The translations under genes were made by a program, and so were the position numbers. Shown in pieces: positions 1 to 64,000 of a DNA stretch of 64,000 nucleotides. The notes under the pieces are model-generated. The model was not told the DNA's origin and searched no databases. It saw only the letters and a list, made by a program, of their open reading frames with translations. The stretch lies in the IMG/VR virus record IMGVR_UViG_3300028920_000022, positions 372,001-436,000 of that record. One strand, written 5' to 3'. How positions within the stretch are numbered: position 1 is the stretch's first letter; each line of letters begins with the position of its first letter.

Positions 1-1386
1 CACCTTGGCGTGACCGGAAAATTGGGTGTGTACGATGGGTCATGGAGAGGATTGGGATCTGCGATTACCGGTGAGCAGTCAGTGGAATTTCACTGCAACG
101 ACACAGCCAACACGATCGAGGCTTACCGAACCGGCACCCTAGTTGGACAGGCTACTTACGGCGCATCCGTGGCGATGGGCGGAACCACTGCGCTGTTATC
201 GCACAATGGGCAAGCGGCTGGGTTTATTGATGGTTCCATCCAAGAACTCTGGGGCCGCGATTCCCTCATGTCGACCACCGAAATCTTCGAGTCCCGCGCC
301 GCCCGTGCAGCAAAGTATCCTACTCGGTGGGCTGATACTTTACCATTAGTTGTACCAGTGGGACCGGAAGGATGTTGGTTCGATACTAGTTCAGCTGATA
401 ATTTTGTATTGGATGGCACGGACATCATCGTCGCCAAGGACTGCAGCCGGCAGATTGACGATCCGCTGGTGGACGGTGACATGGAAGCGGTGGGGACCGC
501 TAACTGGGCGTCACTGTCCGGCGCCACGATCACGAAACAGGGCGGCGCATATCAGGGCGCACAATGCCTGCGTGCCGCTCTCGCCGTCGCTGACACGTTC
601 GGGGCCGCCCGTCAGGTGGCGTTGACGGTCGGCGAGCGGTATTTGGTCGAAGGTGTTGCTCAGGGTGACGGCACCAACGGTTTCCCGCGTCTATATTTTG
701 GCGGTTCTCAGAACCTGTGGAACGGCACAACGGCCAACGCTTGGCAGGAGTGCGTAGCGGTCGAAACGGCTGGGTTCACTCAACTGGACTTGGGCGTCGG
801 TGGTGTCAATGGCACGGCTGACTATGCTGAGTGGGATGCAGTCACCATCACCCCCGGAAACCACGGCTACCAGGCTACGAGCGCGAACCGGCCGACGTAT
901 GACGTAGCCAACAAATGCATGACATTCACGGCGGCGAACAGTGAACTTCTAGACTGGGTGGTCCCGAACGCAAGCGCGGGAACATTGTTGGGGTGGGTTA
1001 AGTTCGGGGGTGTGCAACAAACACTGGCTGGATCATGGGATACCAGCGACTATTGCTTGCTCGAATTGGACGGCGCACAAAAGGTTCGGGCATATGTCGG
1101 AACACACGTTATCGTTAGTACAAACACACTGTCTACTGGTGTGTGGCACCTTCTGGCTATAACGTGGGACGGATCATCTGAAACGTTATACATTGACAAC
1201 TTGCCCCCGCAGTCTAAATCAGACGGGGACTCTGCCAGCACCCGTGCCTTGACCGTTGGGGCGCGTGATTTCAACGGTGCGATCGATTGGTATTTGAACG
1301 GATCGATCAGCGACGTACAGCTTCGTCCCTACGCAATCACGGCGGCTGAGTACGCCTACCTCTACGGCATCGGGCGCAACCCATGA
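1..1386 (+). CDS. Tail fibre / receptor-binding-like protein with carbohydrate-binding and C-terminal LamG (ConA-like) domains; 5'-partial
   Basis: Frame is open from base 1. C-terminus has a LamG pattern (WHLLAITWDGSSETLYID...LNGSISDVQL). Visibly GC-richer than the rest of the window. Confidence 0.6.
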   Translation, partial: HLGVTGKLGVYDGSWRGLGSAITGEQSVEFHCNDTANTIEAYRTGTLVGQATYGASVAMGGTTALLSHNGQAAGFIDGSIQELWGRDSLMSTTEIFESRAARAAKYPTRWADTLPLVVPVGPEGCWFDTSSADNFVLDGTDIIVAKDCSRQIDDPLVDGDMEAVGTANWASLSGATITKQGGAYQGAQCLRAALAVADTFGAARQVALTVGERYLVEGVAQGDGTNGFPRLYFGGSQNLWNGTTANAWQECVAVETAGFTQLDLGVGGVNGTADYAEWDAVTITPGNHGYQATSANRPTYDVANKCMTFTAANSELLDWVVPNASAGTLLGWVKFGGVQQTLAGSWDTSDYCLLELDGAQKVRAYVGTHVIVSTNTLSTGVWHLLAITWDGSSETLYIDNLPPQSKSDGDSASTRALTVGARDFNGAIDWYLNGSISDVQLRPYAITAAEYAYLYGIGRNP

Positions 1387-1447
1387 CCCGTCTCGCCGCG
1401 GTCGCCCCGTTCGTTGCGGAGCCGACCAACAAAGGTTATCGCAAAAC

Positions 1448-2131
1448 ATGAAAGAGGAAATGGAGAAACTGCTGATACGAATTATACTTCTTATTACCGC
1501 TTGCACCCCGCCAATACAACAACCAAATCCCGAACAATCGGCAGCAGTCCTGCTACGTCTTAATCACCCATATTGTGGCGCCGTGGCGGTTAGTCCACAC
1601 CACCTCGTAACCACCGAACATTGTATGATGGGAGCTACTATAGTAGAATACCTGGATCAAGATGGTTGGCGATTCTGGAACCCACATTCGGCAACATTAA
1701 TACGTACCGATAAACCACGAGACCTAGCCCTGCTCGAAACCGAATACCCGCTTACTTCATGGAGTAAACCTCGCACCGAAGAATTAGTTGCGGGTGAACC
1801 GGTATGCACCAGTGCTCGATTTACTTGGATCTGCGGCAAGGTAATACATCCACTCACGCTTGCATGTGTGGATCGTGGAAATGGTAAACTATGTTCGAAA
1901 AAATCCATCGAAGCCCAAGAATGGTTGACTGAAACAGATTTGCCCACTTGGGTTGGATTGAGCGGATCGGGTGTGTGGGATGCACAAGGTAGAATTGTGG
2001 GAATTACAGTTGCAGCCACAAACAATAGAGGATTGCACGTCCGACCCCGGGCAATACTGTTTTTTTTAACAATACCCACAAAAGGAAGACCGCTTCCCCT
2101 CATTTTAGGTGAGGGACAGTCACAGCAATAG
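1448..2131 (+). CDS. Trypsin-like serine protease, possible lipoprotein
   Basis: TTEHC, RDLALL and GLSGSG give the catalytic H/D/S; N-terminal hydrophobic stretch ends in LITAC. Confidence 0.75.
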   Translation: MKEEMEKLLIRIILLITACTPPIQQPNPEQSAAVLLRLNHPYCGAVAVSPHHLVTTEHCMMGATIVEYLDQDGWRFWNPHSATLIRTDKPRDLALLETEYPLTSWSKPRTEELVAGEPVCTSARFTWICGKVIHPLTLACVDRGNGKLCSKKSIEAQEWLTETDLPTWVGLSGSGVWDAQGRIVGITVAATNNRGLHVRPRAILFFLTIPTKGRPLPLILGEGQSQQ

Positions 2132-2163
2132 GCATATTTGACTATATTCCATAGGAGATAGAT

Positions 2164-2487
2164 ATGGCAGCTGGTGGTATTAATAAAATTACTCAAGGCA
2201 TAGATCATAATACTTTCAAACGGGTAAATGTAAACTATGACTCTTTTGATACACTGTCTGATGTGGTTTTTAAATATCGTCATAGAAATCTAAGTTTTTC
2301 TATGGTATTTGAGGGCACAGGAACAATTCAATACTCTTTCAATGGTAATACCGTACATGGCGATATGCAGTCCGGAACAGCTACAGCCTCCATATTCTTT
2401 GATAATAGAAATGTCTCCGGGATATGGTTTAGACGTAGCGCTGGCGATGGCGGCAATGTTAGAGTAGAAGGTTGGGCTAATCCCTAA
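2164..2487 (+). CDS. Hypothetical beta-rich protein
   Basis: 107-aa ORF with an AGGAG RBS. Confidence 0.6.
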   Translation: MAAGGINKITQGIDHNTFKRVNVNYDSFDTLSDVVFKYRHRNLSFSMVFEGTGTIQYSFNGNTVHGDMQSGTATASIFFDNRNVSGIWFRRSAGDGGNVRVEGWANP

Positions 2488-2488
2488 T

Positions 2489-3166
2489 ATGTTATGGGAA
2501 GACCTTGAAGCTGTTGTTCCTGCCGTCATGTCCATTCCAGAACGTGCCGATTCTGTAAAAGAACTATTATCCCAACTAGGTAAACAATGCCATGGAATAG
2601 TCACACATATTATTCCACAATGGCATAATGGACCCAATAGTCGAGATGCTTTTGAATCCTTAGAGAGGGGTTTACAAAGTATACATAAACCTTGGATTTT
2701 ATATTTTGAAGATGATGCAGAATTGGCGCCAGATTTTGGGGAAAAAGCTCTTCCAATAATTGAATCTATAGATAAGCAATGTGGAGTAATTTCCTTTTTT
2801 TCCTGTTGGAACCAGGATGTTCGTATGCATAAAGAGGGGGTATGTTTATATGAGCCTTTTCATGAGCCATTTACTTTTTCTCAAGGGGTGGCAATTCGTT
2901 TAGAGATAGCAAAACGTTGGCGAGAACAAATGTTACCTTGGTGGGATAATGCTAAAATGCCTTACCATCATGAGGCACAGGATCAGTTGCTAGGCGAATG
3001 CTGTTATGAAATGGGATATAAAATATTAACTTGTTTGCCCAATTTGGTCGAGCATAGATTTACACCTTCTGCATATGGTCATGATCATAATGTTCGATCC
3101 AAGACTTTTGGGGTTGTTTTGAAAGAAAAATATCAAAAAGCCCCCAAAAAGATTCTTTGGAAATAA
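2489..3166 (+). CDS. Glycosyltransferase (GT-A fold, GT25-like)
   Basis: ILYFEDD motif, D-x-L-L-G acceptor motif, PNLVEH. Confidence 0.65.
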   Translation: MLWEDLEAVVPAVMSIPERADSVKELLSQLGKQCHGIVTHIIPQWHNGPNSRDAFESLERGLQSIHKPWILYFEDDAELAPDFGEKALPIIESIDKQCGVISFFSCWNQDVRMHKEGVCLYEPFHEPFTFSQGVAIRLEIAKRWREQMLPWWDNAKMPYHHEAQDQLLGECCYEMGYKILTCLPNLVEHRFTPSAYGHDHNVRSKTFGVVLKEKYQKAPKKILWK

Positions 3167-3167
3167 T

Positions 3168-3196
3168 TTGACATTTGAAACATCTCGTTATATGAT
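3168..3196 (+). promoter_or_regulatory. Sigma70-type promoter, probably leaderless, for the deaminase gene
   Basis: TTGACA-17 nt-TATGAT, with ATG 5 nt after the -10 box. Confidence 0.7.
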
Positions 3197-3201
3197 AAGT
3201 A

Positions 3202-3537
3202 ATGTTATTGGAAGCAGTACGTTTAGCCGCCACCGATTGTCATACCAATAAGAATTTCTTCATTGGTTGCATAGCTTTACGTAGAGATGGAGTATATGTT
3301 CGTTCTAAAAATTCCCGAGTAAAAGATCCAAATCTTAACGGACATGCCGAAGCAAAAGCCCTTAAGAAAGCCGGAAGAGGATCTATATTATGGGTAGCTA
3401 GGGTCCTGAAAGATGGAAAAACCTGGGCTATAGCGAAACCCTGCAAAAAATGTCAAGCCTTGATTAAAAACAAGGGTGTAAAAAGAGTCTATTATACCAT
3501 AGGTCCTGGTGAATATGGTATATGGGATCCGGCATAA
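3202..3537 (+). CDS. Cytidine/dCMP deaminase family Zn-binding protein
   Basis: HAE and PCKKC motifs. Confidence 0.85.
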   Translation: MLLEAVRLAATDCHTNKNFFIGCIALRRDGVYVRSKNSRVKDPNLNGHAEAKALKKAGRGSILWVARVLKDGKTWAIAKPCKKCQALIKNKGVKRVYYTIGPGEYGIWDPA

Positions 3538-4070
3538 CAACACATATTGATATGGATTATAAGCAATTATCTAAAGCAACTCACAATTTTCAAAAACTTG
3601 CCCTGCAGTCTTCGCAATTCAATAACTCAACTATCGCTGATGCGTTGGTATCAGCAAAACTGGTAAAATATGCGGATGACTCTATGCAAGAGCCTACACT
3701 GGTTAACCCATATTATAATCTATTAATGGGGATTAATAAGCAATTTATTAAAATGGTTGAGCAATATAACCGTTTGGTTAAACAACCTTATTCTAAAGCC
3801 GTAGAAAGACAAATAAACCAATTAGAGGCGAAAATTAAATCTATGCTTGGGGATTATGGTGTAGCTGTAATTGCAACATCAAAAGGAAATGTACAAGTAG
3901 AGATAGGAAACATTCGTTATATTTCTAGGAATCCAAAATTAAACCTGGCATTTTCCGGGTTATCCAAGAAGATTCAATCTATAGTATCGCAGTATATAAG
4001 ATCTCAAAATTTTGCGGTAAATTCCAAGGCTGTATTAAATCTGATGCCACGGTTTAGTTTAGATTGGTAG
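3522..4070 (+). CDS. Hypothetical protein
   Basis: 182-aa ORF; the true start may be the second Met. Confidence 0.55.
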   Translation: MGSGITTHIDMDYKQLSKATHNFQKLALQSSQFNNSTIADALVSAKLVKYADDSMQEPTLVNPYYNLLMGINKQFIKMVEQYNRLVKQPYSKAVERQINQLEAKIKSMLGDYGVAVIATSKGNVQVEIGNIRYISRNPKLNLAFSGLSKKIQSIVSQYIRSQNFAVNSKAVLNLMPRFSLDW

Positions 4071-4449
4071 GACAGCACCATTTATTGGTGGCTAAATTTT
4101 TATTATTTTCGTCAGGAATCATATTACAATTATCCTGGGGCGGATCATATATTCTTGAGCAAACCATTGCTACTCCTTTATCACAGGAGAAGGCGATAGT
4201 AGTTTTACAACCGCCCCCACATTTGCCCACGGGACCGAAGCGGAAGTTTCCGTTATCTGCTGGGAAATCTGCGCCACACATTTGGTGTCCGGAGCATTCT
4301 CCACAGGATATTAATTCTGTTGGGTTTTCAGACCGAGGATCCTGATAAAAACCACATTCAGCTCTTACTTGAGTTTCGCAATACATTTCTTCAAACGTAC
4401 CACTTTGGTTCATTGTTAGCCAGAAAAGAATTAGTAGAATATTTTCCAT
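4054..4449 (-). CDS. Secreted Cys-rich hypothetical protein
   Basis: Signal-like N-terminus and many Cys; upstream - strand TTGACA-17-TATAAC at 4484-4456. Confidence 0.6.
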   Translation of the reverse strand: MENILLILFWLTMNQSGTFEEMYCETQVRAECGFYQDPRSENPTELISCGECSGHQMCGADFPADNGNFRFGPVGKCGGGCKTTIAFSCDKGVAMVCSRIYDPPQDNCNMIPDENNKNLATNKWCCPTNLN

Positions 4450-4499
4450 GACCTAGTTATAACCTAAAAGAAAACTCCTGTCAACTAGAATATTTCAGC

Positions 4500-5174
4500 A
4501 TGCCTATTATGAGCAAGGCAACCAGATTTTTAAACATATTGTCCTACAAATCTTCCGTAGATATTAAAGTAAAATTCAAAAACGAATCTACATTAATGAA
4601 AATTCTGTCGTATTTATTATTCTTCAACCGACAGTTCATGACAAAATATATAACTACAATTTCTGATACAATTTATTTTCCCACAAGTGAAATGTTTGAA
4701 TCCGATGATCACAGTAGTATTTCAATTGTAGCGCATGAATACGTACATATAATGGATTCTCATCAAGATAAATTATTTAAGGTCAAGTATTTATTGCCAC
4801 AAATTTTGGCGCCATTAATGTTATTGTGGGCATTTTTATCATGGTGGGTAGCGATTCCATTATTTGTATTATTTTTGTTACCATTGCCGGCATATTGGCG
4901 AAAAGAGTATGAAGTGCGTGGTTATAAGATGTCTTTATTTGTGGAGGGGGAATGGTCTAAGAATTGGGCAAAAGAAGATCGGGTCAGATATTTAACAGCT
5001 TTAGCCGATCATTATAATTCACAATTTACGAGTAGTGCGTATTATTTTATGTGGCCATTTGGAGTAAGTAAGCAATTGAATCAGATGGTAGAAAATATTG
5101 TTTCTGATGATATATTAGGAGATAGGACTTTATACGAACAAGTACGAAGTGCTTTAGAAGAATCTGAAGAGTAA
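4500..5174 (+). CDS. Membrane-associated zincin-like metallopeptidase
   Basis: AHEYVH motif, downstream E-x-x-G-Y, central TM hairpin. Confidence 0.6.
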   Translation: MPIMSKATRFLNILSYKSSVDIKVKFKNESTLMKILSYLLFFNRQFMTKYITTISDTIYFPTSEMFESDDHSSISIVAHEYVHIMDSHQDKLFKVKYLLPQILAPLMLLWAFLSWWVAIPLFVLFLLPLPAYWRKEYEVRGYKMSLFVEGEWSKNWAKEDRVRYLTALADHYNSQFTSSAYYFMWPFGVSKQLNQMVENIVSDDILGDRTLYEQVRSALEESEE

Positions 5175-5182
5175 GGCTCAGA

Positions 5183-6391
5183 ATGAAAAGATATGATATT
5201 GGCATTATTGGTGCTGGGATCTCAGGCGCTTTTGCTGCCCTTAGAGCAGCTGAACAGTTTCCAAGTTCAAAAACCATAATATTTGATTTAGGCAGACCAC
5301 CAGGAAAACGGCGAAGACAACTGGAAGGATGGTTGGGTTGTTTTCCAACCGGAGATGGTAAAATTAGACCAAATGATACCGAATATATAAAAGAAATTAC
5401 TGATGGTCGTAAAGTGCGTCATGCCAATAATTGGGTTACAAACCATCTTAAAGAAGCAGGTCCCTTTAAACCAATTAAAGATAGACACTTACCTGCTTCA
5501 AAACAAAAGCAAATAATAGAGGCTGGATTTAAGGTAGTACAAAATGATTATGTGCAATGGTTTCCCAAAAGTGTCCATAAATTATCTAGAATCATTTCTG
5601 ATAAATTAGAAGAAGTTGGAAATATCGAATTTAGTTTTGATAATGAAGTTTATGTTATTTTTAAACAAAAACGTCATTTTGTGGTAAACACATCAGATGG
5701 GGATTTTTGGTGTAAGAAGATTCTTTTATGTGTGGGCAGAAGTGGTTGGCGTTGGGCAACCAAATTATATAAAGATTTAGGATTAAATGTTAATGATGAT
5801 GTGGCAAAATTTGGGATACGAGTAGAAATGCCAGCCCAATATTTAAAAGAATATAATCGATCACATTGTTCATTAGTTAGACCAGATTTAACTGTGGGAC
5901 CGTTTTGTTGGAATGGCACTATTATTCCGGAAGATCATGCTGATTTAGCCATCAGTGCTTTTCGGTCCAATGAAAACCGTTGGAAAACCGATAAAACATC
6001 TTTTAAAATAATTGGAAACCGAGTCTTTAAAAACGAAGGGGTGGCACAAACGGATAGGTTAGGGAAATTAGCCTTTTTGCAATTTAATGATCGTATTGGT
6101 CGAGAAAGAGTTAAAAACGTTGTTAAAAATAAAAGTATGTTATCTTTGCTCCCCGAATATGAGTGGTTAATAGAAAGTCTTAAAGAATTAGATTCTATTA
6201 TTCCAAATTTAATTGAACGGGGATATTTTCATGCTCCTACGATTAGTCCAATGGCGGCGCCAATTCGTATAGGATCAAATTTTGAAACGGAATTGGATGG
6301 GTTTTTTGTGGCAGGAGAAAGCGCAGGATTGCCGGGAATTTTATCTGCTGCCGTTTCTGGCTCTATTGCGCTGGATGGGGCATTGACATGA
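5183..6391 (+). CDS. FAD-dependent oxidoreductase
   Basis: IIGAGISG Rossmann motif; C-terminal GFFVAGESAG...GILSAAVSG. Confidence 0.8.
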   Translation: MKRYDIGIIGAGISGAFAALRAAEQFPSSKTIIFDLGRPPGKRRRQLEGWLGCFPTGDGKIRPNDTEYIKEITDGRKVRHANNWVTNHLKEAGPFKPIKDRHLPASKQKQIIEAGFKVVQNDYVQWFPKSVHKLSRIISDKLEEVGNIEFSFDNEVYVIFKQKRHFVVNTSDGDFWCKKILLCVGRSGWRWATKLYKDLGLNVNDDVAKFGIRVEMPAQYLKEYNRSHCSLVRPDLTVGPFCWNGTIIPEDHADLAISAFRSNENRWKTDKTSFKIIGNRVFKNEGVAQTDRLGKLAFLQFNDRIGRERVKNVVKNKSMLSLLPEYEWLIESLKELDSIIPNLIERGYFHAPTISPMAAPIRIGSNFETELDGFFVAGESAGLPGILSAAVSGSIALDGALT

Positions 6392-6729
6392 TACAAGAAA
6401 AGTTTTGTGCTGAGGAAGAATATAGTGAAGGAGAACATGCCGAACCGCTATCCCAAACACTTAGAATAGATACAGAATTATTTAAAGAAGAAGACGATAT
6501 TGCTCAGAATGTCATTAGTGTAAAACGTGTTGATCTCCCTAAAGGTGGAGAAGATTGGGAAATAATAGATAACAACTTAGCTGTTCTTACTTTAAAAGGT
6601 ATGCGATTTTCTAAGAAAGAAAAATTGTTCTTGCGTACTCCTAAAGGTTTTTTGTTTCTTATGGATGGTTATAAAAATGGTTGGAAAACTATAACCAAAT
6701 TTAAAAAAGAAATCAAGAGATATATATGA
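6388..6729 (+). CDS. Hypothetical protein
   Basis: ATGA-coupled ORF. Confidence 0.6.
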   Translation: MIQEKFCAEEEYSEGEHAEPLSQTLRIDTELFKEEDDIAQNVISVKRVDLPKGGEDWEIIDNNLAVLTLKGMRFSKKEKLFLRTPKGFLFLMDGYKNGWKTITKFKKEIKRYI

Positions 6730-6917
6730 TTATATTTAAAGGAGCACATGTAGCTGCAAAGGGGACCAAATTTCTTCGGTTTGCCAATGAAGATCAGGTA
6801 GAAATCGACATTCCCGTAGAAGATGCGATTGCTGATCATATTGTTAGAAACCTGGAATTGTTGGTCAAAAAAGCCAAATCGCCTGTCGAGAGAGGAAACG
6901 ACGAGCCCTCGGAATAA
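6726..6917 (+). CDS. Hypothetical protein
   Basis: Coupled small ORF. Confidence 0.55.
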   Translation: MIIFKGAHVAAKGTKFLRFANEDQVEIDIPVEDAIADHIVRNLELLVKKAKSPVERGNDEPSE

Positions 6918-6931
6918 CCGAGGTAAAAAAA

Positions 6932-7573
6932 ATGAGCGATAGTTATATTCTCTATGTTTGCGATACCGAAACTACTGGAATCGAAGTTGGCAAACATGAA
7001 ATAATAGAATTGTCTTTAATTCGTTTGGTTTTGGATGATTCCGAAAAATGTGAGCAGAAAACCTGGAAACTGCGGGCATTAAAACCTGAAACCATCTCCG
7101 AAGAAGCTCTGCTTAAAAACGGACATAAAAGAGAAGATATTCTTTGCCTTTCCAAATATGGTAGGGAAAATTATCATCATCCAAATGAAATATTGCCGGA
7201 AATAGAAAATTGGATTGCCGAGGATAATATGTCTGCTCATGATAGGGTTCTTGGTGGTCAAAATATAGAATTCGATTATGAACATATGTTTGAATTATGG
7301 AAAGAACAGCAGGCAGAAGATACGTTTCCGTTTACTGTCGGTCATAACAAATTGGTGGTGGATACGAAACATTTGGCTATAATTATTGATTTATGTGTGG
7401 GAAGGAAAAGAGAGTTGTATAACCTTAGTGCCTTGGTTAAAGCTTTTGGAGTCAAGAAACAAAAGGCTCACAGGGCTGAAACTGATACTATTATGACTAA
7501 AGATCTATTGGTTTCTCAGCTTAATGGCATCAAAGCTGCCGCCAAAGAGGCTTTTGAATCGTGCTATAAGTGA
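6932..7573 (+). CDS. DEDDh 3'-5' exonuclease (DnaQ-like)
   Basis: DTETTG, QNIEFD and HRAETD motifs. Confidence 0.85.
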   Translation: MSDSYILYVCDTETTGIEVGKHEIIELSLIRLVLDDSEKCEQKTWKLRALKPETISEEALLKNGHKREDILCLSKYGRENYHHPNEILPEIENWIAEDNMSAHDRVLGGQNIEFDYEHMFELWKEQQAEDTFPFTVGHNKLVVDTKHLAIIIDLCVGRKRELYNLSALVKAFGVKKQKAHRAETDTIMTKDLLVSQLNGIKAAAKEAFESCYK

Positions 7574-8598
7574 TGCGAATTCTTTATGCTGCAGGTAATC
7601 GAATTGGCGCCAATAGCCAACTTTGTCGTTTTGTAGACGCCGCAGCTCCTCAACATGAAATTAAAAAAGCTGCCTACCTCCAGGCTAGTGGCTCCATCCC
7701 TCATATCGATTGGACCCTTGACGCGCTGCATCATAATATAATTACGAACAAGTGCAGCAAGGAGTTATTGAATTTATTTGGGCATTCCGGGGTGCCCATG
7801 GTAAACATTTACAGTGTCACTACATTTTTCAAAGAAGTGGAGGAATTCGAGCCAGAGGTAGTGATAAGTGATGGGGAACCGATAGCGGCGCACATAGCCA
7901 AGAGTTTAAATATAAAATTATGGTATTGCAGCCCCATACATTTACTTGACGGGGTCAGGTGGGATAAAGGTCAATTAAGGTACACAACCTTCTTAAATAA
8001 AATGAGACAAAACTTAATAAGGTTTCCTGAGCCTGACCGTGCTTTCGTATATTCCCCCTTCGGAGATATCAAATTCCGTCCGTTCCTAAATTCTGGGTTT
8101 GAATGGATTACCCCATATTATTTAAAATCTGAACTTGGAAATAATAATTGCCTTGCCGTTATCAACGATTATAATAGATTTTCAGAGTTATCGAAAATAT
8201 TAAATGGTGCTGCAAATGATATTACATTATATTCTCCGTATAAGGAAGAGTTTTCGAACATGAAAACTGGGTTAATAGGGGATCTTAAGAAACATTTGGA
8301 AAAAAATAGTTATCAATCTATATTTACTACGGGGGAAACTAGTTATATTGCGGATGCATTTTACTCTGGTTGTAATATATGTGTTAGTCCTACATTGGGG
8401 GATGTGGAGACATTATTAAATGCGATTTTGGTAAAGGAATATAAATTAGGAACTGACATACATCAGGTAGAATTTATGGAAAGTTATGCTTTAGACGAAG
8501 TAGAAAAGGCATTAAACAAGGAACCGGAAACAAATTATTGGAGTTTACAAAATCGTCCATTTTTACACGAAGCATTAGTCGAGCTGAAAAAGCAATGA
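7570..8598 (+). CDS. GT-B glycosyltransferase-like protein (MJ1255-like), possibly divergent
   Basis: MRILYAAG N-terminus; FEPEVVISDGEP. Confidence 0.6.
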   Translation: MMRILYAAGNRIGANSQLCRFVDAAAPQHEIKKAAYLQASGSIPHIDWTLDALHHNIITNKCSKELLNLFGHSGVPMVNIYSVTTFFKEVEEFEPEVVISDGEPIAAHIAKSLNIKLWYCSPIHLLDGVRWDKGQLRYTTFLNKMRQNLIRFPEPDRAFVYSPFGDIKFRPFLNSGFEWITPYYLKSELGNNNCLAVINDYNRFSELSKILNGAANDITLYSPYKEEFSNMKTGLIGDLKKHLEKNSYQSIFTTGETSYIADAFYSGCNICVSPTLGDVETLLNAILVKEYKLGTDIHQVEFMESYALDEVEKALNKEPETNYWSLQNRPFLHEALVELKKQ

Positions 8599-8615
8599 TC
8601 TCAACTAATTGAGTT

Positions 8616-8786
8616 ATGTTACTTATACGTAGATTTAAAAAAGATGAAGTTCTTAAAATTGTAGCGGAATATGCATCTCGGTCATTACCCGAGGAGAAGC
8701 AGGGGGTTATAGAATCTCGGGAAACCAAGGATGGAGGGGTAGAGGTATATTTTATTGAAGAAGACAGAGAAAAATCGATTAATTGA
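8616..8786 (+). CDS. Small hypothetical protein (56 aa, not in the ORF track)
   Basis: MLLIRRFKKDEV...EKSIN* fills the gap and abuts the next ATG at 8788. Confidence 0.45.
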   Translation: MLLIRRFKKDEVLKIVAEYASRSLPEEKQGVIESRETKDGGVEVYFIEEDREKSIN

Positions 8787-8787
8787 T

Positions 8788-8979
8788 ATGAAACCAGAAG
8801 AAGACATTTTAAATGTAGAGCTTGACAAATTGGTAAAGGACGGGTATGTATGGGCTACCTGCCCTCGGTGTGGGCTTTTTTTAGACTCAGCAGAAGCGAA
8901 TCATTGTGATATTTGCAAAACAGATTTTGTCAAAGAAGATATCGTTTTCGTGAAAGTGGATAAAGAAAAGACATGTTAG
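8788..8979 (+). CDS. Small Zn-ribbon protein
   Basis: CPRC...CDIC. Confidence 0.55.
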   Translation: MKPEEDILNVELDKLVKDGYVWATCPRCGLFLDSAEANHCDICKTDFVKEDIVFVKVDKEKTC

Positions 8980-9191
8980 AAACATTAACTGATTCTGAAG
9001 GAACTCTTTGGGAAATTGATCAGAAAGAGTTGACGGATCCTGAAGAAACTTGGTATTATTTGCGCAGGGCGGTAGATCGTCCAGAGTGGGCAGCGAGGAT
9101 TTCTAGCATTACCTTAAAACTTACAACGCGAGAGTCTATACATGTAGCTATAATAGAATGGTTTTTAGAAACTGTATCCAAGAAAATTTAG
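8973..9191 (+). CDS. Hypothetical protein
   Basis: ORF within the operon. Confidence 0.5.
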   Translation: MLETLTDSEGTLWEIDQKELTDPEETWYYLRRAVDRPEWAARISSITLKLTTRESIHVAIIEWFLETVSKKI

Positions 9192-9210
9192 ATCAAAACG
9201 GTGATCGTTC

Positions 9211-9579
9211 ATGGACAAAAGGGCTAAAAAACTAGAAAAAGATATAATTTCGATGATGCAATTTGCTGATATGCAACAGATTAGTACTGGTAGTATTGTG
9301 TGTGACAAAAAATTCAAACCATTCAATTATAATAATATTTATCTCTCATATGTTTTACCCCACAAAAAGATAATTCTTCATGGATATTATGGAAATGATG
9401 TAAAACTTATTATTGTCACTAAAAATAACAAAGTTATTCCTAAGAACTCAAAATATTATTACCAAGCTTTGCAATTTATTCATCAAGTATTGCGTCCAAA
9501 ATATTTAAAAGTTGCCGAACGAAAAATGAAAGAAGAACAAACCTTGGCATTCTTAAAAGAAAAGGGTTTGCCAATATGA
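9211..9579 (+). CDS. Hypothetical protein
   Basis: ORF within the operon. Confidence 0.55.
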   Translation: MDKRAKKLEKDIISMMQFADMQQISTGSIVCDKKFKPFNYNNIYLSYVLPHKKIILHGYYGNDVKLIIVTKNNKVIPKNSKYYYQALQFIHQVLRPKYLKVAERKMKEEQTLAFLKEKGLPI

Positions 9580-10214
9580 ACAAAGTAACTACTAAAAAGA
9601 TTAGCACATATGAGTGTTTTGAAAAAACAATCAAACACCCCAAACATGGTACTATTATTTGTTCTGAAGGGTTTGTAAACGGCATAAAAACAGACCAAAG
9701 TTTTCGTTTAAAAAAGCCAAACCATGAAGGGTACGAGCCTGAAAGGATGACATTTATTTATTATGGTGGACCAATAGATACCCACAAAGTTAGCGAAACA
9801 CATTTTGATGATGATTGTAACTACGGTTTGACACAGGTTTTTGTTGAGGATTTAGAGAAGTTTTCAGATTTCAAAAACCTATATTGTCTCTGGATGAGCA
9901 TGGATAATAACATTTTTCGTTTAACTGATCCACGACCACTTCCTGTTGTAATGCGGTGTGAATTATGGCAAACCAAATATGATCTAGATGCCGCAGCTAA
10001 AAAACTTTCTTCTCGCAAAGACGTGAGGAATATTATACGTACCAACAACTGTGTACAGAATTGGGACATTTGCGGAAAACATAATTTGGTTTTTGATTAT
10101 TATTCTTCACAAAAAACTGTGTGTGATCTTAATGGTGTTATTTGTGAGCGCGACCGTATGATCGCAGACATAGTTGGTGTTGGAAAGTTTCGATATGAAG
10201 AAAAAGAAGACTAA
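9576..10214 (+). CDS. Hypothetical protein
   Basis: ATGA-coupled 212-aa ORF. Confidence 0.6.
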   Translation: MNKVTTKKISTYECFEKTIKHPKHGTIICSEGFVNGIKTDQSFRLKKPNHEGYEPERMTFIYYGGPIDTHKVSETHFDDDCNYGLTQVFVEDLEKFSDFKNLYCLWMSMDNNIFRLTDPRPLPVVMRCELWQTKYDLDAAAKKLSSRKDVRNIIRTNNCVQNWDICGKHNLVFDYYSSQKTVCDLNGVICERDRMIADIVGVGKFRYEEKED

Positions 10215-10628
10215 ACGTAGTAGCTCCTACGAAACACGCTTGTTAATATTCCCCAAACCAAAACGAAAACGCCCCATTAATCCTCCAGGTCCTGCGAGTG
10301 CATACGATTTAGCTACTAGACCAAAGTGGGATAATTGAAAGGGAAAACCCATATGACATTAAGACAATGGTTGGCTGGCAAATGGTTTCTATTATTGGGG
10401 CGTTGTCCTGCTTGCAAATCAAACCCTTTTGTAAAGAGATGTGGAATATGCGAAAAGAGTTTTCCATTATATGGATACCCTGTACAACAATATATATGGA
10501 GACAATATTCATGCTGGTTACAAAGCCATCAATACTATCTACTGTCTGTAAGAAAACAAACTGCGCATAAACGGTTTCAAGCTAAAGAATACGAAGAAAC
10601 ATATTCGTACAATTGAAAGAAAAAAGAT

Positions 10629-12098
10629 ATGCCCGCAAAAGTTCAAAAAACTCCTTTGCTTAAGGAAGGCGAATATACCATAGCCGATGTTTCAGATTGG
10701 AACTTTTTTGATCTTTCAGGCGAAAACGCCCACACTTTTGGCACGTCCAACAAACAATATCACATAGAAATGCACATAGGTAAAAATGGTAAGTGTCAGA
10801 TCTTTACCATGTTTGGTCCAACCGGGGGTACCCAAACTAAAAATTGGCGCTACTTTGACTCTGAAGTTGCCGCCCGTAAAGAATTGGCGTCAATGAAGAA
10901 AAAAAGAGTCAAAAAGAATTATAAAGAAATTAAAGTTGCCATTCGTGCTTACGGTACCGAAGAGGCTAAAAAGATCACTCAAGCTGTTGAGTTCAACAAC
11001 TCAGATATAAAACCCTCCAGCAATCTCCATAAAGAAACCCAACGATTAATGCGGGTTCTCTTTGGTGCAACCGAACACTTCGTTGTTACCACTTTGCGCT
11101 GCCCTCTGGGTCAATTAACCAATGAACAAGTAGATGAGGGTTATAAACGCCTAAATGAAGCAAAAAAATTAATTTCTAATGGTTCACCAAATGCTAAACG
11201 GATTGAAACACTTACCAACGAATTTTATGCTATTATCCCCCACAATTTAGGAGCCGGTGCGAGAGGTAAAATGATGAACCTCTTGCTGGATACTCCACAA
11301 AAGATTGCTCAAAAAGAATATGATTTAGAAACATTATTGGACGCCAAATCGGTTGGAGCTGCCCTGGAAAAGGGCTCAACCGTTGATGATCAATATAATG
11401 AATTGAATACCGATTTTGATTTTATTGATCATAACGATCCTTTATTTCAATGGGTAAATAGGATTGTTTTGGATACTCGGGCACACAACCATAATACTTT
11501 GGGTAAGATTACAGTATTGAATGCTTGGAAATATAATCGTCATGGCGAGAGAAACGTTTTTGAAAAGAGGATGAAAGAGATTGCCAAGGAGTGTAAAAAG
11601 CCGTTTACGCCTAAAGTTTTGAGGAATGCTGTTGAAAATCGGTTAGATATTCCAGATGGACAGGGAGGATTATATAAAAAGGCTAATGTGTTGCCATTAT
11701 TTCATGGAACCCGGACTCAGAACATTGCTGGAATTACGAAGAAGGGATTGTTGATAAGACCTTCGGGTGTGATTTTAGAAGGTTCATGCTACGGTAGTGG
11801 TGTTTATTATGCAAACAACAGTAGCAAAACGATCAACTATAGTAGTGTTCGGGGGGCTTATTATACCCACGGCAAAGACGATCGTGGTTATATATTCATA
11901 GTAGATTGCGTTCTAGGCGACACTTATGTTCCAACTACTGCAGCAAACTACACCAAGGGTAATATTTCCCCCAACCATTCAGTGTGGGCAAAGGGAGGAT
12001 ACTCTGGCGTAATTAATGATGAGTATGTGTTGTTGGACATAAATCAGCATAATATTAGATACTTAGTGGAGTTTACTTGCGGGAAAAATGGAATATAG
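10629..12098 (+). CDS. Poly(ADP-ribose) polymerase-like protein 1 (WGR + regulatory + catalytic domains)
   Basis: WGR-like N-terminus, CPLGQL, FYAIIPH regulatory domain, catalytic FHGT / YGSGVYYA / NDEYV (H-Y-E). Confidence 0.9.
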   Translation: MPAKVQKTPLLKEGEYTIADVSDWNFFDLSGENAHTFGTSNKQYHIEMHIGKNGKCQIFTMFGPTGGTQTKNWRYFDSEVAARKELASMKKKRVKKNYKEIKVAIRAYGTEEAKKITQAVEFNNSDIKPSSNLHKETQRLMRVLFGATEHFVVTTLRCPLGQLTNEQVDEGYKRLNEAKKLISNGSPNAKRIETLTNEFYAIIPHNLGAGARGKMMNLLLDTPQKIAQKEYDLETLLDAKSVGAALEKGSTVDDQYNELNTDFDFIDHNDPLFQWVNRIVLDTRAHNHNTLGKITVLNAWKYNRHGERNVFEKRMKEIAKECKKPFTPKVLRNAVENRLDIPDGQGGLYKKANVLPLFHGTRTQNIAGITKKGLLIRPSGVILEGSCYGSGVYYANNSSKTINYSSVRGAYYTHGKDDRGYIFIVDCVLGDTYVPTTAANYTKGNISPNHSVWAKGGYSGVINDEYVLLDINQHNIRYLVEFTCGKNGI

Positions 12099-13651
12099 AA
12101 AAAGTTAGAAAGCTTGTGGAAAAGCGTGGTGGAAAACTTTTAACGACCGAATATATTAATCAACACAAAAAGCTAGATGTTATTTGTGAAAAGGGACATT
12201 TATGGCACCCATCTGGAGAAGCATTACGAAAGGATCGTTGGTGTTCTTTTTGTCGTGGTAGCAGAATTAGCAAATCCAAAATAGATCCCAACAAAATATA
12301 CAAAATAAAGCAGGTAGCTAAGGAACGGGGAGGCGAATGTCTGTCGGATATTTATGTCAGTGCGTTGGCAAAATTAAAATTCAAGTGTAAAAATGGTCAC
12401 ATCTGGGAATCTAATTATAAATCTGTTTATAATAGAGGGTCTTGGTGTCCAATATGTTGTTTTAACCCCTCAATTTATCCCCAAAAGGGGGAAACATTTG
12501 TTCAGGCGTCACTAAAGCATGCAGCAAATATAGCCAAGAAAAGGGGTGGAAAATGTTTATCGATGGATGCTAAGACGTTGGGAAAATTAAGGTGGCGATG
12601 CGATCAGGGGCATGAGTGGAAAGCCACATATGCCAATGTTATTAATGGATCTTGGTGTCCCACATGTAAAATAACAATTTCCGAATACATTTGTAAGGGA
12701 TATTTGGAACACTTGTTTGGCGCTAAATTTTTAAAAATGAGACCACGATGGTTAAAAAACCCACACGGTGGATTATTAGAGTTGGATGGTTATTGTGAGG
12801 AGCTAGGTGTTGCCTTTGAGCATAACGGTAGGCAACATTATCATCAAGCGTGGTTTCAAACAGAATACGAATTTACCTCTCTTCAAAAACGCGATAAAGT
12901 AAAAAAAGAATTATGCGAACAAAACGGGGTTAAATTAATTATTATTCCAGCCATTGCTTATATGACTGAAATTGAGGATTTGCCCAAAGTAATAAAGGAA
13001 GAGTTTGTCAGGTTAAATATTAATAACATAAAAACATTTCCGCCGGTAAAAGAAGCAATAGACATTGATCAATATTATATGGTAAATTGGGATGATTATT
13101 TTGAGAAAATAAAGTCTATTATGGAATCGCATGGATGGGAGTGTTTATCCAAGGAATATAGGGGCGGTTTATATAAGTTAAAAATAAAATGCAATAAAGG
13201 ACATGTTTTTGACGAGTTTCCATGCAATATCAAAAAGTGGAAAGGGTGTCTAGAGTGTAAAAAAGAGAGAAACAGAGAGTCCATGCTTGTCAAAGCTTAC
13301 GCATTAGCAAAGAATCGGGGCGGAGAATGTTTATCTTCTGAATACAAAAACAACCATTCAAAGATGTTGTGGAAATGTAGTTGTGGCAATATTTGGGAAG
13401 CCAGTTACAATTGTATTCAGCGAGGAACGTGGTGTCCTCCATGTTCTATTATAAGGCGGGCAAACAAAAAACGACTGGGTATAGATGTTTATCAAAAAGC
13501 GGCGAAGAAAAAGGGAGGAAAATGTCTTTCCAAGGAAGTAAGTAGTTGTTTTGACGAGATAGAATTCGAGTGTGGGCAAGGACATAGATGGTTTGCGCGA
13601 GCGGATCAAGTGAAAAATACGGACAGCTGGTGTCCGAAATGCAACTACTAA
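12077..13651 (+). CDS. Zn-ribbon-repeat PD-(D/E)xK endonuclease (homing-endonuclease-like)
   Basis: Repeated C..GH.W....WCP.C units around LELDGYCEELGVAFEHNGRQHY. Confidence 0.75.
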   Translation: MREKWNIEKVRKLVEKRGGKLLTTEYINQHKKLDVICEKGHLWHPSGEALRKDRWCSFCRGSRISKSKIDPNKIYKIKQVAKERGGECLSDIYVSALAKLKFKCKNGHIWESNYKSVYNRGSWCPICCFNPSIYPQKGETFVQASLKHAANIAKKRGGKCLSMDAKTLGKLRWRCDQGHEWKATYANVINGSWCPTCKITISEYICKGYLEHLFGAKFLKMRPRWLKNPHGGLLELDGYCEELGVAFEHNGRQHYHQAWFQTEYEFTSLQKRDKVKKELCEQNGVKLIIIPAIAYMTEIEDLPKVIKEEFVRLNINNIKTFPPVKEAIDIDQYYMVNWDDYFEKIKSIMESHGWECLSKEYRGGLYKLKIKCNKGHVFDEFPCNIKKWKGCLECKKERNRESMLVKAYALAKNRGGECLSSEYKNNHSKMLWKCSCGNIWEASYNCIQRGTWCPPCSIIRRANKKRLGIDVYQKAAKKKGGKCLSKEVSSCFDEIEFECGQGHRWFARADQVKNTDSWCPKCNY

Positions 13652-13860
13652 CTGATTTTTTAACCAAGCGCGGACACACAATAGACACACCATTACATGG
13701 GGTTTGGCGTATTTTTTGCGTCAATTGTGAACATTATTTCTATTACGATGAAGAGGGCATTTGGTATGGGGTGGATCTTGGCAAGTATTCAATATATTTG
13801 CGATACGATATTAACCCGATACCATGCAAAGAATTAATCATTCGGGATATCATCAAATGA
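13639..13860 (+). CDS. Small GH-CxxC protein with IIxxII tail, copy 1
   Basis: RGH...CVNC...CKELIIRDIIK*; start moved to the internal ATG. Confidence 0.7.
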   Translation: MQLLTDFLTKRGHTIDTPLHGVWRIFCVNCEHYFYYDEEGIWYGVDLGKYSIYLRYDINPIPCKELIIRDIIK

Positions 13861-14135
13861 TCAACGAACTTAAAAACTTCAAACAGTTTTTGTGTAATTT
13901 AGGTCACATACTGGTCGAGTTTGATATTGGTAGCGTACCTATAGACCCTGATGGATATTTTAAACCAGGAACATATCTTAGATGTGTTGAATGTGATTAT
14001 ATTTTTTGTTTATTGGACGGGGAAAATCACACTGATGTTTGGCATTGTTTACACAGTTGTTTACCGGAATCTTGGAATAAATATACTGAGCAACAAACCT
14101 GCAAAGAGTTGATTATCAAAAGCATAATCAAATGA
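13857..14135 (+). CDS. Small GH-CxxC protein with IIxxII tail, copy 2
   Basis: LGH...CVEC...CKELIIKSIIK*; ATGA overlap. Confidence 0.75.
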   Translation: MINELKNFKQFLCNLGHILVEFDIGSVPIDPDGYFKPGTYLRCVECDYIFCLLDGENHTDVWHCLHSCLPESWNKYTEQQTCKELIIKSIIK

Positions 14136-14431
14136 CCCACGAAGTAAAACAATTCATAAAGTTTTTGTCAGATTTGGGACACAAACCGTACAAGTTTGAT
14201 GTTTCAGCTGGTCTAAAATATGGACATTATTTCAAATGTAGTGAATGCGACTATGTTTTTTGCTTGTTATTAGAGAATTATGACGATACACATTATCACT
14301 ACAACTATGGAAGATATTGGTTTAGTTATTACCCAAGTTTTCCAGAAAGCTGGCGGTATAATAATTATGTGAACCCAGAATTGGAGCCAACAAGCTGTGC
14401 GGATATAATAATCAAAAACATAATAACATGA
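14132..14431 (+). CDS. Small GH-CxxC protein with IIxxII tail, copy 3
   Basis: LGH...CSEC...CADIIIKNIIT*. Confidence 0.75.
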   Translation: MTHEVKQFIKFLSDLGHKPYKFDVSAGLKYGHYFKCSECDYVFCLLLENYDDTHYHYNYGRYWFSYYPSFPESWRYNNYVNPELEPTSCADIIIKNIIT

Positions 14432-14697
14432 TTTCTTTCCAAAACCTATACAAACTAGGACACAAACTAAATACGTTTGATATTTCTAGTATAGTTTTAA
14501 CGGGTGTTCGGTTTAAACCTGGAATATATCTAAAATGCAGTGAGTGTGGACATATTTTCTATTTACTGAACAAAGCTAATTGTGATACAGATATTTGGTT
14601 TTGTGCGAGTAATGATATGCTTGATGGGTGGGATCTGTATAATCGCGGGAAACCGCCGACTTGCGATGAGTTAGTGATCAAAGAAATTATTAAATGA
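14428..14697 (+). CDS. Small GH-CxxC protein with IIxxII tail, copy 4
   Basis: LGH...CSEC...CDELVIKEIIK*. Confidence 0.75.
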   Translation: MISFQNLYKLGHKLNTFDISSIVLTGVRFKPGIYLKCSECGHIFYLLNKANCDTDIWFCASNDMLDGWDLYNRGKPPTCDELVIKEIIK

Positions 14698-14939
14698 CAG
14701 CTTTAGAAAAACTCCATATCGATGGGCACGACGTAGTAGAAACGGATCTTTCACACATACCACATTTAAATATAGGTTTTAATATTGGCAAGTATGTTTT
14801 GTGCAATAAGTGTGATCATATTTTTTGTGTTATAAATAATGATGTATGGTTTTGTGTTAGTCGCGAATTAATATATGGTTGGCGAAAATATAAAAAACAT
14901 ACGTGCAAAGAGCTTATTATTCAGGAAATTATCAAATGA
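14694..14939 (+). CDS. Small GH-CxxC protein with IIxxII tail, copy 5
   Basis: DGH...CNKC...CKELIIQEIIK*. Confidence 0.75.
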   Translation: MTALEKLHIDGHDVVETDLSHIPHLNIGFNIGKYVLCNKCDHIFCVINNDVWFCVSRELIYGWRKYKKHTCKELIIQEIIK

Positions 14940-15184
14940 TAACATTAGAAAGCCTGTCCACATTTGGTCATGAATTAACCGAGATAGACGTTTCTTCGCT
15001 AGAGTGGCTAAACTCCGGCACATATCTAAAATGTCAAAAATGCGATTATATTTTTTGTTTGTTGGATGGTGCAGAACAGAGTAGCGAGATTTGGTTTGGT
15101 AATGATTTAACTTACGGCTGGAAATTATACAACAATTTTCTGTACACTTGCGATGAATTAATAATCAAAGATGTTATCAAATGA
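14936..15184 (+). CDS. Small GH-CxxC protein with IIxxII tail, copy 6
   Basis: FGH...CQKC...CDELIIKDVIK*. Confidence 0.75.
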   Translation: MITLESLSTFGHELTEIDVSSLEWLNSGTYLKCQKCDYIFCLLDGAEQSSEIWFGNDLTYGWKLYNNFLYTCDELIIKDVIK

Positions 15185-15414
15185 GCCCAGAAGACGAAGT
15201 TAAGGAGATTCTTTCTGAGAAGGGACATAATATAATATTTGTGGAAGAATCAGTAAACGGAACTTGGTTTAAGTGTGTTAACTGTGGTTATTTTTTCCAC
15301 ATTTCTAAAAATAACATTACAATTTGGGTTTACGGAGAAAACATATATCCTTTTTTGTATGACCGTGATACAAATACCTGCAATGATTTTATCATCAAAA
15401 GCATAATTAAGTAA
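15181..15414 (+). CDS. Small GH-CxxC protein with IIxxII tail, copy 7
   Basis: KGH...CVNC...CNDFIIKSIIK*. Confidence 0.75.
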   Translation: MSPEDEVKEILSEKGHNIIFVEESVNGTWFKCVNCGYFFHISKNNITIWVYGENIYPFLYDRDTNTCNDFIIKSIIK

Positions 15415-15659
15415 TGGATTTTCATAATTTTCTGAAGGAAAGAAATCATACAGTTTCTTTTTATTGCGCCAAATACGATCAACAGTTTTTTGTTTGTTCA
15501 AAATGTGGATATTATTTTTATCAAAACGTGACTTTTAGGGATATAAATCAAATTTGGTTTTGCGATGACATTGACGGATGGTTTACGTTGTACAACGCCA
15601 CCGATGATAGGTTTAAACTAACTTGTGATGAGTTTATAATTATGGGTATTATAAAGTGA
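15414..15659 (+). CDS. Small (G)H-CxxC protein with IIxxII tail, copy 8
   Basis: RNH...CSKC...CDEFIIMGIIK*. Confidence 0.75.
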   Translation: MDFHNFLKERNHTVSFYCAKYDQQFFVCSKCGYYFYQNVTFRDINQIWFCDDIDGWFTLYNATDDRFKLTCDEFIIMGIIK

Positions 15660-15877
15660 TCAGTCAAGATTTTTATTCCACACTTTCTGCTTTGGGACAT
15701 AGTGTCACATTTGATTCTTCAATTATAAACGGGTTTTGGGTACGGTGTTTGAAATGCGATTGTTTATTCTATTGTGGGCAGGCGGAACAGAAAATTTTGA
15801 TAATTTTTGCTGATGGTTTTCAAGTATATAATGGAGAAACATGTTTAGAGTTGACTATTAAGGAAATCATCGAGTGA
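15656..15877 (+). CDS. Small GH-CxxC protein with IIxxII tail, copy 9
   Basis: LGH...CLKC...CLELTIKEIIE*. Confidence 0.75.
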   Translation: MISQDFYSTLSALGHSVTFDSSIINGFWVRCLKCDCLFYCGQAEQKILIIFADGFQVYNGETCLELTIKEIIE

Positions 15878-16122
15878 AAAATAGTTTAGAAGCGTTTCTT
15901 TCTGAACGTGGTCACAAAGTTATGGCGTGGGAATCAGAATCTCTTAAACACCTATCTCGTGGTGTATATGTAAAGTGTGTCAAATGTGAGTGCGTATTTG
16001 CTAAATTATTTAATAGTATAGAGTTTAATCGAATTTGGTTAAAGCCGGCAAAATTTTTCGGGTGGCAGGTATACGAGGCTGAGACTTGTGATGATATGAT
16101 TATTAAGGAAATAATTGAATGA
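15874..16122 (+). CDS. Small GH-CxxC protein with IIxxII tail, copy 10
   Basis: RGH...CVKC...CDDMIIKEIIE*. Confidence 0.75.
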   Translation: MKNSLEAFLSERGHKVMAWESESLKHLSRGVYVKCVKCECVFAKLFNSIEFNRIWLKPAKFFGWQVYEAETCDDMIIKEIIE

Positions 16123-16334
16123 TTACTAAACAGGAATTTTTGACCACGATTGCTCCGGCGGGACATTCTATCGAATGGTTTTCTGAAAATGTTTGTCACT
16201 GTGTAGTTTGTGGTTGTAGCTTTTTGGTCTCAAATAGTGGCTGGATGTTGATATCGATTGATGGTGGGCGAAATTATATTAACCACACCAACTTAACTTG
16301 CAGCCAATTAATAATACGAGCAATAATCGAATGA
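16119..16334 (+). CDS. Small GH-CxxC protein with IIxxII tail, copy 11
   Basis: AGH...CVVC...CSQLIIRAIIE*. Confidence 0.75.
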   Translation: MITKQEFLTTIAPAGHSIEWFSENVCHCVVCGCSFLVSNSGWMLISIDGGRNYINHTNLTCSQLIIRAIIE

Positions 16335-16561
16335 AGAATTATCTGAAAACATATTTGCAAAGAAAAGGGCATAAAGATTTAGAATGTCGTTTCGAGAATG
16401 CAGACGGTGTTGTTTTTCTTTGTCGAGACTGTAGTTGGTTGTTTCTTTATGATGGTTCCAACATAGCTATACACGGGTTTACAAATATTGTCATGGTTGA
16501 TGATTATGATGACAATTCCCCCTCTTGCCAGGAACTAATAATCAGAGACATTGTCACCTAA
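16331..16561 (+). CDS. Small GH-CxxC protein with IIxxII tail, copy 12
   Basis: KGH...CRDC...CQELIIRDIVT*. Confidence 0.75.
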   Translation: MKNYLKTYLQRKGHKDLECRFENADGVVFLCRDCSWLFLYDGSNIAIHGFTNIVMVDDYDDNSPSCQELIIRDIVT

Positions 16562-16826
16562 AATATTAACTCACAATGGACACGTAGGTGTCTTTTTGGA
16601 ACACTCTAGTTTGAGTGGTTTGGGAACAACTATTCCCATTGATGTGTACAAATGTCACAAATGCGAGCTTTGTTTCATAAAGGATGTTGAACATTTTTTC
16701 GCAGTGGTAAAGAGATTTTGGAGTCACAACAAATATGATTATTTTTGGGCACAATACGATTATCCAAAACCTGGAGTGTTATGGGCATGTGACGAAAAAG
16801 ATCGAATAATCCAAGAAATCATTTGA
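16551..16826 (+). CDS. Small GH-CxxC protein with IIxxII tail, copy 13
   Basis: NGH...CHKC...CDEKDRIIQEII*. Confidence 0.7.
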   Translation: MSPKILTHNGHVGVFLEHSSLSGLGTTIPIDVYKCHKCELCFIKDVEHFFAVVKRFWSHNKYDYFWAQYDYPKPGVLWACDEKDRIIQEII

Positions 16827-16899
16827 AATAATTCGTGCTTGCTTGTCGAGCGCAAGTAACCGTTGGAAGTATTGCTTGGCAGTTTTCGAAGGATAAAAC

Positions 16900-17904
16900 A
16901 TGGACGTAATACCAGGATATACGTTTGACGATGTTCTTTTAATTCCTAAAAAATCTAATATAGAAAGCCGAGAAGATATCGATCTTTCGGTAAAATTTAG
17001 AAAAGGAATAGAGCTTAAGATTCCTATTATTTCCGCCAACATGAAAAATGTTACCGGACCTAAAATGGCACAAAAGATTGCCAAGCTTGGCGGGATGGCT
17101 ATACTGCATAGGTTTGTAGATGGCTTATATGATTTTGTAAAACAATATACCGATTCTTTGGTTATGCCAGAAGATGTTAATCATATTGGTGTTTCGGTTG
17201 GTATCCATGATTATGACAAGAAGTTGGTTGAACATGCCGTTGGGGCAGGGTGCAAAATAATTTGTGTAGACGTTGCACATGGACATCATGATAATTGTTT
17301 GAGAATGTGTGAGTATATTGCGGGTAACTTTCCTGATGTTTTGTTAATTGCCGGCAACATTTCTACTGCGGAGGGTGCATTAGATTTAGTCAATGTTGGA
17401 GCAGATGTAATTAAGGGTGGAGTCGGATCCGGATCGTTATGTTCTACACGTATTGAAACAGGAAATGGAGTTCCACAACTAACAGCTTTGGACAATATAT
17501 ATCAAGTTTTAAAAAATACCGATGTTGTGATTGTCTCAGATGGGGGTGTCAAAGTTGCCGGAGATCTAACTAAATGTTTAGTGTTTTCTCATGCTGTAAT
17601 GTTGGGTAATCTTCTAGCAGGAACCGATGAAGCTCCTGGTGAAATTATTCAAGTTGATGGCTTGGAATTTAAACAATATGCCGGAAGTTCTACTCATAAA
17701 TCAAAACACATTGAAGGTGTAATTGGATTAGTTCCTTATCGAGGTCCAGTAGAAAAAGTAATTACTAAACTAATGGAAGGTCTCCAAAGTGGTTGTTCTT
17801 ATCAAGGAGCAAAAAATTTAATTGAACTTAGAAAAGATCCAAAATTTGTTTCTATTTCTAATGCTGGTTTGATAGAAAGTAAACCACACGACGTAAGATA
17901 TTAA
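16900..17904 (+). CDS. IMP dehydrogenase / GMP reductase family protein (no CBS domains)
   Basis: TFDDVLLIP, DVAHGH, GVGSGSLCSTR catalytic Cys, SDGG. Confidence 0.9.
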   Translation: MDVIPGYTFDDVLLIPKKSNIESREDIDLSVKFRKGIELKIPIISANMKNVTGPKMAQKIAKLGGMAILHRFVDGLYDFVKQYTDSLVMPEDVNHIGVSVGIHDYDKKLVEHAVGAGCKIICVDVAHGHHDNCLRMCEYIAGNFPDVLLIAGNISTAEGALDLVNVGADVIKGGVGSGSLCSTRIETGNGVPQLTALDNIYQVLKNTDVVIVSDGGVKVAGDLTKCLVFSHAVMLGNLLAGTDEAPGEIIQVDGLEFKQYAGSSTHKSKHIEGVIGLVPYRGPVEKVITKLMEGLQSGCSYQGAKNLIELRKDPKFVSISNAGLIESKPHDVRY

Positions 17905-17914
17905 AGAGGATGAC

Positions 17915-18397
17915 ATGAATTCAGTTAAAATAACAAACATGAACGAATTAGAAATGATTAGCGATGAAGTCAAAGAAATTTTTAATGATAAAGATTTGAA
18001 TATTTCTTCTATAATTAAAAAGTTAGCTGAAGAATTCGGTTCTGCGGCTACTTTAGAACAGATTTATAATATCTATACTTCGTATAAATTGCCATCAAGG
18101 GTTATTAATGGAAAAACTTATGTTGCCGGTTATAAAGGACAAGAACGTATCGGTGACGGTTGGTATAGTAATGCCACATTGCTTGATGTAAAACAAAGCG
18201 GCAAATCTTGTAAATTAATGTTTGGTTTAGACGGCAAGTTTATATATCAAACGTTAGATGAGTTTACATTAAATGAAGTTGTGGACTATGCTAAGGATAT
18301 AGGAAAGACATTTAAGATATTTGTTTTGTCAGAAACTATTCCTGCGACTGGTGATTTGCATGCAGTAATAGATAAGTCGGAGAAAGAAACTGGGTAA
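17915..18397 (+). CDS. Hypothetical protein
   Basis: GAGGA RBS; 160 aa. Confidence 0.6.
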   Translation: MNSVKITNMNELEMISDEVKEIFNDKDLNISSIIKKLAEEFGSAATLEQIYNIYTSYKLPSRVINGKTYVAGYKGQERIGDGWYSNATLLDVKQSGKSCKLMFGLDGKFIYQTLDEFTLNEVVDYAKDIGKTFKIFVLSETIPATGDLHAVIDKSEKETG

Positions 18398-18398
18398 A

Positions 18399-18749
18399 AT
18401 GTCGATATTAGTTTTAAAACATTCAGACGACAATGAAGAACGCAAAGTAGTTGCAAAGTGTGATTGTGCGTGGCCAGAACATTACGCCGAATTTTGTTGG
18501 ATAGAAACAGATTCAGTTTCTACCGATTGGTCAGAAATGCACATTCACATTGGAATGGCAAAACAAACGTTTTGGCGTAGAGTCTGGTTTGCGATTAAAT
18601 ATGTTTTTGGATATCAAAGCAGGTTTGGCGCATATGAGGAAGCGGCTTTGAGTGCCGAAGATGTAAAAGTTTTAGCAGAATATCTAACGGATGCCTCTAA
18701 AGTTTTGGCTAAACAAAACCAAGCGTTTGCAGATTCGTTATTGAAGTGA
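18399..18749 (+). CDS. Hypothetical phage protein
   Basis: CDC...H and FWRRVWFAIKYVFG pattern. Confidence 0.6.
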   Translation: MSILVLKHSDDNEERKVVAKCDCAWPEHYAEFCWIETDSVSTDWSEMHIHIGMAKQTFWRRVWFAIKYVFGYQSRFGAYEEAALSAEDVKVLAEYLTDASKVLAKQNQAFADSLLK

Positions 18750-19033
18750 CTGCTCCCTCACTTTTAGGTGAGGCATTGGTTATATACAGTATTATGGACA
18801 TAAAACCACCAAAGATTCCCGAGAAACGTTATTACACCATTGAACTTGAGGCGATGGTGCCGGCAACAATTAGATACCGTGTTTTAGCGGAAAGTCCGGA
18901 AAAAGCCCTAGAGCAGCTCGACAGAACTCCACCACTAGAACGCCCAAAAACTAAAATTGTGGGAATGCGTAAACAGGTGGCAAAAGTATATTTGTGGGGT
19001 ACAAATATGTTGCAGTATTTAAAGAGATTTTAG
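18746..19033 (+). CDS. Hypothetical protein
   Basis: ORF within the operon. Confidence 0.55.
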   Translation: MTAPSLLGEALVIYSIMDIKPPKIPEKRYYTIELEAMVPATIRYRVLAESPEKALEQLDRTPPLERPKTKIVGMRKQVAKVYLWGTNMLQYLKRF

Positions 19034-19067
19034 GTCGAGTATCGTTGGTTCATTTTATCTAATATGA

Positions 19068-19655
19068 ATGATTCATTATTATATAATTGACGTAGAAACG
19101 AATGGTCTAAAAGCTGGATATCATGAGGTAACACAGATTTCGATCATACGTTGTTCAGACAGAAACCAACTAAATAGATACATCAAACCTGAACATCCCA
19201 ATCGTACAACGCCAAAAGCATTAGAAGTGACGGGTAGAACTTACGCCGATCTTTCTAAAGGGGATGATAAAGAAACGGTTGTGGAGTTTTGTGATGCTTT
19301 TTTTCAAGAGGATTCAGCTACTCCAGAAGAACGATGTATTGTGGGGCATAATATCCACCGTTTTGATAAGAAGTTTTTGCATGCTTTGTGGAAATCGGTT
19401 GGTAAGAAATTTCCTGCCAATTTGTGGTTAGACACATTACCTTCCACCAAAAAGTTTGCTACCAACCAGGGAATATATTCGGAGAATTTTAAGTTAGATT
19501 CTTGTTTGAAAGTGTTTGGTGTCAAGCCCAGACCTGGCGGACACAATGCTGTGGTGGATACTCAAAACACGTATATTTTGCTCAAGAGATTAGAAAAGAG
19601 CGGAATAGACCTACTTCCGTTTACCCAAAGATCTGTACATATGGTCGATGCCTGA
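19068..19655 (+). CDS. DEDDh 3'-5' exonuclease, second paralog
   Basis: DVETNG, HNIHRFD, HNAVVD. Confidence 0.85.
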   Translation: MIHYYIIDVETNGLKAGYHEVTQISIIRCSDRNQLNRYIKPEHPNRTTPKALEVTGRTYADLSKGDDKETVVEFCDAFFQEDSATPEERCIVGHNIHRFDKKFLHALWKSVGKKFPANLWLDTLPSTKKFATNQGIYSENFKLDSCLKVFGVKPRPGGHNAVVDTQNTYILLKRLEKSGIDLLPFTQRSVHMVDA

Positions 19656-19875
19656 GGAAATCATGGGAAGCATAACTAAAAAAATACGCAAGAAGGCTGA
19701 AAAATATCAAAAAGCCCTAGAAATTGTTGAGAGCAGTTTAGATAACATAGAGATGCCTGAAAGTTTTGAAACGTATGATTTGGCTGATTCTGTTAAATCA
19801 GAAATTGAAAAAGCCAAAATCGATCGTCGTCAAGCAAGAAACAGGCGAAAGGCGGTGAAGCGTGGTCGTAGATAG
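19648..19875 (+). CDS. Small basic hypothetical protein
   Basis: Overlapping coupled ORF. Confidence 0.5.
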
Positions 19876-20410
19876 AACAAAGGGAGTTACTTTGTGGTTG
19901 ACCGGGTTATCTGGCGCAGGTAAAACTACTGTTGCCCAAGCGCTAGAAACTCGCTTGATTAATTATGATATCAATTGCTATCGGCTGGATGGTGACGAAC
20001 TACGTACAGGGCTGTGTTCTGGGCTGGGTTTTAGTAAAGAAGATCGCTCAGAAAATATAAGAAGAGTTGCGGAGGTTTCTAAATTATTCGCAAATGCAGG
20101 TTTAGTTTCTATAGTAAGTTTAATCAGTCCATATATTGAAGACAGGGACAATTGTCGAAAAATTCATGAAAACGCAAATTTACCATTTGTTGAGGTTTAT
20201 GTTGATGCCCCATTAAATGTATGCGAAAGTAGAGATCCGAAAGGATTATATAAAAAAGCCAGAGCTGGAGAAATAAAAAAGTTCACCGGAGTAAGTGATC
20301 CATACGAGGGACCATTGAATCCTGAAATAATATTACGAACAGCTGAAAATTCAATTAATGACTGTGTAGAATTATGTTTGAAATATTTGCAAGAAAATCG
20401 CTTGACATAG
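19862..20410 (+). CDS. cysC: Adenylyl-sulfate kinase
   Basis: [43 protein letters not shown]. Confidence 0.95.
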
Positions 20411-20430
20411 GCGGGTAGTTCGGCTATCGT
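20402..20430 (+). promoter_or_regulatory. Sigma70-type promoter of the Ro60/TROVE gene
   Basis: TTGACA-17-TATCGT, followed by a GGAGG RBS. Confidence 0.75.
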
Positions 20431-20447
20431 GGCGCGGAGGAAAAAAA

Positions 20448-22064
20448 ATGACTACATCATCTGATTTTGTGAAAAGTTTAATTGGGGACCAGGAAAAGGC
20501 AGAGGTTTTAGAGCCTTACCTGAAAAAGAACGAAGATTGGCGGTTCAGTGTTGCTCGTGTAATGCTAACCGGAATTCTCAAGAACCAGTTTTACCGATCC
20601 GCAGAAGATGCAGCCAAAGAAGCGTTGCCATTAATGCTTATGGCTGCAAAGAAGGATCCCGAATTCCTATTAAAGGCTGCCGCTTTTGCACGTGAAGCTA
20701 ATATGAAGGGAATGGTCAAACTGGGTCTGGCAGCTTTAGCAACTCAGGCTCCAGCCCAATTTTTAAATGATAATCGGGCTACTATTGTTGGTTTGTTAGG
20801 AACTTTTCACCCAGGACAATTACTTCAATTTGTTGAACTAATGAAGTCAAAAGTTTTGGGCAGGGGTTTTGGTGCCCGCTCTCAGAAATGGGTACAGTCT
20901 GTAATGCAGTCTTGGCGCCCAGAAAAGGTAGAAGAATATACCCTAAAATATCCAACTGCATACAAGGTTCTTCTGCGTCTTGTTCACCCATCATATAGTG
21001 ATGTGCGAAGTGGGTTGGTTCGATATTTATTGGACCCCTCAGAAAAATACCCAGAATATGGCACACCAGCGGGCAAGATTCAAAAAGCGGTTGAGCGCAT
21101 CAAAACCTCTAACGATGATGCGTATATTGCCAAAACCATGTTGGAATATGAAATTCCTTGGGATGTTGTCAAAGGATTCCATTCTATTAATGGAGATGTT
21201 GGTTTAGCAATGTTAACCCAGATGGGGCTTTCTGCTTTACTGTTAAACACACGCAGTTTAGAGAAAAATGGTGTTTTAAACACCCCGGATGGAGTCCAAG
21301 CGTTTGCTCTAAAGTTAAATGAGGTTAAAAACGGCAGATCTATTCCCATTGATTTTGCCAAACCATATATTTATTCTGAGAACCATCAGGTCAAGGAGTT
21401 ATTAGTAAAGGCGATTGTTGACACCTTGGGCAAAGAAATGCCTCATATTGAGGGAAGAAGCATTGGTGTCAGCGTTGATATTTCTGGTTCGATGAGCAAC
21501 GAACCATTACAAACTGCTGGGCTGTTAGCAATTCCATTTTTGAAAGCACGCAATTTGTGGTTTACCACGTTTGATACGCAGTGCTATGAAGAAGGAACCC
21601 AGGTACGCGGTCGAAGTTGGTATGGCGCTTTATCTGAGGGAAAATATATTTGTCCACCACTGAAGGGTTTGGAGCCGGAACAGCAGGTAAAGAATCTGTT
21701 AAGTTTGCGGGTAAATGGTGGAACTAATGTTTCTTCGTCTTTGGACAGAGCGTTGCAAAACAATATTAATTTGGATTTGCATGTTCTAATTACCGATGAG
21801 CAGCAAAATGCCGGAACTCCGTTGATGAGTGTTTGGCGTGAATATAAGCGTCGAATTAATCCACGAGCCGAGTTGTGGATAATCAATGCTACAAACTATG
21901 TGTGGCATTCTGCGGATTTCGATGATCCGAGCGTTACCGTTTATCAGACCATGACGCCTGCAATTTTTAAGAATCTACGATTTTTTGGTCAGGATTTAGT
22001 TTCTGCTATTAAATCGTATGATTTGAATAAGGTTCGTAGGTTGGGTAAGTTTAAGCCGGATTGA
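20448..22064 (+). CDS. Ro60/Rsr-like TROVE + vWA RNA-binding protein
   Basis: QFY and DPEFLLKAAAFARE N-terminal TROVE pattern, LLRLVHP, PWD, ALLLNTR; vWA MIDAS VDISGSM, GGTN, ITDEQ. Confidence 0.85.
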   Translation: MTTSSDFVKSLIGDQEKAEVLEPYLKKNEDWRFSVARVMLTGILKNQFYRSAEDAAKEALPLMLMAAKKDPEFLLKAAAFAREANMKGMVKLGLAALATQAPAQFLNDNRATIVGLLGTFHPGQLLQFVELMKSKVLGRGFGARSQKWVQSVMQSWRPEKVEEYTLKYPTAYKVLLRLVHPSYSDVRSGLVRYLLDPSEKYPEYGTPAGKIQKAVERIKTSNDDAYIAKTMLEYEIPWDVVKGFHSINGDVGLAMLTQMGLSALLLNTRSLEKNGVLNTPDGVQAFALKLNEVKNGRSIPIDFAKPYIYSENHQVKELLVKAIVDTLGKEMPHIEGRSIGVSVDISGSMSNEPLQTAGLLAIPFLKARNLWFTTFDTQCYEEGTQVRGRSWYGALSEGKYICPPLKGLEPEQQVKNLLSLRVNGGTNVSSSLDRALQNNINLDLHVLITDEQQNAGTPLMSVWREYKRRINPRAELWIINATNYVWHSADFDDPSVTVYQTMTPAIFKNLRFFGQDLVSAIKSYDLNKVRRLGKFKPD

Positions 22065-22065
22065 T

Positions 22066-22326
22066 GTGAAATATACACTTTTTATTCGCTACAGTGGTTG
22101 TGATATGGCATACGATCGTAAACTACAGAAAGTGGTTGGTCGTAAAGCCTGTAATACATCTTTCAATGGGCAGACTAACTGTAGCTTGCTTACTTTTGTT
22201 TTCAAGCAAAAATCTGCCTTGAAAATAGCTTTATCTAAGACAGCACGTTTGCGCAAACCGGGCATTGCTGTAAACGTTTGTGAAGAAACGGCTAATGGTT
22301 GTAGTTATAATTGTGAAAGCCTATGA
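22066..22326 (+). CDS. Hypothetical protein
   Basis: ORF after the TROVE gene. Confidence 0.5.
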   Translation: MKYTLFIRYSGCDMAYDRKLQKVVGRKACNTSFNGQTNCSLLTFVFKQKSALKIALSKTARLRKPGIAVNVCEETANGCSYNCESL

Positions 22327-22574
22327 GAGACTGGTCAAAACCTATTAGCAAGGGTAAGTTCTGCGATTACTGTCCATGTACTGCTTGTCAAACCGGCGAT
22401 GAAGAATGGGTCAGGACCGCAGGTAGAAATTACGAATGTGCGGATGGAACCCACATTTGCGGGGTTTGTCTTACCGAGGAACCATGCGGAGAAAACGGAT
22501 ATTTTTGTGATAGGTTTCCGTTATGCGAACACAAACCAAAACTAGCAGAATCTGAACTGAAAAAGTTTCGATAG
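22323..22574 (+). CDS. Cys-rich small protein
   Basis: Ten Cys, including CDYCPCTAC. Confidence 0.55.
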   Translation: MRDWSKPISKGKFCDYCPCTACQTGDEEWVRTAGRNYECADGTHICGVCLTEEPCGENGYFCDRFPLCEHKPKLAESELKKFR

Positions 22575-22592
22575 AAAACGTATTTTTATTTC

Positions 22593-22620
22593 GAAAGCCG
22601 GGGCTATGCTCCGGCTTTCT
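22593..22620 (+). terminator. Intrinsic terminator-like hairpin ending the TROVE operon
   Basis: GAAAGCCGGGGC-TAT-GCTCCGGCTTTC. Confidence 0.65.
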
Positions 22621-22640
22621 GCATATTATCGAATATTATT

Positions 22641-23144
22641 ATGGAACTTAAGAAAGCTGTATTTTTCGGCACCATATTACTAGTTGCATTATTTTGTTTA
22701 GACCTAATGATTAACATTAGTGCCTTGGCAATTTTATATATTTGTTTTATATTGTTTGCGTTATGGACAGATAATGAAAAATTTATATTTGGTACGTTAG
22801 TTATTAGTACGATATTAATAATGATAGCGTGGATATTTCACGGGGGTGGCACGGGATATGATAATGTCGCCAGATTGTTAGCGGGAGTAGTGATTTGGGT
22901 AACTGGGCTATTGTCAATTCAAAGAAAGCAGGTGGAAAACCGACTAAAGATGTTAAACGAAACATTAGAGCTTAGAGTAATGGCTAGAACCGCGGCATCA
23001 GAAGAAAAGTCTCGCCGATTAGAATTGCAGATTAAAGCCCTACAAGGTATTCGACATGCTGGGACAAAGAATTCATTATCTCAATTAGATGAAATTATCC
23101 ACAATTTGCAGGAAATTAGCAAACTTGAGGCTTTTGATGAGTAA
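22641..23144 (+). CDS. Membrane sensor-like protein (4 TM + signalling helix), no kinase domain
   Basis: Four hydrophobic segments followed by LNETLELRVMARTA. Confidence 0.6.
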   Translation: MELKKAVFFGTILLVALFCLDLMINISALAILYICFILFALWTDNEKFIFGTLVISTILIMIAWIFHGGGTGYDNVARLLAGVVIWVTGLLSIQRKQVENRLKMLNETLELRVMARTAASEEKSRRLELQIKALQGIRHAGTKNSLSQLDEIIHNLQEISKLEAFDE

Positions 23145-23544
23145 TAGTAGTACACCACCATATAGTAATGGAATTACTTTGAGATTTCTTGCTGATCAAT
23201 TTGCGCGCGGTTTTCAAGAATTACGTGATGCTGTAAATAATATACAAACCCAGGTTCAAGCTGGTGCTATAGATATGGCAGGAGTAAAAGCTGAGATATC
23301 TAACATGCAAGACAAAGTTGATGAATTACAGGTTTTAGTGCGTGGTTCTAATGATAGCTCGCTTACTTCAAAACTTCATACAATTGAAAAAGAATTGAAA
23401 CTTATTAATGAATGGGTAATCAATCAGAAAGCAATAAAATCTGAAAGTAGTAAAAATAAATTAGCTATCAAGGTTGCGGTAATAACTGGTAGTTTTGCTT
23501 TGTTGGCACAAATAGTAATGCAAATTATTCATTGGTTTAATTGA
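23137..23544 (+). CDS. Coiled-coil protein with C-terminal TM (holin/XhlA-like)
   Basis: Heptad-rich body and a C-terminal hydrophobic helix. Confidence 0.55.
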   Translation: MSNSSTPPYSNGITLRFLADQFARGFQELRDAVNNIQTQVQAGAIDMAGVKAEISNMQDKVDELQVLVRGSNDSSLTSKLHTIEKELKLINEWVINQKAIKSESSKNKLAIKVAVITGSFALLAQIVMQIIHWFN

Positions 23545-23603
23545 TTGGTGTTGTCGAGTGGCGTAAAAATGATTAACCATTAATAGTGGATGGGCGTTTT
23601 TCC

Positions 23604-23632
23604 TTGACATGGGAGCTTCGTTCGGCTAGCGT
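23604..23632 (+). promoter_or_regulatory. Sigma70-type promoter of the ncRNA locus
   Basis: TTGACA-17-TAGCGT; predicted +1 near 23639, which is the first base of hairpin 1. Confidence 0.7.
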
Positions 23633-23638
23633 AGGTGG

Positions 23639-23697
23639 TGTAACGCGAGGTTGATCTTTCATCTGCATTTTGTGGGTCTTCCGATTATTTCGTTACA
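23639..23697 (+). ncRNA. Y-RNA-like small RNA 1
   Basis: TGTAACG-C(bulge)-GA...TT-CGTTACA terminal stem, GATC/GGTC inner stem, TTTCATC loop, U-tract after. Confidence 0.65.
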
Positions 23698-23706
23698 TTT
23701 TCTTTT

Positions 23707-23782
23707 TGTGCATGGTGAGACTTGAACTTACAAATCCTCGGAAGATAGCGGTTTTTTAGACCGCCGTGTTTTCGCCATGTAC
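23707..23782 (-). pseudogene. Degenerate tRNA-Leu-type element with truncated D-arm (anticodon loop CTAAAAA)
   Basis: On -: GTACATG/CATGCAC-A acceptor, GCGGT/ACCGC anticodon stem, long variable arm, GTAAG-TTCAAGT-CTCAC T-arm. Confidence 0.55.
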
Positions 23783-23791
23783 ACATTTCCA

Positions 23792-23824
23792 AACACATGA
23801 TTTCTCAACACATGATTTCTCAAC
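23792..23824 (+). repeat. 15-bp tandem duplication AACACATGATTTCTC x2.2
   Basis: Read directly from the sequence. Confidence 0.9.
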
Positions 23825-23970
23825 TAAAACACTGGGGTTATTTTTCACTAGGAACAACGTTATTTTTGATACCATTTATTTTAATGCTAAGACCACCGTG
23901 GTATCTTAATGCGATGATGATGGTTGGTTTGGTAATGGTAATCCAAAGTACTAAGGTTGGAGAGAAGTAA
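23797..23970 (+). CDS. Small two-TM membrane protein (57 aa, not in the ORF track)
   Basis: MISQHMISQLKHWGYFSLGTTLFLIPFILMLRPPWYLNAMMMVGLVMVIQSTKVGEK*; no clear RBS. Confidence 0.4.
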   Translation: MISQHMISQLKHWGYFSLGTTLFLIPFILMLRPPWYLNAMMMVGLVMVIQSTKVGEK

Positions 23971-23999
23971 TTTCTACGCATATTTAGGATTCAGATTTG

Positions 24000-24060
24000 G
24001 GACGCGAGATTAGATCTTTCATCATTCATAGATATTTCGGGTCTAGTCGTTTTTTCGTCC
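24000..24060 (+). ncRNA. Y-RNA-like small RNA 2
   Basis: GGACG-C-GA...TT-CGTCC; 9-bp inner stem GATTAGATC/GGTCTAGTC; TTTCATC loop. Confidence 0.7.
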
Positions 24061-24065
24061 ATTTT

Positions 24066-24153
24066 GCGTTGTTCGTCTAAGTTAAGACATCCTTGTTAGA
24101 GCTTCTAAGCTATTACACAGGAAGATAGAGTATCGAATCTCTGCGACGCGCTA
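24066..24153 (+). ncRNA. tRNA-like element with expanded anticodon arm
   Basis: GCGTTGT/GCGACGC acceptor plus G-CTA end, GTCT/AGAC D-stem, TCCT...AGGA long arm, AGAG-TATCGAAT-CTCT T-like arm. Confidence 0.55.
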
Positions 24154-24154
24154 G

Positions 24155-24218
24155 GTAACGCGAAGTTAGATCTTTCATCATTTTCCAAGGTAAACGGGTC
24201 TAACTGTTTTTTCGTTAC
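24155..24218 (+). ncRNA. Y-RNA-like small RNA 3
   Basis: GTAACG-C-GA...TT-CGTTAC; inner stem AGTTAGATC/GGTCTAACT; TTTCATC loop. Confidence 0.7.
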
Positions 24219-24290
24219 ACTAATTTGACCCCTTTAAGACCATAAAAGGTTTGTTTTCGAAATACATTTAGACACAACATATCTTTTTAA

Positions 24291-24321
24291 AAGGCATGCC
24301 CTTTAAGGGTGTGCTTTTTTT
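24291..24321 (+). terminator. Intrinsic terminator after the ncRNA array
   Basis: GCATGCCC-TTTAA-GGGTGTGC followed by T7. Confidence 0.7.
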
Positions 24322-24325
24322 GTAT

Positions 24326-24411
24326 TGCGGGAATGTAGCAAAGGCGGCTAGCCAGTCTCATAAGCTGGCGTCCATTGATCGCGAAGGGTTCGATTCCCTC
24401 TCCCGCAACCA
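24326..24411 (+). tRNA. tRNA with CAT anticodon (Met or Ile2), encoded CCA, long variable region
   Basis: TGCGGGA/TCCCGCA-A-CCA; CCAGT-CTCATAA-GCTGG; GGTTCGATTCC. Confidence 0.85.
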
Positions 24412-24413
24412 GC

Positions 24414-24442
24414 TTGACATCGGGCATTATTTTTAGTATCAT
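24414..24442 (+). promoter_or_regulatory. Sigma70-type promoter of PARP 2
   Basis: TTGACA-17-TATCAT. Confidence 0.75.
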
Positions 24443-24468
24443 GGACCATCTTCTAAGGTGGTTATTTT

Positions 24469-25875
24469 ATGGGAAAATTGAAGGTGTGGAAAGTTGGCGC
24501 AGCTGGAGAACCCAGTTTTCCTGCCAATTTTGAGGTGGCTAAAAAAGCCGTTCTCCAAGTTACAGATATTAAAACAAATCGTAATAAGTATTATGCCATA
24601 GAACTACACTCTGCTGGCAATAAATATAGAGTGTTTACTCATTATGGTCGAACAGATGATCTGGACACGAATCCTAATGCTGGGGTGCGCGAGGTTCGTT
24701 ACGGCAACTTGTCTGAATGTGAAGCAACCTATCATCAGATATATAGTCAAAAAACTAGCGCAAGAAAAGGATATAAGGAACTTAGCTTAGCATCTTCGCG
24801 TATTGGTTCGTCTCAATCGGTTGGTAAATCTAGCGGACATGTTGATGACAAAACGCTTGAAAAACTAAACAACGGTAACAAGAAAGTGATAAAAAACAAA
24901 GTTTCTACACTTTCTCCCGTTGTACAAGATTTTGTTTCTTATATTTATGCTGAAGCCACTAATGCCCTAACTAGCACAATTAATGCCAGCATTACCGCTA
25001 ATGGTATCGAAACGCCTCTTGGTGTTTTGACACTGGGTCAGATTGATAAGGGGCAAAAGATTTTGGATGAGCTTTATGATTTATTCAATTCAAAAAAGAG
25101 CCAATCAATACGTGACCATATGGTAGAACTGAGTGGTGAGTTTTATACAGTAATTCCTCACAGAATAGGCAGAACTAGGGCTGCTGTAGAAGCTGCTGTT
25201 ATTGATAGTTTAGTAGATTTTAATGCTAAGCAAGACACATTACAACTTATGCGAGACATGTTAAGTGTTTCGGGTAAAGACTCCCAGGTACTTATTAACC
25301 CTGAAATTGATAAGAAATATAATGCTTTGGGTTGCGAAATTAAAACTGTAGATAATAAAAAGTATCAAGAATTGAAGGATTATGTAGAGAAATCACAAAT
25401 AAAAACCAGAAATATTAAAGTAAAGAATATATATTCATTATGCAGACCAGAAGAACAAAAGGTTTTTGCTGATAATATTTCAAATAAACGATTACTTTTT
25501 CACGGTTCTAGGGCAAAAAACTGGGTAGGTATTCTTTCCCGTGGTTTGTTGCTTCCTAAGATTGTGGTTAGCTTGGGTGTAAACCGAACTGACGCAGGTT
25601 GGCTTGGAAATGGTATTTATTTCGGAGATGCTGTTTGCACTACATTATACTACACGTCTCCTGGAAGGCAGAGAAACACCCGGATGATGGCGATAGCGAA
25701 TGTAGCATTAGGAAAGATGAAGGATTTTAATAGAATTACGTATGGATTAAAAGGACCACCCGCTGGATATCATAGTTGTCATGGTGTACGTGGAACCTCA
25801 TTTGCAGATGATGAATATGTAATTTATGACCAGAAACAGCAGAAACTTGAGTATTTAGTGGAGTATGTGTCATGA
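24469..25875 (+). CDS. Poly(ADP-ribose) polymerase-like protein 2 (WGR + regulatory + catalytic domains)
   Basis: NRNKYY...YGR WGR domain, TPLGVL, FYTVIPH, LFHGSR / LGNGIYF / DDEYVIY. Confidence 0.92.
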   Translation: MGKLKVWKVGAAGEPSFPANFEVAKKAVLQVTDIKTNRNKYYAIELHSAGNKYRVFTHYGRTDDLDTNPNAGVREVRYGNLSECEATYHQIYSQKTSARKGYKELSLASSRIGSSQSVGKSSGHVDDKTLEKLNNGNKKVIKNKVSTLSPVVQDFVSYIYAEATNALTSTINASITANGIETPLGVLTLGQIDKGQKILDELYDLFNSKKSQSIRDHMVELSGEFYTVIPHRIGRTRAAVEAAVIDSLVDFNAKQDTLQLMRDMLSVSGKDSQVLINPEIDKKYNALGCEIKTVDNKKYQELKDYVEKSQIKTRNIKVKNIYSLCRPEEQKVFADNISNKRLLFHGSRAKNWVGILSRGLLLPKIVVSLGVNRTDAGWLGNGIYFGDAVCTTLYYTSPGRQRNTRMMAIANVALGKMKDFNRITYGLKGPPAGYHSCHGVRGTSFADDEYVIYDQKQQKLEYLVEYVS

Positions 25876-26102
25876 GAACATCAGAACGTTTTAAAAATGC
25901 CCTTGTTGATTTTCCGGATATAGACGGTATTCCCATCACATTTACACGTGACGAGCTGCGCATAATGCTGATGTTATGCCAGTCTGTAGAACAATTGTGT
26001 AACGAGGCGGAATCGTACATAGACATTGGGTTTGATACGGACAATGAATCGGTTCGTTTACGGGAAGCTGTGCGTATTGTTCGAGAAACATTGTATGAAT
26101 AA
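25872..26102 (+). CDS. Hypothetical protein
   Basis: ATGA-coupled ORF. Confidence 0.55.
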   Translation: MRTSERFKNALVDFPDIDGIPITFTRDELRIMLMLCQSVEQLCNEAESYIDIGFDTDNESVRLREAVRIVRETLYE

Positions 26103-26399
26103 TTGATTCAAAGGGGAAGAGCTGCTATGATTAAGTTCACACAATATTTGCGACCGAACGGAATTAAACAAGCGGTAGAAATCAAAAGACCCAAAGCTGT
26201 TGAAGAAATGGCGGATAAGATTATAGAAGCCGGAGGAGAGTTTGAGGTAGAGGTTTTAAGCACCGGTACAATTTCGTTGGAGGTGGTGCGGGAAAAAGAT
26301 GGAGATATGGAAACGTTGTCTGCAGAAATTTGTGACAATGGTCCTGCTGTTTTGATTGCCGTAGACAAACTGGTAAAAGCGGCTTTTGATGCTTGTTAA
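26103..26399 (+). CDS. Hypothetical phage protein
   Basis: FTQYLRPNG motif; true start probably the internal Met. Confidence 0.6.
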   Translation: MIQRGRAAMIKFTQYLRPNGIKQAVEIKRPKAVEEMADKIIEAGGEFEVEVLSTGTISLEVVREKDGDMETLSAEICDNGPAVLIAVDKLVKAAFDAC

Positions 26400-26411
26400 G
26401 TTAGACGGGTT

Positions 26412-27038
26412 GTGGAGGAGTACATCATGAGTGCTGATTTTTCAAAATGCTGGTTCAATACTTGGGAAATAGAAGGATACATTAAATCACGCCCATGGCG
26501 TGATTGTTGGGGAAACCACCAACCAAACTTCAATTGTTTCTTTAGAAATAGTTGTGGCAAATTATTTCCAATGAACGATGCTGTTAAAGATGTCATGTCG
26601 TCCCACGCTCGTGAAATATTGAGCAGGCATCCACAGGTTCAGTTGTCAGAGTTTTTGGCAAGATTAGAAGATTCAAACAATTACATCTCTTTGCGGGATG
26701 GAATACTAGAATGGAAACGTCAATGTTTTGAGGAATATAAAAAATCTTTGGAACAAGAAGAATGTTACATCAAACATGCCCTGAAATATGGATATGATAA
26801 AGTTTTAGAATTGCCCATAGAAGATCAGGAATCGATAGATTTTACAGAAGGATCTGTGTTGTTGGAAGATGGCAAATTCTCTACCACCTTTCGCGATCAT
26901 AATGGTGATATTTTTATCATAAGTGGCGACACTGAGTTACCTCTTTCGATTAAAGAAGAATTTTTGAGCACCTATAATGGGCTAGGATCTGCCCAATATT
27001 CAGAAAACAGCGAGAAGCCCGAAGATGATCAAAGATGA
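26412..27038 (+). CDS. Hypothetical protein
   Basis: GGAGGAG precedes the internal Met. Confidence 0.6.
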   Translation: MEEYIMSADFSKCWFNTWEIEGYIKSRPWRDCWGNHQPNFNCFFRNSCGKLFPMNDAVKDVMSSHAREILSRHPQVQLSEFLARLEDSNNYISLRDGILEWKRQCFEEYKKSLEQEECYIKHALKYGYDKVLELPIEDQESIDFTEGSVLLEDGKFSTTFRDHNGDIFIISGDTELPLSIKEEFLSTYNGLGSAQYSENSEKPEDDQR

Positions 27039-27060
27039 TCAAAGCAGCTTTTGATGCGAT

Positions 27061-27303
27061 ATGAGAAATCACAGTTTCATTCGGGTGGAAACACCACAAA
27101 GTTACTCCGCTCACAAAACAGCACAGTATTATAGATGTCAAAGATGTAATTTATTAATGTATGACACTGGCATTTCTCGTTACGTTTCTTGTCTGCATGA
27201 TACTGGCATTATGCCAACGCCGCTTATGTCGCCAGACACAATAGACTGTGAAATGCAAGAAATAATATGGAAAGAAGAAATTATTAAGGACATAATAGAA
27301 TGA
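27061..27303 (+). CDS. H-CxxC small protein with IIKDIIE tail
   Basis: NH...YYRCQRC...EEIIKDIIE*. Confidence 0.7.
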   Translation: MRNHSFIRVETPQSYSAHKTAQYYRCQRCNLLMYDTGISRYVSCLHDTGIMPTPLMSPDTIDCEMQEIIWKEEIIKDIIE

Positions 27304-27548
27304 AACTTGGCACCCACGATTTTGTTGAAATATGCGAACCTATAAATAGTCCAATTTTTAACGCAGAATGTCAATATTATCGATGTATACGATGTAATCT
27401 TTTGATTTATAAAAGTAAGCTTTATCATCCGGGAGAGTGTGTTACATCATTGGTAGAGAGTAGTAGAACAGTCTCACCAGATAGTATCAACTGTGCCGAA
27501 CAAGAGAAAAAGTTTCGGTTACAATCGATTAAGGACATAATAGAATGA
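27300..27548 (+). CDS. H-CxxC small protein with IKDIIE tail
   Basis: GTH...YYRCIRC...QSIKDIIE*. Confidence 0.7.
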   Translation: MKLGTHDFVEICEPINSPIFNAECQYYRCIRCNLLIYKSKLYHPGECVTSLVESSRTVSPDSINCAEQEKKFRLQSIKDIIE

Positions 27549-27742
27549 ATCGAATGCACACCTGTGCTGAATGTGGAAATCTGTTATTAATTAGCAAAGG
27601 CCCAGACAGAACAAGAACAAACCGAGGAAAAACCATAATTTTACCTAACGATTTTGAATACGAATATTGCCCCAACTGCAAGGCTGAATGGATGACAGCA
27701 ACACAAATTAACGATCTAAGCGATTTGTTTGATGGTAAATAA
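27545..27742 (+). CDS. YgiT/MqsA-type zinc finger protein
   Basis: CAEC...CPNCKAEW. Confidence 0.55.
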   Translation: MNRMHTCAECGNLLLISKGPDRTRTNRGKTIILPNDFEYEYCPNCKAEWMTATQINDLSDLFDGK

Positions 27743-28199
27743 TAATACAACCCGCGAGTTCGGAACCATTGTTGGGACTTTGTTTGGTAAGGAACCAGAA
27801 CGTGGGTTTCTGGTGTGTTCAATAGATATTGAATTCGACAGCGGAGGAAGACAAACATTTTGTTTTGGCGTGCCAGATCTGAAATTTATTCCTATTCTGC
27901 GTAGAGAAATATGTGGTATGTTTGGGGTTACGAAAGAGAAAGCGCTGCTAAATCAAAAATGTTATGCTTTGAGATGTTTCCCTGGTAGAACTGAAATAAT
28001 AGAAGGTATCGCCACAGAATCTGGCGCAAAGTTTACACGTGTAGGTTGGGCTAAGAGAATGGGGCTGGAACAGGAAACAGTAATACAAGAAAAGTATACT
28101 GAGTACCAAAAATTAAAACAGTACCATCGTAAATGCCTAGATGAAATTGAAGACAAGATGACCAAAATAATGTTTGAATACGTAGATTGGGAAAAATAA
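27729..28199 (+). CDS. Hypothetical protein
   Basis: ORF within the operon. Confidence 0.55.
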   Translation: MMVNNNTTREFGTIVGTLFGKEPERGFLVCSIDIEFDSGGRQTFCFGVPDLKFIPILRREICGMFGVTKEKALLNQKCYALRCFPGRTEIIEGIATESGAKFTRVGWAKRMGLEQETVIQEKYTEYQKLKQYHRKCLDEIEDKMTKIMFEYVDWEK

Positions 28200-28861
28200 T
28201 GGGCGGAGAACTGTTTTTAGGAATCAAACGCGCAGACGGCAGAGAACAATGTTCTTTGCGTTGGACGAATATTATTCCTTATTTTTTTGCACATCCCGAA
28301 ATGTATGAGGAAGGAGCTATGTTTGAGGAGTTGTGGGATAGACCTAGCCCCAATAATAGTTGGCCACAATCTGTTTTAGTTACAAAAATAGTGCCGTCTG
28401 AATATGGTGCAATTTTCTATGATGGTGTCAACAAAAAGATTTTATCACTACAAGATTATTGCTCGATTGGATTATATTCGGTATCATTGCTGACGGAAGA
28501 TAGTTACGATTTGTTTGGTGTTCTACTAAAAGAAGGTAGAATTAATGGCTCAAAAGTTTTGGGAAACCATAGTTTCGAAGATGTTGACAAGAATACCACC
28601 ATTTCTGAGGTTCAACGGTGGATTAAGGAACGTCTTGATTATCCTGTTCAGTATTGCCAATTGGAAATTGACACCAGACCGTTTGATGTGGTACATAGGG
28701 GAGTATCTGCAGCACACAAATGGGGATATGTTCTAAACTGGCTGAAAGAAAATAATTGGAAAAGTTCGGCTTTGTCTCTAGACGAAGTGTGGGATCAGAA
28801 AGATATGCTTGAACATTATGACGACAAACAGTCATATACAAAACAATCTATGGAGTTGTAA
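28199..28861 (+). CDS. Hypothetical protein
   Basis: TAATG coupling. Confidence 0.6.
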   Translation: MGGELFLGIKRADGREQCSLRWTNIIPYFFAHPEMYEEGAMFEELWDRPSPNNSWPQSVLVTKIVPSEYGAIFYDGVNKKILSLQDYCSIGLYSVSLLTEDSYDLFGVLLKEGRINGSKVLGNHSFEDVDKNTTISEVQRWIKERLDYPVQYCQLEIDTRPFDVVHRGVSAAHKWGYVLNWLKENNWKSSALSLDEVWDQKDMLEHYDDKQSYTKQSMEL

Positions 28862-28863
28862 AA

Positions 28864-30006
28864 ATGATTAAATCTATGTTTGATGATGATCTTTACAAGT
28901 TCACAATGCAACAGATTATTTTGCATTTCTATGGAGACAAGAAAGCCGAATATAGATTTAAAAATCGTGGGAACACCAAGTTTAATGACAAGTTTGCTGA
29001 TAGACTTCAGGATGAGATAGAGAACCTTTCTCTGTTGGTTCCCGACAAATATGAACTAGAAGAGTTTGCGAAGATTCCGTTTATTAGAGGAGATTATGTA
29101 GAGTACTTATCAAGGTATCGTTATGATCCACGGCAGGTACAGTTTTCTTTGCGAGATGGAGATTTAGATCTTCGTATAAAGGGTCCATGGCATTCCGCTA
29201 TATTGTGGGAAGTCAAACTGATGGCGCTAATTAGTGAGATTTATTTTGCCCAACATAAAGCTACCTGGACAATGGATGGTCAAAAAGAAAAGCTTGATCG
29301 AAAAGCTCTTCTTTTAGAGGCGGTAGATGCTAAGTATGCCGATTTTGGTACTCGTCGCAGGCGTAGTTTTGAGGTTCAAGATTTGGTGGTAAGAAACCTT
29401 GTCAACAAACATGGGTTCCTGGGTACATCAAATGTACATTTAGCCATTAAACATGGTGTTTCCGCCGTGGGCACTATGGCTCACGAATGGGTTCAGGGTG
29501 TATCGGTAGCTGAGGATTTATTGCATGCTAATGGTATTATGATGGACAGATGGAATTCTTTTTATCAGGGACAGTTGGGTGTTGCTTTAACTGATACATT
29601 TACCACTCCGCACTTTTTATACAACAGTTTTGATGCCAAGCGCGCTGCTGCATTTTCTGGAGTTAGACAAGATTCGGGCGATCCGTTTTGGTTTGCGAAT
29701 CAGGTGATAAATCGATACCTACAACTAGGAATTAACCCCAAAACCAAAACCATTATTTTTAGCGATAGTTTAGATGCCAAAACTGCCGCCAAACTACAGA
29801 TCCATTGTGATGGAAAGATTAACTGTGCTTTTGGCATTGGCACCAATCTAACTAATGATTTTGACAATTTGAAACCAATTAATATGGTGATCAAGTTGTG
29901 GTCAATTGACGGAATTCCGGTAGTAAAGTTGTCAGATAATGCTGGCAAAAACAATGGCGATCTATGGATGCTTGGGGTTGCGAAGAGGGTGTTTGGGGTA
30001 TCATGA
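28864..30006 (+). CDS. pncB: Nicotinate phosphoribosyltransferase
   Basis: DDDLYKFTMQQ, DFGTRRR, GTSN, GTMAHEW, RQDSGDP, FGIGT, VKLSD. Confidence 0.93.
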   Translation: MIKSMFDDDLYKFTMQQIILHFYGDKKAEYRFKNRGNTKFNDKFADRLQDEIENLSLLVPDKYELEEFAKIPFIRGDYVEYLSRYRYDPRQVQFSLRDGDLDLRIKGPWHSAILWEVKLMALISEIYFAQHKATWTMDGQKEKLDRKALLLEAVDAKYADFGTRRRRSFEVQDLVVRNLVNKHGFLGTSNVHLAIKHGVSAVGTMAHEWVQGVSVAEDLLHANGIMMDRWNSFYQGQLGVALTDTFTTPHFLYNSFDAKRAAAFSGVRQDSGDPFWFANQVINRYLQLGINPKTKTIIFSDSLDAKTAAKLQIHCDGKINCAFGIGTNLTNDFDNLKPINMVIKLWSIDGIPVVKLSDNAGKNNGDLWMLGVAKRVFGVS

Positions 30007-30254
30007 GTACAGAAAAAAAGATACGTAAGGTGCTCCGAAAAATCAAAACTGCTGATAATGTTTTGCAATCTGAAACCGATTGGGAGTTCAAATATAACAT
30101 AATTTTTGGAATGGGCATCGTTGATGATTTGAACAATATAGGAATTCAACTTAATTATTACGATCCTGACACAACCTACGAGGAAGATGTGAGAGCATTT
30201 GTAGAAGCGTTGAATTGCATTAGTGGCGATCTTGAAAAAGCGTTAATGTTATGA
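30003..30254 (+). CDS. Hypothetical protein
   Basis: YYDPDTTYEEDV motif; ATGA coupling. Confidence 0.6.
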   Translation: MSTEKKIRKVLRKIKTADNVLQSETDWEFKYNIIFGMGIVDDLNNIGIQLNYYDPDTTYEEDVRAFVEALNCISGDLEKALML

Positions 30255-30508
30255 TTACCATATTTGAAGCAATCATGTTATTAATAATGTTCCTGATTAT
30301 TATAGGGGTGTATTTCGAAAAAAATATTCCTCGTTTAACGCAAGGTTCTACAATATTGATTGCGTTTAGTGTTTATGGCATTCTATGTGTTTTGGATTGG
30401 GTCGTATATGGTAGGAGTTCTTTAGTTTCATATGTTGCTGTTTGTATTGGAATAATAATTTCCATAAAGCGAATGAGGTTTGAAAAGAAATGGCAAAAAA
30501 CGAAATAG
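30251..30508 (+). CDS. Small membrane protein
   Basis: Three hydrophobic segments. Confidence 0.55.
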   Translation: MITIFEAIMLLIMFLIIIGVYFEKNIPRLTQGSTILIAFSVYGILCVLDWVVYGRSSLVSYVAVCIGIIISIKRMRFEKKWQKTK

Positions 30509-31020
30509 ACAATATGACCTCCGCCCAGCTATATGAGTTGGCAGAAAAAAAGAAAAAGGAAGAAGAATCCAGTTTTCTAATTGAACTGATGCGTAGTGAA
30601 TCAAAATTCAAGAAAAGCATAGAAGACAAGGTTCCAGCAAACACCTTATCATCGTTAGTCAAAACGTATAATACTGTTGTGGAAGGAGTTTCGTGGGATC
30701 AAGACGTTGTACTTAGAGTTACCGTTTCTACTAGTTTCTGGGCGGCTGTTAATGTTTCGTTAGAAAATAATTTATATTTTGAGTGGGAATGGTACAACTT
30801 AGAAGAAGTTGTCAATAAACAGTTAAATGAATGCGGAAAAAATAACAAAAAATTTCGTGATCTTACTAAGCGCATAGATGGTTTGAAAACAAAAATAAAA
30901 GAATGTGCCAAAAAGTACAAAGTGAAAGAAAAAGATTTGAAAAAATATTTAGAAAACTGTCGCAAAAAACCGCCTCCAACTTTCGAGTTAAATCAGCTTC
31001 CTCCAGGTACAACACTTTAG
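30490..31020 (+). CDS. Hypothetical protein
   Basis: 176-aa ORF. Confidence 0.55.
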   Translation: MAKNEIDNMTSAQLYELAEKKKKEEESSFLIELMRSESKFKKSIEDKVPANTLSSLVKTYNTVVEGVSWDQDVVLRVTVSTSFWAAVNVSLENNLYFEWEWYNLEEVVNKQLNECGKNNKKFRDLTKRIDGLKTKIKECAKKYKVKEKDLKKYLENCRKKPPPTFELNQLPPGTTL

Positions 31021-31033
31021 GAAAAAAAATACT

Positions 31034-32050
31034 ATGTCAAAGCGAAATCTGGTTAAGTCTCGTGTTCGTGGAGCTATTTTGGGAACCGCAATTGGAGACG
31101 CCCTAGGTGCTCCATTTGAAATGATGGAAAAAGAACAAATACATAACCTATTGCCGGTTCCGTGGACATGGGGACAACAGCAGAAGGGTATAGTGTTTTC
31201 CGAAAACTTTGCTCATCCAAATCTAGGAATCGGTCAATGGACCGATGATACTCAATTAATGCGCACTATTTTGTGGTCGATTATTGACGATCATGCCATT
31301 GATCCATATGGTATTGCTAAATATACCAGTGAGGTTTTTGAGAAAGAACAGCTTCGAGGATGGAGCAAATCCGTAATTTCTGCAGCAAAACGACTTTCTC
31401 GTGGGGTTCCGTGGTACGATTCTGCCAACGAATCCATCGGTATTGGCAACGGTATCGCCATGAAAGCTGCTCCTTTGGGTATTTACCTGGCTAAATACCT
31501 GAAAAACGATTACAACTATTCTACCCATGAGTTTGGCGCCAACCTTAGACATGCCATTGTGTCTATTGTTGGTGTAGGACAAATTACCCACCATGAGCTG
31601 GGAATCATGGGTGGCGTAATGCAAAGTGTCTTAGTTGGTCTTTCGTTCAATAATGTCAAGAACAAGAAGTTGATTCTTAAGGTTCTGGGCAATATTGAAA
31701 AGGAATTTTCTGGTGCCACACGGTTTACAGATAAGCTAAGAATTGCGCTAAAATACAATAGTATTGCGGATGTGGCTGATAATATTGGAACAGACAGCAA
31801 GGCAGACAAATCCTGGGTAACTGCAGCTGCTGTTTTTCTCAACACCAAGAGGCGCAGTGATGCTGCAAAACGCATGATGGAGCTAATCTGCCAGGGCGGC
31901 GATTGTGATACTACCGGAGCAATGTTCGGAGCCTTAGCTGGAGCCCGTTGGGGAATTTCTGCTTTTCCCACGAATCTCAGGAAAGAAGTCGAGGCAAGCA
32001 AGGAACTGTTAAAGTTAGCAGATGGTTTGTATGGAGTGGTTTCTACTTGA
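31034..32050 (+). CDS. ADP-ribosylglycohydrolase (DraG/ARH family)
   Basis: GTAIGDALGAPFE, WTDDT, GNGIAMK, ITH, GGDCDTTGAMFGALAGA. Confidence 0.92.
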   Translation: MSKRNLVKSRVRGAILGTAIGDALGAPFEMMEKEQIHNLLPVPWTWGQQQKGIVFSENFAHPNLGIGQWTDDTQLMRTILWSIIDDHAIDPYGIAKYTSEVFEKEQLRGWSKSVISAAKRLSRGVPWYDSANESIGIGNGIAMKAAPLGIYLAKYLKNDYNYSTHEFGANLRHAIVSIVGVGQITHHELGIMGGVMQSVLVGLSFNNVKNKKLILKVLGNIEKEFSGATRFTDKLRIALKYNSIADVADNIGTDSKADKSWVTAAAVFLNTKRRSDAAKRMMELICQGGDCDTTGAMFGALAGARWGISAFPTNLRKEVEASKELLKLADGLYGVVST

Positions 32051-32212
32051 AAACCGGTGATTTTGTTGTTGTGGGGAAGGGGAATGAGGTCGAATTGCTG
32101 CGAATTTCGGGTGGAAAAATATACGTTTTAGGCAAACTGGTTAATACCCAAAAACAACAAACTGAGGCATTGGCATTTATGTTGGCGTCGCCTATGTTTC
32201 AACCCAACGAAT

Positions 32213-32920
32213 ATGAACCAAGTTGAGACCCTTAAAAGAATTCACCAAAGCAGGGGAGCCAATGGGTTTCTGGTAGATCTATATGGCGATTCTACGCCGG
32301 TTCCGTATGGGTGTGAAGCAAAACACCCATTAAATGCCACTTTGGCAGTTCACATGTTGGCACAAACAAGAATACCCGTATATGTGGTTTCTTATGAAGG
32401 ACAATTGCCCCACAAGAAAAAGAATTTTCTTGTACGATACGGGTCTTCGAGGATTAACGGATCTTTATCGCCAGAATCCTGGGAATCATTAATAACGTGC
32501 GCTAATTCGTATAATCTAGTTGTTGCAGGAGTATTGGACAAATGTGAGCTTGAACTTTTAAGGAACTGGGATCATTTTACCTTGATTGCCGATGCGTTTC
32601 TATTTCAGGACTATATGAAGTCAGAAATAGAGGCTATGTATCAGGAAAACATGGACCTTACCCAATCTTATGAAAAAGAGGTATGGGAAGGTCGTCCTAA
32701 ACAGGATGACACAATAAAAGACTTAGATATTACTTACAAAGAATTGGAGTGGGCATATACCAACAACCAGCGCACGCATATTTTAGACGGTGGTGATCCT
32801 GCAAAAAATGACAAGTGGTTTAAGTACACTGGAAGGCAGAAAAAGGTGCTGTCTAAGGTGTACAATATAGAAAGATCTACACGTTATAAAAAGCCATATT
32901 TGTATGACCAAAAAGTATGA
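32213..32920 (+). CDS. Divergent NAD synthetase (NadE)-like protein
   Basis: C-terminus VWEGRPKQDD..DLDITYKELEW and KSEI resemble NadE; the SGGxDS PP-loop is not recognisable. Confidence 0.5.
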   Translation: MNQVETLKRIHQSRGANGFLVDLYGDSTPVPYGCEAKHPLNATLAVHMLAQTRIPVYVVSYEGQLPHKKKNFLVRYGSSRINGSLSPESWESLITCANSYNLVVAGVLDKCELELLRNWDHFTLIADAFLFQDYMKSEIEAMYQENMDLTQSYEKEVWEGRPKQDDTIKDLDITYKELEWAYTNNQRTHILDGGDPAKNDKWFKYTGRQKKVLSKVYNIERSTRYKKPYLYDQKV

Positions 32921-34898
32921 AAAACGCCGTTATCAAGAGAGAACGGTTGAAGCGTTTAAACAGTGGTTTCCCAGTGATGAGAAGCTGGCTACTATTATAT
33001 TACCCACAGGCGCAGGAAAAAGTTTTGTTACAGCGTTGTGTTTGTCCAACGTCCCAGATAAAAAAATTCTTTGGGTAGCACACAGAGAAGAATTAATCAG
33101 TCAAGCACAGGACACGTTAGAAGAGGTTATTGAAAATCGTATTATAGACCGGGAAATGGCGGAGTATAAAGCTTCGTATCAAGCGGATATTATTGTAGGT
33201 TCTGTACAAACGCTTGCCAGAAAGCGTAAACATTTGGATAAATTTATTCCAGACATTATCGTTGTAGATGAATACCATCATCGTTCGGAAAAAAACGTTA
33301 CATACCAGGGTTTATTAGAAAGATTCCCGGAAGCTAAAGTTGTAGGACTTACAGCCACCCCATGGAGATTTTCTGGGGACCCACTTCCTTTAGGTGAAGT
33401 CCTATTTGATATGGACATTGGTACCGCCGTTGCTCATGGCTATTTAGTACCACCAAAACCAGAAGTTCTTAAATCAAACACTAGCCTAGCAAACGTTAAA
33501 ACTAGAATGGGCGATTTTGCTATTAAGGATTTATCTAACGCTGTAAATAATGAGAAAAGAAACCTTTTAATTGCTAAAAAAGTTTTAGAATACATTAAAG
33601 ATGATAAAAGGCAAGGTATATTGTTTGGCGTTGATGTTGCCCACGCCCATACGATGTATGAGCTTTTAAAGAATGATTGTAGGGCAATTGAAATATACGG
33701 AGACACTGATAAAGATGAACGTCGTTACAACATGGAAAAGTTACGTAATGGTGATGTTGACATCCTGATCAATAATCTTTGCGGGACCGAGGGGTTTGAT
33801 GTTCCTCATCTTTCCTTTGCTGCAATTGCAAGACCAACCAGATCTCTAGGTTTATATATTCAAATGGCTGGTCGTGTATTAAGAACCTCTCCAAACAAAA
33901 CTGATGCTATAATACTAGACATCTTTGATAAAATTAAGGTAAAACAGTCGCGAGCAACGTTTGTTGATATGGCAGCAGAGGGAGATTTATATGGGGAAAG
34001 AAAACGTGCCACTAGCTTGCTAGATGCAGAACTGGATGTTAAAAAGGTATCAAAAGGTTCTAGACCCGGCAAAGATGATGGCAAATATGCTAAAACGCTT
34101 GAACACTTTCCCGTGTTTATGCTTAAAAATGAAAACGATCGTTGGACGGCAGATGATGATTTTTTGCCCGTGACTTCTTGGGCTATTGCTACAGATCAGA
34201 GAATTGTTACTTGGACCGAAGAAGAGTTTGACCAAGATCTCCTAACCAAAGAAAAATATTCAGCATTCCTACGAAAACCCACACCATCCCAATGTAGGGA
34301 AAGAACGATAATAGTAAAACATGATAGGTTCGGAAAAGGTACAATTATAGACGACGGTATTGGAATTGAAGTAAGAGTTGAATTTCCTGCCACCGGTTGG
34401 AGACCAGAAAGACGCCTTTACATTCCTATTCATGACCTAAAACAACACGGTATAGTAAAGGAAATCAATCCTAATCCTAAAAAACGAAAAGTAGATAAGC
34501 TGTTCTATTTCTGTTTTCCTTCCGGAGCAGCACAGGGAAGAGTTATCGAAATGACCCGGGATAAATGGGAACTTATTGTTGACTCGGATCAAAAAATGAC
34601 CCTGGATGAAGCAAAATTCTTTATTGTCAAAAAAGCCAAAGACGCCGGAGTATTACCGCTGGTACGTTCTGATGCTTATTGGAAAAAAGCTACCGCCAGC
34701 GATAAACAAAAGGATTTATTAAAGAATTGGATAAAAGGCGGCAAGGTTGGTTTTGACCTTGATACCTCTGATGTAAGTAAAGGTGAGGCATCTGCAGTAA
34801 TTGATCAGTTAAAGTGGCAAACATTGATTAATAGAAAGTTTGGAACCAAATCTAAAGAGAAACTGTTAGGTTACGACAGATCTGCTGAAGATGTATAG
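32904..34898 (+). CDS. SF2 DEAD/DEAH-box helicase (RadD/YejH/Irc3-like)
   Basis: LPTGAGKS, VVDEYHH, GLTATP, TEGFD, QMAGRVLR. Confidence 0.9.
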   Translation: MTKKYEKRRYQERTVEAFKQWFPSDEKLATIILPTGAGKSFVTALCLSNVPDKKILWVAHREELISQAQDTLEEVIENRIIDREMAEYKASYQADIIVGSVQTLARKRKHLDKFIPDIIVVDEYHHRSEKNVTYQGLLERFPEAKVVGLTATPWRFSGDPLPLGEVLFDMDIGTAVAHGYLVPPKPEVLKSNTSLANVKTRMGDFAIKDLSNAVNNEKRNLLIAKKVLEYIKDDKRQGILFGVDVAHAHTMYELLKNDCRAIEIYGDTDKDERRYNMEKLRNGDVDILINNLCGTEGFDVPHLSFAAIARPTRSLGLYIQMAGRVLRTSPNKTDAIILDIFDKIKVKQSRATFVDMAAEGDLYGERKRATSLLDAELDVKKVSKGSRPGKDDGKYAKTLEHFPVFMLKNENDRWTADDDFLPVTSWAIATDQRIVTWTEEEFDQDLLTKEKYSAFLRKPTPSQCRERTIIVKHDRFGKGTIIDDGIGIEVRVEFPATGWRPERRLYIPIHDLKQHGIVKEINPNPKKRKVDKLFYFCFPSGAAQGRVIEMTRDKWELIVDSDQKMTLDEAKFFIVKKAKDAGVLPLVRSDAYWKKATASDKQKDLLKNWIKGGKVGFDLDTSDVSKGEASAVIDQLKWQTLINRKFGTKSKEKLLGYDRSAEDV

Positions 34899-34918
34899 TA
34901 TTATCTTCCCATATTAAT

Positions 34919-35500
34919 ATGGGACTAAAAAATCTGTTTTTGTTAGCAGGTTTGCTTGTATGTTGTTCCTCAAAACCATCTTTACCGGTAAAAGATACTA
35001 CATCGCCGGTAGTTGTAGAAAAAACTTCTTTTGCCAAAACTGATACTCTTGAGGAATCGGTTACTGGTGCAGTTTCTTCTATAAACTCAGCACAGTCGGT
35101 AATAGATTCATTATCTGCACAGTCAGCGGGGATAAACTGGAATGCGTTCGATTTAAACGAAGTAATGGATGTTATACATTCTGGCGGAATGGTGTTTGCA
35201 TATTTCTATATGAAAGACTGTCAGGCATGTAATAAAACAGAGAAAGAGATTTTTTCCGATGAAGAAATAATTTCTCTGATAAACGATCATACTTATCCAG
35301 TAAAAGCCGATGTTATTGAACGAACGGATTTGATACCGATTTATTCTGAAAAAGGAAGAGTTGTAACTCCAACTTTTATTATCATTCTTCCTAACGGAGT
35401 AGCAGTTAAAATAATGGGTTATGTCGAGCCAGAAAAGTTCAAATACCTTCTTCAGAAAATCATCAGCGTGAAAGAAGGATGGATCGTAGTAAAGCGCTAA
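34919..35500 (+). CDS. Thioredoxin-fold lipoprotein
   Basis: Lipobox-like LLVCC, CQAC, VTPT cis-Pro loop. Confidence 0.75.
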   Translation: MGLKNLFLLAGLLVCCSSKPSLPVKDTTSPVVVEKTSFAKTDTLEESVTGAVSSINSAQSVIDSLSAQSAGINWNAFDLNEVMDVIHSGGMVFAYFYMKDCQACNKTEKEIFSDEEIISLINDHTYPVKADVIERTDLIPIYSEKGRVVTPTFIIILPNGVAVKIMGYVEPEKFKYLLQKIISVKEGWIVVKR

Positions 35501-36099
35501 CCAACGTTCAAGCATATCTGCCTAATGACTCCGAAATCAATGACATAATAGAATTGTGTGATTTGGAGCCGGTTGGAGATTCTTGGCGTTTGTGGACCGA
35601 TAATGGCGGCTATACGCTTATTATTAAAAACGACAAAAATGTTATTGCTAAAAAAGATAACCCTACAGATAGACAGAATATTAAAATAAAAGATATTCAC
35701 TTCAAGTCTACCGCAAAACAAATTTCAAATAATAGCAAATGGGCAATGCTGTCTGTTGCTAAAAATACAGAAGATCCCAATGTAAATATGTGTTATATTT
35801 GGTTTTTGGGAAAAGATAACAAGTTGAGATTATTATGTTTTTTAAGAAATGAATGGGTCGAGAATCAAATGCCACTCAGTTCAGGTATTGGTTCTTTGAG
35901 AACTGTGGTACAAAATATCGAAATTGACGATTATAAAGTAATTTCAGGATCTCGATATATAAAAGGTACGTACTCAGGAAATGTGCTAAAATCCTGGGCA
36001 ACTAGGTGGCCACCCTCAAACCGTGTGACGTTAGATATGCTGTTGACAAATAGGACGCTTTTGCATAGAATCCTGACTGACTGTGGGGTACTCTCCTAA
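35479..36099 (+). CDS. Hypothetical protein
   Basis: 206-aa ORF. Confidence 0.55.
   Translation: MDRSKALTNVQAYLPNDSEINDIIELCDLEPVGDSWRLWTDNGGYTLIIKNDKNVIAKKDNPTDRQNIKIKDIHFKSTAKQISNNSKWAMLSVAKNTEDPNVNMCYIWFLGKDNKLRLLCFLRNEWVENQMPLSSGIGSLRTVVQNIEIDDYKVISGSRYIKGTYSGNVLKSWATRWPPSNRVTLDMLLTNRTLLHRILTDCGVLS
36043..36071 (+). promoter_or_regulatory. Sigma70-type promoter upstream of infA
   Basis: TTGACA-17-TAGAAT. Confidence 0.7.
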
Positions 36100-36326
36100 T
36101 GGCTGGCGACAAGATGGAATTCGTAGGGGTGGTAGAAAAAGCCCTGGGAAATGGCAACTTTCGGGTCAATGCCGAAGGTGTGTCCGTACCATTAAAATGT
36201 ACGCTATCTGGTAAAATTCGTAAAAATACAATTCGAATTATCGAAGGTGATAGCGTTAGAATAGAAGTTTCTCCATATGATATTTCTCGTGGAGTAATAG
36301 TTTACCGACTGAAATCGAAAGGTTGA
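36099..36326 (+). CDS. infA: Translation initiation factor IF-1
   Basis: GVVEKALGNGNFRV...LSGKIRKNTIRIIEGDSVRIEVSPYDISRGVIVYR. Confidence 0.95.
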   Translation: MAGDKMEFVGVVEKALGNGNFRVNAEGVSVPLKCTLSGKIRKNTIRIIEGDSVRIEVSPYDISRGVIVYRLKSKG

Positions 36327-36808
36327 TCATGGAATATAATAATCCATTCATGTTAGGCAAAATTAAAGAGGTAAAAGGTTGTGCATCTTTACCTCACACT
36401 TCAGATAGCCGCACTATTATAACAATAAACAATATGTCCGGCGAATATGAAAGTGTCGCTGGAAACGTTCCTATAGCAAAAGTATATCCCAGAGCCAAGG
36501 ATGAATATCGTAAATGGTGGAGAAACCAACAGGGATTTAAGTTGGGAGAAATTTTAACCACCCAGGTTCAAAGTGATACAGAAATTGCAAACGTCTTAAT
36601 TTGTGTCACAGATGAAGACGGTGACGATAGCTTAGAAGAAACAGCAGTAAAAGCTGCATTAAATAAATTAGGACAACATTGTTCTTATAATAAGCTAAAC
36701 GCACATATCAACAAGTTGCCAAACGATGATGCATGGAAAATTGTTGAAGACGGACTCAAAGAATACTTGGTAAAACGTGGAGTAAATGTAACCGTATATT
36801 CGGAGTGA
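36323..36808 (+). CDS. Macro-domain-like (Appr-1-p processing/TARG1-like) protein, divergent
   Basis: IITINN, IAKVYP, FKLGEILTTQV..EIANV, WKIVE, VTVY. Confidence 0.6.
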   Translation: MIMEYNNPFMLGKIKEVKGCASLPHTSDSRTIITINNMSGEYESVAGNVPIAKVYPRAKDEYRKWWRNQQGFKLGEILTTQVQSDTEIANVLICVTDEDGDDSLEETAVKAALNKLGQHCSYNKLNAHINKLPNDDAWKIVEDGLKEYLVKRGVNVTVYSE

Positions 36809-36813
36809 TTTAG

Positions 36814-37182
36814 ATGCTATCTGAAATTCGTACCATGACCGGTGTTTATTCCGGTTCAATTAAGCCGCAATCTGGAATGGCGGTTTCTGTTGGTGTTGTT
36901 AGCCACAAGATGCACTTTATACCGAAAGACAAAGCGCATCCTTTGGTGGGATACGTTGACAGAACGTGGTCAAATGGTAAGGAAATTTGGATAGTGGTGG
37001 TGTTAGCTTATCATACGTTTGTAACCACCGCTTATGATAAAAAAGCAAAATACCCACTAAACGCTAATTTGTTTATCAACGATGAGTGTTTGTTGACAAC
37101 CGCTCGTCCAAGTGAAGATTCTGAGCCATATGGTGTGGTTATTAATTACGACAGTGGCGATCTAACATTTGTGCAAACATGA
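36814..37182 (+). CDS. Hypothetical protein
   Basis: ORF within the operon. Confidence 0.5.
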   Translation: MLSEIRTMTGVYSGSIKPQSGMAVSVGVVSHKMHFIPKDKAHPLVGYVDRTWSNGKEIWIVVVLAYHTFVTTAYDKKAKYPLNANLFINDECLLTTARPSEDSEPYGVVINYDSGDLTFVQT

Positions 37183-37210
37183 CTCAATTAAGAAGTTTTA
37201 GTGAGGATCC

Positions 37211-37720
37211 GTGATCTATTGCATTCTCACTACTGGCGGATATGTTGAGTCTGCCCAGATAGCCACAATTATGTGGTGTACGGATCCTAGTTTGGTTATT
37301 CCGGCTCAGGCTGAAACAGCCGAAGATGCCTTAAAAAGCCTTGCAAACGATCTTCTAATGGAATATTTGGAAGAATGGATGAGAGATCATTTTGAGCCGG
37401 AAGAGTTTAGTGCCTGGGTTTATGACTTGGTTAAGATGGATTCTTGTAACGATGGTTTTCGTAGGTATGGAAAAGCAGCTGCTCCGGGACCGGACCATTG
37501 GTGGCCATATGTAAATTTGTCGACTTTTAGATCTTTTGATGTTGACCAAATATTGAATATACCTGAGAATTTTGAGATACTAGCAACGATGGCAATAGAC
37601 CCATTACTTATCAAGGACAAAGAGGGAAGAAAACATCTTATTCAATATCAAAAAGAATATGACGTAACCTATAAACAGGACGAGGACGGATATTGGGTGG
37701 CGGAGTTGGAGTATAAATAA
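37211..37720 (+). CDS. Hypothetical protein
   Basis: GAGGA RBS. Confidence 0.55.
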   Translation: MIYCILTTGGYVESAQIATIMWCTDPSLVIPAQAETAEDALKSLANDLLMEYLEEWMRDHFEPEEFSAWVYDLVKMDSCNDGFRRYGKAAAPGPDHWWPYVNLSTFRSFDVDQILNIPENFEILATMAIDPLLIKDKEGRKHLIQYQKEYDVTYKQDEDGYWVAELEYK

Positions 37721-38034
37721 TGTCAGGCAACAAATTTGTACGCAAAATTTATGTGGATATTTGCAGAAATGATCCGGTAGATATCAGGTGTGGTGGTGCT
37801 CCGGTTTTGGGTTTTGACTATACTGTAGACGCAGCATTACACAAAGAAGCGCTGAAAACCATTAAAGAAGAATTAGAACGCCAAGGTGTTAAGCCTATGG
37901 GAATACACTCTACTGGTAGGTATAAAGTTTTGGCTAGCAAAAAAACTTGGACTTTGTTGGGAATTAAACGCAATATAAGAAAAGAGTTCAAAGATTGGCT
38001 TTTAAGCGAATATAAAAGAGGCTCTTATGTTTGA
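37720..38034 (+). CDS. Hypothetical protein
   Basis: TAATG coupling. Confidence 0.55.
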   Translation: MSGNKFVRKIYVDICRNDPVDIRCGGAPVLGFDYTVDAALHKEALKTIKEELERQGVKPMGIHSTGRYKVLASKKTWTLLGIKRNIRKEFKDWLLSEYKRGSYV

Positions 38035-38272
38035 TTGGCTAAAACGTTTGCGCCATAAACACAAATGGGTAGCCACTCATCCAGGAATTCGGTGTGAGTT
38101 TTGTGATTTAGATTTATCTAAATCTTTGTTTCCCACTGGTCCGCATGGAATGGATACGCAAATTACCAATTATCATATTGAAAAAGGTTTATTTACACAC
38201 AGGGTACGGTTTGGGATTTTTATTGTAAATTACATGTTTCCCAAATGTCCCGGAAAAAAAGAAAAACTATGA
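38027..38272 (+). CDS. Small H-CxxC-C protein
   Basis: HKW...CEFC...CPG. Confidence 0.5.
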   Translation: MFDWLKRLRHKHKWVATHPGIRCEFCDLDLSKSLFPTGPHGMDTQITNYHIEKGLFTHRVRFGIFIVNYMFPKCPGKKEKL

Positions 38273-38565
38273 GCACCCAGGGTATTGACGCATATACTAT
38301 AGGTTGTGCTGAAAGTTATAGCCAAGGTTTGTGTCAAGAAAAAACTTTACGCAAATTGGGTAGAACTGATAATTATGATGGTGGCGCAGTTTTTAGGAGC
38401 AAAGAAAGTGCCCAGAAATTCATTGACGACAACAACTACAAATGGTATGCTGTTTTTGGACTAACGCTTCCAAATGGTTGGGAAACAGATGTAGACGAAT
38501 CTAAAGAAAAAGAAGAGGGTTTTTGTCGTCTGCTGAATAATGCTAAAATTGTGAGTTTAAAATGA
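38245..38565 (+). CDS. Hypothetical phage protein
   Basis: KLGR..NYDGGAVF motif. Confidence 0.55.
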   Translation: MSRKKRKTMSTQGIDAYTIGCAESYSQGLCQEKTLRKLGRTDNYDGGAVFRSKESAQKFIDDNNYKWYAVFGLTLPNGWETDVDESKEKEEGFCRLLNNAKIVSLK

Positions 38566-39011
38566 TAGTCAAACTAGGAATGGGACCAACCTCTATATTG
38601 CTTGATCAGTATCCGGAACAGCTAGTGGTTTCCATCTGTATCCGAGCCGACTGGGAACGTGAAGAAAAGGTCGGAGATGCTACGGACTGTGGAGAAGAGG
38701 GCATCTGGTATCGAGATCCTGACTTCTCCGAGGCGGGCAGTACAATCATTAAGCTAAAGCCTTTCCTGACAGAAGACGATCAGCATTTCTACGACATACA
38801 ACTTCCGTCCTTGGCTAAGCTGCATACTCTTAGCCAACACCGTTTTTTGGTCAAGTACTGGGATATGGACGTGTACCTTCCGGCGCTTAGGACTGCGAGG
38901 TTTTCAGTAGTAGAAGGTGTTGATGAAGATAACCAATCTTTTTGGGAACTTAGAGAGATCGGTATAACACTGACGGGATTTTCTTTGCAAACGAAGAACG
39001 CTGCGGAGTAA
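38562..39011 (+). CDS. Hypothetical protein
   Basis: ATGA-coupled ORF. Confidence 0.55.
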   Translation: MIVKLGMGPTSILLDQYPEQLVVSICIRADWEREEKVGDATDCGEEGIWYRDPDFSEAGSTIIKLKPFLTEDDQHFYDIQLPSLAKLHTLSQHRFLVKYWDMDVYLPALRTARFSVVEGVDEDNQSFWELREIGITLTGFSLQTKNAAE

Positions 39012-39123
39012 AATTGACTCAAACACTTTTGATCTGTCTTTTCTGTGGGTTGCACAACTACTGTGTGGATAACCCAGGATGTACAATAGTTGGCGAAACT
39101 GACGAATTAAGCGAGGACGAATA

Positions 39124-39801
39124 ATGACTAAAATAGAACTAGCTCAAACTATAGAACATACCATATTGAAAGCTGGCGCTACAGAAAGAGAAGTGCGCAA
39201 GGTTCTCAATGAGGTAGAAGAGTTTGGTTTTTGGGGCGCCTGTGTAAACCCTATTTATGTAAAATTAGCTAGAAAAGTACTATCAGAACATTTTCATGTT
39301 ATTACTGTGGTGAATTTCCCACTCGGAGCGTCTACTCTTTTTTCAGTTTGTGAGGATATGGCAAAAGCCTTTGATCATGGGGCTGACGAAATAGATATTG
39401 TAGCGCCACTTAATTTAGCTAAAGAACATAAATGGGATGCGCTTGGTGGATTTTTTGATTTAATACGAGATAAATTTATATTATCTAATAACTTAAAAGT
39501 TATTTTAGAAACAGGATTATTCACTCACAACGAACTATATGATTTAGTGGATGCTGTTTCTCCCATAGGTTTTTTAAAAACTTCTACAGGTTTTGGTCCA
39601 AGAGGAGCGTCGGTCACTGACATACAGTTTTTGTCAAATGTACTGAAAAGAAGAGAAAACTACACAAATACTAAAATTAAAGCATCTGGTGGTATAAAGA
39701 ACACCGAACAAGCCATTTCAATGATAGAAGCCGGAGCTTCTAGAATTGGAACATCTAGCGGAGTAGAGATTATTCGAGGTTTAGATGACAAAAATACTTA
39801 A
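39124..39801 (+). CDS. deoC: Deoxyribose-phosphate aldolase
   Basis: IEHTILK, VVNFPLG, GADEIDIV, KVILETG, FLKTSTGF, IKASGGI, RIGTS. Confidence 0.93.
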   Translation: MTKIELAQTIEHTILKAGATEREVRKVLNEVEEFGFWGACVNPIYVKLARKVLSEHFHVITVVNFPLGASTLFSVCEDMAKAFDHGADEIDIVAPLNLAKEHKWDALGGFFDLIRDKFILSNNLKVILETGLFTHNELYDLVDAVSPIGFLKTSTGFGPRGASVTDIQFLSNVLKRRENYTNTKIKASGGIKNTEQAISMIEAGASRIGTSSGVEIIRGLDDKNT

Positions 39802-40015
39802 AAACATGGCGCAATGCAAACTGTGTGGTGATATAATAGAATCTACACATGTGTACGATTTTAAGTTTTGCAAATGTGGCGCTATTTTTGTAGATGGTGG
39901 TAAAGAATATTTGCGTCGAGGTGGTAAAGATTTGAACTTAATTATAGAATTGAGCGTTAAAGAAGGTGAAAACAATATCATAACCGTAGGAGAACACAAA
40001 TGTCTGATTCAGTAG
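39785..40015 (+). CDS. Small Zn-finger phage protein
   Basis: CKLCGDIIES.H.DF..CKCG..VDGG..YLRR. Confidence 0.65.
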   Translation: MTKILKNMAQCKLCGDIIESTHVYDFKFCKCGAIFVDGGKEYLRRGGKDLNLIIELSVKEGENNIITVGEHKCLIQ

Positions 40016-40672
40016 TAATAGAAATTAGAGCTGCCGAAGGTGGCAAAGATGCACAACTTCTAGTAGAAGATCAGCTTAGGGCTTATACCAAAGCTGCGGA
40101 GCGGGAGTGTCTTTGACGCTACTCTGTTAGAACATAGACAGGCATTTGTTTCTGTATTATTTGAGGGAAAAGGGGCAAATAATTTATTCAAAAATGAGGC
40201 GGGAGGACATCGGTTTCAACGAGTCTCTCCCACCGAAAAACGAGGGCGTGTCCATACCTCTACCATTACCGTAGCAGTATTGGACGCCGATACCAAGCCT
40301 CAGTTCGAGCTTGACGAACGTGATGTAGAAATCATTACATCACGTGGCAGCGGACCGGGCGGTCAACACAGAAATATGACAGATAGCTGTGTTGTAGCTA
40401 AACACATACCAACTGGTATATCTGCTAAGATCGATTATAGATCTCAGTCACAAAGTAAACAGCTGGCGCTCAAAATTCTTGCCTCTCGTGTGGAGAATAT
40501 ACAGCAAGAACAATGGGCAAATGACCGAGATAAAAAGAGGAAACGACAGGTGGGTCGTGGACAACGTGGAGATAAGCGGAGAACGTATCGGGAACGGGAC
40601 GATCAAATTGTTGATCATGTAACCGGCAAGAAATGGAAGTTTAGTCGTTGGATGCGAGGGATTTGGTCCTAA
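40000..40672 (+). CDS. Class I peptide chain release factor lacking domain 1, expressed via +1 frameshift (about 223 aa)
   Basis: ORF1 40000-40116 (IEIRAAEGGKDA) ends CTT-TGA-C. The +1 frame from 40115 reads ...NEAGGHRFQRVSPTEKRGRVHTS...GSGPGGQH...RTY and joins the track ORF 40280-40672. Confidence 0.88.
40102..40117 (+). promoter_or_regulatory. prfB-type programmed +1 frameshift signal
   Basis: CGGGAG-TGT-CTT-TGA-C, compared with canonical AGGGGG-TAT-CTT-TGA-C. Confidence 0.88.
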
Positions 40673-41367
40673 ACCCCAGGTTGTCTAAGAAAGTTTAGCT
40701 TTCCTTCGTGGGAAACAATTTTTGCCAAATCTTTGTCCTGCAATATGTTGGATAAATCAACCATTTCCCATGTGCCACTATCATGAAGCCTTAAAGTACA
40801 TTTGGGATTGACTAACCTTAATACCTGACTGGCGTCCCGGTGTACATCGTTATGTGCAAAACCGGGAGATTGCCAACATTTTAACCCACGGGTAACGGCA
40901 TTGTATCTGGCTGTGGGATGAACCCAGCCATAGTTACAAGCTGTGTGGATGCCGTATTTTCCTTGCCCCAAACGGTTGCTGAGAACCCAGCTTTTTCCAA
41001 TAGTAGAAATTAGTTTTCCGGCACTATCTTTATCTAATTTTTTATCAATAGCAGCGCTGTAATCTTCAGAAGACGCTAATGCGGTTATTTTTCCGTTTAT
41101 TTGGGTTATTGGAGAAATACTAACCTCAGCATCAATAGAAATTAGATCCTCTATTTTTGGAGTGGTCATCATTAAACCAAGAGCATCAGCTAATTCTTGG
41201 GTTTCAATTGCTGTAACCATAAATCTGATCCCATCGATTTTGGCGGCATCAGAAAATACCTCAAAACATAACTCATCTCCATCTTCACCTACAGCCGTGA
41301 TTGACGAAAATGTGTATTTTATCTTGCCGTTATCCAGAGCGTTTTTGATATAGTCTCTCATTTTCAA
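40669..41367 (-). CDS. Hypothetical protein
   Basis: 232 aa with GKSWVL, NYGW, Q..G.AH...H.D.SQ motifs; may be a peptidoglycan-acting enzyme. Confidence 0.6.
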   Translation of the reverse strand: MKMRDYIKNALDNGKIKYTFSSITAVGEDGDELCFEVFSDAAKIDGIRFMVTAIETQELADALGLMMTTPKIEDLISIDAEVSISPITQINGKITALASSEDYSAAIDKKLDKDSAGKLISTIGKSWVLSNRLGQGKYGIHTACNYGWVHPTARYNAVTRGLKCWQSPGFAHNDVHRDASQVLRLVNPKCTLRLHDSGTWEMVDLSNILQDKDLAKIVSHEGKLNFLRQPGV

Positions 41368-42092
41368 TACCCCAATCTGTGCATGGAATCTACGATTTCT
41401 TCGATTTCTTTCATATCGATTCCAGCTGTATCTATTTTACCACGCTTTAAGTGGTAATGGTTAACCAATCCTGTGTATTTTTCTGGTTCACTTAACACTG
41501 TAGTTATATAATTACCGTTTTTATCTCTAGGAAATTTTGAAGGTATTTTGGGGAACAGTTCTGTATATCCCCAAATCAAAGCCTTCAGCGAATTCATTTG
41601 AGCTTTTGTAGGCAAAAATACCTTCAGTTTGGTGCCATGTATTGGGGCTGTTACTGTATCATGGTCTGGTACATCATATTTTTTGCGATTAGTTTTCGAG
41701 TATAAATTTGGGTGTGACCATTTCTGTGGCATGTAGGAAATTTCTACACCAGCACCTAAAGCATTAAATTTTCCACCTTGACTCCACCCACCGTGTTGTA
41801 TGGGCAAACACTGGTAAATTGTAGCATATCCGCTTTCATCTTTATCGTCATCGATCATGAAGTTGCAGGACAACCCTCGGGCAATTAGTCCGCTTTCCAT
41901 ATGTTTGGCACGATACGTTACAGACCAATGGACAGTAAACTGGGTCAATATATTAGATAGTTGATCAAAGCTTATGTCTCTTTTTGTATAACGATTATGT
42001 GGAAGGAAATTTATTCCTTCTTTTTCATCCCACAGGATTACACGGCAGCCAATATTGAAAGTTTTGTCGCAGGCAACTATACTAGTGTTCAT
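41364..42092 (-). CDS. N-acetylmuramoyl-L-alanine amidase (Amidase_2-like)
   Basis: VHW, LSCNFMID, GVEI, PT.AQ..SL, NHYH...KID. Confidence 0.75.
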   Translation of the reverse strand: MNTSIVACDKTFNIGCRVILWDEKEGINFLPHNRYTKRDISFDQLSNILTQFTVHWSVTYRAKHMESGLIARGLSCNFMIDDDKDESGYATIYQCLPIQHGGWSQGGKFNALGAGVEISYMPQKWSHPNLYSKTNRKKYDVPDHDTVTAPIHGTKLKVFLPTKAQMNSLKALIWGYTELFPKIPSKFPRDKNGNYITTVLSEPEKYTGLVNHYHLKRGKIDTAGIDMKEIEEIVDSMHRLGY

Positions 42093-42424
42093 TGCGCTTT
42101 CCTCATCACTATGGACTTAAATTCTGGCGGACCACCAATCACAACAACATCTTCAGCATTATACTGGCATGGAACTTTTTCAAACCATAAGTTATCAAAA
42201 ACTGTATCTGTACTTGGGCTTCCTATAATATATGAGTTGAATACACGTATCGTTATTGGGTTAATTTGTGAGTAAGGAAACGCAAAGTTAGCCTTAAAGA
42301 CATGTTTAAGTCTGCATATATCAAAACGAATAATATCGCTAAAGAACAGATTATTGTCTCTCCACAGATTTCTGGCGGTACCGACAATCACCCCTTCACA
42401 TTCAATTAGAATGTTTGTTGACAT
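42089..42424 (-). CDS. Hypothetical protein
   Basis: Coupled ORF. Confidence 0.5.
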   Translation of the reverse strand: MSTNILIECEGVIVGTARNLWRDNNLFFSDIIRFDICRLKHVFKANFAFPYSQINPITIRVFNSYIIGSPSTDTVFDNLWFEKVPCQYNAEDVVVIGGPPEFKSIVMRKAQ

Positions 42425-42690
42425 TATTGTATTATGTTTTTTATAACGTATTCGTCACAAGAATACAAATCACCAACACAAGAATATAAATCACCAACAT
42501 ATATAATGTTATTTTCTGTTTTTAAACTGCACGCGAAAAACCCACACTTTTTACATTGATATTGTATAGCAACCTCAAACACATTATTATCTATAACCTC
42601 AAAATCATGTGTGCTTAATTTTTCATTATTTATGGGATAATGATTCCACCGTCTTTTTATGATTTCGGAAATATTAATTTTGTGCATCAC
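42424..42690 (-). CDS. H-CxxC small protein with VIKNIIQ tail
   Basis: THDF...CKKC...CDEYVIKNIIQ*; internal 7-aa (21-bp) duplication VGDLYSC. Confidence 0.7.
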   Translation of the reverse strand: MMHKINISEIIKRRWNHYPINNEKLSTHDFEVIDNNVFEVAIQYQCKKCGFFACSLKTENNIIYVGDLYSCVGDLYSCDEYVIKNIIQ

Positions 42691-43511
42691 CAGCAGCCTT
42701 CAAATAGCGTAGATAACCAAGCCAAAATTCCACCAAAGAGTAGAATAACTGCTGCTGTGGATCCTTTATGTGATTTTGGGTCATCGTAGTAGTCTGATTC
42801 TTCGTCATTTTCCACCGTGCGGTCTGCGTTTACAAAGTATTCGTATATTGAATTTAACTGTAGTTCGGCTGCTTGTACTCTAACTTCCTTCAACTCTTCT
42901 TCAGTAAAGGTTTCTTCTGATTCTATTTCTACTGGCTTTGTTGGCTTCCAGGATAATAGTTTTTTGGCTTTTTTGTTAAATTCATTAGTTAGTCTTACTA
43001 CACCCTTTGTGTATAGAGACACCGAAGCAGTGTAATATCCGGCCAGGCTTAGCTCTTTTGAATATGCTTCTGGATTCCCCTTTATTACTTCTTGCCACGC
43101 TTTAGCGTAACGGCTTTTTTTAGATACAAAACGTATGTAATCTTCTGCTCCGTCAGTTGAGGTTTTGTACGCCCTAAAATGGGTTTGAATGTGGGGCGGA
43201 TCAAACATTACCTGCTTTTTATTTATAATTTCTCCACACCTGAACATTGTAAATAATTGTCCGTCATCAGTAATTTTATATTTAGGATTTGCATGACGCT
43301 TTTTTATATTACCAAAATTATAATTTCTAATTATTGACCATCTTCCTGTTTCCAATGCACTCTGAGCCCACAACAAAGCAAGGGATTTATTACTAGGATA
43401 AGACTTATATATACGTTTCCAGGCATTTCTGAGAGCAACAGCTGCCTCTCCTTCGCTGAGTTCTGTAATCTGTAACGGAATGTATTGTTTATCTTTGTAA
43501 TAATTAACCAT
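42687..43511 (-). CDS. FlgJ/GH73-like muramidase/glucosaminidase with C-terminal TM
   Basis: AQSALETG, NYNFGNIK, FRAY, AGYYTA. Confidence 0.85.
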   Translation of the reverse strand: MVNYYKDKQYIPLQITELSEGEAAVALRNAWKRIYKSYPSNKSLALLWAQSALETGRWSIIRNYNFGNIKKRHANPKYKITDDGQLFTMFRCGEIINKKQVMFDPPHIQTHFRAYKTSTDGAEDYIRFVSKKSRYAKAWQEVIKGNPEAYSKELSLAGYYTASVSLYTKGVVRLTNEFNKKAKKLLSWKPTKPVEIESEETFTEEELKEVRVQAAELQLNSIYEYFVNADRTVENDEESDYYDDPKSHKGSTAAVILLFGGILAWLSTLFEGCW

Positions 43512-43548
43512 TGTATTCTCCTTACTTTAGAAGAATACTGTACTATTG

Positions 43549-44004
43549 CTACACAATTATATCCTCAATAACCACATCATCGTCGGTGTACGAACAAGGA
43601 ATTGTCCACCACTCTAGTGCTTCATTTAGAACTGCATTTCCGCTGGGATGATAACAAGAACCACCAGCAATACTTTTCAAATATGGAACTACTATTTGCT
43701 CACCTTGGATGGCGCTAGCATGCAAATGTTTACCGGGGTTAGTTGAAGCCAATATTCTACATTTTTTGCATATACAACTATATTCTCCAAAATTCCATAT
43801 TGTTGTTGCACTAACCGACCTGCCTTTTACAATAATCTGTGCCAAATCGTGTTTTTCGTCAAACTCACCGTAACGCAAACTTGTTACACATCCTTTTGAA
43901 TCACGTGCATACCAACGAACCCCACACTTCACACAGAAATCATAAGTCATTCCGTTATAACTAAATTGATGCGGTTTCATTATTTTAGGAATTCGTAATC
44001 CCAA
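43549..44004 (-). CDS. Double H-CxxC protein with VIEDIIV tail
   Basis: Two H...CxxC units; ends C....DDVVIEDIIV*. Confidence 0.6.
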   Translation of the reverse strand: MGLRIPKIMKPHQFSYNGMTYDFCVKCGVRWYARDSKGCVTSLRYGEFDEKHDLAQIIVKGRSVSATTIWNFGEYSCICKKCRILASTNPGKHLHASAIQGEQIVVPYLKSIAGGSCYHPSGNAVLNEALEWWTIPCSYTDDDVVIEDIIV

Positions 44005-44639
44005 TTTTCCGTATCATCGTATAGTTTTTCGTATAATCCACGCAATTCCATTTTTATATTTCTTTCCGCTTTGTTATAATACTTTTCTTGAAAATACATC
44101 GTATAGAAAATTGGTCCTTTCAATATGCGCTCCAACAACGCCGCTCTTCCTAAAGCAAAATCCCGTGGCGATACATTGGTTCTGGAATACTCTTTGATAA
44201 TTCCTTTGCGGTACTGTTCATATTCCTCTTCCCCCGCCCCTAAAATTGACATATCTACATCGGCAACAATCTTTGCTTCTGCCCTTTCTGGCTCTAAATC
44301 GTGCTTTGTTGCAATAATGAATTCGGCAGTGTCGTTTATTAATTTCTGATCAGATTTTCCTGCCATCAAACACACTCTAGCGATTGCTGCACTTTTCTCT
44401 TCGTTTTCCGTACCAAGAGGATCCAAAATGATATCGTGGAACCAAATAGCCATCAGTGTGTTTTTTAAATCTAGTTTTTCCGCAATACCACTTAATTCCT
44501 GTCGGCATCGTAATATATGGTTTAGGTTGTGATAAGCTCTTCCTTCGTACATCAGTTCAATCGAACGCCATATACTTAAAACACAATTAACGTCAAGTCC
44601 CAGCGTATTCCAATCTTCTTTGAAAATATCCTCTTCCAT
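43980..44639 (-). CDS. HD-superfamily phosphohydrolase
   Basis: RAYHNLNH, WFHD, ENEEKSA, ATKH, DVDMSILG. Confidence 0.85.
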   Translation of the reverse strand: MEEDIFKEDWNTLGLDVNCVLSIWRSIELMYEGRAYHNLNHILRCRQELSGIAEKLDLKNTLMAIWFHDIILDPLGTENEEKSAAIARVCLMAGKSDQKLINDTAEFIIATKHDLEPERAEAKIVADVDMSILGAGEEEYEQYRKGIIKEYSRTNVSPRDFALGRAALLERILKGPIFYTMYFQEKYYNKAERNIKMELRGLYEKLYDDTENWDYEFLK

Positions 44640-45193
44640 TACAGCTCCAAATAACAGGTAATCAGACCCCAGTGCAATATTATGTTGTCCTCACCAAATC
44701 GTTTATTCAAATCATTAATAAGTTGGCTATATTTTTGTTTGGCTTCGTTTATTTCTTGCTGGATATCTTCTGGTGCCCAGTTTGTTGCCATCGAATTACG
44801 ATCTATAGAAAACGTCCTATACATTAGCGGCAAATAGTAAGCTACTTGTTCATCTTCTTCTTCGGGGAAATTGTCGCCGAAATGTAATGGTTCTATATGG
44901 TGTTTTTCGCATATATCATCTACTTTAATAGGTGGTAATAGTTTTGGGTCGGATTGTTCAATGTTAGCCTTAATTTTACCACCGCAACATGAACAAAACT
45001 TCTCTACCGGTTCACCATCTATGGAAAACCATTTAGGATAAAATTGGCGATTGCATTTGTTGCATTTATAGATAGTTATTGGCTCCGTTAATAGTTGTAA
45101 TTTGCCATAAACACACTCCAAATATGGACCAATATAAAACCCTGTAGTTGGAGCGTAATGTAAGTTTGACTTAATTGGTTGGCTTTTAAACAT
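44639..45193 (-). CDS. Zn-ribbon hypothetical protein
   Basis: CNKC...FCSCCG. Confidence 0.55.
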   Translation of the reverse strand: MFKSQPIKSNLHYAPTTGFYIGPYLECVYGKLQLLTEPITIYKCNKCNRQFYPKWFSIDGEPVEKFCSCCGGKIKANIEQSDPKLLPPIKVDDICEKHHIEPLHFGDNFPEEEDEQVAYYLPLMYRTFSIDRNSMATNWAPEDIQQEINEAKQKYSQLINDLNKRFGEDNIILHWGLITCYLEL

Positions 45194-45443
45194 CTGTTTC
45201 CTTTCTAGGATCGCGAAATGGTCTCAACCACTTATCATCTTCAGGATCGTTTGCTCCATGCCGGCACGAATGACAAAACCCCTCTTTTGCTACTATTCCA
45301 CCACACCCAGGACAGTTTAAATCCCTAGCCCTTCTCCTTGGATATGGAGACCACGCTTTTTCGGCTCTTAATTGGCGTAGCTCCTTGAGCCACTCAATCA
45401 ACTGCTCGTCTTTATAATGATCTATTGCTTCGTCTAATGTCAT
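45186..45443 (-). CDS. Small Zn-finger protein
   Basis: MTLDEAIDH..QLIEWLKEL; CPGC..CHSC. Confidence 0.55.
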   Translation of the reverse strand: MTLDEAIDHYKDEQLIEWLKELRQLRAEKAWSPYPRRRARDLNCPGCGGIVAKEGFCHSCRHGANDPEDDKWLRPFRDPRKETDV

Positions 45444-45847
45444 TTGTTTTCCAAATATTCCGGAGGAAACGTTCCCTTGACCGCCATCTTATATGCTTCA
45501 CTCTTATTCCTTGGAGGTTTTTTACCTCGCTTCCAGGGAATCGATACAACAAATAAATGATTTGGCCAAATCCTGCCAATGGGCTCGGCACTAACTAAAT
45601 TAGGCTCTCCGACCAGTATTTGATACCCACATCCCCAACCCCGCTCAGCAAACCCACAATCCGCACAAATCCTATACGGAGGAGTATGATTGTATCCGTA
45701 TGGGTCGTGTTTGTACTCTATTTCTGTAGTGTTCTTATGCTCACAGTTAAGCTGCATTTCAATGCGAGCTTCTTCAAGTGTCGCCGAAGCTACCTGAAGT
45801 GCTTGTTTTGCGCGATTGTACTTATTCCTCAGATTTAGCTTCTTCAT
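45440..45847 (-). CDS. Hypothetical protein
   Basis: CEH...ICADCG. Confidence 0.55.
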   Translation of the reverse strand: MKKLNLRNKYNRAKQALQVASATLEEARIEMQLNCEHKNTTEIEYKHDPYGYNHTPPYRICADCGFAERGWGCGYQILVGEPNLVSAEPIGRIWPNHLFVVSIPWKRGKKPPRNKSEAYKMAVKGTFPPEYLENK

Positions 45848-45873
45848 ATCAAGATTCGAAATTGTTTATGGTT

Positions 45874-46371
45874 TTAATACCAACTTTTTTCAGGAGTTTC
45901 CCAATCGAAAAATACCGTGTCGCAAATTAATGAAAAGATTCTATCCTGTGGAGGAAGGGTGTCGACTTCATATTTTACGTCTAATCGTGCACATTTATTT
46001 TCCAATCGTTTAATATCACGATTGAAAACGTTTAGCTTCGTTTGCGTTTTCTTTGCAACCGCCTTTAGAACTTCAGAACCGATGTGAACATCCGCATCTT
46101 CCTGATCCATATCCAACCTAGCAGTCATTCCATCATCCCAAACCAGATAAGTCGTTATATCGACACTAGTTTTAACGTTTACTTGACAAGATATTTTTTG
46201 CGGTTCAGATAAACGTAAACATTCCCGAATAAGCGGATATAACTCGGTTTTCGTTGGCGCCTTTAAATCTTCTTTTTCTAGTTTTTCTATTACTGCATCA
46301 TAAACAGCTCTAGGTCTCTGGTTTTTGTTTAGGTATTTGATTCCTTTGCCAAACGAAAAATCCATGCTCAT
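45874..46371 (-). CDS. Hypothetical protein
   Basis: Coupled to the AAA gene. Confidence 0.55.
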   Translation of the reverse strand: MSMDFSFGKGIKYLNKNQRPRAVYDAVIEKLEKEDLKAPTKTELYPLIRECLRLSEPQKISCQVNVKTSVDITTYLVWDDGMTARLDMDQEDADVHIGSEVLKAVAKKTQTKLNVFNRDIKRLENKCARLDVKYEVDTLPPQDRIFSLICDTVFFDWETPEKSWY

Positions 46372-47189
46372 TCCTCTCCCTCAATCTCATCACCCATGTT
46401 CTGTAACCGTACTATCGCTTCCCGATAGTCCGTATCAAAAAACGCCACAGATATGAATAACTCCTTCAAATGAGCTAAACTTAATCCCTCGGAATCTTTT
46501 GACCACACATCAATGGGAAGTTGACTAAAATCCTCAGATTGATTTATTAAATGCTGTAAATAAGCAAATCTCACCTTTTCACTAGGATACCCAATCTCTA
46601 CACACCGATCAAATCTGCTCGGTCTGTCCTTTATTCGCCCAGCTAATGCCCCAATGTTGTTCGTTGTAGCTAAAAACACTACCTTGTCATATCCACCAAT
46701 TCCATCCAACATGTTGAGAATGTCAGATTCGTCATAATACTCCAGCAAATGATCTATATCTTCCATCACTACTACTATGGGAGTCTCCGGTTGAACATTC
46801 CTAAATGACCCCATGTTGGCGGTAAAAACATTATAATTTTTGCAAAGAACCCCTATTCCTCCAGCCGCCACTACATCATTTAATATCATCTTGATCGCAC
46901 AGCTTTTGCCAGTCCCGTGCGGTCCATAAAATAAAATCCCCCGCCTAAATGTAAAATTGTTTCGCCTGAATAATTCTTCTTTTTTCCAAAATGACGATAT
47001 TTCTTTTACTATTTCATCGATTATTGAATCTTCAAATTTAACTAAATCTGTGTTTTCTTCAATTTTAGATAGATAAGCCTCTCCCATCCCGTTGGCAGAC
47101 GGTAAGTATATCCCAGATGGCAGATTCTCAAATTTAGTGTGCTCTTGCCTGGGAAAAAAATCTATGTTGTTCTTGGTCTGCCAGTGCAT
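46368..47189 (-). CDS. AAA+ ATPase
   Basis: GPHGTGKS, VVMEDID, ATTN, RPSRFD. Confidence 0.9.
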   Translation of the reverse strand: MHWQTKNNIDFFPRQEHTKFENLPSGIYLPSANGMGEAYLSKIEENTDLVKFEDSIIDEIVKEISSFWKKEELFRRNNFTFRRGILFYGPHGTGKSCAIKMILNDVVAAGGIGVLCKNYNVFTANMGSFRNVQPETPIVVVMEDIDHLLEYYDESDILNMLDGIGGYDKVVFLATTNNIGALAGRIKDRPSRFDRCVEIGYPSEKVRFAYLQHLINQSEDFSQLPIDVWSKDSEGLSLAHLKELFISVAFFDTDYREAIVRLQNMGDEIEGEE

Positions 47190-47355
47190 CCTAGTCCCAG
47201 CCGAAACGCAATCCTACCACCCACTTCGCCTTAAAGTCAAGCACAAATTAATACTCTTTTTCTTAGCTTCCATTTCCATAATACATTAGATGTGTCAACC
47301 GTTTTTATATGGGATGTGTCAATCGTTCCTATTACTTTCCCATTAACTATAATGT

Positions 47356-48060
47356 CTACTTTGTCGGAGATTTCCATGTTCTGCAACTCCAATTTTCCGG
47401 AACTATAAATTCAGGATCCTGCTCCGCTATCTTCTTTACAAAATTGTCCACATGCCGACATCGACGAATTGCTTTCTTGCCTACCCAATATTTGCCGTTC
47501 CGCCGTGGTGAACATTTTCCCCTGCCATAAGAATCTATCCATACCGCAGGAGGTCCCCCACAATCCCTCTTGTATTTCTCCAATAAAGCATAAGCAAATG
47601 CTACATTCGTTGCTGGATCCCTTAGTTTCTTTAATGTTAAGCCCGCCCAAGGTCTCCCAATCTGTGGATCCATCTCTTCCCATGTTTTAACCCAGCTAGG
47701 AGCCATTCTACTAATCTGCATCGGTCCAATGCTCTGCCCTACACTTTTGGGTTTTAAACTTATATTACAGGGTCCTGGACGGGTACATGATAAATATCCT
47801 CCCACTACCCTCGGATCCCCGTCCCTCCCATGCCGACGATACCTCGATTCCTCAAATGACATCGCCGCCAATATCGTCGGATCTATGTACTCGTTTACTA
47901 ATTTCCCACGAGATCCAGTCTCACTGAAATATTCCCCCAACGCTTGAACATCTTCTCGGTGTTGGATATGAATCTTTTTCTGAGAATGTTCAATTGTGGG
48001 AGCTTCTTTGTACAATAAAGAAAACATGCATAAAATTAATAGTTTAGTGTAGGTTATCAT
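47356..48060 (-). CDS. Lytic transglycosylase (SLT-like) with signal peptide
   Basis: FEESRY, IGPMQI, L.DPATNV, Y motifs. Confidence 0.7.
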   Translation of the reverse strand: MITYTKLLILCMFSLLYKEAPTIEHSQKKIHIQHREDVQALGEYFSETGSRGKLVNEYIDPTILAAMSFEESRYRRHGRDGDPRVVGGYLSCTRPGPCNISLKPKSVGQSIGPMQISRMAPSWVKTWEEMDPQIGRPWAGLTLKKLRDPATNVAFAYALLEKYKRDCGGPPAVWIDSYGRGKCSPRRNGKYWVGKKAIRRCRHVDNFVKKIAEQDPEFIVPENWSCRTWKSPTK

Positions 48061-48833
48061 TCGTTGTCCTCCAATAGTTGTTTTTGCTCTTCAAGACATA
48101 ATCTGGTTATTACTGTCCTCGATACACCTAAGTTTTTTGCCATGTCCCGCCTGGATACTTTGGCTCGTCTCCATTCCCTAATCTTCGTTAATAACTCAGG
48201 TGTACTCTCTAAATATACATTCTGCTTTCGATTCTCTATCTTGGCATGCTTTATCCCAGTAACAGAAGATCGGTTCCTGCCACTTAGAATTGCTTGAACC
48301 GTTGCCATCGAAATATCAAATATTCCCGCTAATTCGTCCTGAGTCTTGTCCGTTTCCTTGGACATTCTTACCAACTCTAATACCTCTTTGTCGTCTAATT
48401 GTTTGCGAGGTGGCGTTATTATGGCGGTCACTGGGTCCCATCCATTTCTAATTCTTAAGTATAAAGCATTAGGGCTTAACCCCTTTACTTCCGCCCACTC
48501 TGGAATTGTTTTTGTTACGCTTCCAATAGTTATTTTAACCGTATCTTCGCGATTTAGGTTTTGCTCCTGATTTGTTGCCCAACGGCAATTACCGGGTTCA
48601 TAGTTTCCATTATTATCTATACGTTCAATAGATTGTTCTGATGAGCGTTCTCCCATATCTTCTTTAAATGCTTCAAAAGAATTCCTCCACCTTTCACAAA
48701 TTTGAACCCCTCTACCCCCGTATCGGTGGTAACTTTTATGTTTGGGGTTTGTGCATCTTTGAATCATTGCCATCCAGGTGATGTAAGTTGGGGTTCTAAA
48801 ACCGGGTGCTGCGTGTCCGTGATGTTTTGACAT
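48057..48833 (-). CDS. HNH-type homing endonuclease with HTH domains
   Basis: W.AM.QRC, YGGRG, SIERIDNNGNYEPGNCRWAT. Confidence 0.85.
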   Translation of the reverse strand: MSKHHGHAAPGFRTPTYITWMAMIQRCTNPKHKSYHRYGGRGVQICERWRNSFEAFKEDMGERSSEQSIERIDNNGNYEPGNCRWATNQEQNLNREDTVKITIGSVTKTIPEWAEVKGLSPNALYLRIRNGWDPVTAIITPPRKQLDDKEVLELVRMSKETDKTQDELAGIFDISMATVQAILSGRNRSSVTGIKHAKIENRKQNVYLESTPELLTKIREWRRAKVSRRDMAKNLGVSRTVITRLCLEEQKQLLEDNE

Positions 48834-48907
48834 TTTTTATTCCTTATGTTAGGGGGAACGGAACTGTTCCCTACTCTAACATATATCACGGCAACGTCAA
48901 GGCTGCA

Positions 48908-49588
48908 TCATAATTTTTTTTCGTTTTTTTCGGTAAAGCAACATCTTCCCGATGTGTCATAGTAATGCCAATATGGGGAATGAGAAGTAATCAAAGCAGC
49001 GCAACTTCTCGGTTCAGCCCAAAATCTAGAAGCCAAGCACCAACCTTCTTGCCCCTGGTTACACCGCACCCACTCTTCGGCATTTCCCATCATATCCCAA
49101 GCGCCACTTTGGGAAACGCAGGATTTACGATTACCAGCAGGTTCGCTTTGATCCAGGTATTCCATTTCTTTTTCATCGCGAATAAAGACTTTATATTCAT
49201 CAGCTCCGCGATATCTTTTATCATAATTGCACAAACCGGTATTATCGCCAGGAACGAATTTAGGCAATTCATCGCCGAAGGGATATTTTTTACCTTGAGG
49301 ACCTTCGCAGGCAGCGATCCATTCTTCTGCGGTACAGGGTCTTTTTCCTACGGATTTACAAAGTTCATCAATATTCATTATTTTATCGTCATCGTAAGGT
49401 TCTGGCAGGGCACTCAGACCTAGGAGAGGTTTATGACCTTTAATATTTGGCCATTCGTATTTATCTATACAGGCGGTTGGGGTAGCTGGGACCATACCTT
49501 CTGGGCAAGGATTTTTAGGAGTAAAAGTGCCACCTAAACTACTAAATAGTAAAACGGCGGTCAGAGTTGTGTAAGCAATTCGTTTCAT
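48908..49588 (-). CDS. Formylglycine-generating enzyme (FGE-sulfatase) domain secreted protein
   Basis: CPEGMV, CIDKYEWPN, GKRPCTAEEW, YPFG, DMMGNAEEW, GRCC. Confidence 0.8.
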   Translation of the reverse strand: MKRIAYTTLTAVLLFSSLGGTFTPKNPCPEGMVPATPTACIDKYEWPNIKGHKPLLGLSALPEPYDDDKIMNIDELCKSVGKRPCTAEEWIAACEGPQGKKYPFGDELPKFVPGDNTGLCNYDKRYRGADEYKVFIRDEKEMEYLDQSEPAGNRKSCVSQSGAWDMMGNAEEWVRCNQGQEGWCLASRFWAEPRSCAALITSHSPYWHYYDTSGRCCFTEKNEKKL

Positions 49589-49742
49589 GGTCTCCTTTTG
49601 AGGTGTAAAACGGACCGTACTTCTCTTTCGAAAAGGTCTCTCCTGGACAGTCGCACCGGCAGAATTCCTCGCCTAAGCGGACCTAGTGCTTTCTATGTTA
49701 TTTATGATTAATAATTAGCATATTTGAGGTAGGGAAATGTAA

Positions 49743-49988
49743 TTATTTGTAGTTTTTCCAATCTGCGGTAGATTTGAAGATTGGTGGATTTTGTTTTTCT
49801 TTTTTGACTCTTTGTTCGCTTTCTTGTTTAAGGCGGGCGATTTCTTTTGCTGCGATTTGATCCAGATATCCGCACATATCGCATGCATACCCTGGAGTAT
49901 ATATTCCCAGATATTGTCCTTTAGTTGGGTAGCCACATTTGGGACAATCTTCGTTACTAGCGGTGTGATATTTTTTGAACCAAGACAT
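49743..49988 (-). CDS. Small Zn-ribbon protein
   Basis: CPKCG...CDMCG. Confidence 0.55.
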   Translation of the reverse strand: MSWFKKYHTASNEDCPKCGYPTKGQYLGIYTPGYACDMCGYLDQIAAKEIARLKQESEQRVKKEKQNPPIFKSTADWKNYK

Positions 49989-49999
49989 TTTGACCTTTG

Positions 50000-50254
50000 T
50001 TATGTAATTATGTTCTGAATTATAAAATCATTACAATTTATTTGTTCAGGATTCAATGCCGTAGCAATACTTATCTGAGAAATATAAAAATTTATTTCAT
50101 TTTGAAATATTCCTTTAAATATTATTAATCCGCAATTCTGGCATTGCCAATATTTTGGACGAATATCGTTAATCAAATTAATACCATCATTAAGTTTTGC
50201 AACCTCTTCTGCTGTTAACTCCTTCAGTTCGTGTGTACCTATTTTGAGACTCAT
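50000..50254 (-). CDS. H-CxxC small protein with IIQNIIT tail
   Basis: GTH...CQNC...CNDFIIQNIIT*. Confidence 0.7.
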   Translation of the reverse strand: MSLKIGTHELKELTAEEVAKLNDGINLINDIRPKYWQCQNCGLIIFKGIFQNEINFYISQISIATALNPEQINCNDFIIQNIIT

Positions 50255-50658
50255 TCTATTATATCTTTGATTATTTTTTCATTTTCGGTTAAAAATTCTT
50301 CTCTATACACGTTATCTGCTACCCACGATACTCTTAAAGAATTGCTATGAGAATATCCAGTTAAGATAGCGTTACAAACATGGGTAATATATTTTTTATG
50401 ATTTTCTTTCCAACCGAACATAAAATGAAATTTATTATCCACACTGGTTCCACGAAAACGTTCTTTTACAAAATGTTCGATATCAAAGTTTTCGTCAAAT
50501 AAAATCAAACCTTCTAATTCACCATGAACATCTTCATATCTTCCGCAATATTCGACGGTCATGGTGAGGCTATAAGCCCAACCGATAATTTCTTCGTTGT
50601 ACAGTACTTGAACACTATTCGATAATGTAGCGAATGTCGATATTAGTTCTACAGGCAT
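50251..50658 (-). CDS. Hypothetical protein with IIKDIIE tail
   Basis: Ends ENEKIIKDIIE*; no CxxC. Confidence 0.65.
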   Translation of the reverse strand: MPVELISTFATLSNSVQVLYNEEIIGWAYSLTMTVEYCGRYEDVHGELEGLILFDENFDIEHFVKERFRGTSVDNKFHFMFGWKENHKKYITHVCNAILTGYSHSNSLRVSWVADNVYREEFLTENEKIIKDIIE

Positions 50659-51001
50659 CGCACAGAGTACGATGCCAGCTTAATTCGTCTCGAAGTTTTC
50701 CTGGTTTACCACAATCTTCGCAAACGTGGTCGCTTTTATTTTCGGCTTCCATAACCAAATCTTGAACTATTTTAATTTCTTGTTCCGTTACATTTGGGTA
50801 ACTTAAATATCTATAACCAAATCTCAAACCTCCCAACTTTTCTTTAATGTAGGTAGCTTCAATTTTAATATCTGTTTTTTGAATTTCTATACATAATTCA
50901 CGCAGGAGTTCGTACCAACCATCTCCGCACCCTATGTAGACGTGGGATACAAAGATTTTGGGGAATTCTTGACGCAATTTGTCGGTTAATTCTGGGCTCA
51001 T
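50615..51001 (-). CDS. Conserved phage protein (GDGW...KEKLGGLR...CEDCG) with IRYIIE tail
   Basis: Motif pattern; ends CRTNIDIRYIIE*. Confidence 0.65.
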   Translation of the reverse strand: MSPELTDKLRQEFPKIFVSHVYIGCGDGWYELLRELCIEIQKTDIKIEATYIKEKLGGLRFGYRYLSYPNVTEQEIKIVQDLVMEAENKSDHVCEDCGKPGKLRDELSWHRTLCDACRTNIDIRYIIE

Positions 51002-51432
51002 TCTATTATATCCTTAATGATACGTTCGTTTTCGTTTTTTTCTACGTCTTGTGGAAGGAACTTGTAAATTATAAACATGCATGGTTCGGTCAAAATATTC
51101 TTTGCATTACACTTTTCTAAAATGTCAAAAATAATAATTATAATAATAGGCAGTAAAACTATTGGATATGCCCACAAAAGTAAAAACAGAATTATCGGCG
51201 GGTATTCTTTGAAAAAACCATTAATACCAGCCTGGACATCTGTTTTGTATATTTTGTCGCCTGCGTGTAATTCTATTTTGTATATCATTTCTGTAAGTAT
51301 AAATGCCAAACAAAAAGGGAATCCCATAAGATACATAGTCAGCAATCCCCACGGCATAGGGGACAATTTAGCAACTCCCATGCCGGCGAGGAAGAAAATG
51401 ATGCTACCTATTAGAAAGTTTCTTATTTTCAT
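50998..51432 (-). CDS. Membrane protein with IIKDIIE tail
   Basis: About three TM segments; ends ENERIIKDIIE*. Confidence 0.65.
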   Translation of the reverse strand: MKIRNFLIGSIIFFLAGMGVAKLSPMPWGLLTMYLMGFPFCLAFILTEMIYKIELHAGDKIYKTDVQAGINGFFKEYPPIILFLLLWAYPIVLLPIIIIIIFDILEKCNAKNILTEPCMFIIYKFLPQDVEKNENERIIKDIIE

Positions 51433-51582
51433 TTCTAGCTTTTTCGCTAATGCCCGTCCCCAAACAGCCTGGACATGTCTTCATTTTTCCTGTAAAAACG
51501 CATTCTATAAACTCTGAGCCAAATGTAGAGCGGTATATTACTTCGCATACCGTTTTGTTCCCCTCACAAATTCCGCAATAAA

Positions 51583-52329
51583 TCATTCCACATAAGGCGC
51601 CGCTATTTTCAAACATGCCTCAACCTTTTCTAAATCAAATTGGAGATCGTTATCACTTCTGACATTGGTTTCCATATCGATCCATATAGGATGATCACCT
51701 ACCAATGCCGATATTTTCTCCAATTGTTGCTGTAAGTTGTTTGGTCCAAGCCCACCAGCGTATCCGCACATTACGTTTGGAAAAGGTTTTGGCCAATCTT
51801 CTGGCAAAACACCACCCCCATGAGATAAATCAAAGAGAGGTACAGCATCAACATTTCTTCGGAGCATCCCCCAGAATAGGGTTTCGTTTACTCCATCTGC
51901 TTGGAAGATGTATTGTTTCCCAGAGTTCTTTAGCTGAGTTGGCAGATCTTGGTAGAATTCTGGTGTTGGGGTTTGAGGAATTCCGTGGAAATTGATTTGG
52001 ATCCTTTGGAACATATCAAAAATCCATGGTTCCATTTCCGACTCATCAGGCAGTTTTCCTCTCACAAAATTGCTTACAAGTTTACCACAGAAATGTCCGG
52101 AAAGTTCCAGTTTAGTGGAGAGAGGTGGCGGGATTCTAGAGGGTGGATATTTAATTATTGAGTTTAGATCGTGTAGCCAACCACCAGAGGGGAATCTTGG
52201 AAAACCTTGAGATTTTGAGGACAGCAACAGAGCCCATTCAACGAATGGGTATTTTTGTTTTAGAACGAAGAGTTCTACGGGTTGGATACTATCATCTGCA
52301 CCAGTAATGGTTACTTTACGGAGTCTCAT
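51583..52329 (-). CDS. TrpF-like TIM-barrel protein (phage family)
   Basis: TITGADD, RIQIN, LFDLSHGGG, GYAGGLGP, WIDMET. Confidence 0.7.
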   Translation of the reverse strand: MRLRKVTITGADDSIQPVELFVLKQKYPFVEWALLLSSKSQGFPRFPSGGWLHDLNSIIKYPPSRIPPPLSTKLELSGHFCGKLVSNFVRGKLPDESEMEPWIFDMFQRIQINFHGIPQTPTPEFYQDLPTQLKNSGKQYIFQADGVNETLFWGMLRRNVDAVPLFDLSHGGGVLPEDWPKPFPNVMCGYAGGLGPNNLQQQLEKISALVGDHPIWIDMETNVRSDNDLQFDLEKVEACLKIAAPYVE

Positions 52330-52717
52330 TTATACCTTTTAGTTTCTTTTCTGCCGTTACAACAATGGGCTTAGATTCTAGTGACTCAACACATTTGCCG
52401 CATTCTGCGCATTCAATAATTTCTTTTTCATTCAAACTATCAAGCGTTTTAGTTGTGCCAGAAATGGTAACATCCTTTTTTGATTTGTCACATACATCTC
52501 GCACAAATCGGAGTGCCATAGCGGCTACTTGAATAGCTTCCTCTCGCATGCGTTTATTGCGGTTTTCACATTCTTGCATGCGAACAGCTTCCCACAGCTC
52601 ATCAACTTCTTCTAGAAGAACAGCATATCCTTCATGCCCATTATGAAAAGAGCCGAATTTCTTTTCAGCTCTTTGTAATTCTGCGGCAATTTCTTTTAGT
52701 TGAGGTATTTTTCTCAT
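52316..52717 (-). CDS. MazG-like nucleotide pyrophosphohydrolase
   Basis: HEGYAVLLEEVDELW...EEAIQVAAMA. Confidence 0.7.
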   Translation of the reverse strand: MRKIPQLKEIAAELQRAEKKFGSFHNGHEGYAVLLEEVDELWEAVRMQECENRNKRMREEAIQVAAMALRFVRDVCDKSKKDVTISGTTKTLDSLNEKEIIECAECGKCVESLESKPIVVTAEKKLKGINETP

Positions 52718-53070
52718 TTGATATTTCCTCTGCGGCGCGATCGTTCTACAACGAGTCTGTCTCTATATTTGCGCCATTCGTCTTCTTTTACTCTTTGCAA
52801 AGCAGGACGCCAAGGCTCGATTTCTTCTCCTCCAATATAATCTCTTACCTCAACTGGTATTTGGAATTTTTCAAATAACCAGTCTAGGCAAAATTCGCAT
52901 AAAGAAAACCTATATTCAACGGTATCATCTAAGGCGCCATATCCGTTTCCGGCGGTAGAATCATAACCGCCACACACATATGCGTCTATGAGACCCATAT
53001 CATTGTTGAGAGAGGATTCTTCCGGCGGAGAACAAGGAAAACCGCACAAATTACAGATATGCTTACCCAT
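52714..53070 (-). CDS. Zn-binding hypothetical protein
   Basis: CNLCG...GGYDS...FSLCEFC. Confidence 0.6.
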   Translation of the reverse strand: MGKHICNLCGFPCSPPEESSLNNDMGLIDAYVCGGYDSTAGNGYGALDDTVEYRFSLCEFCLDWLFEKFQIPVEVRDYIGGEEIEPWRPALQRVKEDEWRKYRDRLVVERSRRRGNIK

Positions 53071-53072
53071 CA

Positions 53073-53149
53073 GGTCCCCCAGATAGGATTCGAACCTATA
53101 TTATTCACAGATTAGAAATCTGGTGCCATGTCCATTAGGCGACTGGGGG
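53073..53149 (-). tRNA. tRNA-Arg(TCT)
   Basis: On -: CCCCCAG/CTGGGGG-A acceptor, CAGA-TTTCTAA-TCTG, ATAGG-TTCGAAT-CCTAT. Confidence 0.85.
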
Positions 53150-53656
53150 CTACGTTATATACTGTCGGAAACTCTTATAGTCCCCAAACTCTTGCCTAAT
53201 TTCTTTCAAAACTTTTTCTTGGTTGCCGCCAACATATTTCTTTAACAAATAGGCAACCAAATCATCCTGAGCAATTTCTTTTAGTTGACACAGTGGACAC
53301 CGTTCGCTGGGAAGATCATATCCACTACTTTCTGGCTCATACAGATCATTAATAGCATCTTCGTGATCTTTATATAGCTCTTCGATTACATCGTCTCCTG
53401 CTGATTCGAGCATTTTTAATTTGACGTCATCGTGGCGAAATATTTGATTTAGATCTGCACGTTTTCCCTCAAGTGACAGATCTCTTTCTATTTCCTCGCC
53501 GGGGAGCAAATATTCTGCCAAAAACTCATGTCCGCAAACACATTCGGCAGTAGGTTCCTCATATTCTCCATCCCAGCCCGCAAGTGTAATTCCGCTTACT
53601 TGGCATGTGAAGCTGCTAGAACTGCTGTTAGAAACGAATCCTGTTCTTATTTTCAC
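53150..53656 (-). CDS. MKIRxxFVSNSSSSS-family protein 4 (Cys-containing)
   Basis: MKIRTGFVSNSSSSSFTC..SG, CVCGH, CPLC. Confidence 0.75.
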   Translation of the reverse strand: MKIRTGFVSNSSSSSFTCQVSGITLAGWDGEYEEPTAECVCGHEFLAEYLLPGEEIERDLSLEGKRADLNQIFRHDDVKLKMLESAGDDVIEELYKDHEDAINDLYEPESSGYDLPSERCPLCQLKEIAQDDLVAYLLKKYVGGNQEKVLKEIRQEFGDYKSFRQYIT

Positions 53657-53657
53657 G

Positions 53658-54026
53658 CTAATATCCTCCTTCGTGTTCCATTATGAAATCTTCGGTACGT
53701 ATGTTCAAATCGGTATTACACAGTAACGATTCTACTTCTTCTCCACCATTACCACAATCATCAAAACTTCCGATATAAACGAATTTGCCCTTTTTCTTTA
53801 ATTCTTCTTGGTATTCTGGCTCGTAATAATTCCAGTCTTCAGAATCTTGACACAATTTTGCTTTAGTAAAAATGGTATCAATTATTTCTGAAATCACCTC
53901 ACGTAGTGGGTGTCGTTTAGTGACACCGAAAGATTTGATTAGCATCTGTTTTGTAAGTTTTCGTTTTGTAACAATAACGAAAGATGAGGAAGATGAATTA
54001 GAAACGAATCCTGTACGTATTTTCAC
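53658..54026 (-). CDS. MKIRxxFVSNSSSSS-family protein 3
   Basis: MKIRTGFVSNSSSSSFVIV; body unrelated to the other three. Confidence 0.75.
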   Translation of the reverse strand: MKIRTGFVSNSSSSSFVIVTKRKLTKQMLIKSFGVTKRHPLREVISEIIDTIFTKAKLCQDSEDWNYYEPEYQEELKKKGKFVYIGSFDDCGNGGEEVESLLCNTDLNIRTEDFIMEHEGGY

Positions 54027-54547
54027 AGCTCTACCTTTTCCACATATTTTGCAAACTCTTTATACGAAGAAAAACGGGAGAATATTTCCTTATCAACAGC
54101 TTCTAAAGTGCCCTTGTCTCCCAGTAATTCTTTTACTAGAAAGCGTATTCTGTCATTTATAGCGATTTTTTCAAAATGACAAATGGGACAACAAGTAGAC
54201 GGCAGCTCATAAAATCTATATTCTCCCCAGGAATCACTTAATGCGTCGTTTAGCGAACCGATAGAATTATCGAAAATTCTATTTATAGCAGCATCATCAA
54301 GTTCGTCGCCATAATCGCAAAAATACCGACTCAACTCTTCAGAGGTTAGAAATTCTTTCTTTTCATCGGTGGTTAGATTTTTATCCAGCTTTCTCACAAA
54401 GTTGGGAGCAAAGGCGTGACCACAAAGACATTCCATTGGATAAAAGTCTTCATATTCGCCGTCACGTCCGGAAGTAACATCCCCACTTATCTGACATACG
54501 AAACTACTGGAACTACTATTTGAAACAAAACTGGTACGTATTTTCAT
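54023..54547 (-). CDS. MKIRxxFVSNSSSSS-family protein 2 (Cys-containing)
   Basis: MKIRTSFVSNSSSSSFVC..SG, CLCGH, CPIC. Confidence 0.75.
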   Translation of the reverse strand: MKIRTSFVSNSSSSSFVCQISGDVTSGRDGEYEDFYPMECLCGHAFAPNFVRKLDKNLTTDEKKEFLTSEELSRYFCDYGDELDDAAINRIFDNSIGSLNDALSDSWGEYRFYELPSTCCPICHFEKIAINDRIRFLVKELLGDKGTLEAVDKEIFSRFSSYKEFAKYVEKVEL

Positions 54548-55113
54548 TTTTTATTGTCCATTGCTTTTTTGAAGGCACTATACGTGCCGAATTTATTTCG
54601 TAGTTCTTTTATGACAGTTTTTCTGGCACGTCTTCCCAACAGGTATTTCAGCAACTCATCATCTGGCACATCATCAAAAGCACAAACTGGGCACATGAAC
54701 CCAGGAAGTTCGCCAATGTATGAATCGTACTTATCTTTTTGAGCATTTATGTGGCTCAAGAAAGATTTTGTATTTAGGTGCGTAAATGCCTCATCTATTT
54801 TAGCATCGGCTCGTTTTTTGTTATATCCCCACATTTTGTTTACGAGGTTATGTCCGTCTTCTGACAGTATTTCGGTATCGAAATCGCCGTCAACTTCAAA
54901 AGCCAAGGAAATCATCTGCCACTTATCTTCCGAGGACATATTACGTGGTATTTCACACTTAATATATTCGTAAAGAAAGTTGTGTCCATTACAGCAACTT
55001 GCCATCGGTGGACCATCCCAACATCCATGGGAATTCACGCTAGTGGTACCGCTAATATCGCAAGTGTAACTTGAGGAGCTAGAATTTGAAACAAAACCCA
55101 ATCTAATCTTCAT
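54544..55113 (-). CDS. MKIRxxFVSNSSSSS-family protein 1 (Cys-containing)
   Basis: MKIRLGFVSNSSSSSYTC..SG, CCNGH, CPVC. Confidence 0.75.
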   Translation of the reverse strand: MKIRLGFVSNSSSSSYTCDISGTTSVNSHGCWDGPPMASCCNGHNFLYEYIKCEIPRNMSSEDKWQMISLAFEVDGDFDTEILSEDGHNLVNKMWGYNKKRADAKIDEAFTHLNTKSFLSHINAQKDKYDSYIGELPGFMCPVCAFDDVPDDELLKYLLGRRARKTVIKELRNKFGTYSAFKKAMDNKK

Positions 55114-55303
55114 TCTTTTGATCTCCGCACTTTTTGATCATTTTCCAAAACGATTTTTTGCTGAGAATTAAAACAGCATCGGCAAGATAGGGAGCTTCTA
55201 GATCCTCAATGTGAACTGAGTCAGAATATTGAGTAATTTTAATGTGTTTGTCTTCAAATAGTGTTTTAAATTTTGGCATACTTATTGCCCTTCAAAAGAT
55301 TTT

Positions 55304-55576
55304 CTACCGTTTCACGTCAATTACATGAAAGGCGTATGCATTATTTAATACAAGTTCAGCTACGCTTTCAATTTTACGACATTTGGCAATATCGTCCCAA
55401 ACTCCATTTTCAGACATGTTGCGGCAGCATGCGTATACACCATCAGGCAACTTTGGAACGGCAACTTCCGCAATTGACTCATATCCGCCAGAAGCATCCA
55501 TTTCCACAAGACGTTTTCTGTTTTTAAACAACCATTTGGTTATTTGCTTTACCCAAGGCTGTACCACAAATCTCAT
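55304..55576 (-). CDS. Hypothetical protein
   Basis: ATG abuts the left end of the TnpB element. Confidence 0.5.
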   Translation of the reverse strand: MRFVVQPWVKQITKWLFKNRKRLVEMDASGGYESIAEVAVPKLPDGVYACCRNMSENGVWDDIAKCRKIESVAELVLNNAYAFHVIDVKR

Positions 55577-55580
55577 TTAA

Positions 55581-56810
55581 CCTAATCAAAAAAGAAGTCC
55601 TCTACTTTTAAGTGGAGGATGAATTTTTTCTTCCGTATCTACGCATAATTATTCATATTTTTGAAGATATGTTGGTTTACAAATACAGACTCTATCCCAG
55701 TAAAAAGCAGCAAGAAAAACTGTGGATACATGCGAATAAATTGAATTGGATCTATAACCAGTTTCTAGATCAGAAAATTAACACATATAAGAATACAAAA
55801 AAGAATCTCTCCAGATACGATCTACAAGCGCAATTACCGAAACTTAAACAACGAGATCCAGTAATTAAAGAAATACATTCGCAAGTTTTGCAACAGGTGC
55901 CCAAGCGTTTAAACCAAGCATTTAAAGATTTTTACAAAAGAGGAAACAAAGGATTTCCAAACTTCAGATCTAGTTTGAACTTCTTCGGTATTTGTTATCC
56001 TCAGAGCGGATACTCTATATCAGGAAATGTCTTTAGAACGAAAATATACGGTAAAATGTCGTTTCTCAAATATCGCCCTATTCGTGGGAATATTCGACAA
56101 GTGTATATTACTAGTGAGAAAAATGGCTGGTTCATTTGTATAACAACTGACTATGAAAAAGATATTCCGAAAGCAACGGATAAGATCGGTATTGATGTAG
56201 GATTAAAGGATTTGGTTGTAACATCCGAAGGAAAACATATTAAAAACTGTAGTCATGCGAAATATTTTGACAAACAGATAGCGAAGATATCGTCAAGAAT
56301 AGATAAGAAAAAGAATAAGAAATCCAGATCTCGAAAGTTTCTGTGTAAAGTTCGGCGCAGATTGTATGATGTGAAAAAACGTAAGATTAACGATTTTCAA
56401 CATAAAGTCTCGAAGAGACTTAGTTCCGAATGCGATACAATATTTGCTGAGAATTTGAGTGTAAAGAAGATGAGTGAAGGAGAATTGCGGAACTTAAACA
56501 AGAGCATTCGAAATGCCAAATTAGCTAATTTCATTTCGTATCTATCATACAAGACCAACACATTGGTGTTGGTCAATCCGAAGAACACAAGCAAGACATG
56601 TAATCATTGTGGGAATATTCGAGAGAATTTGAAGTTATCCGAGAGGACGATTACATGTGACAAATGTGGTGAAGTATATGATAGGGACGAAAATGCCGCT
56701 AAGAACGTTTATTGCCTGGGACAGGCTATTCAGGATCTACAGTTAGAACCTGAGTATGCTGAATTATTTACGATTCAGGAAGCTCTTGCCTTAAGGCAAG
56801 AGTAGTTCAC
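55581..56810 (+). mobile_element. Non-autonomous IS200/IS605-family element (tnpB only)
   Basis: Left hairpin GTCCTCTACTT/AAGTGGAGGAT; right hairpin GCTCTTGCC/GGCAAGAGT followed by AGTTCAC; no tnpA. Left boundary is 55581 or 55587. Confidence 0.8.
55669..56805 (+). CDS. tnpB: RNA-guided endonuclease TnpB
   Basis: YKYRLYP HTH, IGIDVG (RuvC-I), FAENL (II), CNHC/CDKC Zn finger, DRDENAAKN (III). Confidence 0.92.
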   Translation: MLVYKYRLYPSKKQQEKLWIHANKLNWIYNQFLDQKINTYKNTKKNLSRYDLQAQLPKLKQRDPVIKEIHSQVLQQVPKRLNQAFKDFYKRGNKGFPNFRSSLNFFGICYPQSGYSISGNVFRTKIYGKMSFLKYRPIRGNIRQVYITSEKNGWFICITTDYEKDIPKATDKIGIDVGLKDLVVTSEGKHIKNCSHAKYFDKQIAKISSRIDKKKNKKSRSRKFLCKVRRRLYDVKKRKINDFQHKVSKRLSSECDTIFAENLSVKKMSEGELRNLNKSIRNAKLANFISYLSYKTNTLVLVNPKNTSKTCNHCGNIRENLKLSERTITCDKCGEVYDRDENAAKNVYCLGQAIQDLQLEPEYAELFTIQEALALRQE

Positions 56811-57160
56811 TCCTCCGCCAGGGTTTGGATTACTTTAGGTTCAGTTACTACGCCATTTTTTATGCGTAAACCGCTAGCAGATCCGTCTTCCCAGGTTAAG
56901 ATTACTTCTAAATGCCCCTGAATTTTTGGCGCAATGTTCTTAACAAAATTATCCCAAAAGTGTCCAGAACATGTACCACCCCACATAAAGTCTTTTAGAA
57001 CAAACTTGCCTTCTTGTGCTATTTTGAACGGCTTTGCTTCGTACAAGAAGTGTGTTTCTGGCAAAAGGTCTTCTTCGTTATCTAAAATCCACTCCACGTC
57101 CGTGGCTGAAATCCAGGCATCACACTTTAGTGTGTGGCAATGATTTATGTTACAACTCAT
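56807..57160 (-). CDS. Hypothetical protein
   Basis: W.G..SG...WEDG pattern; its stop codon is supplied by the IS right end. Confidence 0.6.
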   Translation of the reverse strand: MSCNINHCHTLKCDAWISATDVEWILDNEEDLLPETHFLYEAKPFKIAQEGKFVLKDFMWGGTCSGHFWDNFVKNIAPKIQGHLEVILTWEDGSASGLRIKNGVVTEPKVIQTLAEE

Positions 57161-57162
57161 TT

Positions 57163-58212
57163 TTATACCTCAAACAACGGACATGTTCTACAAGAAAACG
57201 AATTGCTTTCCCTGGTTTTTAATAAACTATTACGGAATGCAACCATTCTTTCGTGGTTCCACACATCTTCAATAAATGAATTGCAGGAGACTACGTCCAT
57301 TCCCCGCGCCCACTCTACACAACCCTCGGCAAAAGAGCAAGGAAAAGCTTCACCCTTCCAGTTGATAAATATGGAAAACAATGAACTCTCGCAAGGCTCC
57401 ACATACTCAGCTATCTTGTCAAAATCTTTATGGTTTTTAATTGTGTTCAAGAATTTGAAAGCGGAACAACTATCGAAACCAAGCCCAACATTATTTGAAG
57501 TAGCTTGGTAAACCAAGTAAGCAAACTTGTTTTGTGACAGTTTGTGATAATGTTTCCCTCGCCCCTTTTGCTTTAAAGATAGCATAACAATAGCTTTTAC
57601 AGGATCCAAACGAGAATCTTTTACCTTGTCTCTAATGGTTTCCCGAGTAAGATTAAATGTTTCCTCACTGATCATACAATGAATGTTAATTTGTTGCAAC
57701 CCATGTTTGTGCAATTTTTGAATAGAATCGTAGCAAATATTTTTATTTTCGTAACGGCTGACAGCAACAGCCCCACAAACTTCTGCTAGTTTTGCTGCAG
57801 TTTCGTCTGAAATATCGGCAACGGTGATGTTTGGTATAACCCCATTGTTTCGACAATACCACATCATATCGAAAAGTTCGGGGTTTGATGTGGCATTACT
57901 ATCCGCACCAAAAGCAATTTGCGTTAGTATTCGGTTTTCTGTAATTTTGTCGAAAACTTTTTTAAAGGTATCCAGGGACATGTTGTTGCCAACCGGAGTA
58001 TTAGATTTGTAGCAATGTTTACAAACCTTTCCACCTACACCTTTACATATGGTGGTTACTTCGATGTCAGCAATCTCGGGAGACGGCGACATCTCCGGGT
58101 CTTCTTTTTTAGAGCTGCCCCAACGAATAAAATATCCAGAACCTTTATGGAACCGGTAATTATAATTAGGAGAGCGAACTGTTTTATGGTGTTTGCTTTC
58201 AGTAATTTTCAT
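57163..58212 (-). CDS. Radical SAM protein with SPASM/Twitch domain
   Basis: CKGVGGKVCKHC (CX7CX2C), PNIT, C-terminal PCES...PCSF...CRTCP. Confidence 0.85.
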   Translation of the reverse strand: MKITESKHHKTVRSPNYNYRFHKGSGYFIRWGSSKKEDPEMSPSPEIADIEVTTICKGVGGKVCKHCYKSNTPVGNNMSLDTFKKVFDKITENRILTQIAFGADSNATSNPELFDMMWYCRNNGVIPNITVADISDETAAKLAEVCGAVAVSRYENKNICYDSIQKLHKHGLQQINIHCMISEETFNLTRETIRDKVKDSRLDPVKAIVMLSLKQKGRGKHYHKLSQNKFAYLVYQATSNNVGLGFDSCSAFKFLNTIKNHKDFDKIAEYVEPCESSLFSIFINWKGEAFPCSFAEGCVEWARGMDVVSCNSFIEDVWNHERMVAFRNSLLKTRESNSFSCRTCPLFEV

Positions 58213-61200
58213 CCATTGCGTACCCTTCGGAGATATTGCGCCAAGTTTTCATTAGGTTTCGGCGCGTAATCTCCAAGGTACTCTAGCTTTTCTTCCATGT
58301 CAACACCAATAATTTTTCCAAAATTTTCCAGCTCTTTCTTTGCGTTTCCCCACAAAGCATTCTTATTTTTGAGGAACCAAACCAGCGCTATTTCTTCAAT
58401 ATTTTTACCATTAAATCTGGCATCCGGATTCAGAATATAGGTAGAAAAGAATATTTCCATAGCCTCAGCAAATTCGTTTTCTCGTTCTTGGTAAGCTATA
58501 TTGCGTGCCATTCCTTTTGGAATATTGGCAACCATTTCTTTATATTCTTCTGGCAATTGGTATACATTTTTTGCAATCAGTCGTAAAGCGGTTCCTATAG
58601 GCATCCATTTTGTTTTATCTTGTTCGAAAAGTCCGCTCATTTCTGCTGGGTTAATTTGTCCTATTTCTTTTCCTTGCAGCTGAATTCCCTTAATATTTTT
58701 GATATTAATTGGTCTGTGAACAACGCCCTGATTTTCTCCCAAATCGTTCATTTCGCCTTTTTCGTTATGTCTGGTGTCGTCTGGGTCAATCTCTATCCAA
58801 TTGAGCGGAATTGCCATTTCCAGTACCACTGGATCTCCGCCATCTTCTTTCGCGGTGTGATTAGCATAGAGCCAGGCGCCTGTAAAGCCTTCCAGCTGAC
58901 GGGTGACGTAGATACCTGGGCTTACTGATTCCCAATTAACGTAATTTTCGGCAATAGAGGGGTCCAGGGAGCCATGTTGAACAATAAGTGCCAATTTCTT
59001 AGACGAGGTACCGTGGTAAACAATTACCTTGTGTTTTCCAGCAGCCTCTCTAAATTCGGGATCGTGTAAACTTCGGACTCTACCCAGCTCTAGTGGCAAA
59101 GCCCTCTTAGAAAAAGCCAGGGACTGTTTCAATAAATTATGTCGTATAAATGCCTTTATTGTTGTATCAGTTTCTTTTTTCAACATTTCTTTAAGGTTAT
59201 TATTATCAAGCTTTGTGGCAATTTTAATTCTTTCTTTTTTGTCTTTTTTAGATATTAATTTAACCAAAGGGTCTTTGGTGTCATTGGTATCTTCCTCGTC
59301 TTCATCTTCTCCGCAGCCACATTCTTCACAATGTTCAGTTTCGCATGGGCAATCTTCACAATGACATCCACAGTTTAGACAATCATCGAAGCCACATCCA
59401 CAATTTGGACATTCTTCAGTTTCGCAAGTGCAGTCTTCACAATGGCAGCCACAATTTTCACAGTTATCATAGCCACATCCACAATCTGGACACTGTTCTG
59501 TTTCGCAAGTACAATCTGGACAATGACATCCACAGTTAGGACATGGGTCTAATCCACAACCACACTCTTCACATTGCTCTTCATCGCAATTACAATCCTC
59601 ACAATGACATCCACAATTTTCACAGTTATCAAACCCACATCCACAATTTGGACATTCTTCAGTCTCGCAAGTGCAGTCTTCACAGTCACACTCGCAATGT
59701 GGACAAATGGCTTCAGGTTTTATTCTCATACGAACGGCTCTAAACTTAGCATAAAGCTTGGCATATTCATTGCCTACCATCTTGTCTTTTATGATATTTA
59801 ATACTGAATATTGAGCTTTATGGTTTAGAATTTCATTACCCAGCATTTTACGTAGATATTGGTAATCAATTCTTTTTGCAACAGCTCCGCGAACATCTAC
59901 TGAAGGATCATCCATGAGTAATGTTAAATATTTTTTATCTACTCTTTGGGCCACAGCATAACGCACCAGTTGGGTATCCCATATGGGGCTATCAATGAGA
60001 AGGTGTAAACTTTTCTCTGGCAAGCGTTGAGCCAGCTTTCCTAAAGCATCCAAGTTTTTAATATTTTTTGTCAAGATTTGTGGGAGATATTTTTCCAGCA
60101 GCTCGGGTTTTGTTTTCATAAACAACTGCCCCATTGCCATATATTCAATTGGTCCCAAGTCTTGCCTATTCAATAATTCTTCAAATACATTAGAAGTATC
60201 TTTCATTTTATGTAATGCAGCAGACACTGTGTCTAAATTATCACTTTTGACCATTGCTTCCAAATCTGATTCGTCAGCAACCTGTTGAACAAAAAGCTGT
60301 TGCACTCTAAAATTATTGTCATGCATCATAAAAGACTTAAGTACTTTATGATATTTTTTAGCTATATTTTTGTCGTAAACCAGTTTACTATATGCTGATA
60401 AACGTACATTTTCATCTTCCGATCTCACAAAATGGAAAGCTTCAAGTATTGGTAGGCGATTAATGGCTGCTTGTTGTGCGTTTGGTGTTGTGTTTTTTAA
60501 TAAATCTATATGATCTTGCAGATCCTGGTAGTTCATTGACGTAGCTGCATAATATTGATTTGACGGATCGTCAGAAGACAGATGTTCAACTCGCCTCATA
60601 CGCTCTCGTAACACCTCTAATACTCGTGGGTTTTTTTCCGTCTTCATCATTAAAGATATTTGGTTGTAAGGTATTCGTTGTGCTACGGAATCTCGTACAG
60701 TTTCGGACTGGTCTTTCACCATTAATATCAAACGATCTCTGGGTATTTTTTGTGCTACTATGTTGCGAACACCAACGCTGGGATCTTTCATCATTTCAGG
60801 TAGATATTTTTCATCTATAGTGTTAGCTATTTGAACTCGTATAGGCTCAAATTCATCATGAATAAATTTAGGCAAATATTTTTTATCCACTTGTTTGATG
60901 GCAGCGTATCTTGCGTTATCATTAGTGCTTTCAAGTAGTCTTACCCAAGGAATTTTACTATATATAACCTGTGTTACAGCAAGATCTATATCTCCATTTT
61001 TGCGATCAAGAATTTTGTTTAAATACTCTTCAGAATATTCCTCATAACGATGGTTATCTATATAAGCAACAACCACATCATCATCCGGGTCGTTTTTTAA
61101 TGTTGTTAGTTTTTCTTTCAACTCTTGTGTTTGAGCAGGAACGTTTTGTGCTATCCACATGCGGATTTTAGTGATTGGACTTGTGGATAGCTTTACTAAT

Positions 61201-63392
61201 ATATCTACGGTTTCTTCATTGTATCCATATACATTCGTAAGAGTTTTTAGGGCGTATATCCTGGTATCAACATTCATGTTTTCATCAGTGGATATTTGGT
61301 GTAGCTCTTCTTCTGAAGCATGAGAGAGAGCCTCTCCTTTAATATACAGATAACCTTCTGACAAACTATCATCGTGTAGTATTAATTTTAGAATTTCTGA
61401 ATCTATATCGCTACGCAACGCAATTGCTGCTTTTATTTTATCGGTACCATTTAGATACATTTCTTTAAGGTACTTTGCGTCTATTCTTTTTGCTACAATT
61501 CTTCGAACATCTTCATCTGGATGATCTTTGAAAGGAACCACCTTATCTTCTGGAACATATACCAAAGCCGTTAAAACCACAGAAACGCTTGGGTCATTAA
61601 GCAGTTTTACACATATTTCTGGAGGAGCCACACTTGCCAACTCTGCCCTTACACTTGGGTTTGGATCATTCAACATTCCTGCTAGAACTGCCACATCCCC
61701 GTTAGCAGCCAAAACTTTTACAGCTTCCTTGCGCACACGAGTGCTTTTCATAAATTTAGCTAATTGGTGAGGATATTTTCTTACAACATCACTTAAAAAC
61801 ACTTCAGATGAATAATTTTCTTCGTTAATATTTGTTTTATTATAAAGAGCCTCCATGTACGCTAGTATAGTGTTTTCATTGGCGTTTGCGTTCAAAAACT
61901 CTCTGAAGGGTATCAGGTTATAGGTGCGTGCAGCCGTCCACACTTCTTCCGGTACTGATTGTGATATTATTTTTTTACTTTGTTCTAATAGCGTATTTCT
62001 ATATGATTCATTTATATGTGGATTTTGGGCGGCAGCGATAACTACTGGATAATCTCTAATGTGTCGTTTTAAAACCCTATAAAACAAATCCCCATCATAT
62101 CGCTTGATAAGTTCGGCAAGAACAGATATACTGGAATCATTATACATGGTTTCGATAATGTCCATATCAGCTCGCTGTGCCACCTCTAGGCGTACTTTTT
62201 CCGATGGATCATCTACCAACAACCCCAGATCTCTGGATAAAAGACGTTTTGCTATAAATAACCGTTCAGCTGGAGTGGCTTCTTCTGTAATTAAATGAAT
62301 TAAATGTTCTTTTTTAGTTTTTTTATATTTACCTAAGTCTATAGGTCCAGTGGATTCTGTTAATAATTCTTTTAATTCATTTTCAACTTTATATACGGGT
62401 TTTTTTGTTTTAGGATTAATTCCTTCCCATTTTGGTTTTTCTCTATAAGGGTTTTTGATAATATCGATCACATCTATGGCATTTGTTCCAAAGTAGGCGC
62501 CCTGATAAGGTTCGTTGGTATGTATTGTTCCGGTTCCTGGATCATGTACCCCAGAATAGCCCAAACTGGTAAGAATACGTCTAAACAAAAACTTATTCTC
62601 AATATTCAATCCCAGCTTTCCAACCGAATTATGAACAAACCTTACAATATAAAATAATTGTGACGCAACCGTGGCTACATTTCTAGAACCTTCGCTTTTA
62701 TTATACAACTTGTCAACAATTTTATTTATTTGGTTGGGGACCTTAGAGGTATCATCTCCCAGATATTTTTGTTTTAATTGATGTAATTCGTTTTGAAGTT
62801 TGTATTCTGATTGATTAGCTTTTACTAACTCCAAAGACGCTTGGGACATACCTTCTTTATCGTCTTTTTCTTCAAAACTTCTGTAACGTTCAGCAAAACC
62901 AGCCTTCTCTTCTTGTATTTTTTGTAATCTAATTTCTGCTTCTTCTATTTCTTTCTTTCGTTTTTGTTGAGTGCCTAAAACATAAGGCACAAGTATGTTT
63001 TTTATTTTTTCTACATCTCTTTCTAGATCGCCCTCGTTATACTTGCCAACGTCTAAAACAGTTTCGGGATTTCTGGCTTTAAATATAATAACACCAGGGC
63101 TATCAGCTTTAAAACGAATAATTTTTCTAGTACCATTAATAAAGTCTTCAACGGTTTTTTCTATAATAGGAAAACCATAAATTCCTACAGGAGTATCATA
63201 ATGAGATTGTAGATATAATCCCCAAATGAGTTTTTTATCTTGATTTCGGTTTGCCCAAGGATTTACGGTTTCAGAAAAATGCAAATAATGATAGGGTTTA
63301 ACATAATTCTTGATAATTCCCACCGCAGGAGGAATGTGGATATCCTCTTTTATATGCCTACGTTTCGCTTGTTTATAACTCATTTGTCCCAT
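58209..63392 (-). CDS. 1727-aa polyvalent protein: ART-like N-domain, HEAT/LRV repeats, Cys-rich repeats, C-terminal ART-like domain
   Basis: Repeated DPSxxVRxxVA; five 27-aa Cys repeats; VYHGTS...PGIYVT...YA..VVLE; N-terminal TPVGIY...LGYSGVHD.G.GTIH.NEP.Q. Confidence 0.7.
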   Translation of the reverse strand: MGQMSYKQAKRRHIKEDIHIPPAVGIIKNYVKPYHYLHFSETVNPWANRNQDKKLIWGLYLQSHYDTPVGIYGFPIIEKTVEDFINGTRKIIRFKADSPGVIIFKARNPETVLDVGKYNEGDLERDVEKIKNILVPYVLGTQQKRKKEIEEAEIRLQKIQEEKAGFAERYRSFEEKDDKEGMSQASLELVKANQSEYKLQNELHQLKQKYLGDDTSKVPNQINKIVDKLYNKSEGSRNVATVASQLFYIVRFVHNSVGKLGLNIENKFLFRRILTSLGYSGVHDPGTGTIHTNEPYQGAYFGTNAIDVIDIIKNPYREKPKWEGINPKTKKPVYKVENELKELLTESTGPIDLGKYKKTKKEHLIHLITEEATPAERLFIAKRLLSRDLGLLVDDPSEKVRLEVAQRADMDIIETMYNDSSISVLAELIKRYDGDLFYRVLKRHIRDYPVVIAAAQNPHINESYRNTLLEQSKKIISQSVPEEVWTAARTYNLIPFREFLNANANENTILAYMEALYNKTNINEENYSSEVFLSDVVRKYPHQLAKFMKSTRVRKEAVKVLAANGDVAVLAGMLNDPNPSVRAELASVAPPEICVKLLNDPSVSVVLTALVYVPEDKVVPFKDHPDEDVRRIVAKRIDAKYLKEMYLNGTDKIKAAIALRSDIDSEILKLILHDDSLSEGYLYIKGEALSHASEEELHQISTDENMNVDTRIYALKTLTNVYGYNEETVDILVKLSTSPITKIRMWIAQNVPAQTQELKEKLTTLKNDPDDDVVVAYIDNHRYEEYSEEYLNKILDRKNGDIDLAVTQVIYSKIPWVRLLESTNDNARYAAIKQVDKKYLPKFIHDEFEPIRVQIANTIDEKYLPEMMKDPSVGVRNIVAQKIPRDRLILMVKDQSETVRDSVAQRIPYNQISLMMKTEKNPRVLEVLRERMRRVEHLSSDDPSNQYYAATSMNYQDLQDHIDLLKNTTPNAQQAAINRLPILEAFHFVRSEDENVRLSAYSKLVYDKNIAKKYHKVLKSFMMHDNNFRVQQLFVQQVADESDLEAMVKSDNLDTVSAALHKMKDTSNVFEELLNRQDLGPIEYMAMGQLFMKTKPELLEKYLPQILTKNIKNLDALGKLAQRLPEKSLHLLIDSPIWDTQLVRYAVAQRVDKKYLTLLMDDPSVDVRGAVAKRIDYQYLRKMLGNEILNHKAQYSVLNIIKDKMVGNEYAKLYAKFRAVRMRIKPEAICPHCECDCEDCTCETEECPNCGCGFDNCENCGCHCEDCNCDEEQCEECGCGLDPCPNCGCHCPDCTCETEQCPDCGCGYDNCENCGCHCEDCTCETEECPNCGCGFDDCLNCGCHCEDCPCETEHCEECGCGEDEDEEDTNDTKDPLVKLISKKDKKERIKIATKLDNNNLKEMLKKETDTTIKAFIRHNLLKQSLAFSKRALPLELGRVRSLHDPEFREAAGKHKVIVYHGTSSKKLALIVQHGSLDPSIAENYVNWESVSPGIYVTRQLEGFTGAWLYANHTAKEDGGDPVVLEMAIPLNWIEIDPDDTRHNEKGEMNDLGENQGVVHRPINIKNIKGIQLQGKEIGQINPAEMSGLFEQDKTKWMPIGTALRLIAKNVYQLPEEYKEMVANIPKGMARNIAYQERENEFAEAMEIFFSTYILNPDARFNGKNIEEIALVWFLKNKNALWGNAKKELENFGKIIGVDMEEKLEYLGDYAPKPNENLAQYLRRVRNG
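59310..59705 (-). repeat. Five tandem ~81-bp repeats encoding CxxCxCxCxxCxC....CxxCGCG
   Basis: Seen in both DNA and protein; nine Cys per unit. Confidence 0.9.
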
Positions 63393-64000
63393 AAATCTGG
63401 ATTGAATTCTGTAACCGTGATTTCTCCACCATATCTTCCACGCAACATTTTACCCACATATTTAGCATTCTGAGACGCTTCTTCGATTGTTGGATAGCCC
63501 GTTACACCTGCTAAAACCGGAACACTACCAATCAGTATCTTCTTAGCCGTAGCTCCGGCACGATGCACCTTTTTCTCATATATAACCCCATTATCGGTTA
63601 TATGGATCCTTCGCCGTGGTAATACTCTAGCTGCTACCCAGGCAGGGTAAATATACATCGAGACGCCGTCAGGATGGTTTTTTTTATATAGTGCATACAT
63701 CTTCTGCGCCTTTTCAAAAAGATCCAGAGAAAACTCCATATAGTTTTTGCCTGAAAATAATCTTTCTATTTGTTGGTCTACCGCTTGTTTTGCAGCTTTA
63801 ACCTGAGATAGCTTCATACCCTCCATAGGCTTTAGAGCAAACATCTGTACCCGGTTGTTGTTGTGTCCTTGTTTAATCCCAGAAATAGCCAAAACTGTAT
63901 CCGTATCTCGGTCAATCGTAATTACTACTTGGCTAATCTTACCCAACAGTTTGTGAAATAATTCGTCCGGAATAAACTTAAGAGCACCTAAAAATGGGAT
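63380..64000 (-). CDS. Hypothetical protein, probably 5'-partial
   Basis: Frame stays open to the window edge. Confidence 0.55.
   Translation of the reverse strand: MPFLGALKFIPDELFHKLLGKISQVVITIDRDTDTVLAISGIKQGHNNNRVQMFALKPMEGMKLSQVKAAKQAVDQQIERLFSGKNYMEFSLDLFEKAQKMYALYKKNHPDGVSMYIYPAWVAARVLPRRRIHITDNGVIYEKKVHRAGATAKKILIGSVPVLAGVTGYPTIEEASQNAKYVGKMLRGRYGGEITVTEFNPDLWDK

Follow-up and report, generated by a model that had tools for sequence, protein, structure and literature searches.

The 459-kb genome of a marine-sediment phage carries ADP-ribosylation writers, erasers and NAD+ salvage enzymes which, judged from sequence, form a real and partly conserved module that is not a single locus. 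The reading favoured here, given a probability of roughly 55%, is that these genes would make up the megaphage's NAD+/ADP-ribose module, in which three roles are filled: writers, erasers and fuel. Within the window, the whole 64,000-nucleotide stretch of DNA that was analysed, all seven features named by an earlier note were found where it had placed them. HMM checks upheld the family assignments of both PARPs, the ARH3-like hydrolase and, at equivalog level, PncB, whereas the three looser assignments (macro-like, NadE-like and ART-like) hold by profile or fold only. Writer, eraser and NAD-making families are all present, with catalytic motifs intact in PARP-A, PARP-B, the ARH and PncB. The features are as follows.

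10629..12098, + strand: PARP-A, an ADP-ribosyltransferase of (WGR-like)-HD-ART architecture whose clade is specific to megaphages (Pfam, PDB alignment, orthologs)
12077..13651, + strand: protein of 524 aa in which about six treble-clef Zn-ribbon (DUF4379) repeats flank a central domain (Pfam DUF4379 1.1e-9)
20448..22064, + strand: Ro60/Rsr-like (TROVE + vWA) protein, the upstream neighbour of PARP-B (NCBIfam Rsr 1.5e-10, residues 36-493)
24469..25875, + strand: PARP-B, a WGR-HD-ART ADP-ribosyltransferase (Pfam, PDB match, homologs, tree)
28864..30006, + strand: PncB, nicotinate phosphoribosyltransferase (NCBIfam equivalogs; Pfam NAPRTase 6.9e-60)
31034..32050, + strand: ARH3/DraG-family ADP-ribosylglycohydrolase (PF03747 3.9e-44; alignments to MJ1187 and ARH3)
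32213..32920, + strand: protein of NadE fold whose PP-loop is degenerate; the ARH gene always immediately precedes it (AF2, Foldseek, alignment; same slot in contig L009)
32904..34898, + strand: SF2 (ResIII/DEAD) helicase, in the conserved block (Pfam; L009 ortholog 72% identical)
36323..36808, + strand: macro-domain homolog without the Gly-rich phosphate-binding loop (family profile against 2fg1, 2afc and 5e3b; Atlas lead; L009 ortholog)
58212..59165, - strand: C-terminal module (aa 1410-1727) of a 1727-aa protein, ART-fold, with the ART core at about aa 1450-1600 (homologs, motifs, AF2, fold searches)

The two PARPs had been described as full-length with H-Y/L-E motifs; both are PARPs with an intact triad, but it reads H-Y-E in each, and the WGR of PARP-A is sub-threshold in Pfam (19.5 bits against a 22-bit cutoff), with an FGP motif where its orthologs have YGR. 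PARP-A (489 aa; Pfam PARP 7.8e-19, PARP_reg 1.6e-16) has orthologs on 23 IMG/VR contigs at 38-53% identity; alignment to PDB structures and orthologs places its triad at H359, Y393 and E465, invariant among the orthologs, with a conserved 45-residue insert ahead of the HG motif. PARP-B (468 aa; Pfam WGR 1e-8, PARP_reg 2.9e-17, PARP 9.8e-31) has a triad of H345, Y384 and E449, invariant over 18 homologs, and aligns to both PARP1 and PARP2 from the WGR through the catalytic domain. Its best solved-structure match is the catalytic domain of PARP4 (2.9e-45), a mono-transferase. Homologs number 922 at E<=1e-10, the best 120 of these being 60-82% identical, and PARP-B belongs, on these comparisons, to a bacterial/megaphage family that is very conserved; between phages and members of two bacterial phyla identity stays at 55-82%, which indicates strong purifying selection. 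The two proteins are not paralogs by duplication, as had been supposed, given that they are 25% identical and fall in two clades with different histories. It is indeed unusual for one phage to carry two: both are intact only in the genome studied here (G000) and a related lineage (G002/G003), and 39 other PARP-carrying phage records (16 GenBank, 23 IMG/VR) have a single PARP. The phage proteins share the WGR - helical regulatory domain - ART architecture and H-Y-E triad of eukaryotic clade-1 PARPs (PARP1/2/3), PARP4 and bacterial PARPs (Herpetosiphon, Clostridioides difficile CD160; PMC4245714, PMC5966428), but are without zinc fingers, BRCT, vWA or other accessory domains, and PARP-A differs further in its insert and sub-threshold WGR. 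Earlier phage PARPs (Cellulophaga phi4:1 and phi17:2; Xanthomonas XacN1, BBA65562.1, and Xoo-sp13; Klebsiella FBKp34-like phages; Stenotrophomonas CM1 and RAS14; PMC4245714; PMC7824862) are likewise stand-alone WGR-HD-ART genes of large phages; they are, however, 23-27% identical to PARP-A or PARP-B and occur as one copy per phage, against two from different clades here. In FBKp34 a PHROG-335-type 'phosphatase', so called by annotation only, lies 2.4 kb upstream of the PARP.

A third candidate writer lies in the 1727-aa HEAT/Cys-rich protein (58209-63392, - strand), in which Pfam finds nothing beyond HEAT repeats and for which several ART-like domains had been claimed. An ART fold is present at the C-terminus, but a search of the N-terminal 345 aa found no ART signal, and there is therefore one such domain, not several. 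With the last 318 aa modelled in AF2 (pLDDT 89), fold searches return almost exclusively ART folds, the motifs YHGT, G[IV][FY]VT and VLE are conserved, stand-alone homologs of about 300 aa exist, and PARP, Tpt1 and ART-PolyVal profiles all match below threshold. The module shares the common ART core fold and the H ... aromatic ... E pattern with Tpt1/KptA, Arr, ART-PolyVal and DarT, and by its terminal position in a giant multidomain protein of the phage it is reminiscent of polyvalent proteins. It differs from the H-Y-E ART families in falling below every Pfam threshold, in a Z of 7.4 at most, in a motif-2 tyrosine that is often phenylalanine in its family, and in its own 150-residue helical C-terminal extension; on the predicted structure it is a new ART family.

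Among the erasers, the ARH is the single copy genome-wide, and its Mg/catalytic motifs are intact, with GDALGAPFE, WTDDT and GGDCDTT of the ARH3 type. The ORF at 36323, whose start is more likely near 36350, has no match in Pfam, PHROG or NCBIfam; the profile of its 7-member family matches the macro structures 2fg1 (5.7e-12) and 5e3b (3.6e-9), which upholds macro homology, but the GCGLAGG phosphate loop is replaced and the motif for canonical activity is absent. A canonical, Poa1p/TARG1-like macro lies outside the window. On the supply side, PncB exceeds two equivalog cutoffs (TIGR01514, 394 bits against 270; NF003704, 431 against 379). The ORF at 32213 has no HMM match; searches with its AF2 model (pLDDT 79) return NH3-dependent NAD synthetases and nothing else (E 4e-7 to 4e-8, TM 0.55-0.68), and every top Foldseek match in PDB and Swiss-Prot is NadE. 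The NadE fold therefore stands, but in the alignment the SGGxDS PP-loop is degenerate, and here too the motif for canonical activity is absent. Because the genome adds, outside the window, PncA (an equivalog at 279 bits against a 174-bit cutoff, catalytic motifs intact) and a NadD-like enzyme (signature GGSFNPPHVGH...ISSTRIR), the phage has, on paper, a Preiss-Handler set leading from nicotinamide to NAD, although its last step, which would fall to the NadE-fold protein, is doubtful.

In the favoured reading the writers would be the two WGR-HD-ART PARPs, of different origin, and the novel ART-fold domain on the giant HEAT-repeat protein. During infection, nucleic-acid ends may switch the PARPs on via their WGR/HD regulatory modules, upon which they would attach ADP-ribose to proteins of host or phage, or to nucleic-acid ends, using NAD+ and releasing nicotinamide. 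If the PARP products are their substrates, the ARH3-like glycohydrolase in the window and the canonical macro elsewhere would strip or trim the modification. PncA would convert nicotinamide to nicotinate, PncB would form NaMN and the NadD-like enzyme NaAD, with NAD+ made by the NadE-fold protein if active and otherwise by host NadE; such recycling may cushion the phage against host NAD-depleting defences.

The 53-kb span does not hold up as one locus: on the opposite strand, 22 kb from the conserved block and separated from it by lysis, translation and TnpB genes, lies the giant gene that bears the ART domain, and the NadD-like gene, PncA and the canonical macro are at genome positions 29 kb, 116 kb and 458 kb. 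The region additionally carries tRNAs. Linkage nevertheless recurs in relatives. The independent contig L009 is syntenic (PARP-B > PncB > ARH > NadE-fold > helicase > thioredoxin > IF-1-like > macro-like), its block closing with a 59% identical macro-like ortholog. The order RNase_T - Ro60-like - PARP-B is kept in L033/L034, and the closest PARP-B relative (L033, 80% identical) has neither PncB nor ARH in the 10 kb downstream. The DUF4379 gene overlaps the 3' end of PARP-A, and orthologs of its product (44% identity), which has no match in PDB or PADLOC, occupy the same slot in L040 and L042. In the PARP-A clade a macro gene usually comes after the PARP: in 8 relatives the distance from the PARP-A ortholog to the ortholog of the canonical macro downstream is 0.1-2 kb, and in G007 5.5 kb separates the PARP from a strong Macro gene. 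At least seven relatives (G009, G010, G014, G015, G018, G019, G021) have an ARH and NAPRTase-family pair at a distance of 12-21 kb from the PARP. Among the 23 PARP-A-clade records, many of them fragments, ARH occurs in only 11 and NAPRTase in only 9; the distant relatives' genes are not orthologs of those here, their ARH being only 26-29% identical and their NAPRTase giving no tblastn match to PncB at E<=1e-5.

It is possible, though unlikely, that the ARH, macros, Nudix and NAD salvage serve counter-defence only, targeting host weapons (ADP-ribosylating toxins of the DarT type, ADPr-derived signals, NADase effectors) and not phage PARP products, while the PARPs have a different task, for instance taking over the host as T4 Alt/ModA/ModB do. 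Jumbo-phage macro, NADAR, Nudix and NAD synthesis genes have been read in this way (PMC7824862), the canonical macro resembles those of DarG and Poa1p, and the salvage genes are spread over the genome. Furthermore, NARP1, NARP2 and NARP3 (bioRxiv 10.1101/2024.02.11.579819; PMC13464706), pathways with the same presumed purpose of rebuilding NAD+ in infection, have been shown to overcome NAD-depleting defences; the chemistry here would be the deamidated (nicotinate) route, with a NAPRTase (PncB) and not Nampt, and the PRPP-synthetase-like NARP component Adps was sought in the phage and is absent. Two observations argue against this scenario: first, in L009, PncB and ARH come directly after PARP-B. 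Second, PARP-macro adjacency is tight and repeated, in the 8 phage relatives and in bacteria, where a Macro gene follows the PARP-B ortholog in 67 of 78 loci, and a natural fusion of a PARP-B-type domain with Macro exists (P0093); adjacency and fusion point to writer-eraser coupling.

The bacterial loci raise a further scenario, which is improbable: the phage may share PARP-B with, or have taken it from, a PARP-Macro module of bacteria that travels with type XIII retrons (Mx162/Mx65 type; PMC7736814); its role would lie in retron-related or phage-phage conflict (decoy, inhibitor or superinfection-exclusion weapon) and not in a self-contained signalling circuit. Myxococcota and Planctomycetota PARPs, 55-66% identical to PARP-B, sit immediately upstream of the retron genes in the order PARP > Macro > HEAT/WGR_XIII > SWIM_XIII > RT_XIII (PADLOC 8.5e-92, 4e-190 and 1e-166), HEAT being present at 46/70 loci, SWIM at 40/60 and RT at 34/58, beside the Macro counted above. 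In tree and neighbourhoods the phage PARP-B copies are a clade of their own without the other cassette genes; the phage studied here has PARP as its sole cassette gene, with no RT, SWIM or HEAT/WGR_XIII homolog. However, adjacency to a retron does not imply joint function: the type XIII component list of Mestre et al. 2020 (PMC7736814) omits PARP and macro, no PADLOC model matches the PARP itself, and transfer may have run in either direction on a quick tree with SH-aLRT 85 and a long outgroup branch.

Least probable is that no functional system exists and independently acquired auxiliary genes have piled up in a variable accessory region, some (macro-like, NadE-fold, PARP-A with its altered WGR) decaying: neighbourhoods are mosaic even among close relatives, the PARP-B of G004 is a remnant, two proteins have degenerate active-site loops and TnpB, tRNA, lysis and translation genes lie in the region, but every ORF is intact, the macro-like and NadE-fold families are kept at 40-73% identity with many invariant residues, the PARP triads are invariant and the linkage repeats in diverged genomes.

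The phage was not found in any of the RNA runs searched. As a writer, eraser and fuel module, the gene set resembles the jumbo-phage NAD+-centric conflict systems described by Iyer et al. (2021, PMC7824862) and the NAD-jumbo phages with their pncB-nadD-nadE clusters and PARP1 (PMC11662467), in that phage-encoded NAD+ synthesis stands alongside NAD+-consuming enzymes; a Preiss-Handler gene set has been reported in a phage. It differs from these in its scattered salvage genes, which include PncA, in the degenerate PP-loop of the NadE-type protein, in having ARH and macro erasers in linkage with the PARPs, and in coming from marine sediment, not gut. In summary, the concept of the gene kit is already published, in outline, for giant phages (Iyer 2021; Microbiome 2024), but one of the PARPs, PARP-B, proves to be closely related to PARPs of bacteria that have a retron defence cassette next to them.

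Analysis of the 458,729-bp source record, which CheckV classes as complete and of which the window is bases 372,001-436,000, identified two PARPs together with candidate proteins for removing ADP-ribose and for NAD salvage. The sample behind the reads is a marine-sediment metagenome, and the public runs on record for the phage are metagenomic DNA, none being RNA. The window has a GC content of ~38%, its genes lie on the plus strand to ~40 kb and on the minus strand beyond, and a megablast search with 22 kb of it (10000-32100) found no DNA-level match among GenBank phages. All seven ORFs named by the earlier note were found at the coordinates it gave, and the HMM check that it had proposed matched PARP-A, PARP-B, the ARH and PncB to curated models:

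10629-12098 (+), PARP-A, 489 aa
24469-25875 (+), PARP-B, 468 aa
28864-30006, PncB
31034-32050, ARH hydrolase
32213 (start), NadE-like protein
36323 (start), macro-like protein
58209-63392 (-), 1727-aa protein

Comparison of the two PARPs indicates the same catalytic core in both: the PF00644 ART catalytic domain scores 68.4 bits in PARP-A and 107.2 bits in PARP-B (cutoff 26.7), the helical regulatory domain (PARP_reg, PF02877) 61.1 and 63.5 bits (cutoff 26.8), and the H-Y-E triad, H359/Y393/E465 in PARP-A and H345/Y384/E449 in PARP-B, is invariant among the respective orthologs. The description of both as WGR-regulatory-catalytic proteins holds in full for PARP-B, whose WGR domain is clear (35.6 bits, cutoff 22); in PARP-A the regulatory and catalytic parts are clear and the WGR-like part scores 19.5 bits, under the 22-bit Pfam cutoff, with FGP at the motif where orthologs have YGR. 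The nearest solved catalytic domain to that of PARP-B is PARP4, a mono-transferase. The two proteins are only 25% identical and, judged on their sequences, have two different histories. The PARP-A clade occurs on at least 23 IMG/VR contigs at 38-53% identity, many of them 200-480 kb long, with one PARP in each record. When IMG/VR was scanned with PARP-B, the single sequence matched nothing and matches came with an alignment query; PARP-B has 922 homologs at E<=1e-10, the best 120 of them at 60-82% identity and some on megaphage-sized contigs of 327-506 kb, and genomes of at least 118 bacterial species, chiefly from Myxococcota and Planctomycetota, carry a member of the family that is 55-66% identical. 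A quickly built tree places the phage copies of PARP-B in one clade (SH-aLRT 85), separate from the main bacterial clade. The sole "bacterial" PARP within the phage clade comes from L109, a 34.7-kb MAG contig labelled Fimbriiglobus sp., and has neither Macro nor retron genes beside it; this contig is probably a piece of phage DNA mis-binned into a bacterial MAG.

Two PARPs in one phage are indeed unusual, as the earlier note had it: a PARP is found in 16 of 50,697 GenBank phage records, one copy each, and an intact pair, A-type and B-type ~11-14 kb apart, is found only in this genome and in its IMG/VR relatives G002/G003. In a further relative, G004, the PARP-A ortholog is intact and lies 8 kb upstream of a short PARP-B remnant that runs straight from residues 9-77 into 415-465 (L016:10001-10353, L016 being the G004 locus). 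The stretch leading up to PARP-B in the window contains the following:

16900-17904 (+), GMP reductase/IMPDH-family enzyme
19068-19655, RNase_T exonuclease, adjoining the Ro60/Rsr-like gene
19862-20410 (+), APS kinase (4e-68)
20448-22064 (+), Ro60/Rsr-like TROVE and vWA protein, upstream of PARP-B
24326-24411 (+), tRNA-Met (CAT) found by ARAGORN, 86 nt and unusually long, just upstream of PARP-B

The order RNase_T, Ro60-like, PARP-B is kept in the closest relatives of PARP-B (L033/L034), and an Rfam scan around the Ro60-like gene was negative for Y RNA and for other ncRNAs. A PARP4-like catalytic domain near a TROVE protein recalls vault components, as a resemblance only, and XacN1, like this genome, carries genes for a GMP reductase and a vWA protein close to its PARP. 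At gathering score the tRNA-Met is not detected by the Rfam tRNA model, and it gives only a weak tRNA-Sec-like score (26.8 bits). The 2.6 kb between 14.1 and 16.8 kb that lack long ORFs consist of successive small ORFs that overlap one another. Other features of the window include three related to translation and a TnpB gene that is a mobile element within the phage genome:

36099-36326 (+), IF-1/eIF-1A-like protein, 75 aa, translation-related
40280-40672 (+), RF-1 (GGQ) domain protein, 130 aa, translation-related
48908-49588 (-), FGE-sulfatase-domain protein, a metabolic gene like those for the GMP reductase and the APS kinase
53073-53149 (-), tRNA-Arg (TCT), translation-related
55612-56805 (+), TnpB/IS605 OrfB with a Cas12f-like TNB domain, on the opposite strand within the minus-strand block
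57163-58212 (-), radical-SAM SPASM protein, overlapping the end of the 1727-aa gene

The 1727-aa protein has HEAT repeats as its sole Pfam matches. Its last 318 residues form a module, also known as stand-alone proteins of ~300 aa, in which the motifs YHGT[ST], G[IV][FY]VT and VLE are conserved, with H51 invariant, Y or F in motif 2 and E116 conserved in at least 90%. The sub-threshold Pfam matches of this family are confined to the ART clan (PARP, Tpt1, ART-PolyVal), none passing; a family profile had no match among PDB sequences, nor among 27 related viral records in a search run without a positive control. Nearly all the best fold matches to a model of the module (pLDDT 89) are ADP-ribosyltransferases, at modest scores (Z at most 7.4), the top ones being Tpt1/KptA (Z 7.4), Arr, Rhs ARTs, DarT and PARPs, and by this predicted fold the C-terminal module is a new ART-fold family. 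Of the ART-like domains that had been seen in the protein, the C-terminal one therefore stands, but a second was rejected because sequence searches with the N-terminal 345 aa gave no ART signal, with no similarity to the C-terminal family, Pfam or PDB. Of the 16 strongest viral matches to the module's structure in BFVD, eight are uncharacterised proteins of Bacillus phage G (Gp233, Gp610, Gp53, Gp251, Gp336, Gp532, Gp141 and Gp568), a hint, from predicted structures, that an ART-like family may be expanded in that giant phage. Elsewhere in the 1727-aa protein, residues ~1255-1390 hold about eight Cys-rich repeats (CPxCGCG...CEDCTCETE), perhaps an array that binds metal or a substrate whose Cys residues are cross-linked.

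Among the likely erasers, the ARH/DraG hydrolase is borne out by a PF03747 score of 151.9 bits (cutoff 26.2) and by the motifs GDALGAPFE, WTDDT and GGDCDTT, which align with those of ARH3, such that the ARH3-type catalytic Glu (equivalent to Glu41) and both metal-binding motifs are retained; a whole-genome search found no second ARH. The macro-like protein at 36323 has no HMM match, PF01661 included, and its kinship with macro domains comes from a profile of seven homologs, which matches over its full length the structures of BT1257 (2fg1, 5.7e-12; 2afc, 7.8e-12) and the SCO6735 macrodomain (5e3b, 3.6e-9). This much of the claim stood, but in all seven members the Gly-rich diphosphate loop (GCGLAGG in BT1257) is replaced by a shorter, glycine-free NKL(P/D)xE(E/D)xW with a 3-residue deletion; the protein is accordingly regarded as a macro-fold homolog and not as a canonical ADP-ribose hydrolase. 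A canonical macro lies outside the window at genome position 457566-458093 and matches PHROG 335 (4.2e-19), the DarG macro (6.5e-7) and Poa1p (8e-4), with an intact IGCGLAGGDW loop and a Pfam Macro score of 16.4 bits, under cutoff; hhalign detected no similarity between it and the macro-like family. The whole genome also encodes three Nudix proteins.

Nicotinamide is a by-product of every ART reaction. The PncB assignment was upheld at equivalog level (TIGR01514, 394.2 bits against 269.55; NF003704, 431 against 379), and the following genes elsewhere in the genome bear on the same route:

genome 29,332-29,826, compact NadD-like adenylyltransferase, 97 bits against a 112-bit cutoff, both signature motifs present
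genome 108,556-109,278 (outside the window), TilS
genome 115,797-116,396, PncA nicotinamidase, equivalog at 278.7 bits (cutoff 174)

On paper, along a Preiss-Handler route, PncA, PncB and the NadD-like enzyme lead from nicotinamide through nicotinate and NaMN to NaAD, and on to NAD+ if the NadE-fold protein works. This last step rests on the fold of ORF 32213: its AlphaFold model (pLDDT 79, from an alignment of four homologs) has NH3-dependent NAD synthetases as all of its top 50 PDB and top 30 Swiss-Prot matches (best E 3.7e-7 and 4.5e-8, TM at most 0.68), a relationship reached by fold search only, as the family profile had no match among PDB sequences. The NadE fold is thus supported, but there is no Pfam or NCBIfam match, PF02540 included, and the SGGxDS PP-loop is not kept, its poorly modelled segment reading LYGDST, LHGTA or FCEDTT among homologs; for these reasons the protein is not filed as NadE proper. 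The only PF02540-like match in the genome is TilS. No match to a PRPP synthetase (Pribosyltran_N) was found in the genome. The NAD-rebuilding pathways NARP1-3, shown by experiment, use different enzymes (bioRxiv 10.1101/2024.02.11.579819; PMC13464706): NARP1 and NARP2 use Adps (PRPS-like) with Namat, or else Nampt with Nmnat, whereas here there is no Adps match and the phosphoribosyltransferase is a NAPRTase equivalog, not Nampt.

In part, linkage in relatives joins these functions. On L009, an independent NCBI contig, PARP-B (73% identical), PncB (54%), ARH (63%), the NadE-fold protein (41%) and a helicase (72%) follow in order, and after the helicase come a thioredoxin, a 206-aa ORF, the IF-1-like gene and the macro-like ORF (59%). 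Eight relatives have, 0.1-2 kb downstream of their PARP-A ortholog, an ortholog of the canonical macro (38-44% identical); the two closest relatives of PARP-A, and this genome as well, have there instead a 524-aa Zn-ribbon protein, for which a PDB search gave no informative match and whose centre gives the impression of a candidate Vsr/DUF559-like motif. PADLOC models matched none of PARP-A, PARP-B, the ARH and the 524-aa protein. In at least seven PARP-A-clade records an ARH and a NAPRTase-family gene (470-497 aa) lie 12-21 kb from the PARP; neither is orthologous to its counterpart here, the ARH or PncB, so what recurs near PARP-A is a function and not a gene. The best-supported reading, at a probability of roughly 55%, is that the phage carries an NAD+/ADP-ribose module, in which the WGR/HD-regulated PARPs and one further ART would write, the ARH3-like enzyme and the canonical macro would remove the modification, and salvage by the nicotinate route would recycle nicotinamide. 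The earlier note had proposed such a circuit of the phage's own, which is partly supported; the sequences show which families the proteins belong to, motifs that are intact and linkage that is conserved, while activity, mono or poly products, activating ligand, targets and the coupling of the erasers to these writers are inferred. Salvage would also buffer host NAD depletion, and a role in counter-defence only, with PARPs unrelated to the erasers, is a somewhat unlikely alternative, to be set against the recurrence of macro and ARH genes near PARPs.

The bacterial orthologs of PARP-B raise a different possibility. On a Rubripirellula chromosome (8.26 Mb; L031:8001-16136) the ortholog is followed by Macro, an 829-aa HEAT protein, SWIM and a reverse transcriptase, an ARH gene adjoins them, and PADLOC recognises components of a type XIII retron (WGR_XIII/HEAT-ARM_XIII 8.5e-92, SWIM_XIII 4e-190, RT_XIII 1e-166). 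Among 80 bacterial loci with enough flank, the denominators varying by gene, Macro lies 15-137 nt after PARP in 67 of 78, and the other genes are found in 46 of 70 (HEAT/WGR), 40 of 60 (SWIM) and 34 of 58 (RT); one homolog, P0093, is a natural PARP-Macro fusion. The bacterial orthologs thus head a cassette of PARP, Macro, HEAT/WGR_XIII, SWIM_XIII and RT_XIII (L031, L068-L147). The paper defining type XIII retrons makes no mention of PARP or macro (Mestre et al. 2020, PMC7736814). It may tentatively be suggested, as a doubtful reading when taken as a whole, that the PARP-B family, rather than being a stray "bacterial PARP", is the first gene of a PARP-Macro pair of type XIII retrons and that megaphages have taken this gene. 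In Myxococcota and Planctomycetota a conserved pair would accompany type XIII retrons of the Mx162 type; the WGR-HD-ART enzyme would read retron msDNA or nucleic-acid ends made by infection, acting as an effector that consumes NAD or ADP-ribosylates, with Macro as its brake; and megaphages would have acquired the PARP alone, joining it with a second, phage-specific PARP, erasers of their own and NAD recycling, and would use it either in disarming these systems or as an alarm of their own for nucleic-acid damage. That PARP-B acts in retron conflict in this phage is a distinctly improbable explanation of the gene set, for which the bacterial cassette supplies the genomic association. A phmmer search (E<0.01) found no RT_XIII, SWIM/DEDE or WGR-like/HEAT retron protein in the phage genome.

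The expected co-occurrence in relatives holds for the L009 block, for the macro beside PARP-A and for ARH with NAPRTase, but not for the closest relative of PARP-B (80% identical), which has other genes downstream; in another megaphage lineage Nudix, SpoU and amidohydrolase genes adjoin the PARP. An accidental gathering of accessory genes, with which such differences are in keeping, is very unlikely beside the recurrent linkage.

Phage PARPs were noted earlier (Perina et al. 2014; Iyer et al. 2021; PMC4245714; PMC7824862) and jumbo phages with pncB-nadD-nadE and a "PARP1" were reported in 2024 (Microbiome 2024, PMC11662467); given these and NARP1-3, the present kit is a richer form of a published phage gene kit. 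No experimental or biochemical study of a phage PARP was found in the literature searched. New here are the PARP pair from two clades and the PARP-A/macro linkage, the ART-fold family, conserved relatives of macro that lack the glycines and of NadE that lack the PP-loop, and the association of PARP-Macro with type XIII retrons. The degenerate macro and NadE relatives may be binders rather than enzymes. Given that two intact PARPs, both compact and greatly unlike each other, likely erasers and, on paper, a nicotinamide recycling route occur together in one genome, they form a ready-made set for reconstitution in vitro. What bacterial PARPs do has long been asked, and the strong association in genomes of type XIII retrons with the bacterial PARP family that is best conserved opens this question to direct testing, along with that of which protein serves Mx162-type retrons as effector.

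What the first reader, a model, noticed from the sequence alone, without database searches (positions are those of the whole stretch)
13639..51432. Shared C-terminal 'IIKxII' tail on about 21 proteins, including unrelated bodies
Seen: beyond the 13-gene array, the tail also ends ORFs 27061, 27300, 42424, 43549 and 50000 (H-CxxC type). It also ends proteins with different bodies: 50251 (ENEKIIKDIIE), the membrane protein 50998 (ENERIIKDIIE) and 50615 (IDIRYIIE). It always sits at the extreme C-terminus and its codons vary. Inference: a modular C-terminal tag, such as a docking peptide for a hub or AAA protein, a virion-packaging or compartment-import signal, or a degron. Alternative: in some copies the K-E/D codons supply an AAGGA RBS for the next gene, so the tail could partly be a coupling or recombination cassette.
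Basis: partly seen in the sequence, partly recalled or inferred. Interest (0 to 1): 0.8.

Follow-up and report, generated by a model that had tools for sequence, protein, structure and literature searches.

The report
Shared C-terminal tag in huge phages
About one gene in six in this stretch of a 459-kb uncultivated phage, and hundreds of genes in related phages, encodes a small protein ending in the same 13-residue helix (…L-T-x-D-E-x-I-I-K-D-I-I-E-stop) on unrelated protein bodies, which looks like an undescribed virus-encoded address or docking label.

Summary
The window has 21 ORFs ending in the tail (19 by a strict regex, against 0.03-0.05 expected). The strict motif is terminal 12 times and internal once in all six frames.

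The window is part of a 458,729-bp marine-sediment phage contig. About 97 kb of that contig already shows 90 tail genes, including a run of about 65 consecutive ones.

The exact IIKDIIE-stop DNA pattern occurs 22 times or more in a second 435-kb phage contig and in more than 120 metagenome stretches. In 185,579 cellular genomes it occurs only at chance level.

I collected 371 distinct tail-bearing ORFs, median length 88 aa. About half are an orphan H…CxxC…C zinc-ribbon family with 1,459 clusters in public data. The rest include DUF4116 repeat proteins, SH3-like barrels, DUF6794, a few membrane proteins and many ORFans.

Codon use, K↔R exchanges and near-random synonymous sites show selection on the protein. 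The Lys-Asp codons additionally serve as an AAGGA ribosome-binding site when the next gene overlaps.

Best reading: a modular, strictly C-terminal amphipathic docking or address helix read by one common partner. The partner is unknown and the function is inferred.

The parts
13639..16826 (+). Array of 13 stop/start-overlapping (ATGA) genes for 70-100 aa H..CxxC..C zinc-ribbon proteins. All end in the tail.
   Evidence: AF2 model of 14428-14697 has pLDDT 86.6, with the tail as helix 79-88 starting at the fourth Zn ligand
13639..13860 (+). array gene 1, tail KELIIRDIIK
13857..14135 (+). array gene 2, tail KELIIKSIIK
14132..14431 (+). array gene 3, tail ADIIIKNIIT
14428..14697 (+). array gene 4, tail DELVIKEIIK (the modelled member)
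14694..14939 (+). array gene 5, tail KELIIQEIIK
14936..15184 (+). array gene 6, tail DELIIKDVIK
15181..15414 (+). array gene 7, tail NDFIIKSIIK. In a related strain all four substitutions in this tail are synonymous.
15414..15659 (+). array gene 8, weak tail variant DEFIIMGIIK
15656..15877 (+). array gene 9, tail LELTIKEIIE (AAG GAA gives AAGGA before the next start)
15874..16122 (+). array gene 10, tail DDMIIKEIIE
16119..16334 (+). array gene 11, tail SQLIIRAIIE
16331..16561 (+). array gene 12, tail QELIIRDIVT
16551..16826 (+). array gene 13 (last; no gene overlaps its stop), tail KDRIIQEII
27061..27303 (+). zinc-ribbon type, tail EEIIKDIIE, 7-residue insert between the last Cys and the tail
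27300..27548 (+). zinc-ribbon type, tail LQSIKDIIE
42424..42690 (-). zinc-ribbon type, tail DEYVIKNIIQ
43549..44004 (-). 151-aa protein with two CxxC pairs, weak tail DDVVIEDIIV
50000..50254 (-). zinc-ribbon type, tail NDFIIQNIIT
50251..50658 (-). 135-aa ORFan body, not a zinc ribbon, with tail LTENEKIIKDIIE
   Evidence: no homolog of the body among 5.8 billion proteins
50615..51001 (-). 128-aa protein with a different body ending CDACRTNIDIRYIIE. Marginal tail: the ortholog in the 435-kb phage lacks it.
50998..51432 (-). membrane protein (2-3 hydrophobic helices) with tail ENERIIKDIIE

Best explanation
The tail is a modular recognition element of about 13 residues placed strictly at the C-terminus. 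It has an N-cap (L-T/S) followed by a helix of about three turns. Its paired isoleucines (Phi-I-x-x-I-I) form one hydrophobic face, and its Glu, Lys, Asp and Glu positions are also conserved.

Shown: it is kept by purifying selection on the amino-acid sequence while the proteins carrying it diverge beyond recognition or have different folds.

Inferred: it is read in trans by one common partner. That would give a very large, fast-evolving set of small soluble accessory proteins (at least 90 in this phage) a shared address or docking handle.

The sub-mechanism I consider most likely (about 0.3) is an address label that loads these proteins into a phage-built assembly, either the capsid interior for co-injection or another proteinaceous compartment. 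This is how the T4 capsid-targeting sequence, microcompartment encapsulation peptides and encapsulin loading peptides work.

Next most likely (about 0.2) is a tether. In that case each variable binder module (zinc ribbon, SH3-like barrel, DUF4116 solenoid) would be docked to one effector machine such as an AAA+ unfoldase.

In the zinc-ribbon family the helix starts at the fourth zinc ligand and is probably also part of the fold. That family is probably where the tag originated.

Shown as a secondary use: in overlapping gene arrays the Lys-Asp codons (AAG-GAy) double as the Shine-Dalgarno sequence of the next gene.
For: Position and enrichment:
- 19 terminal matches against 0.03-0.05 expected.
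- The strict motif is terminal 12 times and internal once in six frames.

Protein-level selection:
- All synonymous Ile and Lys codons are used. K-R and I-V-M exchanges occur.
- Codon identity given identical residues is 0.58 between adjacent genes and 0.49 between unrelated loci.
- In a related strain the array bodies show 16 non-synonymous and 16 synonymous changes. The tails show 2 and 6, none at the I-I-K-I-I core.

Modularity:
- 330 tail ORFs fall into 206 BLAST clusters once the tail is removed.
- Bodies include an orphan zinc alpha/beta fold with no structural match and an SH3-like barrel.
- Bodies also include DUF4116 repeats and DUF6794, membrane proteins and ORFans.
- In the SH3-like family the tail helix has lower confidence (pLDDT 72) than the body (79-91).

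Lineage specificity and breadth:
- At least 22 exact IIKDIIE-stop matches in a 435-kb phage contig and 6 in this one.
- More than 120 metagenome stretches.
- Only 39 isolated, chance-like matches in 596 Gb of cellular genomes, none with neighbouring tails.
- 1,459 clusters of the zinc family, and all 133 small top hits carry the tail.

Other points:
- Tail variants are genome- or array-specific without nucleotide homogenisation, as expected for co-evolution with a shared partner.
- Carriers are small (median 88 aa), 98% lack membrane segments, and they sit in hyperplastic arrays. T4 internal proteins likewise share only a targeting peptide (PMC3012670).
- The Phi-Phi-x-x-Phi-Phi spacing equals the key residues L9, I10, I13 and L14 of the PduP encapsulation peptide (PMC4594438).
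Against: No partner has been identified, and nothing was tested experimentally.

In the zinc-ribbon family the helix is predicted with confidence (pLDDT about 84) and begins at a zinc ligand. There it may be buried in cis rather than free.

More than 90 different cargo proteins per genome is far beyond any known capsid-loading or encapsulation system. Tagged membrane proteins and 200-440 aa repeat proteins fit a packaging role poorly.

No shell, encapsulin or similar gene appears in the roughly 100 kb of the contig for which Pfam annotation was seen. The other 360 kb was not examined.

Unlike encapsulation peptides, the tail has no linker and is highly conserved in sequence.

Confidence: 0.5

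Rival explanations
1. Self-association tag. The tails bundle with one another, with hydrophobic residues at the a, d, e and g positions of a short coiled-coil-like helix. The tagged proteins would then co-assemble or co-condense into one body, and no separate receptor exists.
For: The Phi-Phi-x-x-Phi-Phi-x pattern gives a wide hydrophobic face. Tails within one genome or array are homogeneous at the amino-acid level but not the nucleotide level, which mutual compatibility would require. Microcompartment encapsulation peptides with the same spacing are reported to drive aggregation or condensation of their cargo (PMC4594438; title and abstract of PMC12339742).
Against: The helix is only about 1.5 heptads long, too short for a stable free-standing bundle. 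The strict requirement for the extreme C-terminus is not explained by bundling. No oligomer prediction could be run.
Confidence: 0.17
2. Degron or timer. The tail marks early accessory proteins for unfolding and degradation by a host or phage AAA+ machine. A candidate is the classic-clade AAA protein at 46368-47189 in the same gene block.
For: The tail is strictly C-terminal, like ssrA-type tags. A 273-aa AAA protein of the PAN/Cdc48/FtsH clade lies between tail genes and has a homolog in another tail-bearing contig.
Against: The tail ends in Glu (81%) or Lys. Known C-terminal degrons for ClpX, ClpA, Tsp and FtsH need non-polar ends, and acidic ends block them (established knowledge, not tested here). 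No protease domain was seen next to the AAA gene. The co-occurrence of the AAA gene with tails is untested.
Confidence: 0.1
3. Purely structural C-terminal helix. All carriers descend from a few ancestors, and the helix is just the slowest-evolving core element, with no partner.
For: Half of all carriers are one zinc-ribbon family in which the helix starts at a zinc ligand and is confidently modelled. All 133 small homologs found carry it.
Against: The same 13 residues end SH3-like barrels, DUF4116 solenoids, DUF6794, membrane proteins and ORFans. Solvent-facing Lys, Asp and Glu are as conserved as the hydrophobic face. In two fused double units the tail that became internal is still intact in one and has decayed in the other (P0024, P0056).
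Confidence: 0.1
4. Nucleotide-level element. The sequence is kept as a ribosome-binding or termination-reinitiation region for the next gene, or as a recombination cassette for shuffling paralogs. On this view the peptide is a by-product.
For: 65% of tails stop at TGA inside ATGA overlaps. AAG-GAy (AAGGA) is enriched when the next gene overlaps: 59% against 26%, P = 6e-6. One strain variant of gene 16119-16334 is identical over 33 residues and then diverges, including its tail, which suggests exchange between paralogs.
Against: Synonymous sites are near random. All Ile codons are used, and K to R changes need two or three base changes. Tails on last-in-array and isolated genes are equally conserved and use AAA at the background rate. 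AU-richness alone would not fix position-specific residues.
Confidence: 0.03

Closest known systems
Capsid targeting sequence (CTS) of T4-type internal proteins
   Same: A short conserved terminal peptide is the only thing shared by a diverse, fast-evolving set of small phage proteins, and it directs them to one destination (PMC3012670). Size range and hyperplastic gene clusters are similar.
   Different: The CTS is N-terminal and removed by the prohead protease. T4 has only a few such proteins. Here the tag is C-terminal, has no sequence resemblance, sits on at least 90 proteins per genome, and virion location is unknown.
Bacterial microcompartment encapsulation peptides (PduP, PduD, EutC, CcmN)
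   Same: Both are short terminal amphipathic helices. The hydrophobic spacing Phi-Phi-x-x-Phi-Phi matches the key PduP residues L9, I10, I13 and L14. Both are portable between unrelated cargo (PMC4594438).
   Different: Encapsulation peptides are 15-20 aa, joined by a poorly conserved linker, not conserved in sequence, usually N-terminal, and encoded next to shell genes. The phage tail abuts the body, is nearly invariant, is always C-terminal, and no shell genes were seen.
Encapsulin cargo-loading peptides and the peroxisomal PTS1 signal (own knowledge, not tested here)
   Same: Both are strictly C-terminal short signals on unrelated proteins read by one receptor. For encapsulins the receptor is the interior of an HK97-fold shell, the fold of phage capsids.
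   Different: The consensus sequences differ (Gly/Ser/Leu-rich for encapsulins, SKL for PTS1). There are few cargo types per system. No encapsulin gene was seen.
Constant C-terminal adaptor motifs on variable binders: the poxvirus ankyrin/PRANC (F-box-like) proteins and the C-terminal ClpX-tethering peptide of SspB (own knowledge)
   Same: The architecture is a variable target-binding body plus a constant C-terminal handle that docks to one effector machine. In poxviruses this forms large paralog families.
   Different: PRANC is a 40-50 aa domain that acts through the eukaryotic SCF ligase. The SspB peptide is a single case. No effector is identified here.

Membership tests
BMC encapsulation peptide | [quoted passage not shown] | tested here: met
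   AF2 gives helix 79-88 and helix 71-80 in two families. The Phi-Phi-x-x-Phi-Phi pattern is seen.
BMC encapsulation peptide | [quoted passage not shown] | tested here: not met
   The tail follows the last zinc ligand or the last body element directly and carries about 33 bits of conservation.
BMC encapsulation peptide | Encoded in a locus with shell proteins (Pfam PF00936 / PF03319) | tested here: inconclusive
   No such Pfam hit appears in the precomputed annotation of about 100 kb of the contig. The remaining 360 kb was not seen.
T4-type capsid targeting sequence | Conserved terminal peptide shared by otherwise unrelated small proteins in plastic loci | tested here: met
T4-type capsid targeting sequence | N-terminal position, removed by the prohead protease; proteins present in virions | tested here: not met
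   The tag is C-terminal in every case. Cleavage and virion content cannot be tested with these tools.
ssrA-like C-terminal degron | Extreme C-terminal position | tested here: met
ssrA-like C-terminal degron | Non-polar last residues (LAA-like) needed by ClpX, ClpA and Tsp | tested here: not met
   The last residue is E in 81%, and K, Q or T in most of the rest.
Shine-Dalgarno / translational-coupling element | Purine-rich AAGGA 5-10 nt before the next start codon | tested here: met
   87 of 167 Lys-type tails with an ATGA overlap carry AAGGA, against 13 of 68 without a following start.
Shine-Dalgarno / translational-coupling element | Conservation resides in the nucleotides rather than the encoded residues | tested here: not met
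Known Pfam, PHROG or solved-structure family for the zinc-ribbon carriers | Significant profile or fold match | tested here: not met
   Pfam and PHROGs give only sub-threshold zinc-ribbon hits. Foldseek against PDB, BFVD and AFDB gives no match at E below 0.1. The weak RYYR-CCHC hit (18.8 bits, cutoff 27) is below threshold.
DUF4116 repeat proteins (bodies of one carrier class) | Pfam PF13475 above the gathering score | tested here: met
   20 of the 100 longest carriers, best E = 1e-32. None of these is in the window.

The most novel reading that the evidence does not exclude
A clade of huge phages runs its own protein-sorting or tethering system. A dedicated, still unidentified receptor (capsid or compartment interior, or an unfoldase or other effector) reads a 13-residue C-terminal address helix. 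More than 90 proteins per genome, and thousands across metagenomes, carry that helix. It would be a viral analogue of PTS1, encapsulation-peptide or F-box logic, used to deploy a hypervariable arsenal of small binder proteins.
Probability: 0.45. Interest if true: 0.9.

Novelty: new variant of a known kind. Interest (0 to 1): 0.8.

Why it matters
Huge phages carry hundreds of small genes of unknown function. If a large fraction share one address or docking label, a single experiment becomes possible: fish with the peptide, or follow a GFP-tail fusion. That could reveal where this whole accessory proteome goes and which machine it serves. It would also give a portable tag for loading cargo.

Two further points stand on their own. 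The work defines a very large unannotated protein family: an H-CxxC-C zinc ribbon with an IIKxIIE helix, 1,459 clusters at 50% identity. It also provides a clean example of one coding stretch under dual selection, as a peptide and as the ribosome-binding site of the next gene.

Tried and rejected
- **Cultured phages.** Megablast of the array and tblastn of one member against 50,697 phage records found no match. There is no cultured relative and so no experimental data.
- **Alignment-based locus search.** It failed because no stretch of 7-10 columns was conserved enough.
- **Word-based homolog search with A1.** It found only the window's own proteins and three near-identical fragments.
- **ESM Atlas search.** The feature and structure search gave only sub-threshold zinc-ribbon look-alikes.
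- **Candidate receptors.** Single-protein locus searches for the 1727-aa HEAT-repeat protein and the AAA protein returned only the query contig, so co-occurrence could not be tested.
- **Recurrent non-tail neighbours.** A search around tail genes in 60 loci gave DUF4116 proteins with tail variants missed by my regex, a metallophosphatase, a macro-like family and others, but no obvious receptor.
- **Radical-SAM link.** The SPASM protein at 57163-58212 and a radical-SAM gene inside another array are unrelated; the latter is MoaA/viperin-like. Half the tails also lack the Cys, so a maturase hypothesis was dropped.
- **Read-level population analysis.** Only assembled contigs are kept for the two runs that hold this DNA.
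- **Stop-codon recoding.** Rejected, because long ORFs are intact under the standard code and all three stops end tails.
- **Literature.** Searches for the motif strings and for shared C-terminal signals in phages found nothing relevant.

Full report
**Origin of the window.** It corresponds to bases 372,001-436,000 of JGI metagenome contig Ga0272441_10000008, which is also IMGVR_UViG_3300028920_000022 and is 458,729 bp long. The sample is a marine-sediment metagenome. G+C is about 38%, and genes are densely packed with many ATGA stop/start overlaps. Recognisable genes are phage-like accessory functions:
- HNH homing endonucleases and a glucosaminidase;
- two PARP-like proteins, an ADP-ribosylglycohydrolase and NAPRTase;
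- GMP reductase, a helicase, a TnpB and two tRNAs.

No cultured phage is similar at the DNA level, and tblastn of one array protein finds nothing.

**Checking the observation.**
- In a curated set of 115 genes, 19 end in [ILVMT][IV][KRQEM]x[IV][IV]x?. The expectation is 0.03 from the internal rate and 0.05 from shuffles, P about 1e-43. The two others (27300 SIKDIIE, 50615 DIRYIIE) are near variants.
- In six-frame translation, II[KRQ]xII is terminal 12 times and internal once.
- Eighteen of the 21 align as one family with invariant His, CxxC and Cys (A1). The tail begins two residues after the last Cys.
- Three have other bodies. The 135-aa ORFan at 50251-50658 has no homolog in 5.8 billion proteins. 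The protein at 50998-51432 is a membrane protein.
- The third, the 128-aa protein at 50615-51001, is marginal. Its tail is divergent, and its ortholog in a related phage has no tail.

**Scale beyond the window.**
- *Viral contigs.* A scan of IMG/VR for DNA encoding IIKDIIE plus a stop gave 27 stretches. Six matches lie in this contig and at least 22 in a second huge contig, IMGVR_UViG_3300027740_000003 (435,004 bp). Others lie in further viral contigs.
- *Relatedness.* The two large contigs, and contigs from other metagenomes, share syntenic core genes at about 50% identity.
- *Cellular genomes.* One genome for each of 185,579 bacterial and archaeal species (596 Gb) gave only 39 isolated matches. 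Four end an ORF of 30 aa or more, and none has a second tail nearby.
- *This contig.* About 97 kb of it seen so far holds 90 strict tail ORFs. Positions 26,748-46,969 form a run of about 65 consecutive small zinc-ribbon genes.
- *Total.* I collected 371 distinct tail ORFs.
- *Exhaustive search.* A profile search with the zinc-ribbon family found 1,459 cluster representatives at E of 1e-3 or better. All 133 small proteins among the top 150 end in the tail.

**The motif.** Over 349 tails the consensus is L-[TS]-[C/E]-[DN]-E-x-I-I-[KR]-[DN]-I-I-[EK]-stop, about 33 bits. AlphaFold2 predicts the last 10 residues as a helix in two different families. L-T/S-x-D/E-E resembles a helix N-cap (my reading of the consensus, not tested), and the isoleucine pairs form one face.

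**Protein-level or DNA-level conservation.**
- Every Ile position uses ATT, ATC and ATA. Lys uses AAA and AAG. Lys is replaced by Arg through CGN and AGR codons, and Ile by Val or Met.
- Given identical residues, codons are identical in 58% of adjacent pairs, 55% of distant pairs in one locus and 49% of unrelated pairs. There is therefore no gene conversion.
- Contigs of a related strain differ from the 13-gene array by 16 non-synonymous and 16 synonymous changes in bodies. In tails the numbers are 2 and 6, none at the core positions. These numbers are small and only supportive.
- One nucleotide-level signal exists. AAG for Lys, which makes AAGGA about 9 nt before the next ATG, is used in 59% of tails whose stop overlaps the next start and in 26% (background) otherwise, Fisher P = 6e-6.

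**Modularity.**
- With the tail removed, 330 carriers fall into 206 BLAST clusters, of which 171 are singletons.
- About half are the H..CxxC..C type. Its model (pLDDT 86.6) has no match in PDB, BFVD or AFDB clusters.
- A second family is an SH3-like barrel (pLDDT 83). Its tail helix is less confident (72) than its body.
- Twenty of the 100 longest carriers are DUF4116 repeat proteins of up to 439 aa, and one is DUF6794.
- In some zinc proteins a second CxxC directly precedes the tail.
- Carriers have a median length of 88 aa. 95% are shorter than 187 aa, 98% lack membrane segments, and there is no charge bias.
- Two proteins are fusions of two units. In one the now-internal tail is intact, and in the other it has decayed.

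**Interpretation.** Shown: there is a portable, strictly C-terminal helix under strong amino-acid-level selection across unrelated bodies in one phage clade.

Inferred: it is read by a common partner. Several points favour recognition in trans over a purely structural role:
- the charged positions are conserved along with the hydrophobic face;
- the tail is obligatorily close to the free C-terminus;
- tail variants are specific to a genome or array, for example IIREIIE in the 65-gene run and MIKDIIE in the 435-kb phage.

The closest functional precedents are these:
- The T4 capsid-targeting sequence. [quoted passage not shown]
- Microcompartment encapsulation peptides, which are terminal amphipathic helices whose key PduP residues L9, I10, I13 and L14 have the same spacing (PMC4594438).

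The tail fails defining features of both. It is C-terminal and not known to be cleaved. It has no linker, it is highly conserved, and no shell genes were seen. So it is not a member of either family, only a possible functional analogue.

Other readings:
- A tethering handle for variable binder modules and a self-association tag remain open.
- An ssrA-like degron fits poorly because the end is acidic.
- A classic-clade AAA protein (46368-47189) and a 1727-aa HEAT-repeat protein (58209-63392) lie in the same minus-strand block. They are only candidates, since co-occurrence could not be tested.

**Novelty.** I found no description of this motif or family. The concept of a shared terminal address peptide is known. 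The sequence, its C-terminal placement in phages, and its scale are new: about one gene in six here, at least 90 genes in this genome, and more than a thousand protein clusters in metagenomes.

Noticed in passing
contig Ga0272441_10000008 positions 26,748-46,969 (locus L215): A run of about 65 consecutive co-directional genes of 65-100 aa, nearly all zinc-ribbon plus tail (mostly ...ISC[ND]EWIIREII[EK]). This is far larger than the 13-gene array in the window.
   Followed up: partly
window 1-1386: The first ORF (458 aa, Laminin_G_3 / concanavalin-like lectin domain) has about 55% G+C, against 34-41% for the rest of the window. It may be a recent acquisition or a compositionally distinct receptor-binding gene.
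   Followed up: no
window 10629-12098, 24469-25875, 28864-30006, 31034-32050: An NAD/ADP-ribose gene set: two PARP-like proteins with the PARP regulatory domain (one also with WGR), NAPRTase and an ADP-ribosylglycohydrolase. Possible macro-domain proteins (judged from sequence motifs, not confirmed by a profile search) recur near tail genes in related loci (L019, L027, L090). In three phages the slot after the first PARP gene holds tail genes.
   Followed up: partly
window 57163-58212, 48908-49588, 19862-20410: A SPASM-domain protein with an unusual Cx7CxxC motif, an FGE-sulfatase-like domain protein and an APS kinase. Together they hint at a cysteine-modification or sulfur-chemistry theme. 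The SPASM gene overlaps the stop of the 1727-aa HEAT-repeat gene and has a homolog in the 435-kb phage (L008).
   Followed up: partly
window 55612-56805 (+): A TnpB (IS605 OrfB / Cas12f-like) gene sits on the opposite strand inside the long minus-strand gene block.
   Followed up: no
window 40280-40672 (+): A small RF-1-domain protein (ArfB-like peptidyl-tRNA hydrolase type) lies at the point where gene orientation switches. It is 60% identical to a protein in the 435-kb phage (L015, L178).
   Followed up: no
window 16119-16334 versus protein P0005: A variant from another sample is identical over the first 33 residues and then only about 40% identical, with a different valid tail (VIKSIIK instead of IIRAIIE). 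This mosaic pattern suggests exchange of 3' halves between paralogs.
   Followed up: partly
proteins P0024 and P0056: Two zinc-ribbon units are fused into one ORF. The tail that became internal is intact in one (IIKNIID) and degenerate in the other (IIKKHIG).
   Followed up: no
proteins P0009-P0016 and others: Long bacterial proteins (700-4600 aa) with 7-20 tandem repeats of a GH...C...YxCxxCGKxF unit match the N-terminal two thirds of the zinc-ribbon profile but lack the tail. They are possibly a distant cellular relative of the body, or a compositional match.
   Followed up: no
window 12077-13651 and 48057-48833: HNH/homing-endonuclease-like genes lie directly upstream of the 13-gene array and within the minus-strand block that carries tail genes.
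   Followed up: no
window 24326-24411 and 53073-53149: tRNA-Met (CAT) and tRNA-Arg (TCT) genes.
   Followed up: no

Follow-up and report, generated by a model that had tools for sequence, protein, structure and literature searches.

What do 13 small and strongly diverged genes, placed head to tail in phage DNA, encode, and to how large a family do they belong? They lie at 13639-16826 of the window (the whole 64,000-nucleotide stretch that was analysed), where the list of open reading frames gives 13 + strand ORFs of 71-99 amino acids (aa):

13639..13860, + strand: member 1, 73 aa; its start overlaps the 3' end of the upstream DUF4379 gene by 13 nt
13857..14135, + strand: member 2, 92 aa; ATGA overlap with member 1
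14132..14431, + strand: member 3, 99 aa; ATGA overlap
14428..14697, + strand: member 4, 89 aa; ATGA overlap; protein used for the AlphaFold model
14694..14939, + strand: member 5, 81 aa; ATGA overlap
14936..15184, + strand: member 6, 82 aa; ATGA overlap; in-frame deletions of 3 and 6 nt in a sister strain
15181..15414, + strand: member 7, 77 aa; ATGA overlap; stop codon TAA
15414..15659, + strand: member 8, 81 aa; TAATG junction; in-frame 9-nt deletion in the sister strain
15656..15877, + strand: member 9, 73 aa; GTGA overlap
15874..16122, + strand: member 10, 82 aa; GTGA overlap
16119..16334, + strand: member 11, 71 aa; ATGA overlap; recombinant relative to the sister-strain contig L015
16331..16561, + strand: member 12, 76 aa; ATGA overlap
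16551..16826, + strand: member 13, 91 aa; TTG start, 11-nt overlap; final gene of the array

As read from the DNA, 10 of the 12 junctions are 4-nt overlaps (eight ATGA and two GTGA), the other two being the TAATG between members 7 and 8 and the 11-nt overlap with a TTG start between members 12 and 13, in agreement with the ATGA, GTGA and TAATG joins described in a sequence-only reading of this locus. An alternative ATG for member 1 is found at 13588, paralogues favouring 13639, and a GMP reductase gene lies 3' of member 13 after a 73-nt gap. No terminator-like site was found within the array on the coding strand. Such stop/start overlaps without internal terminators correspond to a translationally coupled operon, and coupling is predicted.

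When the whole 459-kb genome was searched with a profile of the 13 genes, each array member was recovered with an E value of 4e-14 to 5e-29, indicating that the similarity within the array is not due to chance. Pairwise identity among the 13 proteins is 27-39%. Their alignment contains invariant M1, H, C, C, F, C and I residues and near-invariant positions at the Gly before the His and at two Ile pairs, which bears out the H-CxxC-F-C-I-I scaffold noticed earlier; the Trp placed within it belongs to an aromatic I-W/V-W motif, after the knuckle and before the last Cys, which most copies have and some lack. Among 387 non-identical members, the His is retained in 367 (95%), each Cys of the CxxC in 385 (99.5%) and the last Cys in 363 (94%), these four being the sole near-invariant polar residues; the other conserved polar positions form an E/K/E stripe on the last helix. 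Entropy exceeds 3 bits at nearly all columns outside the ligands and scaffold, and the description "constant scaffold, variable surfaces" is accurate, since all but the conserved residues are hypervariable. One His and three Cys (H-C-C-C) would provide the four ligands of a structural zinc site, and zinc binding is putative. Members without the last Cys have a Cys about four residues upstream instead ("PC-x-x-T-D"), which suggests ligand relocation in this subtype, and in one member the His is replaced by Cys.

The AlphaFold model of member 4 (14428..14697) has a pLDDT of 85 and a pTM of 0.73. It places H12 in the loop after helix 4-9, C37 and C40 at the knuckle of a beta-hairpin (strands 32-37 and 43-47), and C79 as the first residue (N-cap) of the C-terminal helix 79-88. 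We propose that each gene encodes a cytoplasmic single-domain protein of ~60-100 aa, in which one structural zinc would be held by the post-helix His, the two Cys of the knuckle and the Cys capping the C-terminal helix. The zinc would act as the staple of a minimal scaffold, alpha-beta(4-5)-alpha, with an amphipathic C-terminal helix, the remaining positions and the loop lengths being free to vary. The fold comparison proposed in the sequence-only reading yielded a confident model, but no known fold: no significant match was obtained in PDB, AFDB, BFVD or the ESM Atlas, and the weak structural neighbours that resemble inhibitor or immunity proteins are at noise level (TM <0.5, Z at most 4.4). 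The modelled arrangement is like treble-clef and zinc-ribbon domains in its beta-hairpin CxxC knuckle and its ligand at a helix N-terminus, but differs in that a single ligand comes from the helix and the fourth is a distant N-terminal His.

Sequence searches also agreed with the earlier view that no named family is involved. Any one Pfam family was matched by at most 5 of 76 members, all below the gathering score, PHROGs gave matches at E>0.01 only, and nothing meaningful was matched in NCBIfam or PADLOC; the Tad3 and Phage_zn_bind models had zero matches in the genome and no known anti-defence family matched the zinc microproteins. Among the databases searched, the family appears to fit no named one. 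The DUF4379 treble-clef finger of the adjoining upstream gene (a C-x2-G-H-x-W...W-C-P-x-C repeat) was rejected as a relative, with an hhalign probability of 0.5% over 13 columns. A partial likeness was found to bacterial cell-surface repeats, units of ~51 aa with the tandem pattern "GH...C...Y-x-C-x-x-C-G-x-x-F" in BspA-type LRR or choline-binding repeat proteins bearing signal peptides, for which no Pfam family was found. Profile-profile alignment related the N-terminal half of the phage domain to this repeat (probability 96%, E 5e-9) over 35 columns only, the C-terminal half and the tail having no counterpart. Both have the G-H, a strand, the CxxCG knuckle followed by an aromatic, and one His plus three Cys. 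However, the extra Cys of the bacterial repeat precedes the knuckle and follows the His by ~10 residues, in a column not conserved in the phage family, whereas that of the phage family comes 25-45 residues later, where it caps the N-terminus of the terminal helix. Moreover, the repeats of the bacteria stand in series inside secreted proteins and are devoid of the I-I-K-D-I-I-E helix; the phage proteins are single-domain and without signal peptides on sequence inspection.

The window is part of a tailed "huge" phage of marine sediment, whose complete genome measures 458,729 bp and has genes for a DnaE-type polymerase, tail sheath, baseplate wedge and prohead protease. The profile search of phage and metagenome sequences advocated in the sequence-only reading gave 94 matches in this genome with the 13-gene profile, 112 with a broader one and about 128 after iteration. 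The family occupies 7.1% of the genome DNA and 127 of ~772 genes (~16%). Its longest run, of 72 genes, begins at a divergent strand switch at 48.6 kb of the genome, and genome-wide 79 of the 93 adjacent family junctions are 4-nt overlaps. The region from 175 to 375 kb, which holds the polymerase and virion genes, contains no member apart from one weak match, and the arrays adjoin genes of RNA-repair type and modification genes (Pnkp-like, Thg1-like, nucleotidyltransferase, methyltransferase, radical SAM and PARP-like); the family sits in accessory genome regions. Arrays were found in five IMG/VR records and about 60 further metagenome stretches, dense ones being carried by related phages of ~420-460 kb and by dozens of metagenome contigs. 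Among 185,579 species genomes there was one match to the tail pattern, without a profile match, and the family appears to be phage-restricted on the genomes searched, where it was seen in no prokaryote. About 127 of the 128 copies are intact, the broken one, in the 72-gene array (genome 39447-39650), having two in-frame TGA codons. A few copies in other phages are interrupted by stops. Besides the array, the window contains five family members, detected by the genome profile search, and two non-family ORFs (the last two lines) recognised by the shared C-terminal tail:

27061-27303 and 27300-27548, + strand: two coupled members with a lengthened C-terminal helix
42424..42690, - strand: lone member, 88 aa
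43549..44004, - strand: 151-aa member with two CxxC motifs and a "PC-x-x-T-D-D" tail variant
50000..50254, - strand: member, 84 aa, coupled to the upstream tail-only ORF
50251..50658, - strand: tail-only ORF, 135 aa, without CxxC or Pfam domain
50998..51432, - strand: non-family ORF, 144 aa, with the same tail at its end and no Pfam domain

This tail, L-[ST]-x-E-E-Φ-Φ-I-K-D-I-I-E followed by the stop codon, forms the C-terminus of at least 15 ORFs outside the family (58-495 aa) in the genome, mostly without CxxC. One encodes a radical SAM enzyme, whose alignment to its homologue in Salmonella phage Arash breaks off ~30 residues ahead of the tail. In other contigs the same tail is found on about 45 ORFs that are not family members, and several orthologous groups keep it across phages. 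Of 199 occurrences of the core motif, 120 are within two residues of a stop. The tail is conserved at the protein level, with each of the three Ile codons and six different Lys/Arg codons in use beneath its conserved residues; it is dispensable for translational coupling, because 119 four-nt overlaps are without it. As judged from sequence, the same extreme C-terminal peptide is borne by unrelated proteins, which hints at a common docking or sorting signal. Its presence on such proteins, an enzyme included, is not explained by a binder scaffold and points to a signal or hub. The array first noticed is one outpost of the ~128-copy family, and the tail common to unrelated proteins went unnoticed at that time. 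Both this tail and the scale of the family go beyond what had been read from the window alone.

Identity among the 128 paralogues reaches a maximum of 61%, with a median best match of 42%, and decays slowly with distance. Accordion duplication, as proposed in the sequence-only reading, is not upheld as a recent or transient amplification, because no pair exceeds 61%; the copies are old and form a birth-and-death family. Comparison of the array with a sister strain revealed 20 synonymous and 15 non-synonymous changes and clean indels that are all multiples of three, with one -1/+1 pair, two bases apart, restoring the frame, as expected for real genes of one diverged family. In the same comparison, member 11 proved to be an exact chimera, which joins the N-terminal half of L015 gene 1 to the C-terminal half of L015 gene 3, in frame, at the CxxC codons; nucleotide identity is 98% on either side of the joint and 26 nt are common at the knuckle. 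L015 has three genes where the window has one, at 98% flanking identity. Unequal in-frame recombination at the CxxC knuckle is thus directly seen. We propose that the family grows and shrinks through unequal homologous recombination between neighbours, of which this is one event, that halves of different copies may be shuffled because the conserved knuckle acts as an in-frame joint, and that new copies would then be retained and diverge by birth-and-death evolution. The ASFV MGF110/360/505 families, the terminal families of poxviruses and the K3L "accordion" are tandem diverged paralogues in accessory arms, with presumed roles in host range or immune evasion. The likeness to these eukaryotic DNA virus families lies in tandem paralogues of accessory arms whose copy number shifts by unequal recombination, a change present here between close strains (three genes versus one). 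The differences are that the present family belongs to a bacteriophage, that its proteins are far smaller, that its joint lies inside the ORF and gives in-frame chimeras, and that the near-identical recent copies of the poxvirus accordion are absent, so that no accordion is active.

For the whole family, we tentatively favour a co-expressed repertoire of zinc-stapled binders acting in host takeover or counter-defence, a model that we rate a little short of probable. Long coupled operons in the accessory arms would supply a mixture of many distinct small binders, each adapted to its own target in the host or in a rival, and the shared C-terminal helix would be both fold core and common handle. 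Co-expression of at least 70 paralogues from one operon could fit a structural or assembly role equally well. A possible, though rather unlikely, alternative by analogy is that the C-terminal peptide docks on one phage component (capsid interior or scaffold) or on another hub; that the zinc microproteins are its main cargo, loaded in advance and ejected along with the DNA, or concentrated at a single site of the infected cell, merits similar reserve. Encapsulins use C-terminal cargo peptides, and the scaffold proteins of P22 and herpesviruses coat-binding helices, with HK97-type shells; a short extreme C-terminal peptide on unrelated proteins is likewise found here. The non-family ORFs ending in the tail in this and other contigs, the orthologous groups that keep it, its position near stops, its conservation as protein and its dispensability for coupling all favour such docking. 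Against it, the helix is confidently placed within the domain (tail blocks at pLDDT 84-90) and seems to belong to the core of the fold, its five hydrophobic residues in the model resembling a core rather than a free peptide. Moreover, the genes that carry the tail are located away from the virion module, in early- or accessory-looking regions, whereas packaged proteins are usually late products, and to our knowledge the motif is unlike encapsulin cargo peptides.

That the proteins bind nucleic acids, either as specific transcription factors or as abundant zinc fingers with a structural role on DNA/RNA, is in our view unlikely. Bacillus phage G offers a precedent, with a ~35-copy zinc-ribbon expansion called "unprecedented"; Iyer et al. 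considered these ribbons possible transcription factors or structural DNA/RNA binders (PMC7824862). Both phages are huge (498 kb versus 459 kb here) with tens of copies of small zinc proteins, zinc being predicted here, but the present family has ~128 copies, H-C-C-C rather than C4 ligands, a C-terminal helix motif that is obligatory, and densely packed arrays with stop/start overlaps. No homology was detected, a 76-member profile giving 0 matches at E<=1 in six frames of the whole phage G genome (JN638751). Scattered weak matches of the CxxC knuckle to TFIIB, TFIIH and C2H2-type fingers, and a huge genome of ~772 genes that could employ many regulators, speak for nucleic-acid binding, but the pI (4.9-9.0, median 6.5) and net charge (-5 to +5, half of the members acidic) are unlike those of a DNA-binder family, and conserved polar positions amount to the four ligands and the E/K/E stripe, with no conserved basic surface. 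Very unlikely, and again an analogy, is an array of immunity-like proteins, small diverged alpha+beta proteins each neutralising a different toxin, nuclease or abortive-infection effector. Polymorphic toxin systems have arrays of orphan immunity genes with similar architecture, and the non-significant fold neighbours include the inhibitor or immunity proteins TNT immunity factor, Ugi-2, PliC and SMI1/KNR4; but all these scores are noise, toxin genes are not interleaved in the arrays, and the idea falls within the binder model as a special case, without a mechanism of its own. Hardly credible, and strongly disfavoured, is that the ORFs are decaying duplicates or selfish DNA without protein function. 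The broken member at genome 39447-39650 and the few stop-containing copies of other phages would fit such decay, but nearly all copies are intact despite their divergence, ligand residues are retained in 94-99% of the 387 members, the sister strain shows an excess of synonymous changes with in-frame indels, and synonymous codons vary beneath conserved residues.

Thirteen successive ORFs of 71-99 aa lie on the + strand at 13639-16826 (ORF table, window 12.5-18 kb), and their junctions, read from the DNA, consist of eight ATGA, two GTGA, one TAATG and one 11-nt overlap with a TTG start. In a MAFFT alignment of the 13 members (A1), Met1, His, Cys, Cys, Phe, Cys and Ile are invariant and the Gly preceding His and both terminal Ile pairs nearly so, with pairwise identities of merely 27-39%. 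A 13-member profile run against the whole genome recovered each member with E 4e-14 to 5e-29, far beyond chance, which bears out the array with a shared H-CxxC-C scaffold described in the sequence-only reading. Six further members, or relatives sharing only the C-terminal tail (Φ-I-K-D-I-I-E followed by a stop), were found elsewhere in the window. The array is preceded without any gap by a PARP-like gene and a multi-finger DUF4379 protein, and followed by a GMP reductase gene. A promoter scan gave noise-level results and no terminator-like site was found within the array on the coding strand. We infer that the family genes are co-expressed and that their products are cytoplasmic. The gene just upstream was recorded as follows:

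12077-13651, + strand: 524-aa protein with six DUF4379-type fingers (C-x2-G-H-x-W...W-C-P-x-C), overlapping the array start

Its fingers lie on both sides of a central region that, by eye, resembles a nuclease. As a source of the family these fingers were rejected, with an hhalign probability of 0.5% (control).

Residue conservation was analyzed over the 128 paralogues of the genome. The His is present in 122 of them, the CxxC cysteines in 127 and 128, the next Gly in 90 and the last Cys in 120; hydrophobic residues of the final helix are also conserved, and almost all other columns have an entropy above 3 bits. After pooling with 259 further non-identical members of other contigs, the four H, C, C and C positions were retained in 367, 385, 385 and 363 of 387 sequences. 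Where the last Cys is lacking, a Cys occurs instead some four residues upstream ('PC-x-x-T-D'); in one member, a Cys takes the His position. Judged from these alignments, such conservation and displacement is the behavior of putative metal ligands, and one structural zinc per domain is very probable. An AlphaFold model was obtained for member 4 from a 76-sequence alignment (A2), with a pLDDT of 85.3 and a pTM of 0.73:

14428-14697, + strand: member 4, modelled protein

The model predicts helices at residues 4-9 and 79-88 and strands at 14-16, 32-37, 43-47, 56-59 and 68-70. Among the candidate ligands, His12 is in a loop that follows the first helix, Cys37 and Cys40 belong to the knuckle of a β-hairpin, and the last helix opens with Cys79. 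This predicted arrangement would follow a logic similar to that of the treble clef, but with a distant fourth ligand. No significant structural neighbor was detected by Foldseek against PDB, AFDB clusters and BFVD, by an ESM Atlas shape search or by a wide VIA search, the best scores being at noise level (TM 0.47 for ESM Atlas, Z 4.4 for VIA). An ESM Atlas feature search returned unnamed clusters only.

The family domain was also seen as a single-copy fusion in at least five phages, behind an N-terminal domain of about 90 aa. The fusions are:

L001 11981-12505, + strand: first fusion type
L075 8391-8843, + strand: first fusion type
L074, L071 and L062: also first fusion type
L001 18499-19110, - strand: second fusion type
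L029 1536-2084, + strand: second fusion type

The AlphaFold model of the conserved fusion (N-terminal domain of about 90 aa plus family domain) had a pLDDT of 62, too poor for use.

The absence of a named family, as stated in the sequence-only reading, held in every collection searched. Pfam, PHROGs, NCBIfam and PADLOC yielded merely scattered sub-threshold zinc-knuckle matches, and a profile search of PDB sequences gave no family (best E 0.013). Tad3 and Phage_zn_bind, two leads from weak Pfam matches, were rejected. The array had no match among 50,697 GenBank phages (megablast, tblastn). A word-indexed protein search found 6 proteins only, and an exhaustive search of 1.84 billion representatives found 125, comprising about 76 short family members (16 from this genome) and about 49 long bacterial surface proteins. 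The contigs of two of the database proteins, P0027 and P0038, are short and give scant context. Signal peptides are present in the bacterial surface proteins, as are BspA-type LRRs or choline-binding repeats and tandem units of about 51 aa of the type 'GH...C...Y-x-C-x-x-C-G-K-Y-F'. Profile-profile comparison of the family with this repeat gave 96% probability (E 5e-9) over the N-terminal 35 columns only; the bacterial repeat has an extra Cys between the His and the knuckle, whereas the phage family has its Cys at the C-terminal helix. No Pfam family is dedicated to these H-C-C-C repeats, which are probably related to the phage domain in its N-terminal half and occur as 4-14 tandem copies of about 51 aa (some about 39 aa) in P0008, P0011, P0014, P0018, P0021 and P0036.

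The parent of the window is a single IMG/VR virus record of 458,729 bp, rated 100% complete, with a GC content of 39.5%; the window occupies its positions 372,001-436,000. Its ends share a 136-nt repeat, which indicates a circular or terminally redundant assembly. PHROG profiles identified a DnaE-type DNA polymerase, a prohead protease, a tail sheath and a baseplate wedge protein; therefore, this is a tailed 'huge' phage and not a giant eukaryotic virus. NCLDV capsid and T4 gp23 models gave no match, but their controls were silent too. The polymerase is at best about 32% identical to those of GenBank phages, and the public runs containing the sequence are marine sediment metagenomes only.

In this genome, the 13-gene profile matched 94 places and a 76-sequence profile 112 (E<=0.01), and an iterated profile over all ORFs converged at 128 proteins; this last figure comes from mechanically called ORFs, with its weakest members matching mostly through the tail, and the conservative count is 94-112. 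With starts refined, the median length is 81 aa and the family takes up 7.1% of the DNA; a greedy gene map assigns to it 127 of about 772 genes. Four-nucleotide overlaps were found at 79 of 93 adjacent family junctions. The members are distributed as follows:

Genome 27.4-48.6 kb, - strand: 72 members in one run, beginning right at a divergent strand switch
Genome 1.6-9.8 kb: 16 members
Window 13639-16826, + strand: 13 members, the array of the sequence-only reading
Scattered: 27 members

No member lies within genome 175-375 kb, where the replication and virion genes are, save one weak match. Should the census stand, no phage has been reported with a paralogous family anywhere near this size (about 128 copies), a sixth of the genes being devoted to a family with an unnamed fold. 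In the literature, the nearest parallel is the zinc-ribbon expansion of Bacillus phage G, with about 35 copies against about 128 here, which was called unprecedented and whose products were suggested to be transcription factors or structural DNA binders (PMC7824862). The phage G ribbons were rejected as relatives, as the family profile finds nothing in phage G.

The big arrays are bordered by radical SAM genes, a polynucleotide kinase/phosphatase, a Thg1-like enzyme, a nucleotidyltransferase and a methyltransferase, an accessory neighborhood with an RNA-repair flavor. Two of these genes, at genome 22.7-25.5 kb between two big arrays, were located on L002:

L002 2721-3464, - strand: Thg1-like guanylyltransferase
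L002 4537-5460, - strand: polynucleotide kinase/phosphatase

This pair suggests an RNA-repair module.

To look for the family in other phages, the IUPAC pattern 'C-x-[DE]-x-I-I-x-[DE]-I-I-[EK]-stop' and a second tail pattern were used, and led to four other IMG/VR records.

Profile matches (E<=0.01) in the other IMG/VR records
G001, 435 kb, complete: 20 matches
G002, 38 kb, fragment: 15 matches
G003, 85 kb, about 20% complete: 15 matches
G004, 131 kb, about 31% complete: 26 matches

The polymerase of G001 is 60% identical to that of this phage. With the same profile and cut-off, there are 112 matches here versus 20 in G001, hence a five- to six-fold lineage-specific expansion. Of the 70 stretches returned by a metagenome scan, about 60 do not belong to this genome; many have dense arrays (up to 37 members in 12.5 kb). 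In 185,579 prokaryote species (one genome each) there was a single tail-pattern match, at a locus without a profile match. A separate locus search with a subfamily alignment found no relative. The family is shown to be real, very large, phage-restricted and unnamed.

The sequence-only reading had attributed the array to accordion duplication. Identity between paralogues reaches a maximum of 61%, with a median best match of 42%, and falls slowly with distance; it is a little greater inside arrays (0.29-0.30) than between arrays (0.24). This points to old local duplications, kept and diverged, and not to a recent accordion. A sister strain, present in contigs of a second sediment run, is about 90-97% identical. 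Over the array, it differs from the window by 20 synonymous and 15 non-synonymous changes (dN/dS about 0.25, from small numbers) and by indels of 3, 6, 9 and +3 bases, along with a single -1/+1 pair that compensates itself; the listed changes leave all ligands intact. Unequal recombination was clearly observed on a 701-bp ENA contig of a sister strain, L015, which matches the window at 16078-16345 with 98% identity on both sides of one member:

16119-16334, + strand: member 11, recombinant with respect to L015

Where the window has member 11 alone, L015 has three family genes. Member 11 corresponds to the N-half of the first and the C-half of the third, an in-frame chimera joined at the CxxC codons, and the 26 nt encoding the knuckle are common to both alignments. 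This is direct evidence that unequal homologous recombination inside the ORFs generates in-frame chimeras and changes the copy number. Recent amplification is thus not upheld by the maximum identity of 61%, whereas the recombinational change of copy number is confirmed by L015: the divergence is old and unequal recombination at the knuckle is ongoing. This locus is a clear example of in-frame shuffling of domain halves at a conserved motif. One broken copy was noticed in the big array:

Genome 39431-39683, - strand: family copy with two in-frame TGA and a detached tail fragment

The tail is not confined to the family. Among all ORFs of the genome, 120 end with it, 105 from the family and 15 from outside; the core motif has 199 occurrences in total, just 79 of them internal. 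The non-family tail ORFs, at least 15 in the genome, encode 58-495 aa, mostly without CxxC. Examples, including those in the window, are:

Genome 166904-168391, + strand: non-family tail ORF
Genome 106357-106653, + strand: non-family tail ORF
Genome 457099-457569, - strand: non-family tail ORF
Window 50251-50658, - strand: tail ORF
Window 50998-51432, - strand: tail ORF

One of these proteins is a 495-aa radical SAM enzyme, for which no orthologue was found in G001. The alignment of this enzyme with its homologue from Salmonella phage Arash is confined to residues 4-465; the final 30 residues, which carry the tail, are thus an addition. Apart from this enzyme, neither Pfam nor PHROGs recognized a domain in the fusion proteins or the tail-bearing ones. 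About 45 more non-family tail ORFs were found on other contigs of the clade, and some orthologous groups keep the tail across phages. The C-terminal motif, with the extended consensus L-[ST]-x-E-E-Φ-Φ-I-K-D-I-I-E then stop, is clade-wide and common to unrelated proteins. We considered whether it could be a by-product of a downstream ribosome site or of translational coupling. This was rejected, since every Ile position uses all three Ile codons and the basic position is encoded by six different Lys/Arg codons, and since no tail accompanies 119 other four-nt overlaps of the genome. The tail is accordingly a feature of the protein rather than an element of coupling. In 99 members, the first Ile of each pair is biased to ATA and the second to ATC (34-43% versus 12% genome-wide), which hints at an extra nucleotide-level constraint.

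As to function, the family can plausibly, though tentatively, be read as a binder repertoire serving host takeover or counter-defence. Such a binder scaffold does not explain the tail on unrelated proteins, from which arises the rival in which the tail is a docking or sorting signal; it has in its favor that the tail ends a radical SAM enzyme and other unrelated proteins, and we regard it as unlikely. Nucleic-acid-binding regulators would be less likely again (across the family, pI values span 4.9 to 9.0 and net charges -5 to +5), an immunity-like special case very unlikely, and junk DNA scarcely credible. A broader proposal, somewhat improbable in our judgment, is that throughout a clade of sediment and soil phages of about 420-460 kb the tail would act as an address label across the proteome, borne by about 140 proteins per genome (about 18% of genes), the zinc microproteins being hyper-diversified cargo carried through this label, with in-frame recombination at the knuckle as the source of diversity. 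The tail might then serve to deliver or assemble the microproteins, for instance by packing them into the capsid for injection as a ready-made cocktail of effectors. The shared tail raises a directly testable question, namely whether huge phages possess protein-sorting signals. Identifying the targets would tell what so large a phage must neutralise in its host. The family further offers a library of several hundred natural variants of a predicted zinc-stapled scaffold of about 70 residues, which could serve as a binder scaffold.

Several other features of the window were noticed:

10-1386, + strand: C-terminal part of an 850-aa protein with a Laminin_G_3/ConA-like lectin domain
10629-12098, + strand: PARP-like protein with PARP regulatory and catalytic domains
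24326-24411, + strand: tRNA-Met(CAT)
24469-25875, + strand: PARP-like protein with PARP regulatory and catalytic domains and a WGR domain
53073-53149, - strand: tRNA-Arg(TCT)
55612-56805, + strand: TnpB/IS605 OrfB-type gene (OrfB_IS605 and Cas12f-like TNB domain)
58209-63392, - strand: 1727-aa protein with HEAT/LRV repeats

The lectin-domain protein may be a receptor-binding protein of foreign origin; the first 2 kb of the window have a GC content of 55% versus 39.5% for the genome. The architecture of the WGR-containing protein is best known from eukaryotic PARPs. The TnpB-type gene is on the strand opposite to its neighbors, and the HEAT/LRV protein is conceivable as a candidate peptide-binding hub. 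Only the Arg tRNA reached the Rfam threshold. A convergent strand switch lies at window ~40.6-41 kb (genome ~412.6 kb) and a divergent one at genome 48.6 kb, and the GC skew changes sign at these places.
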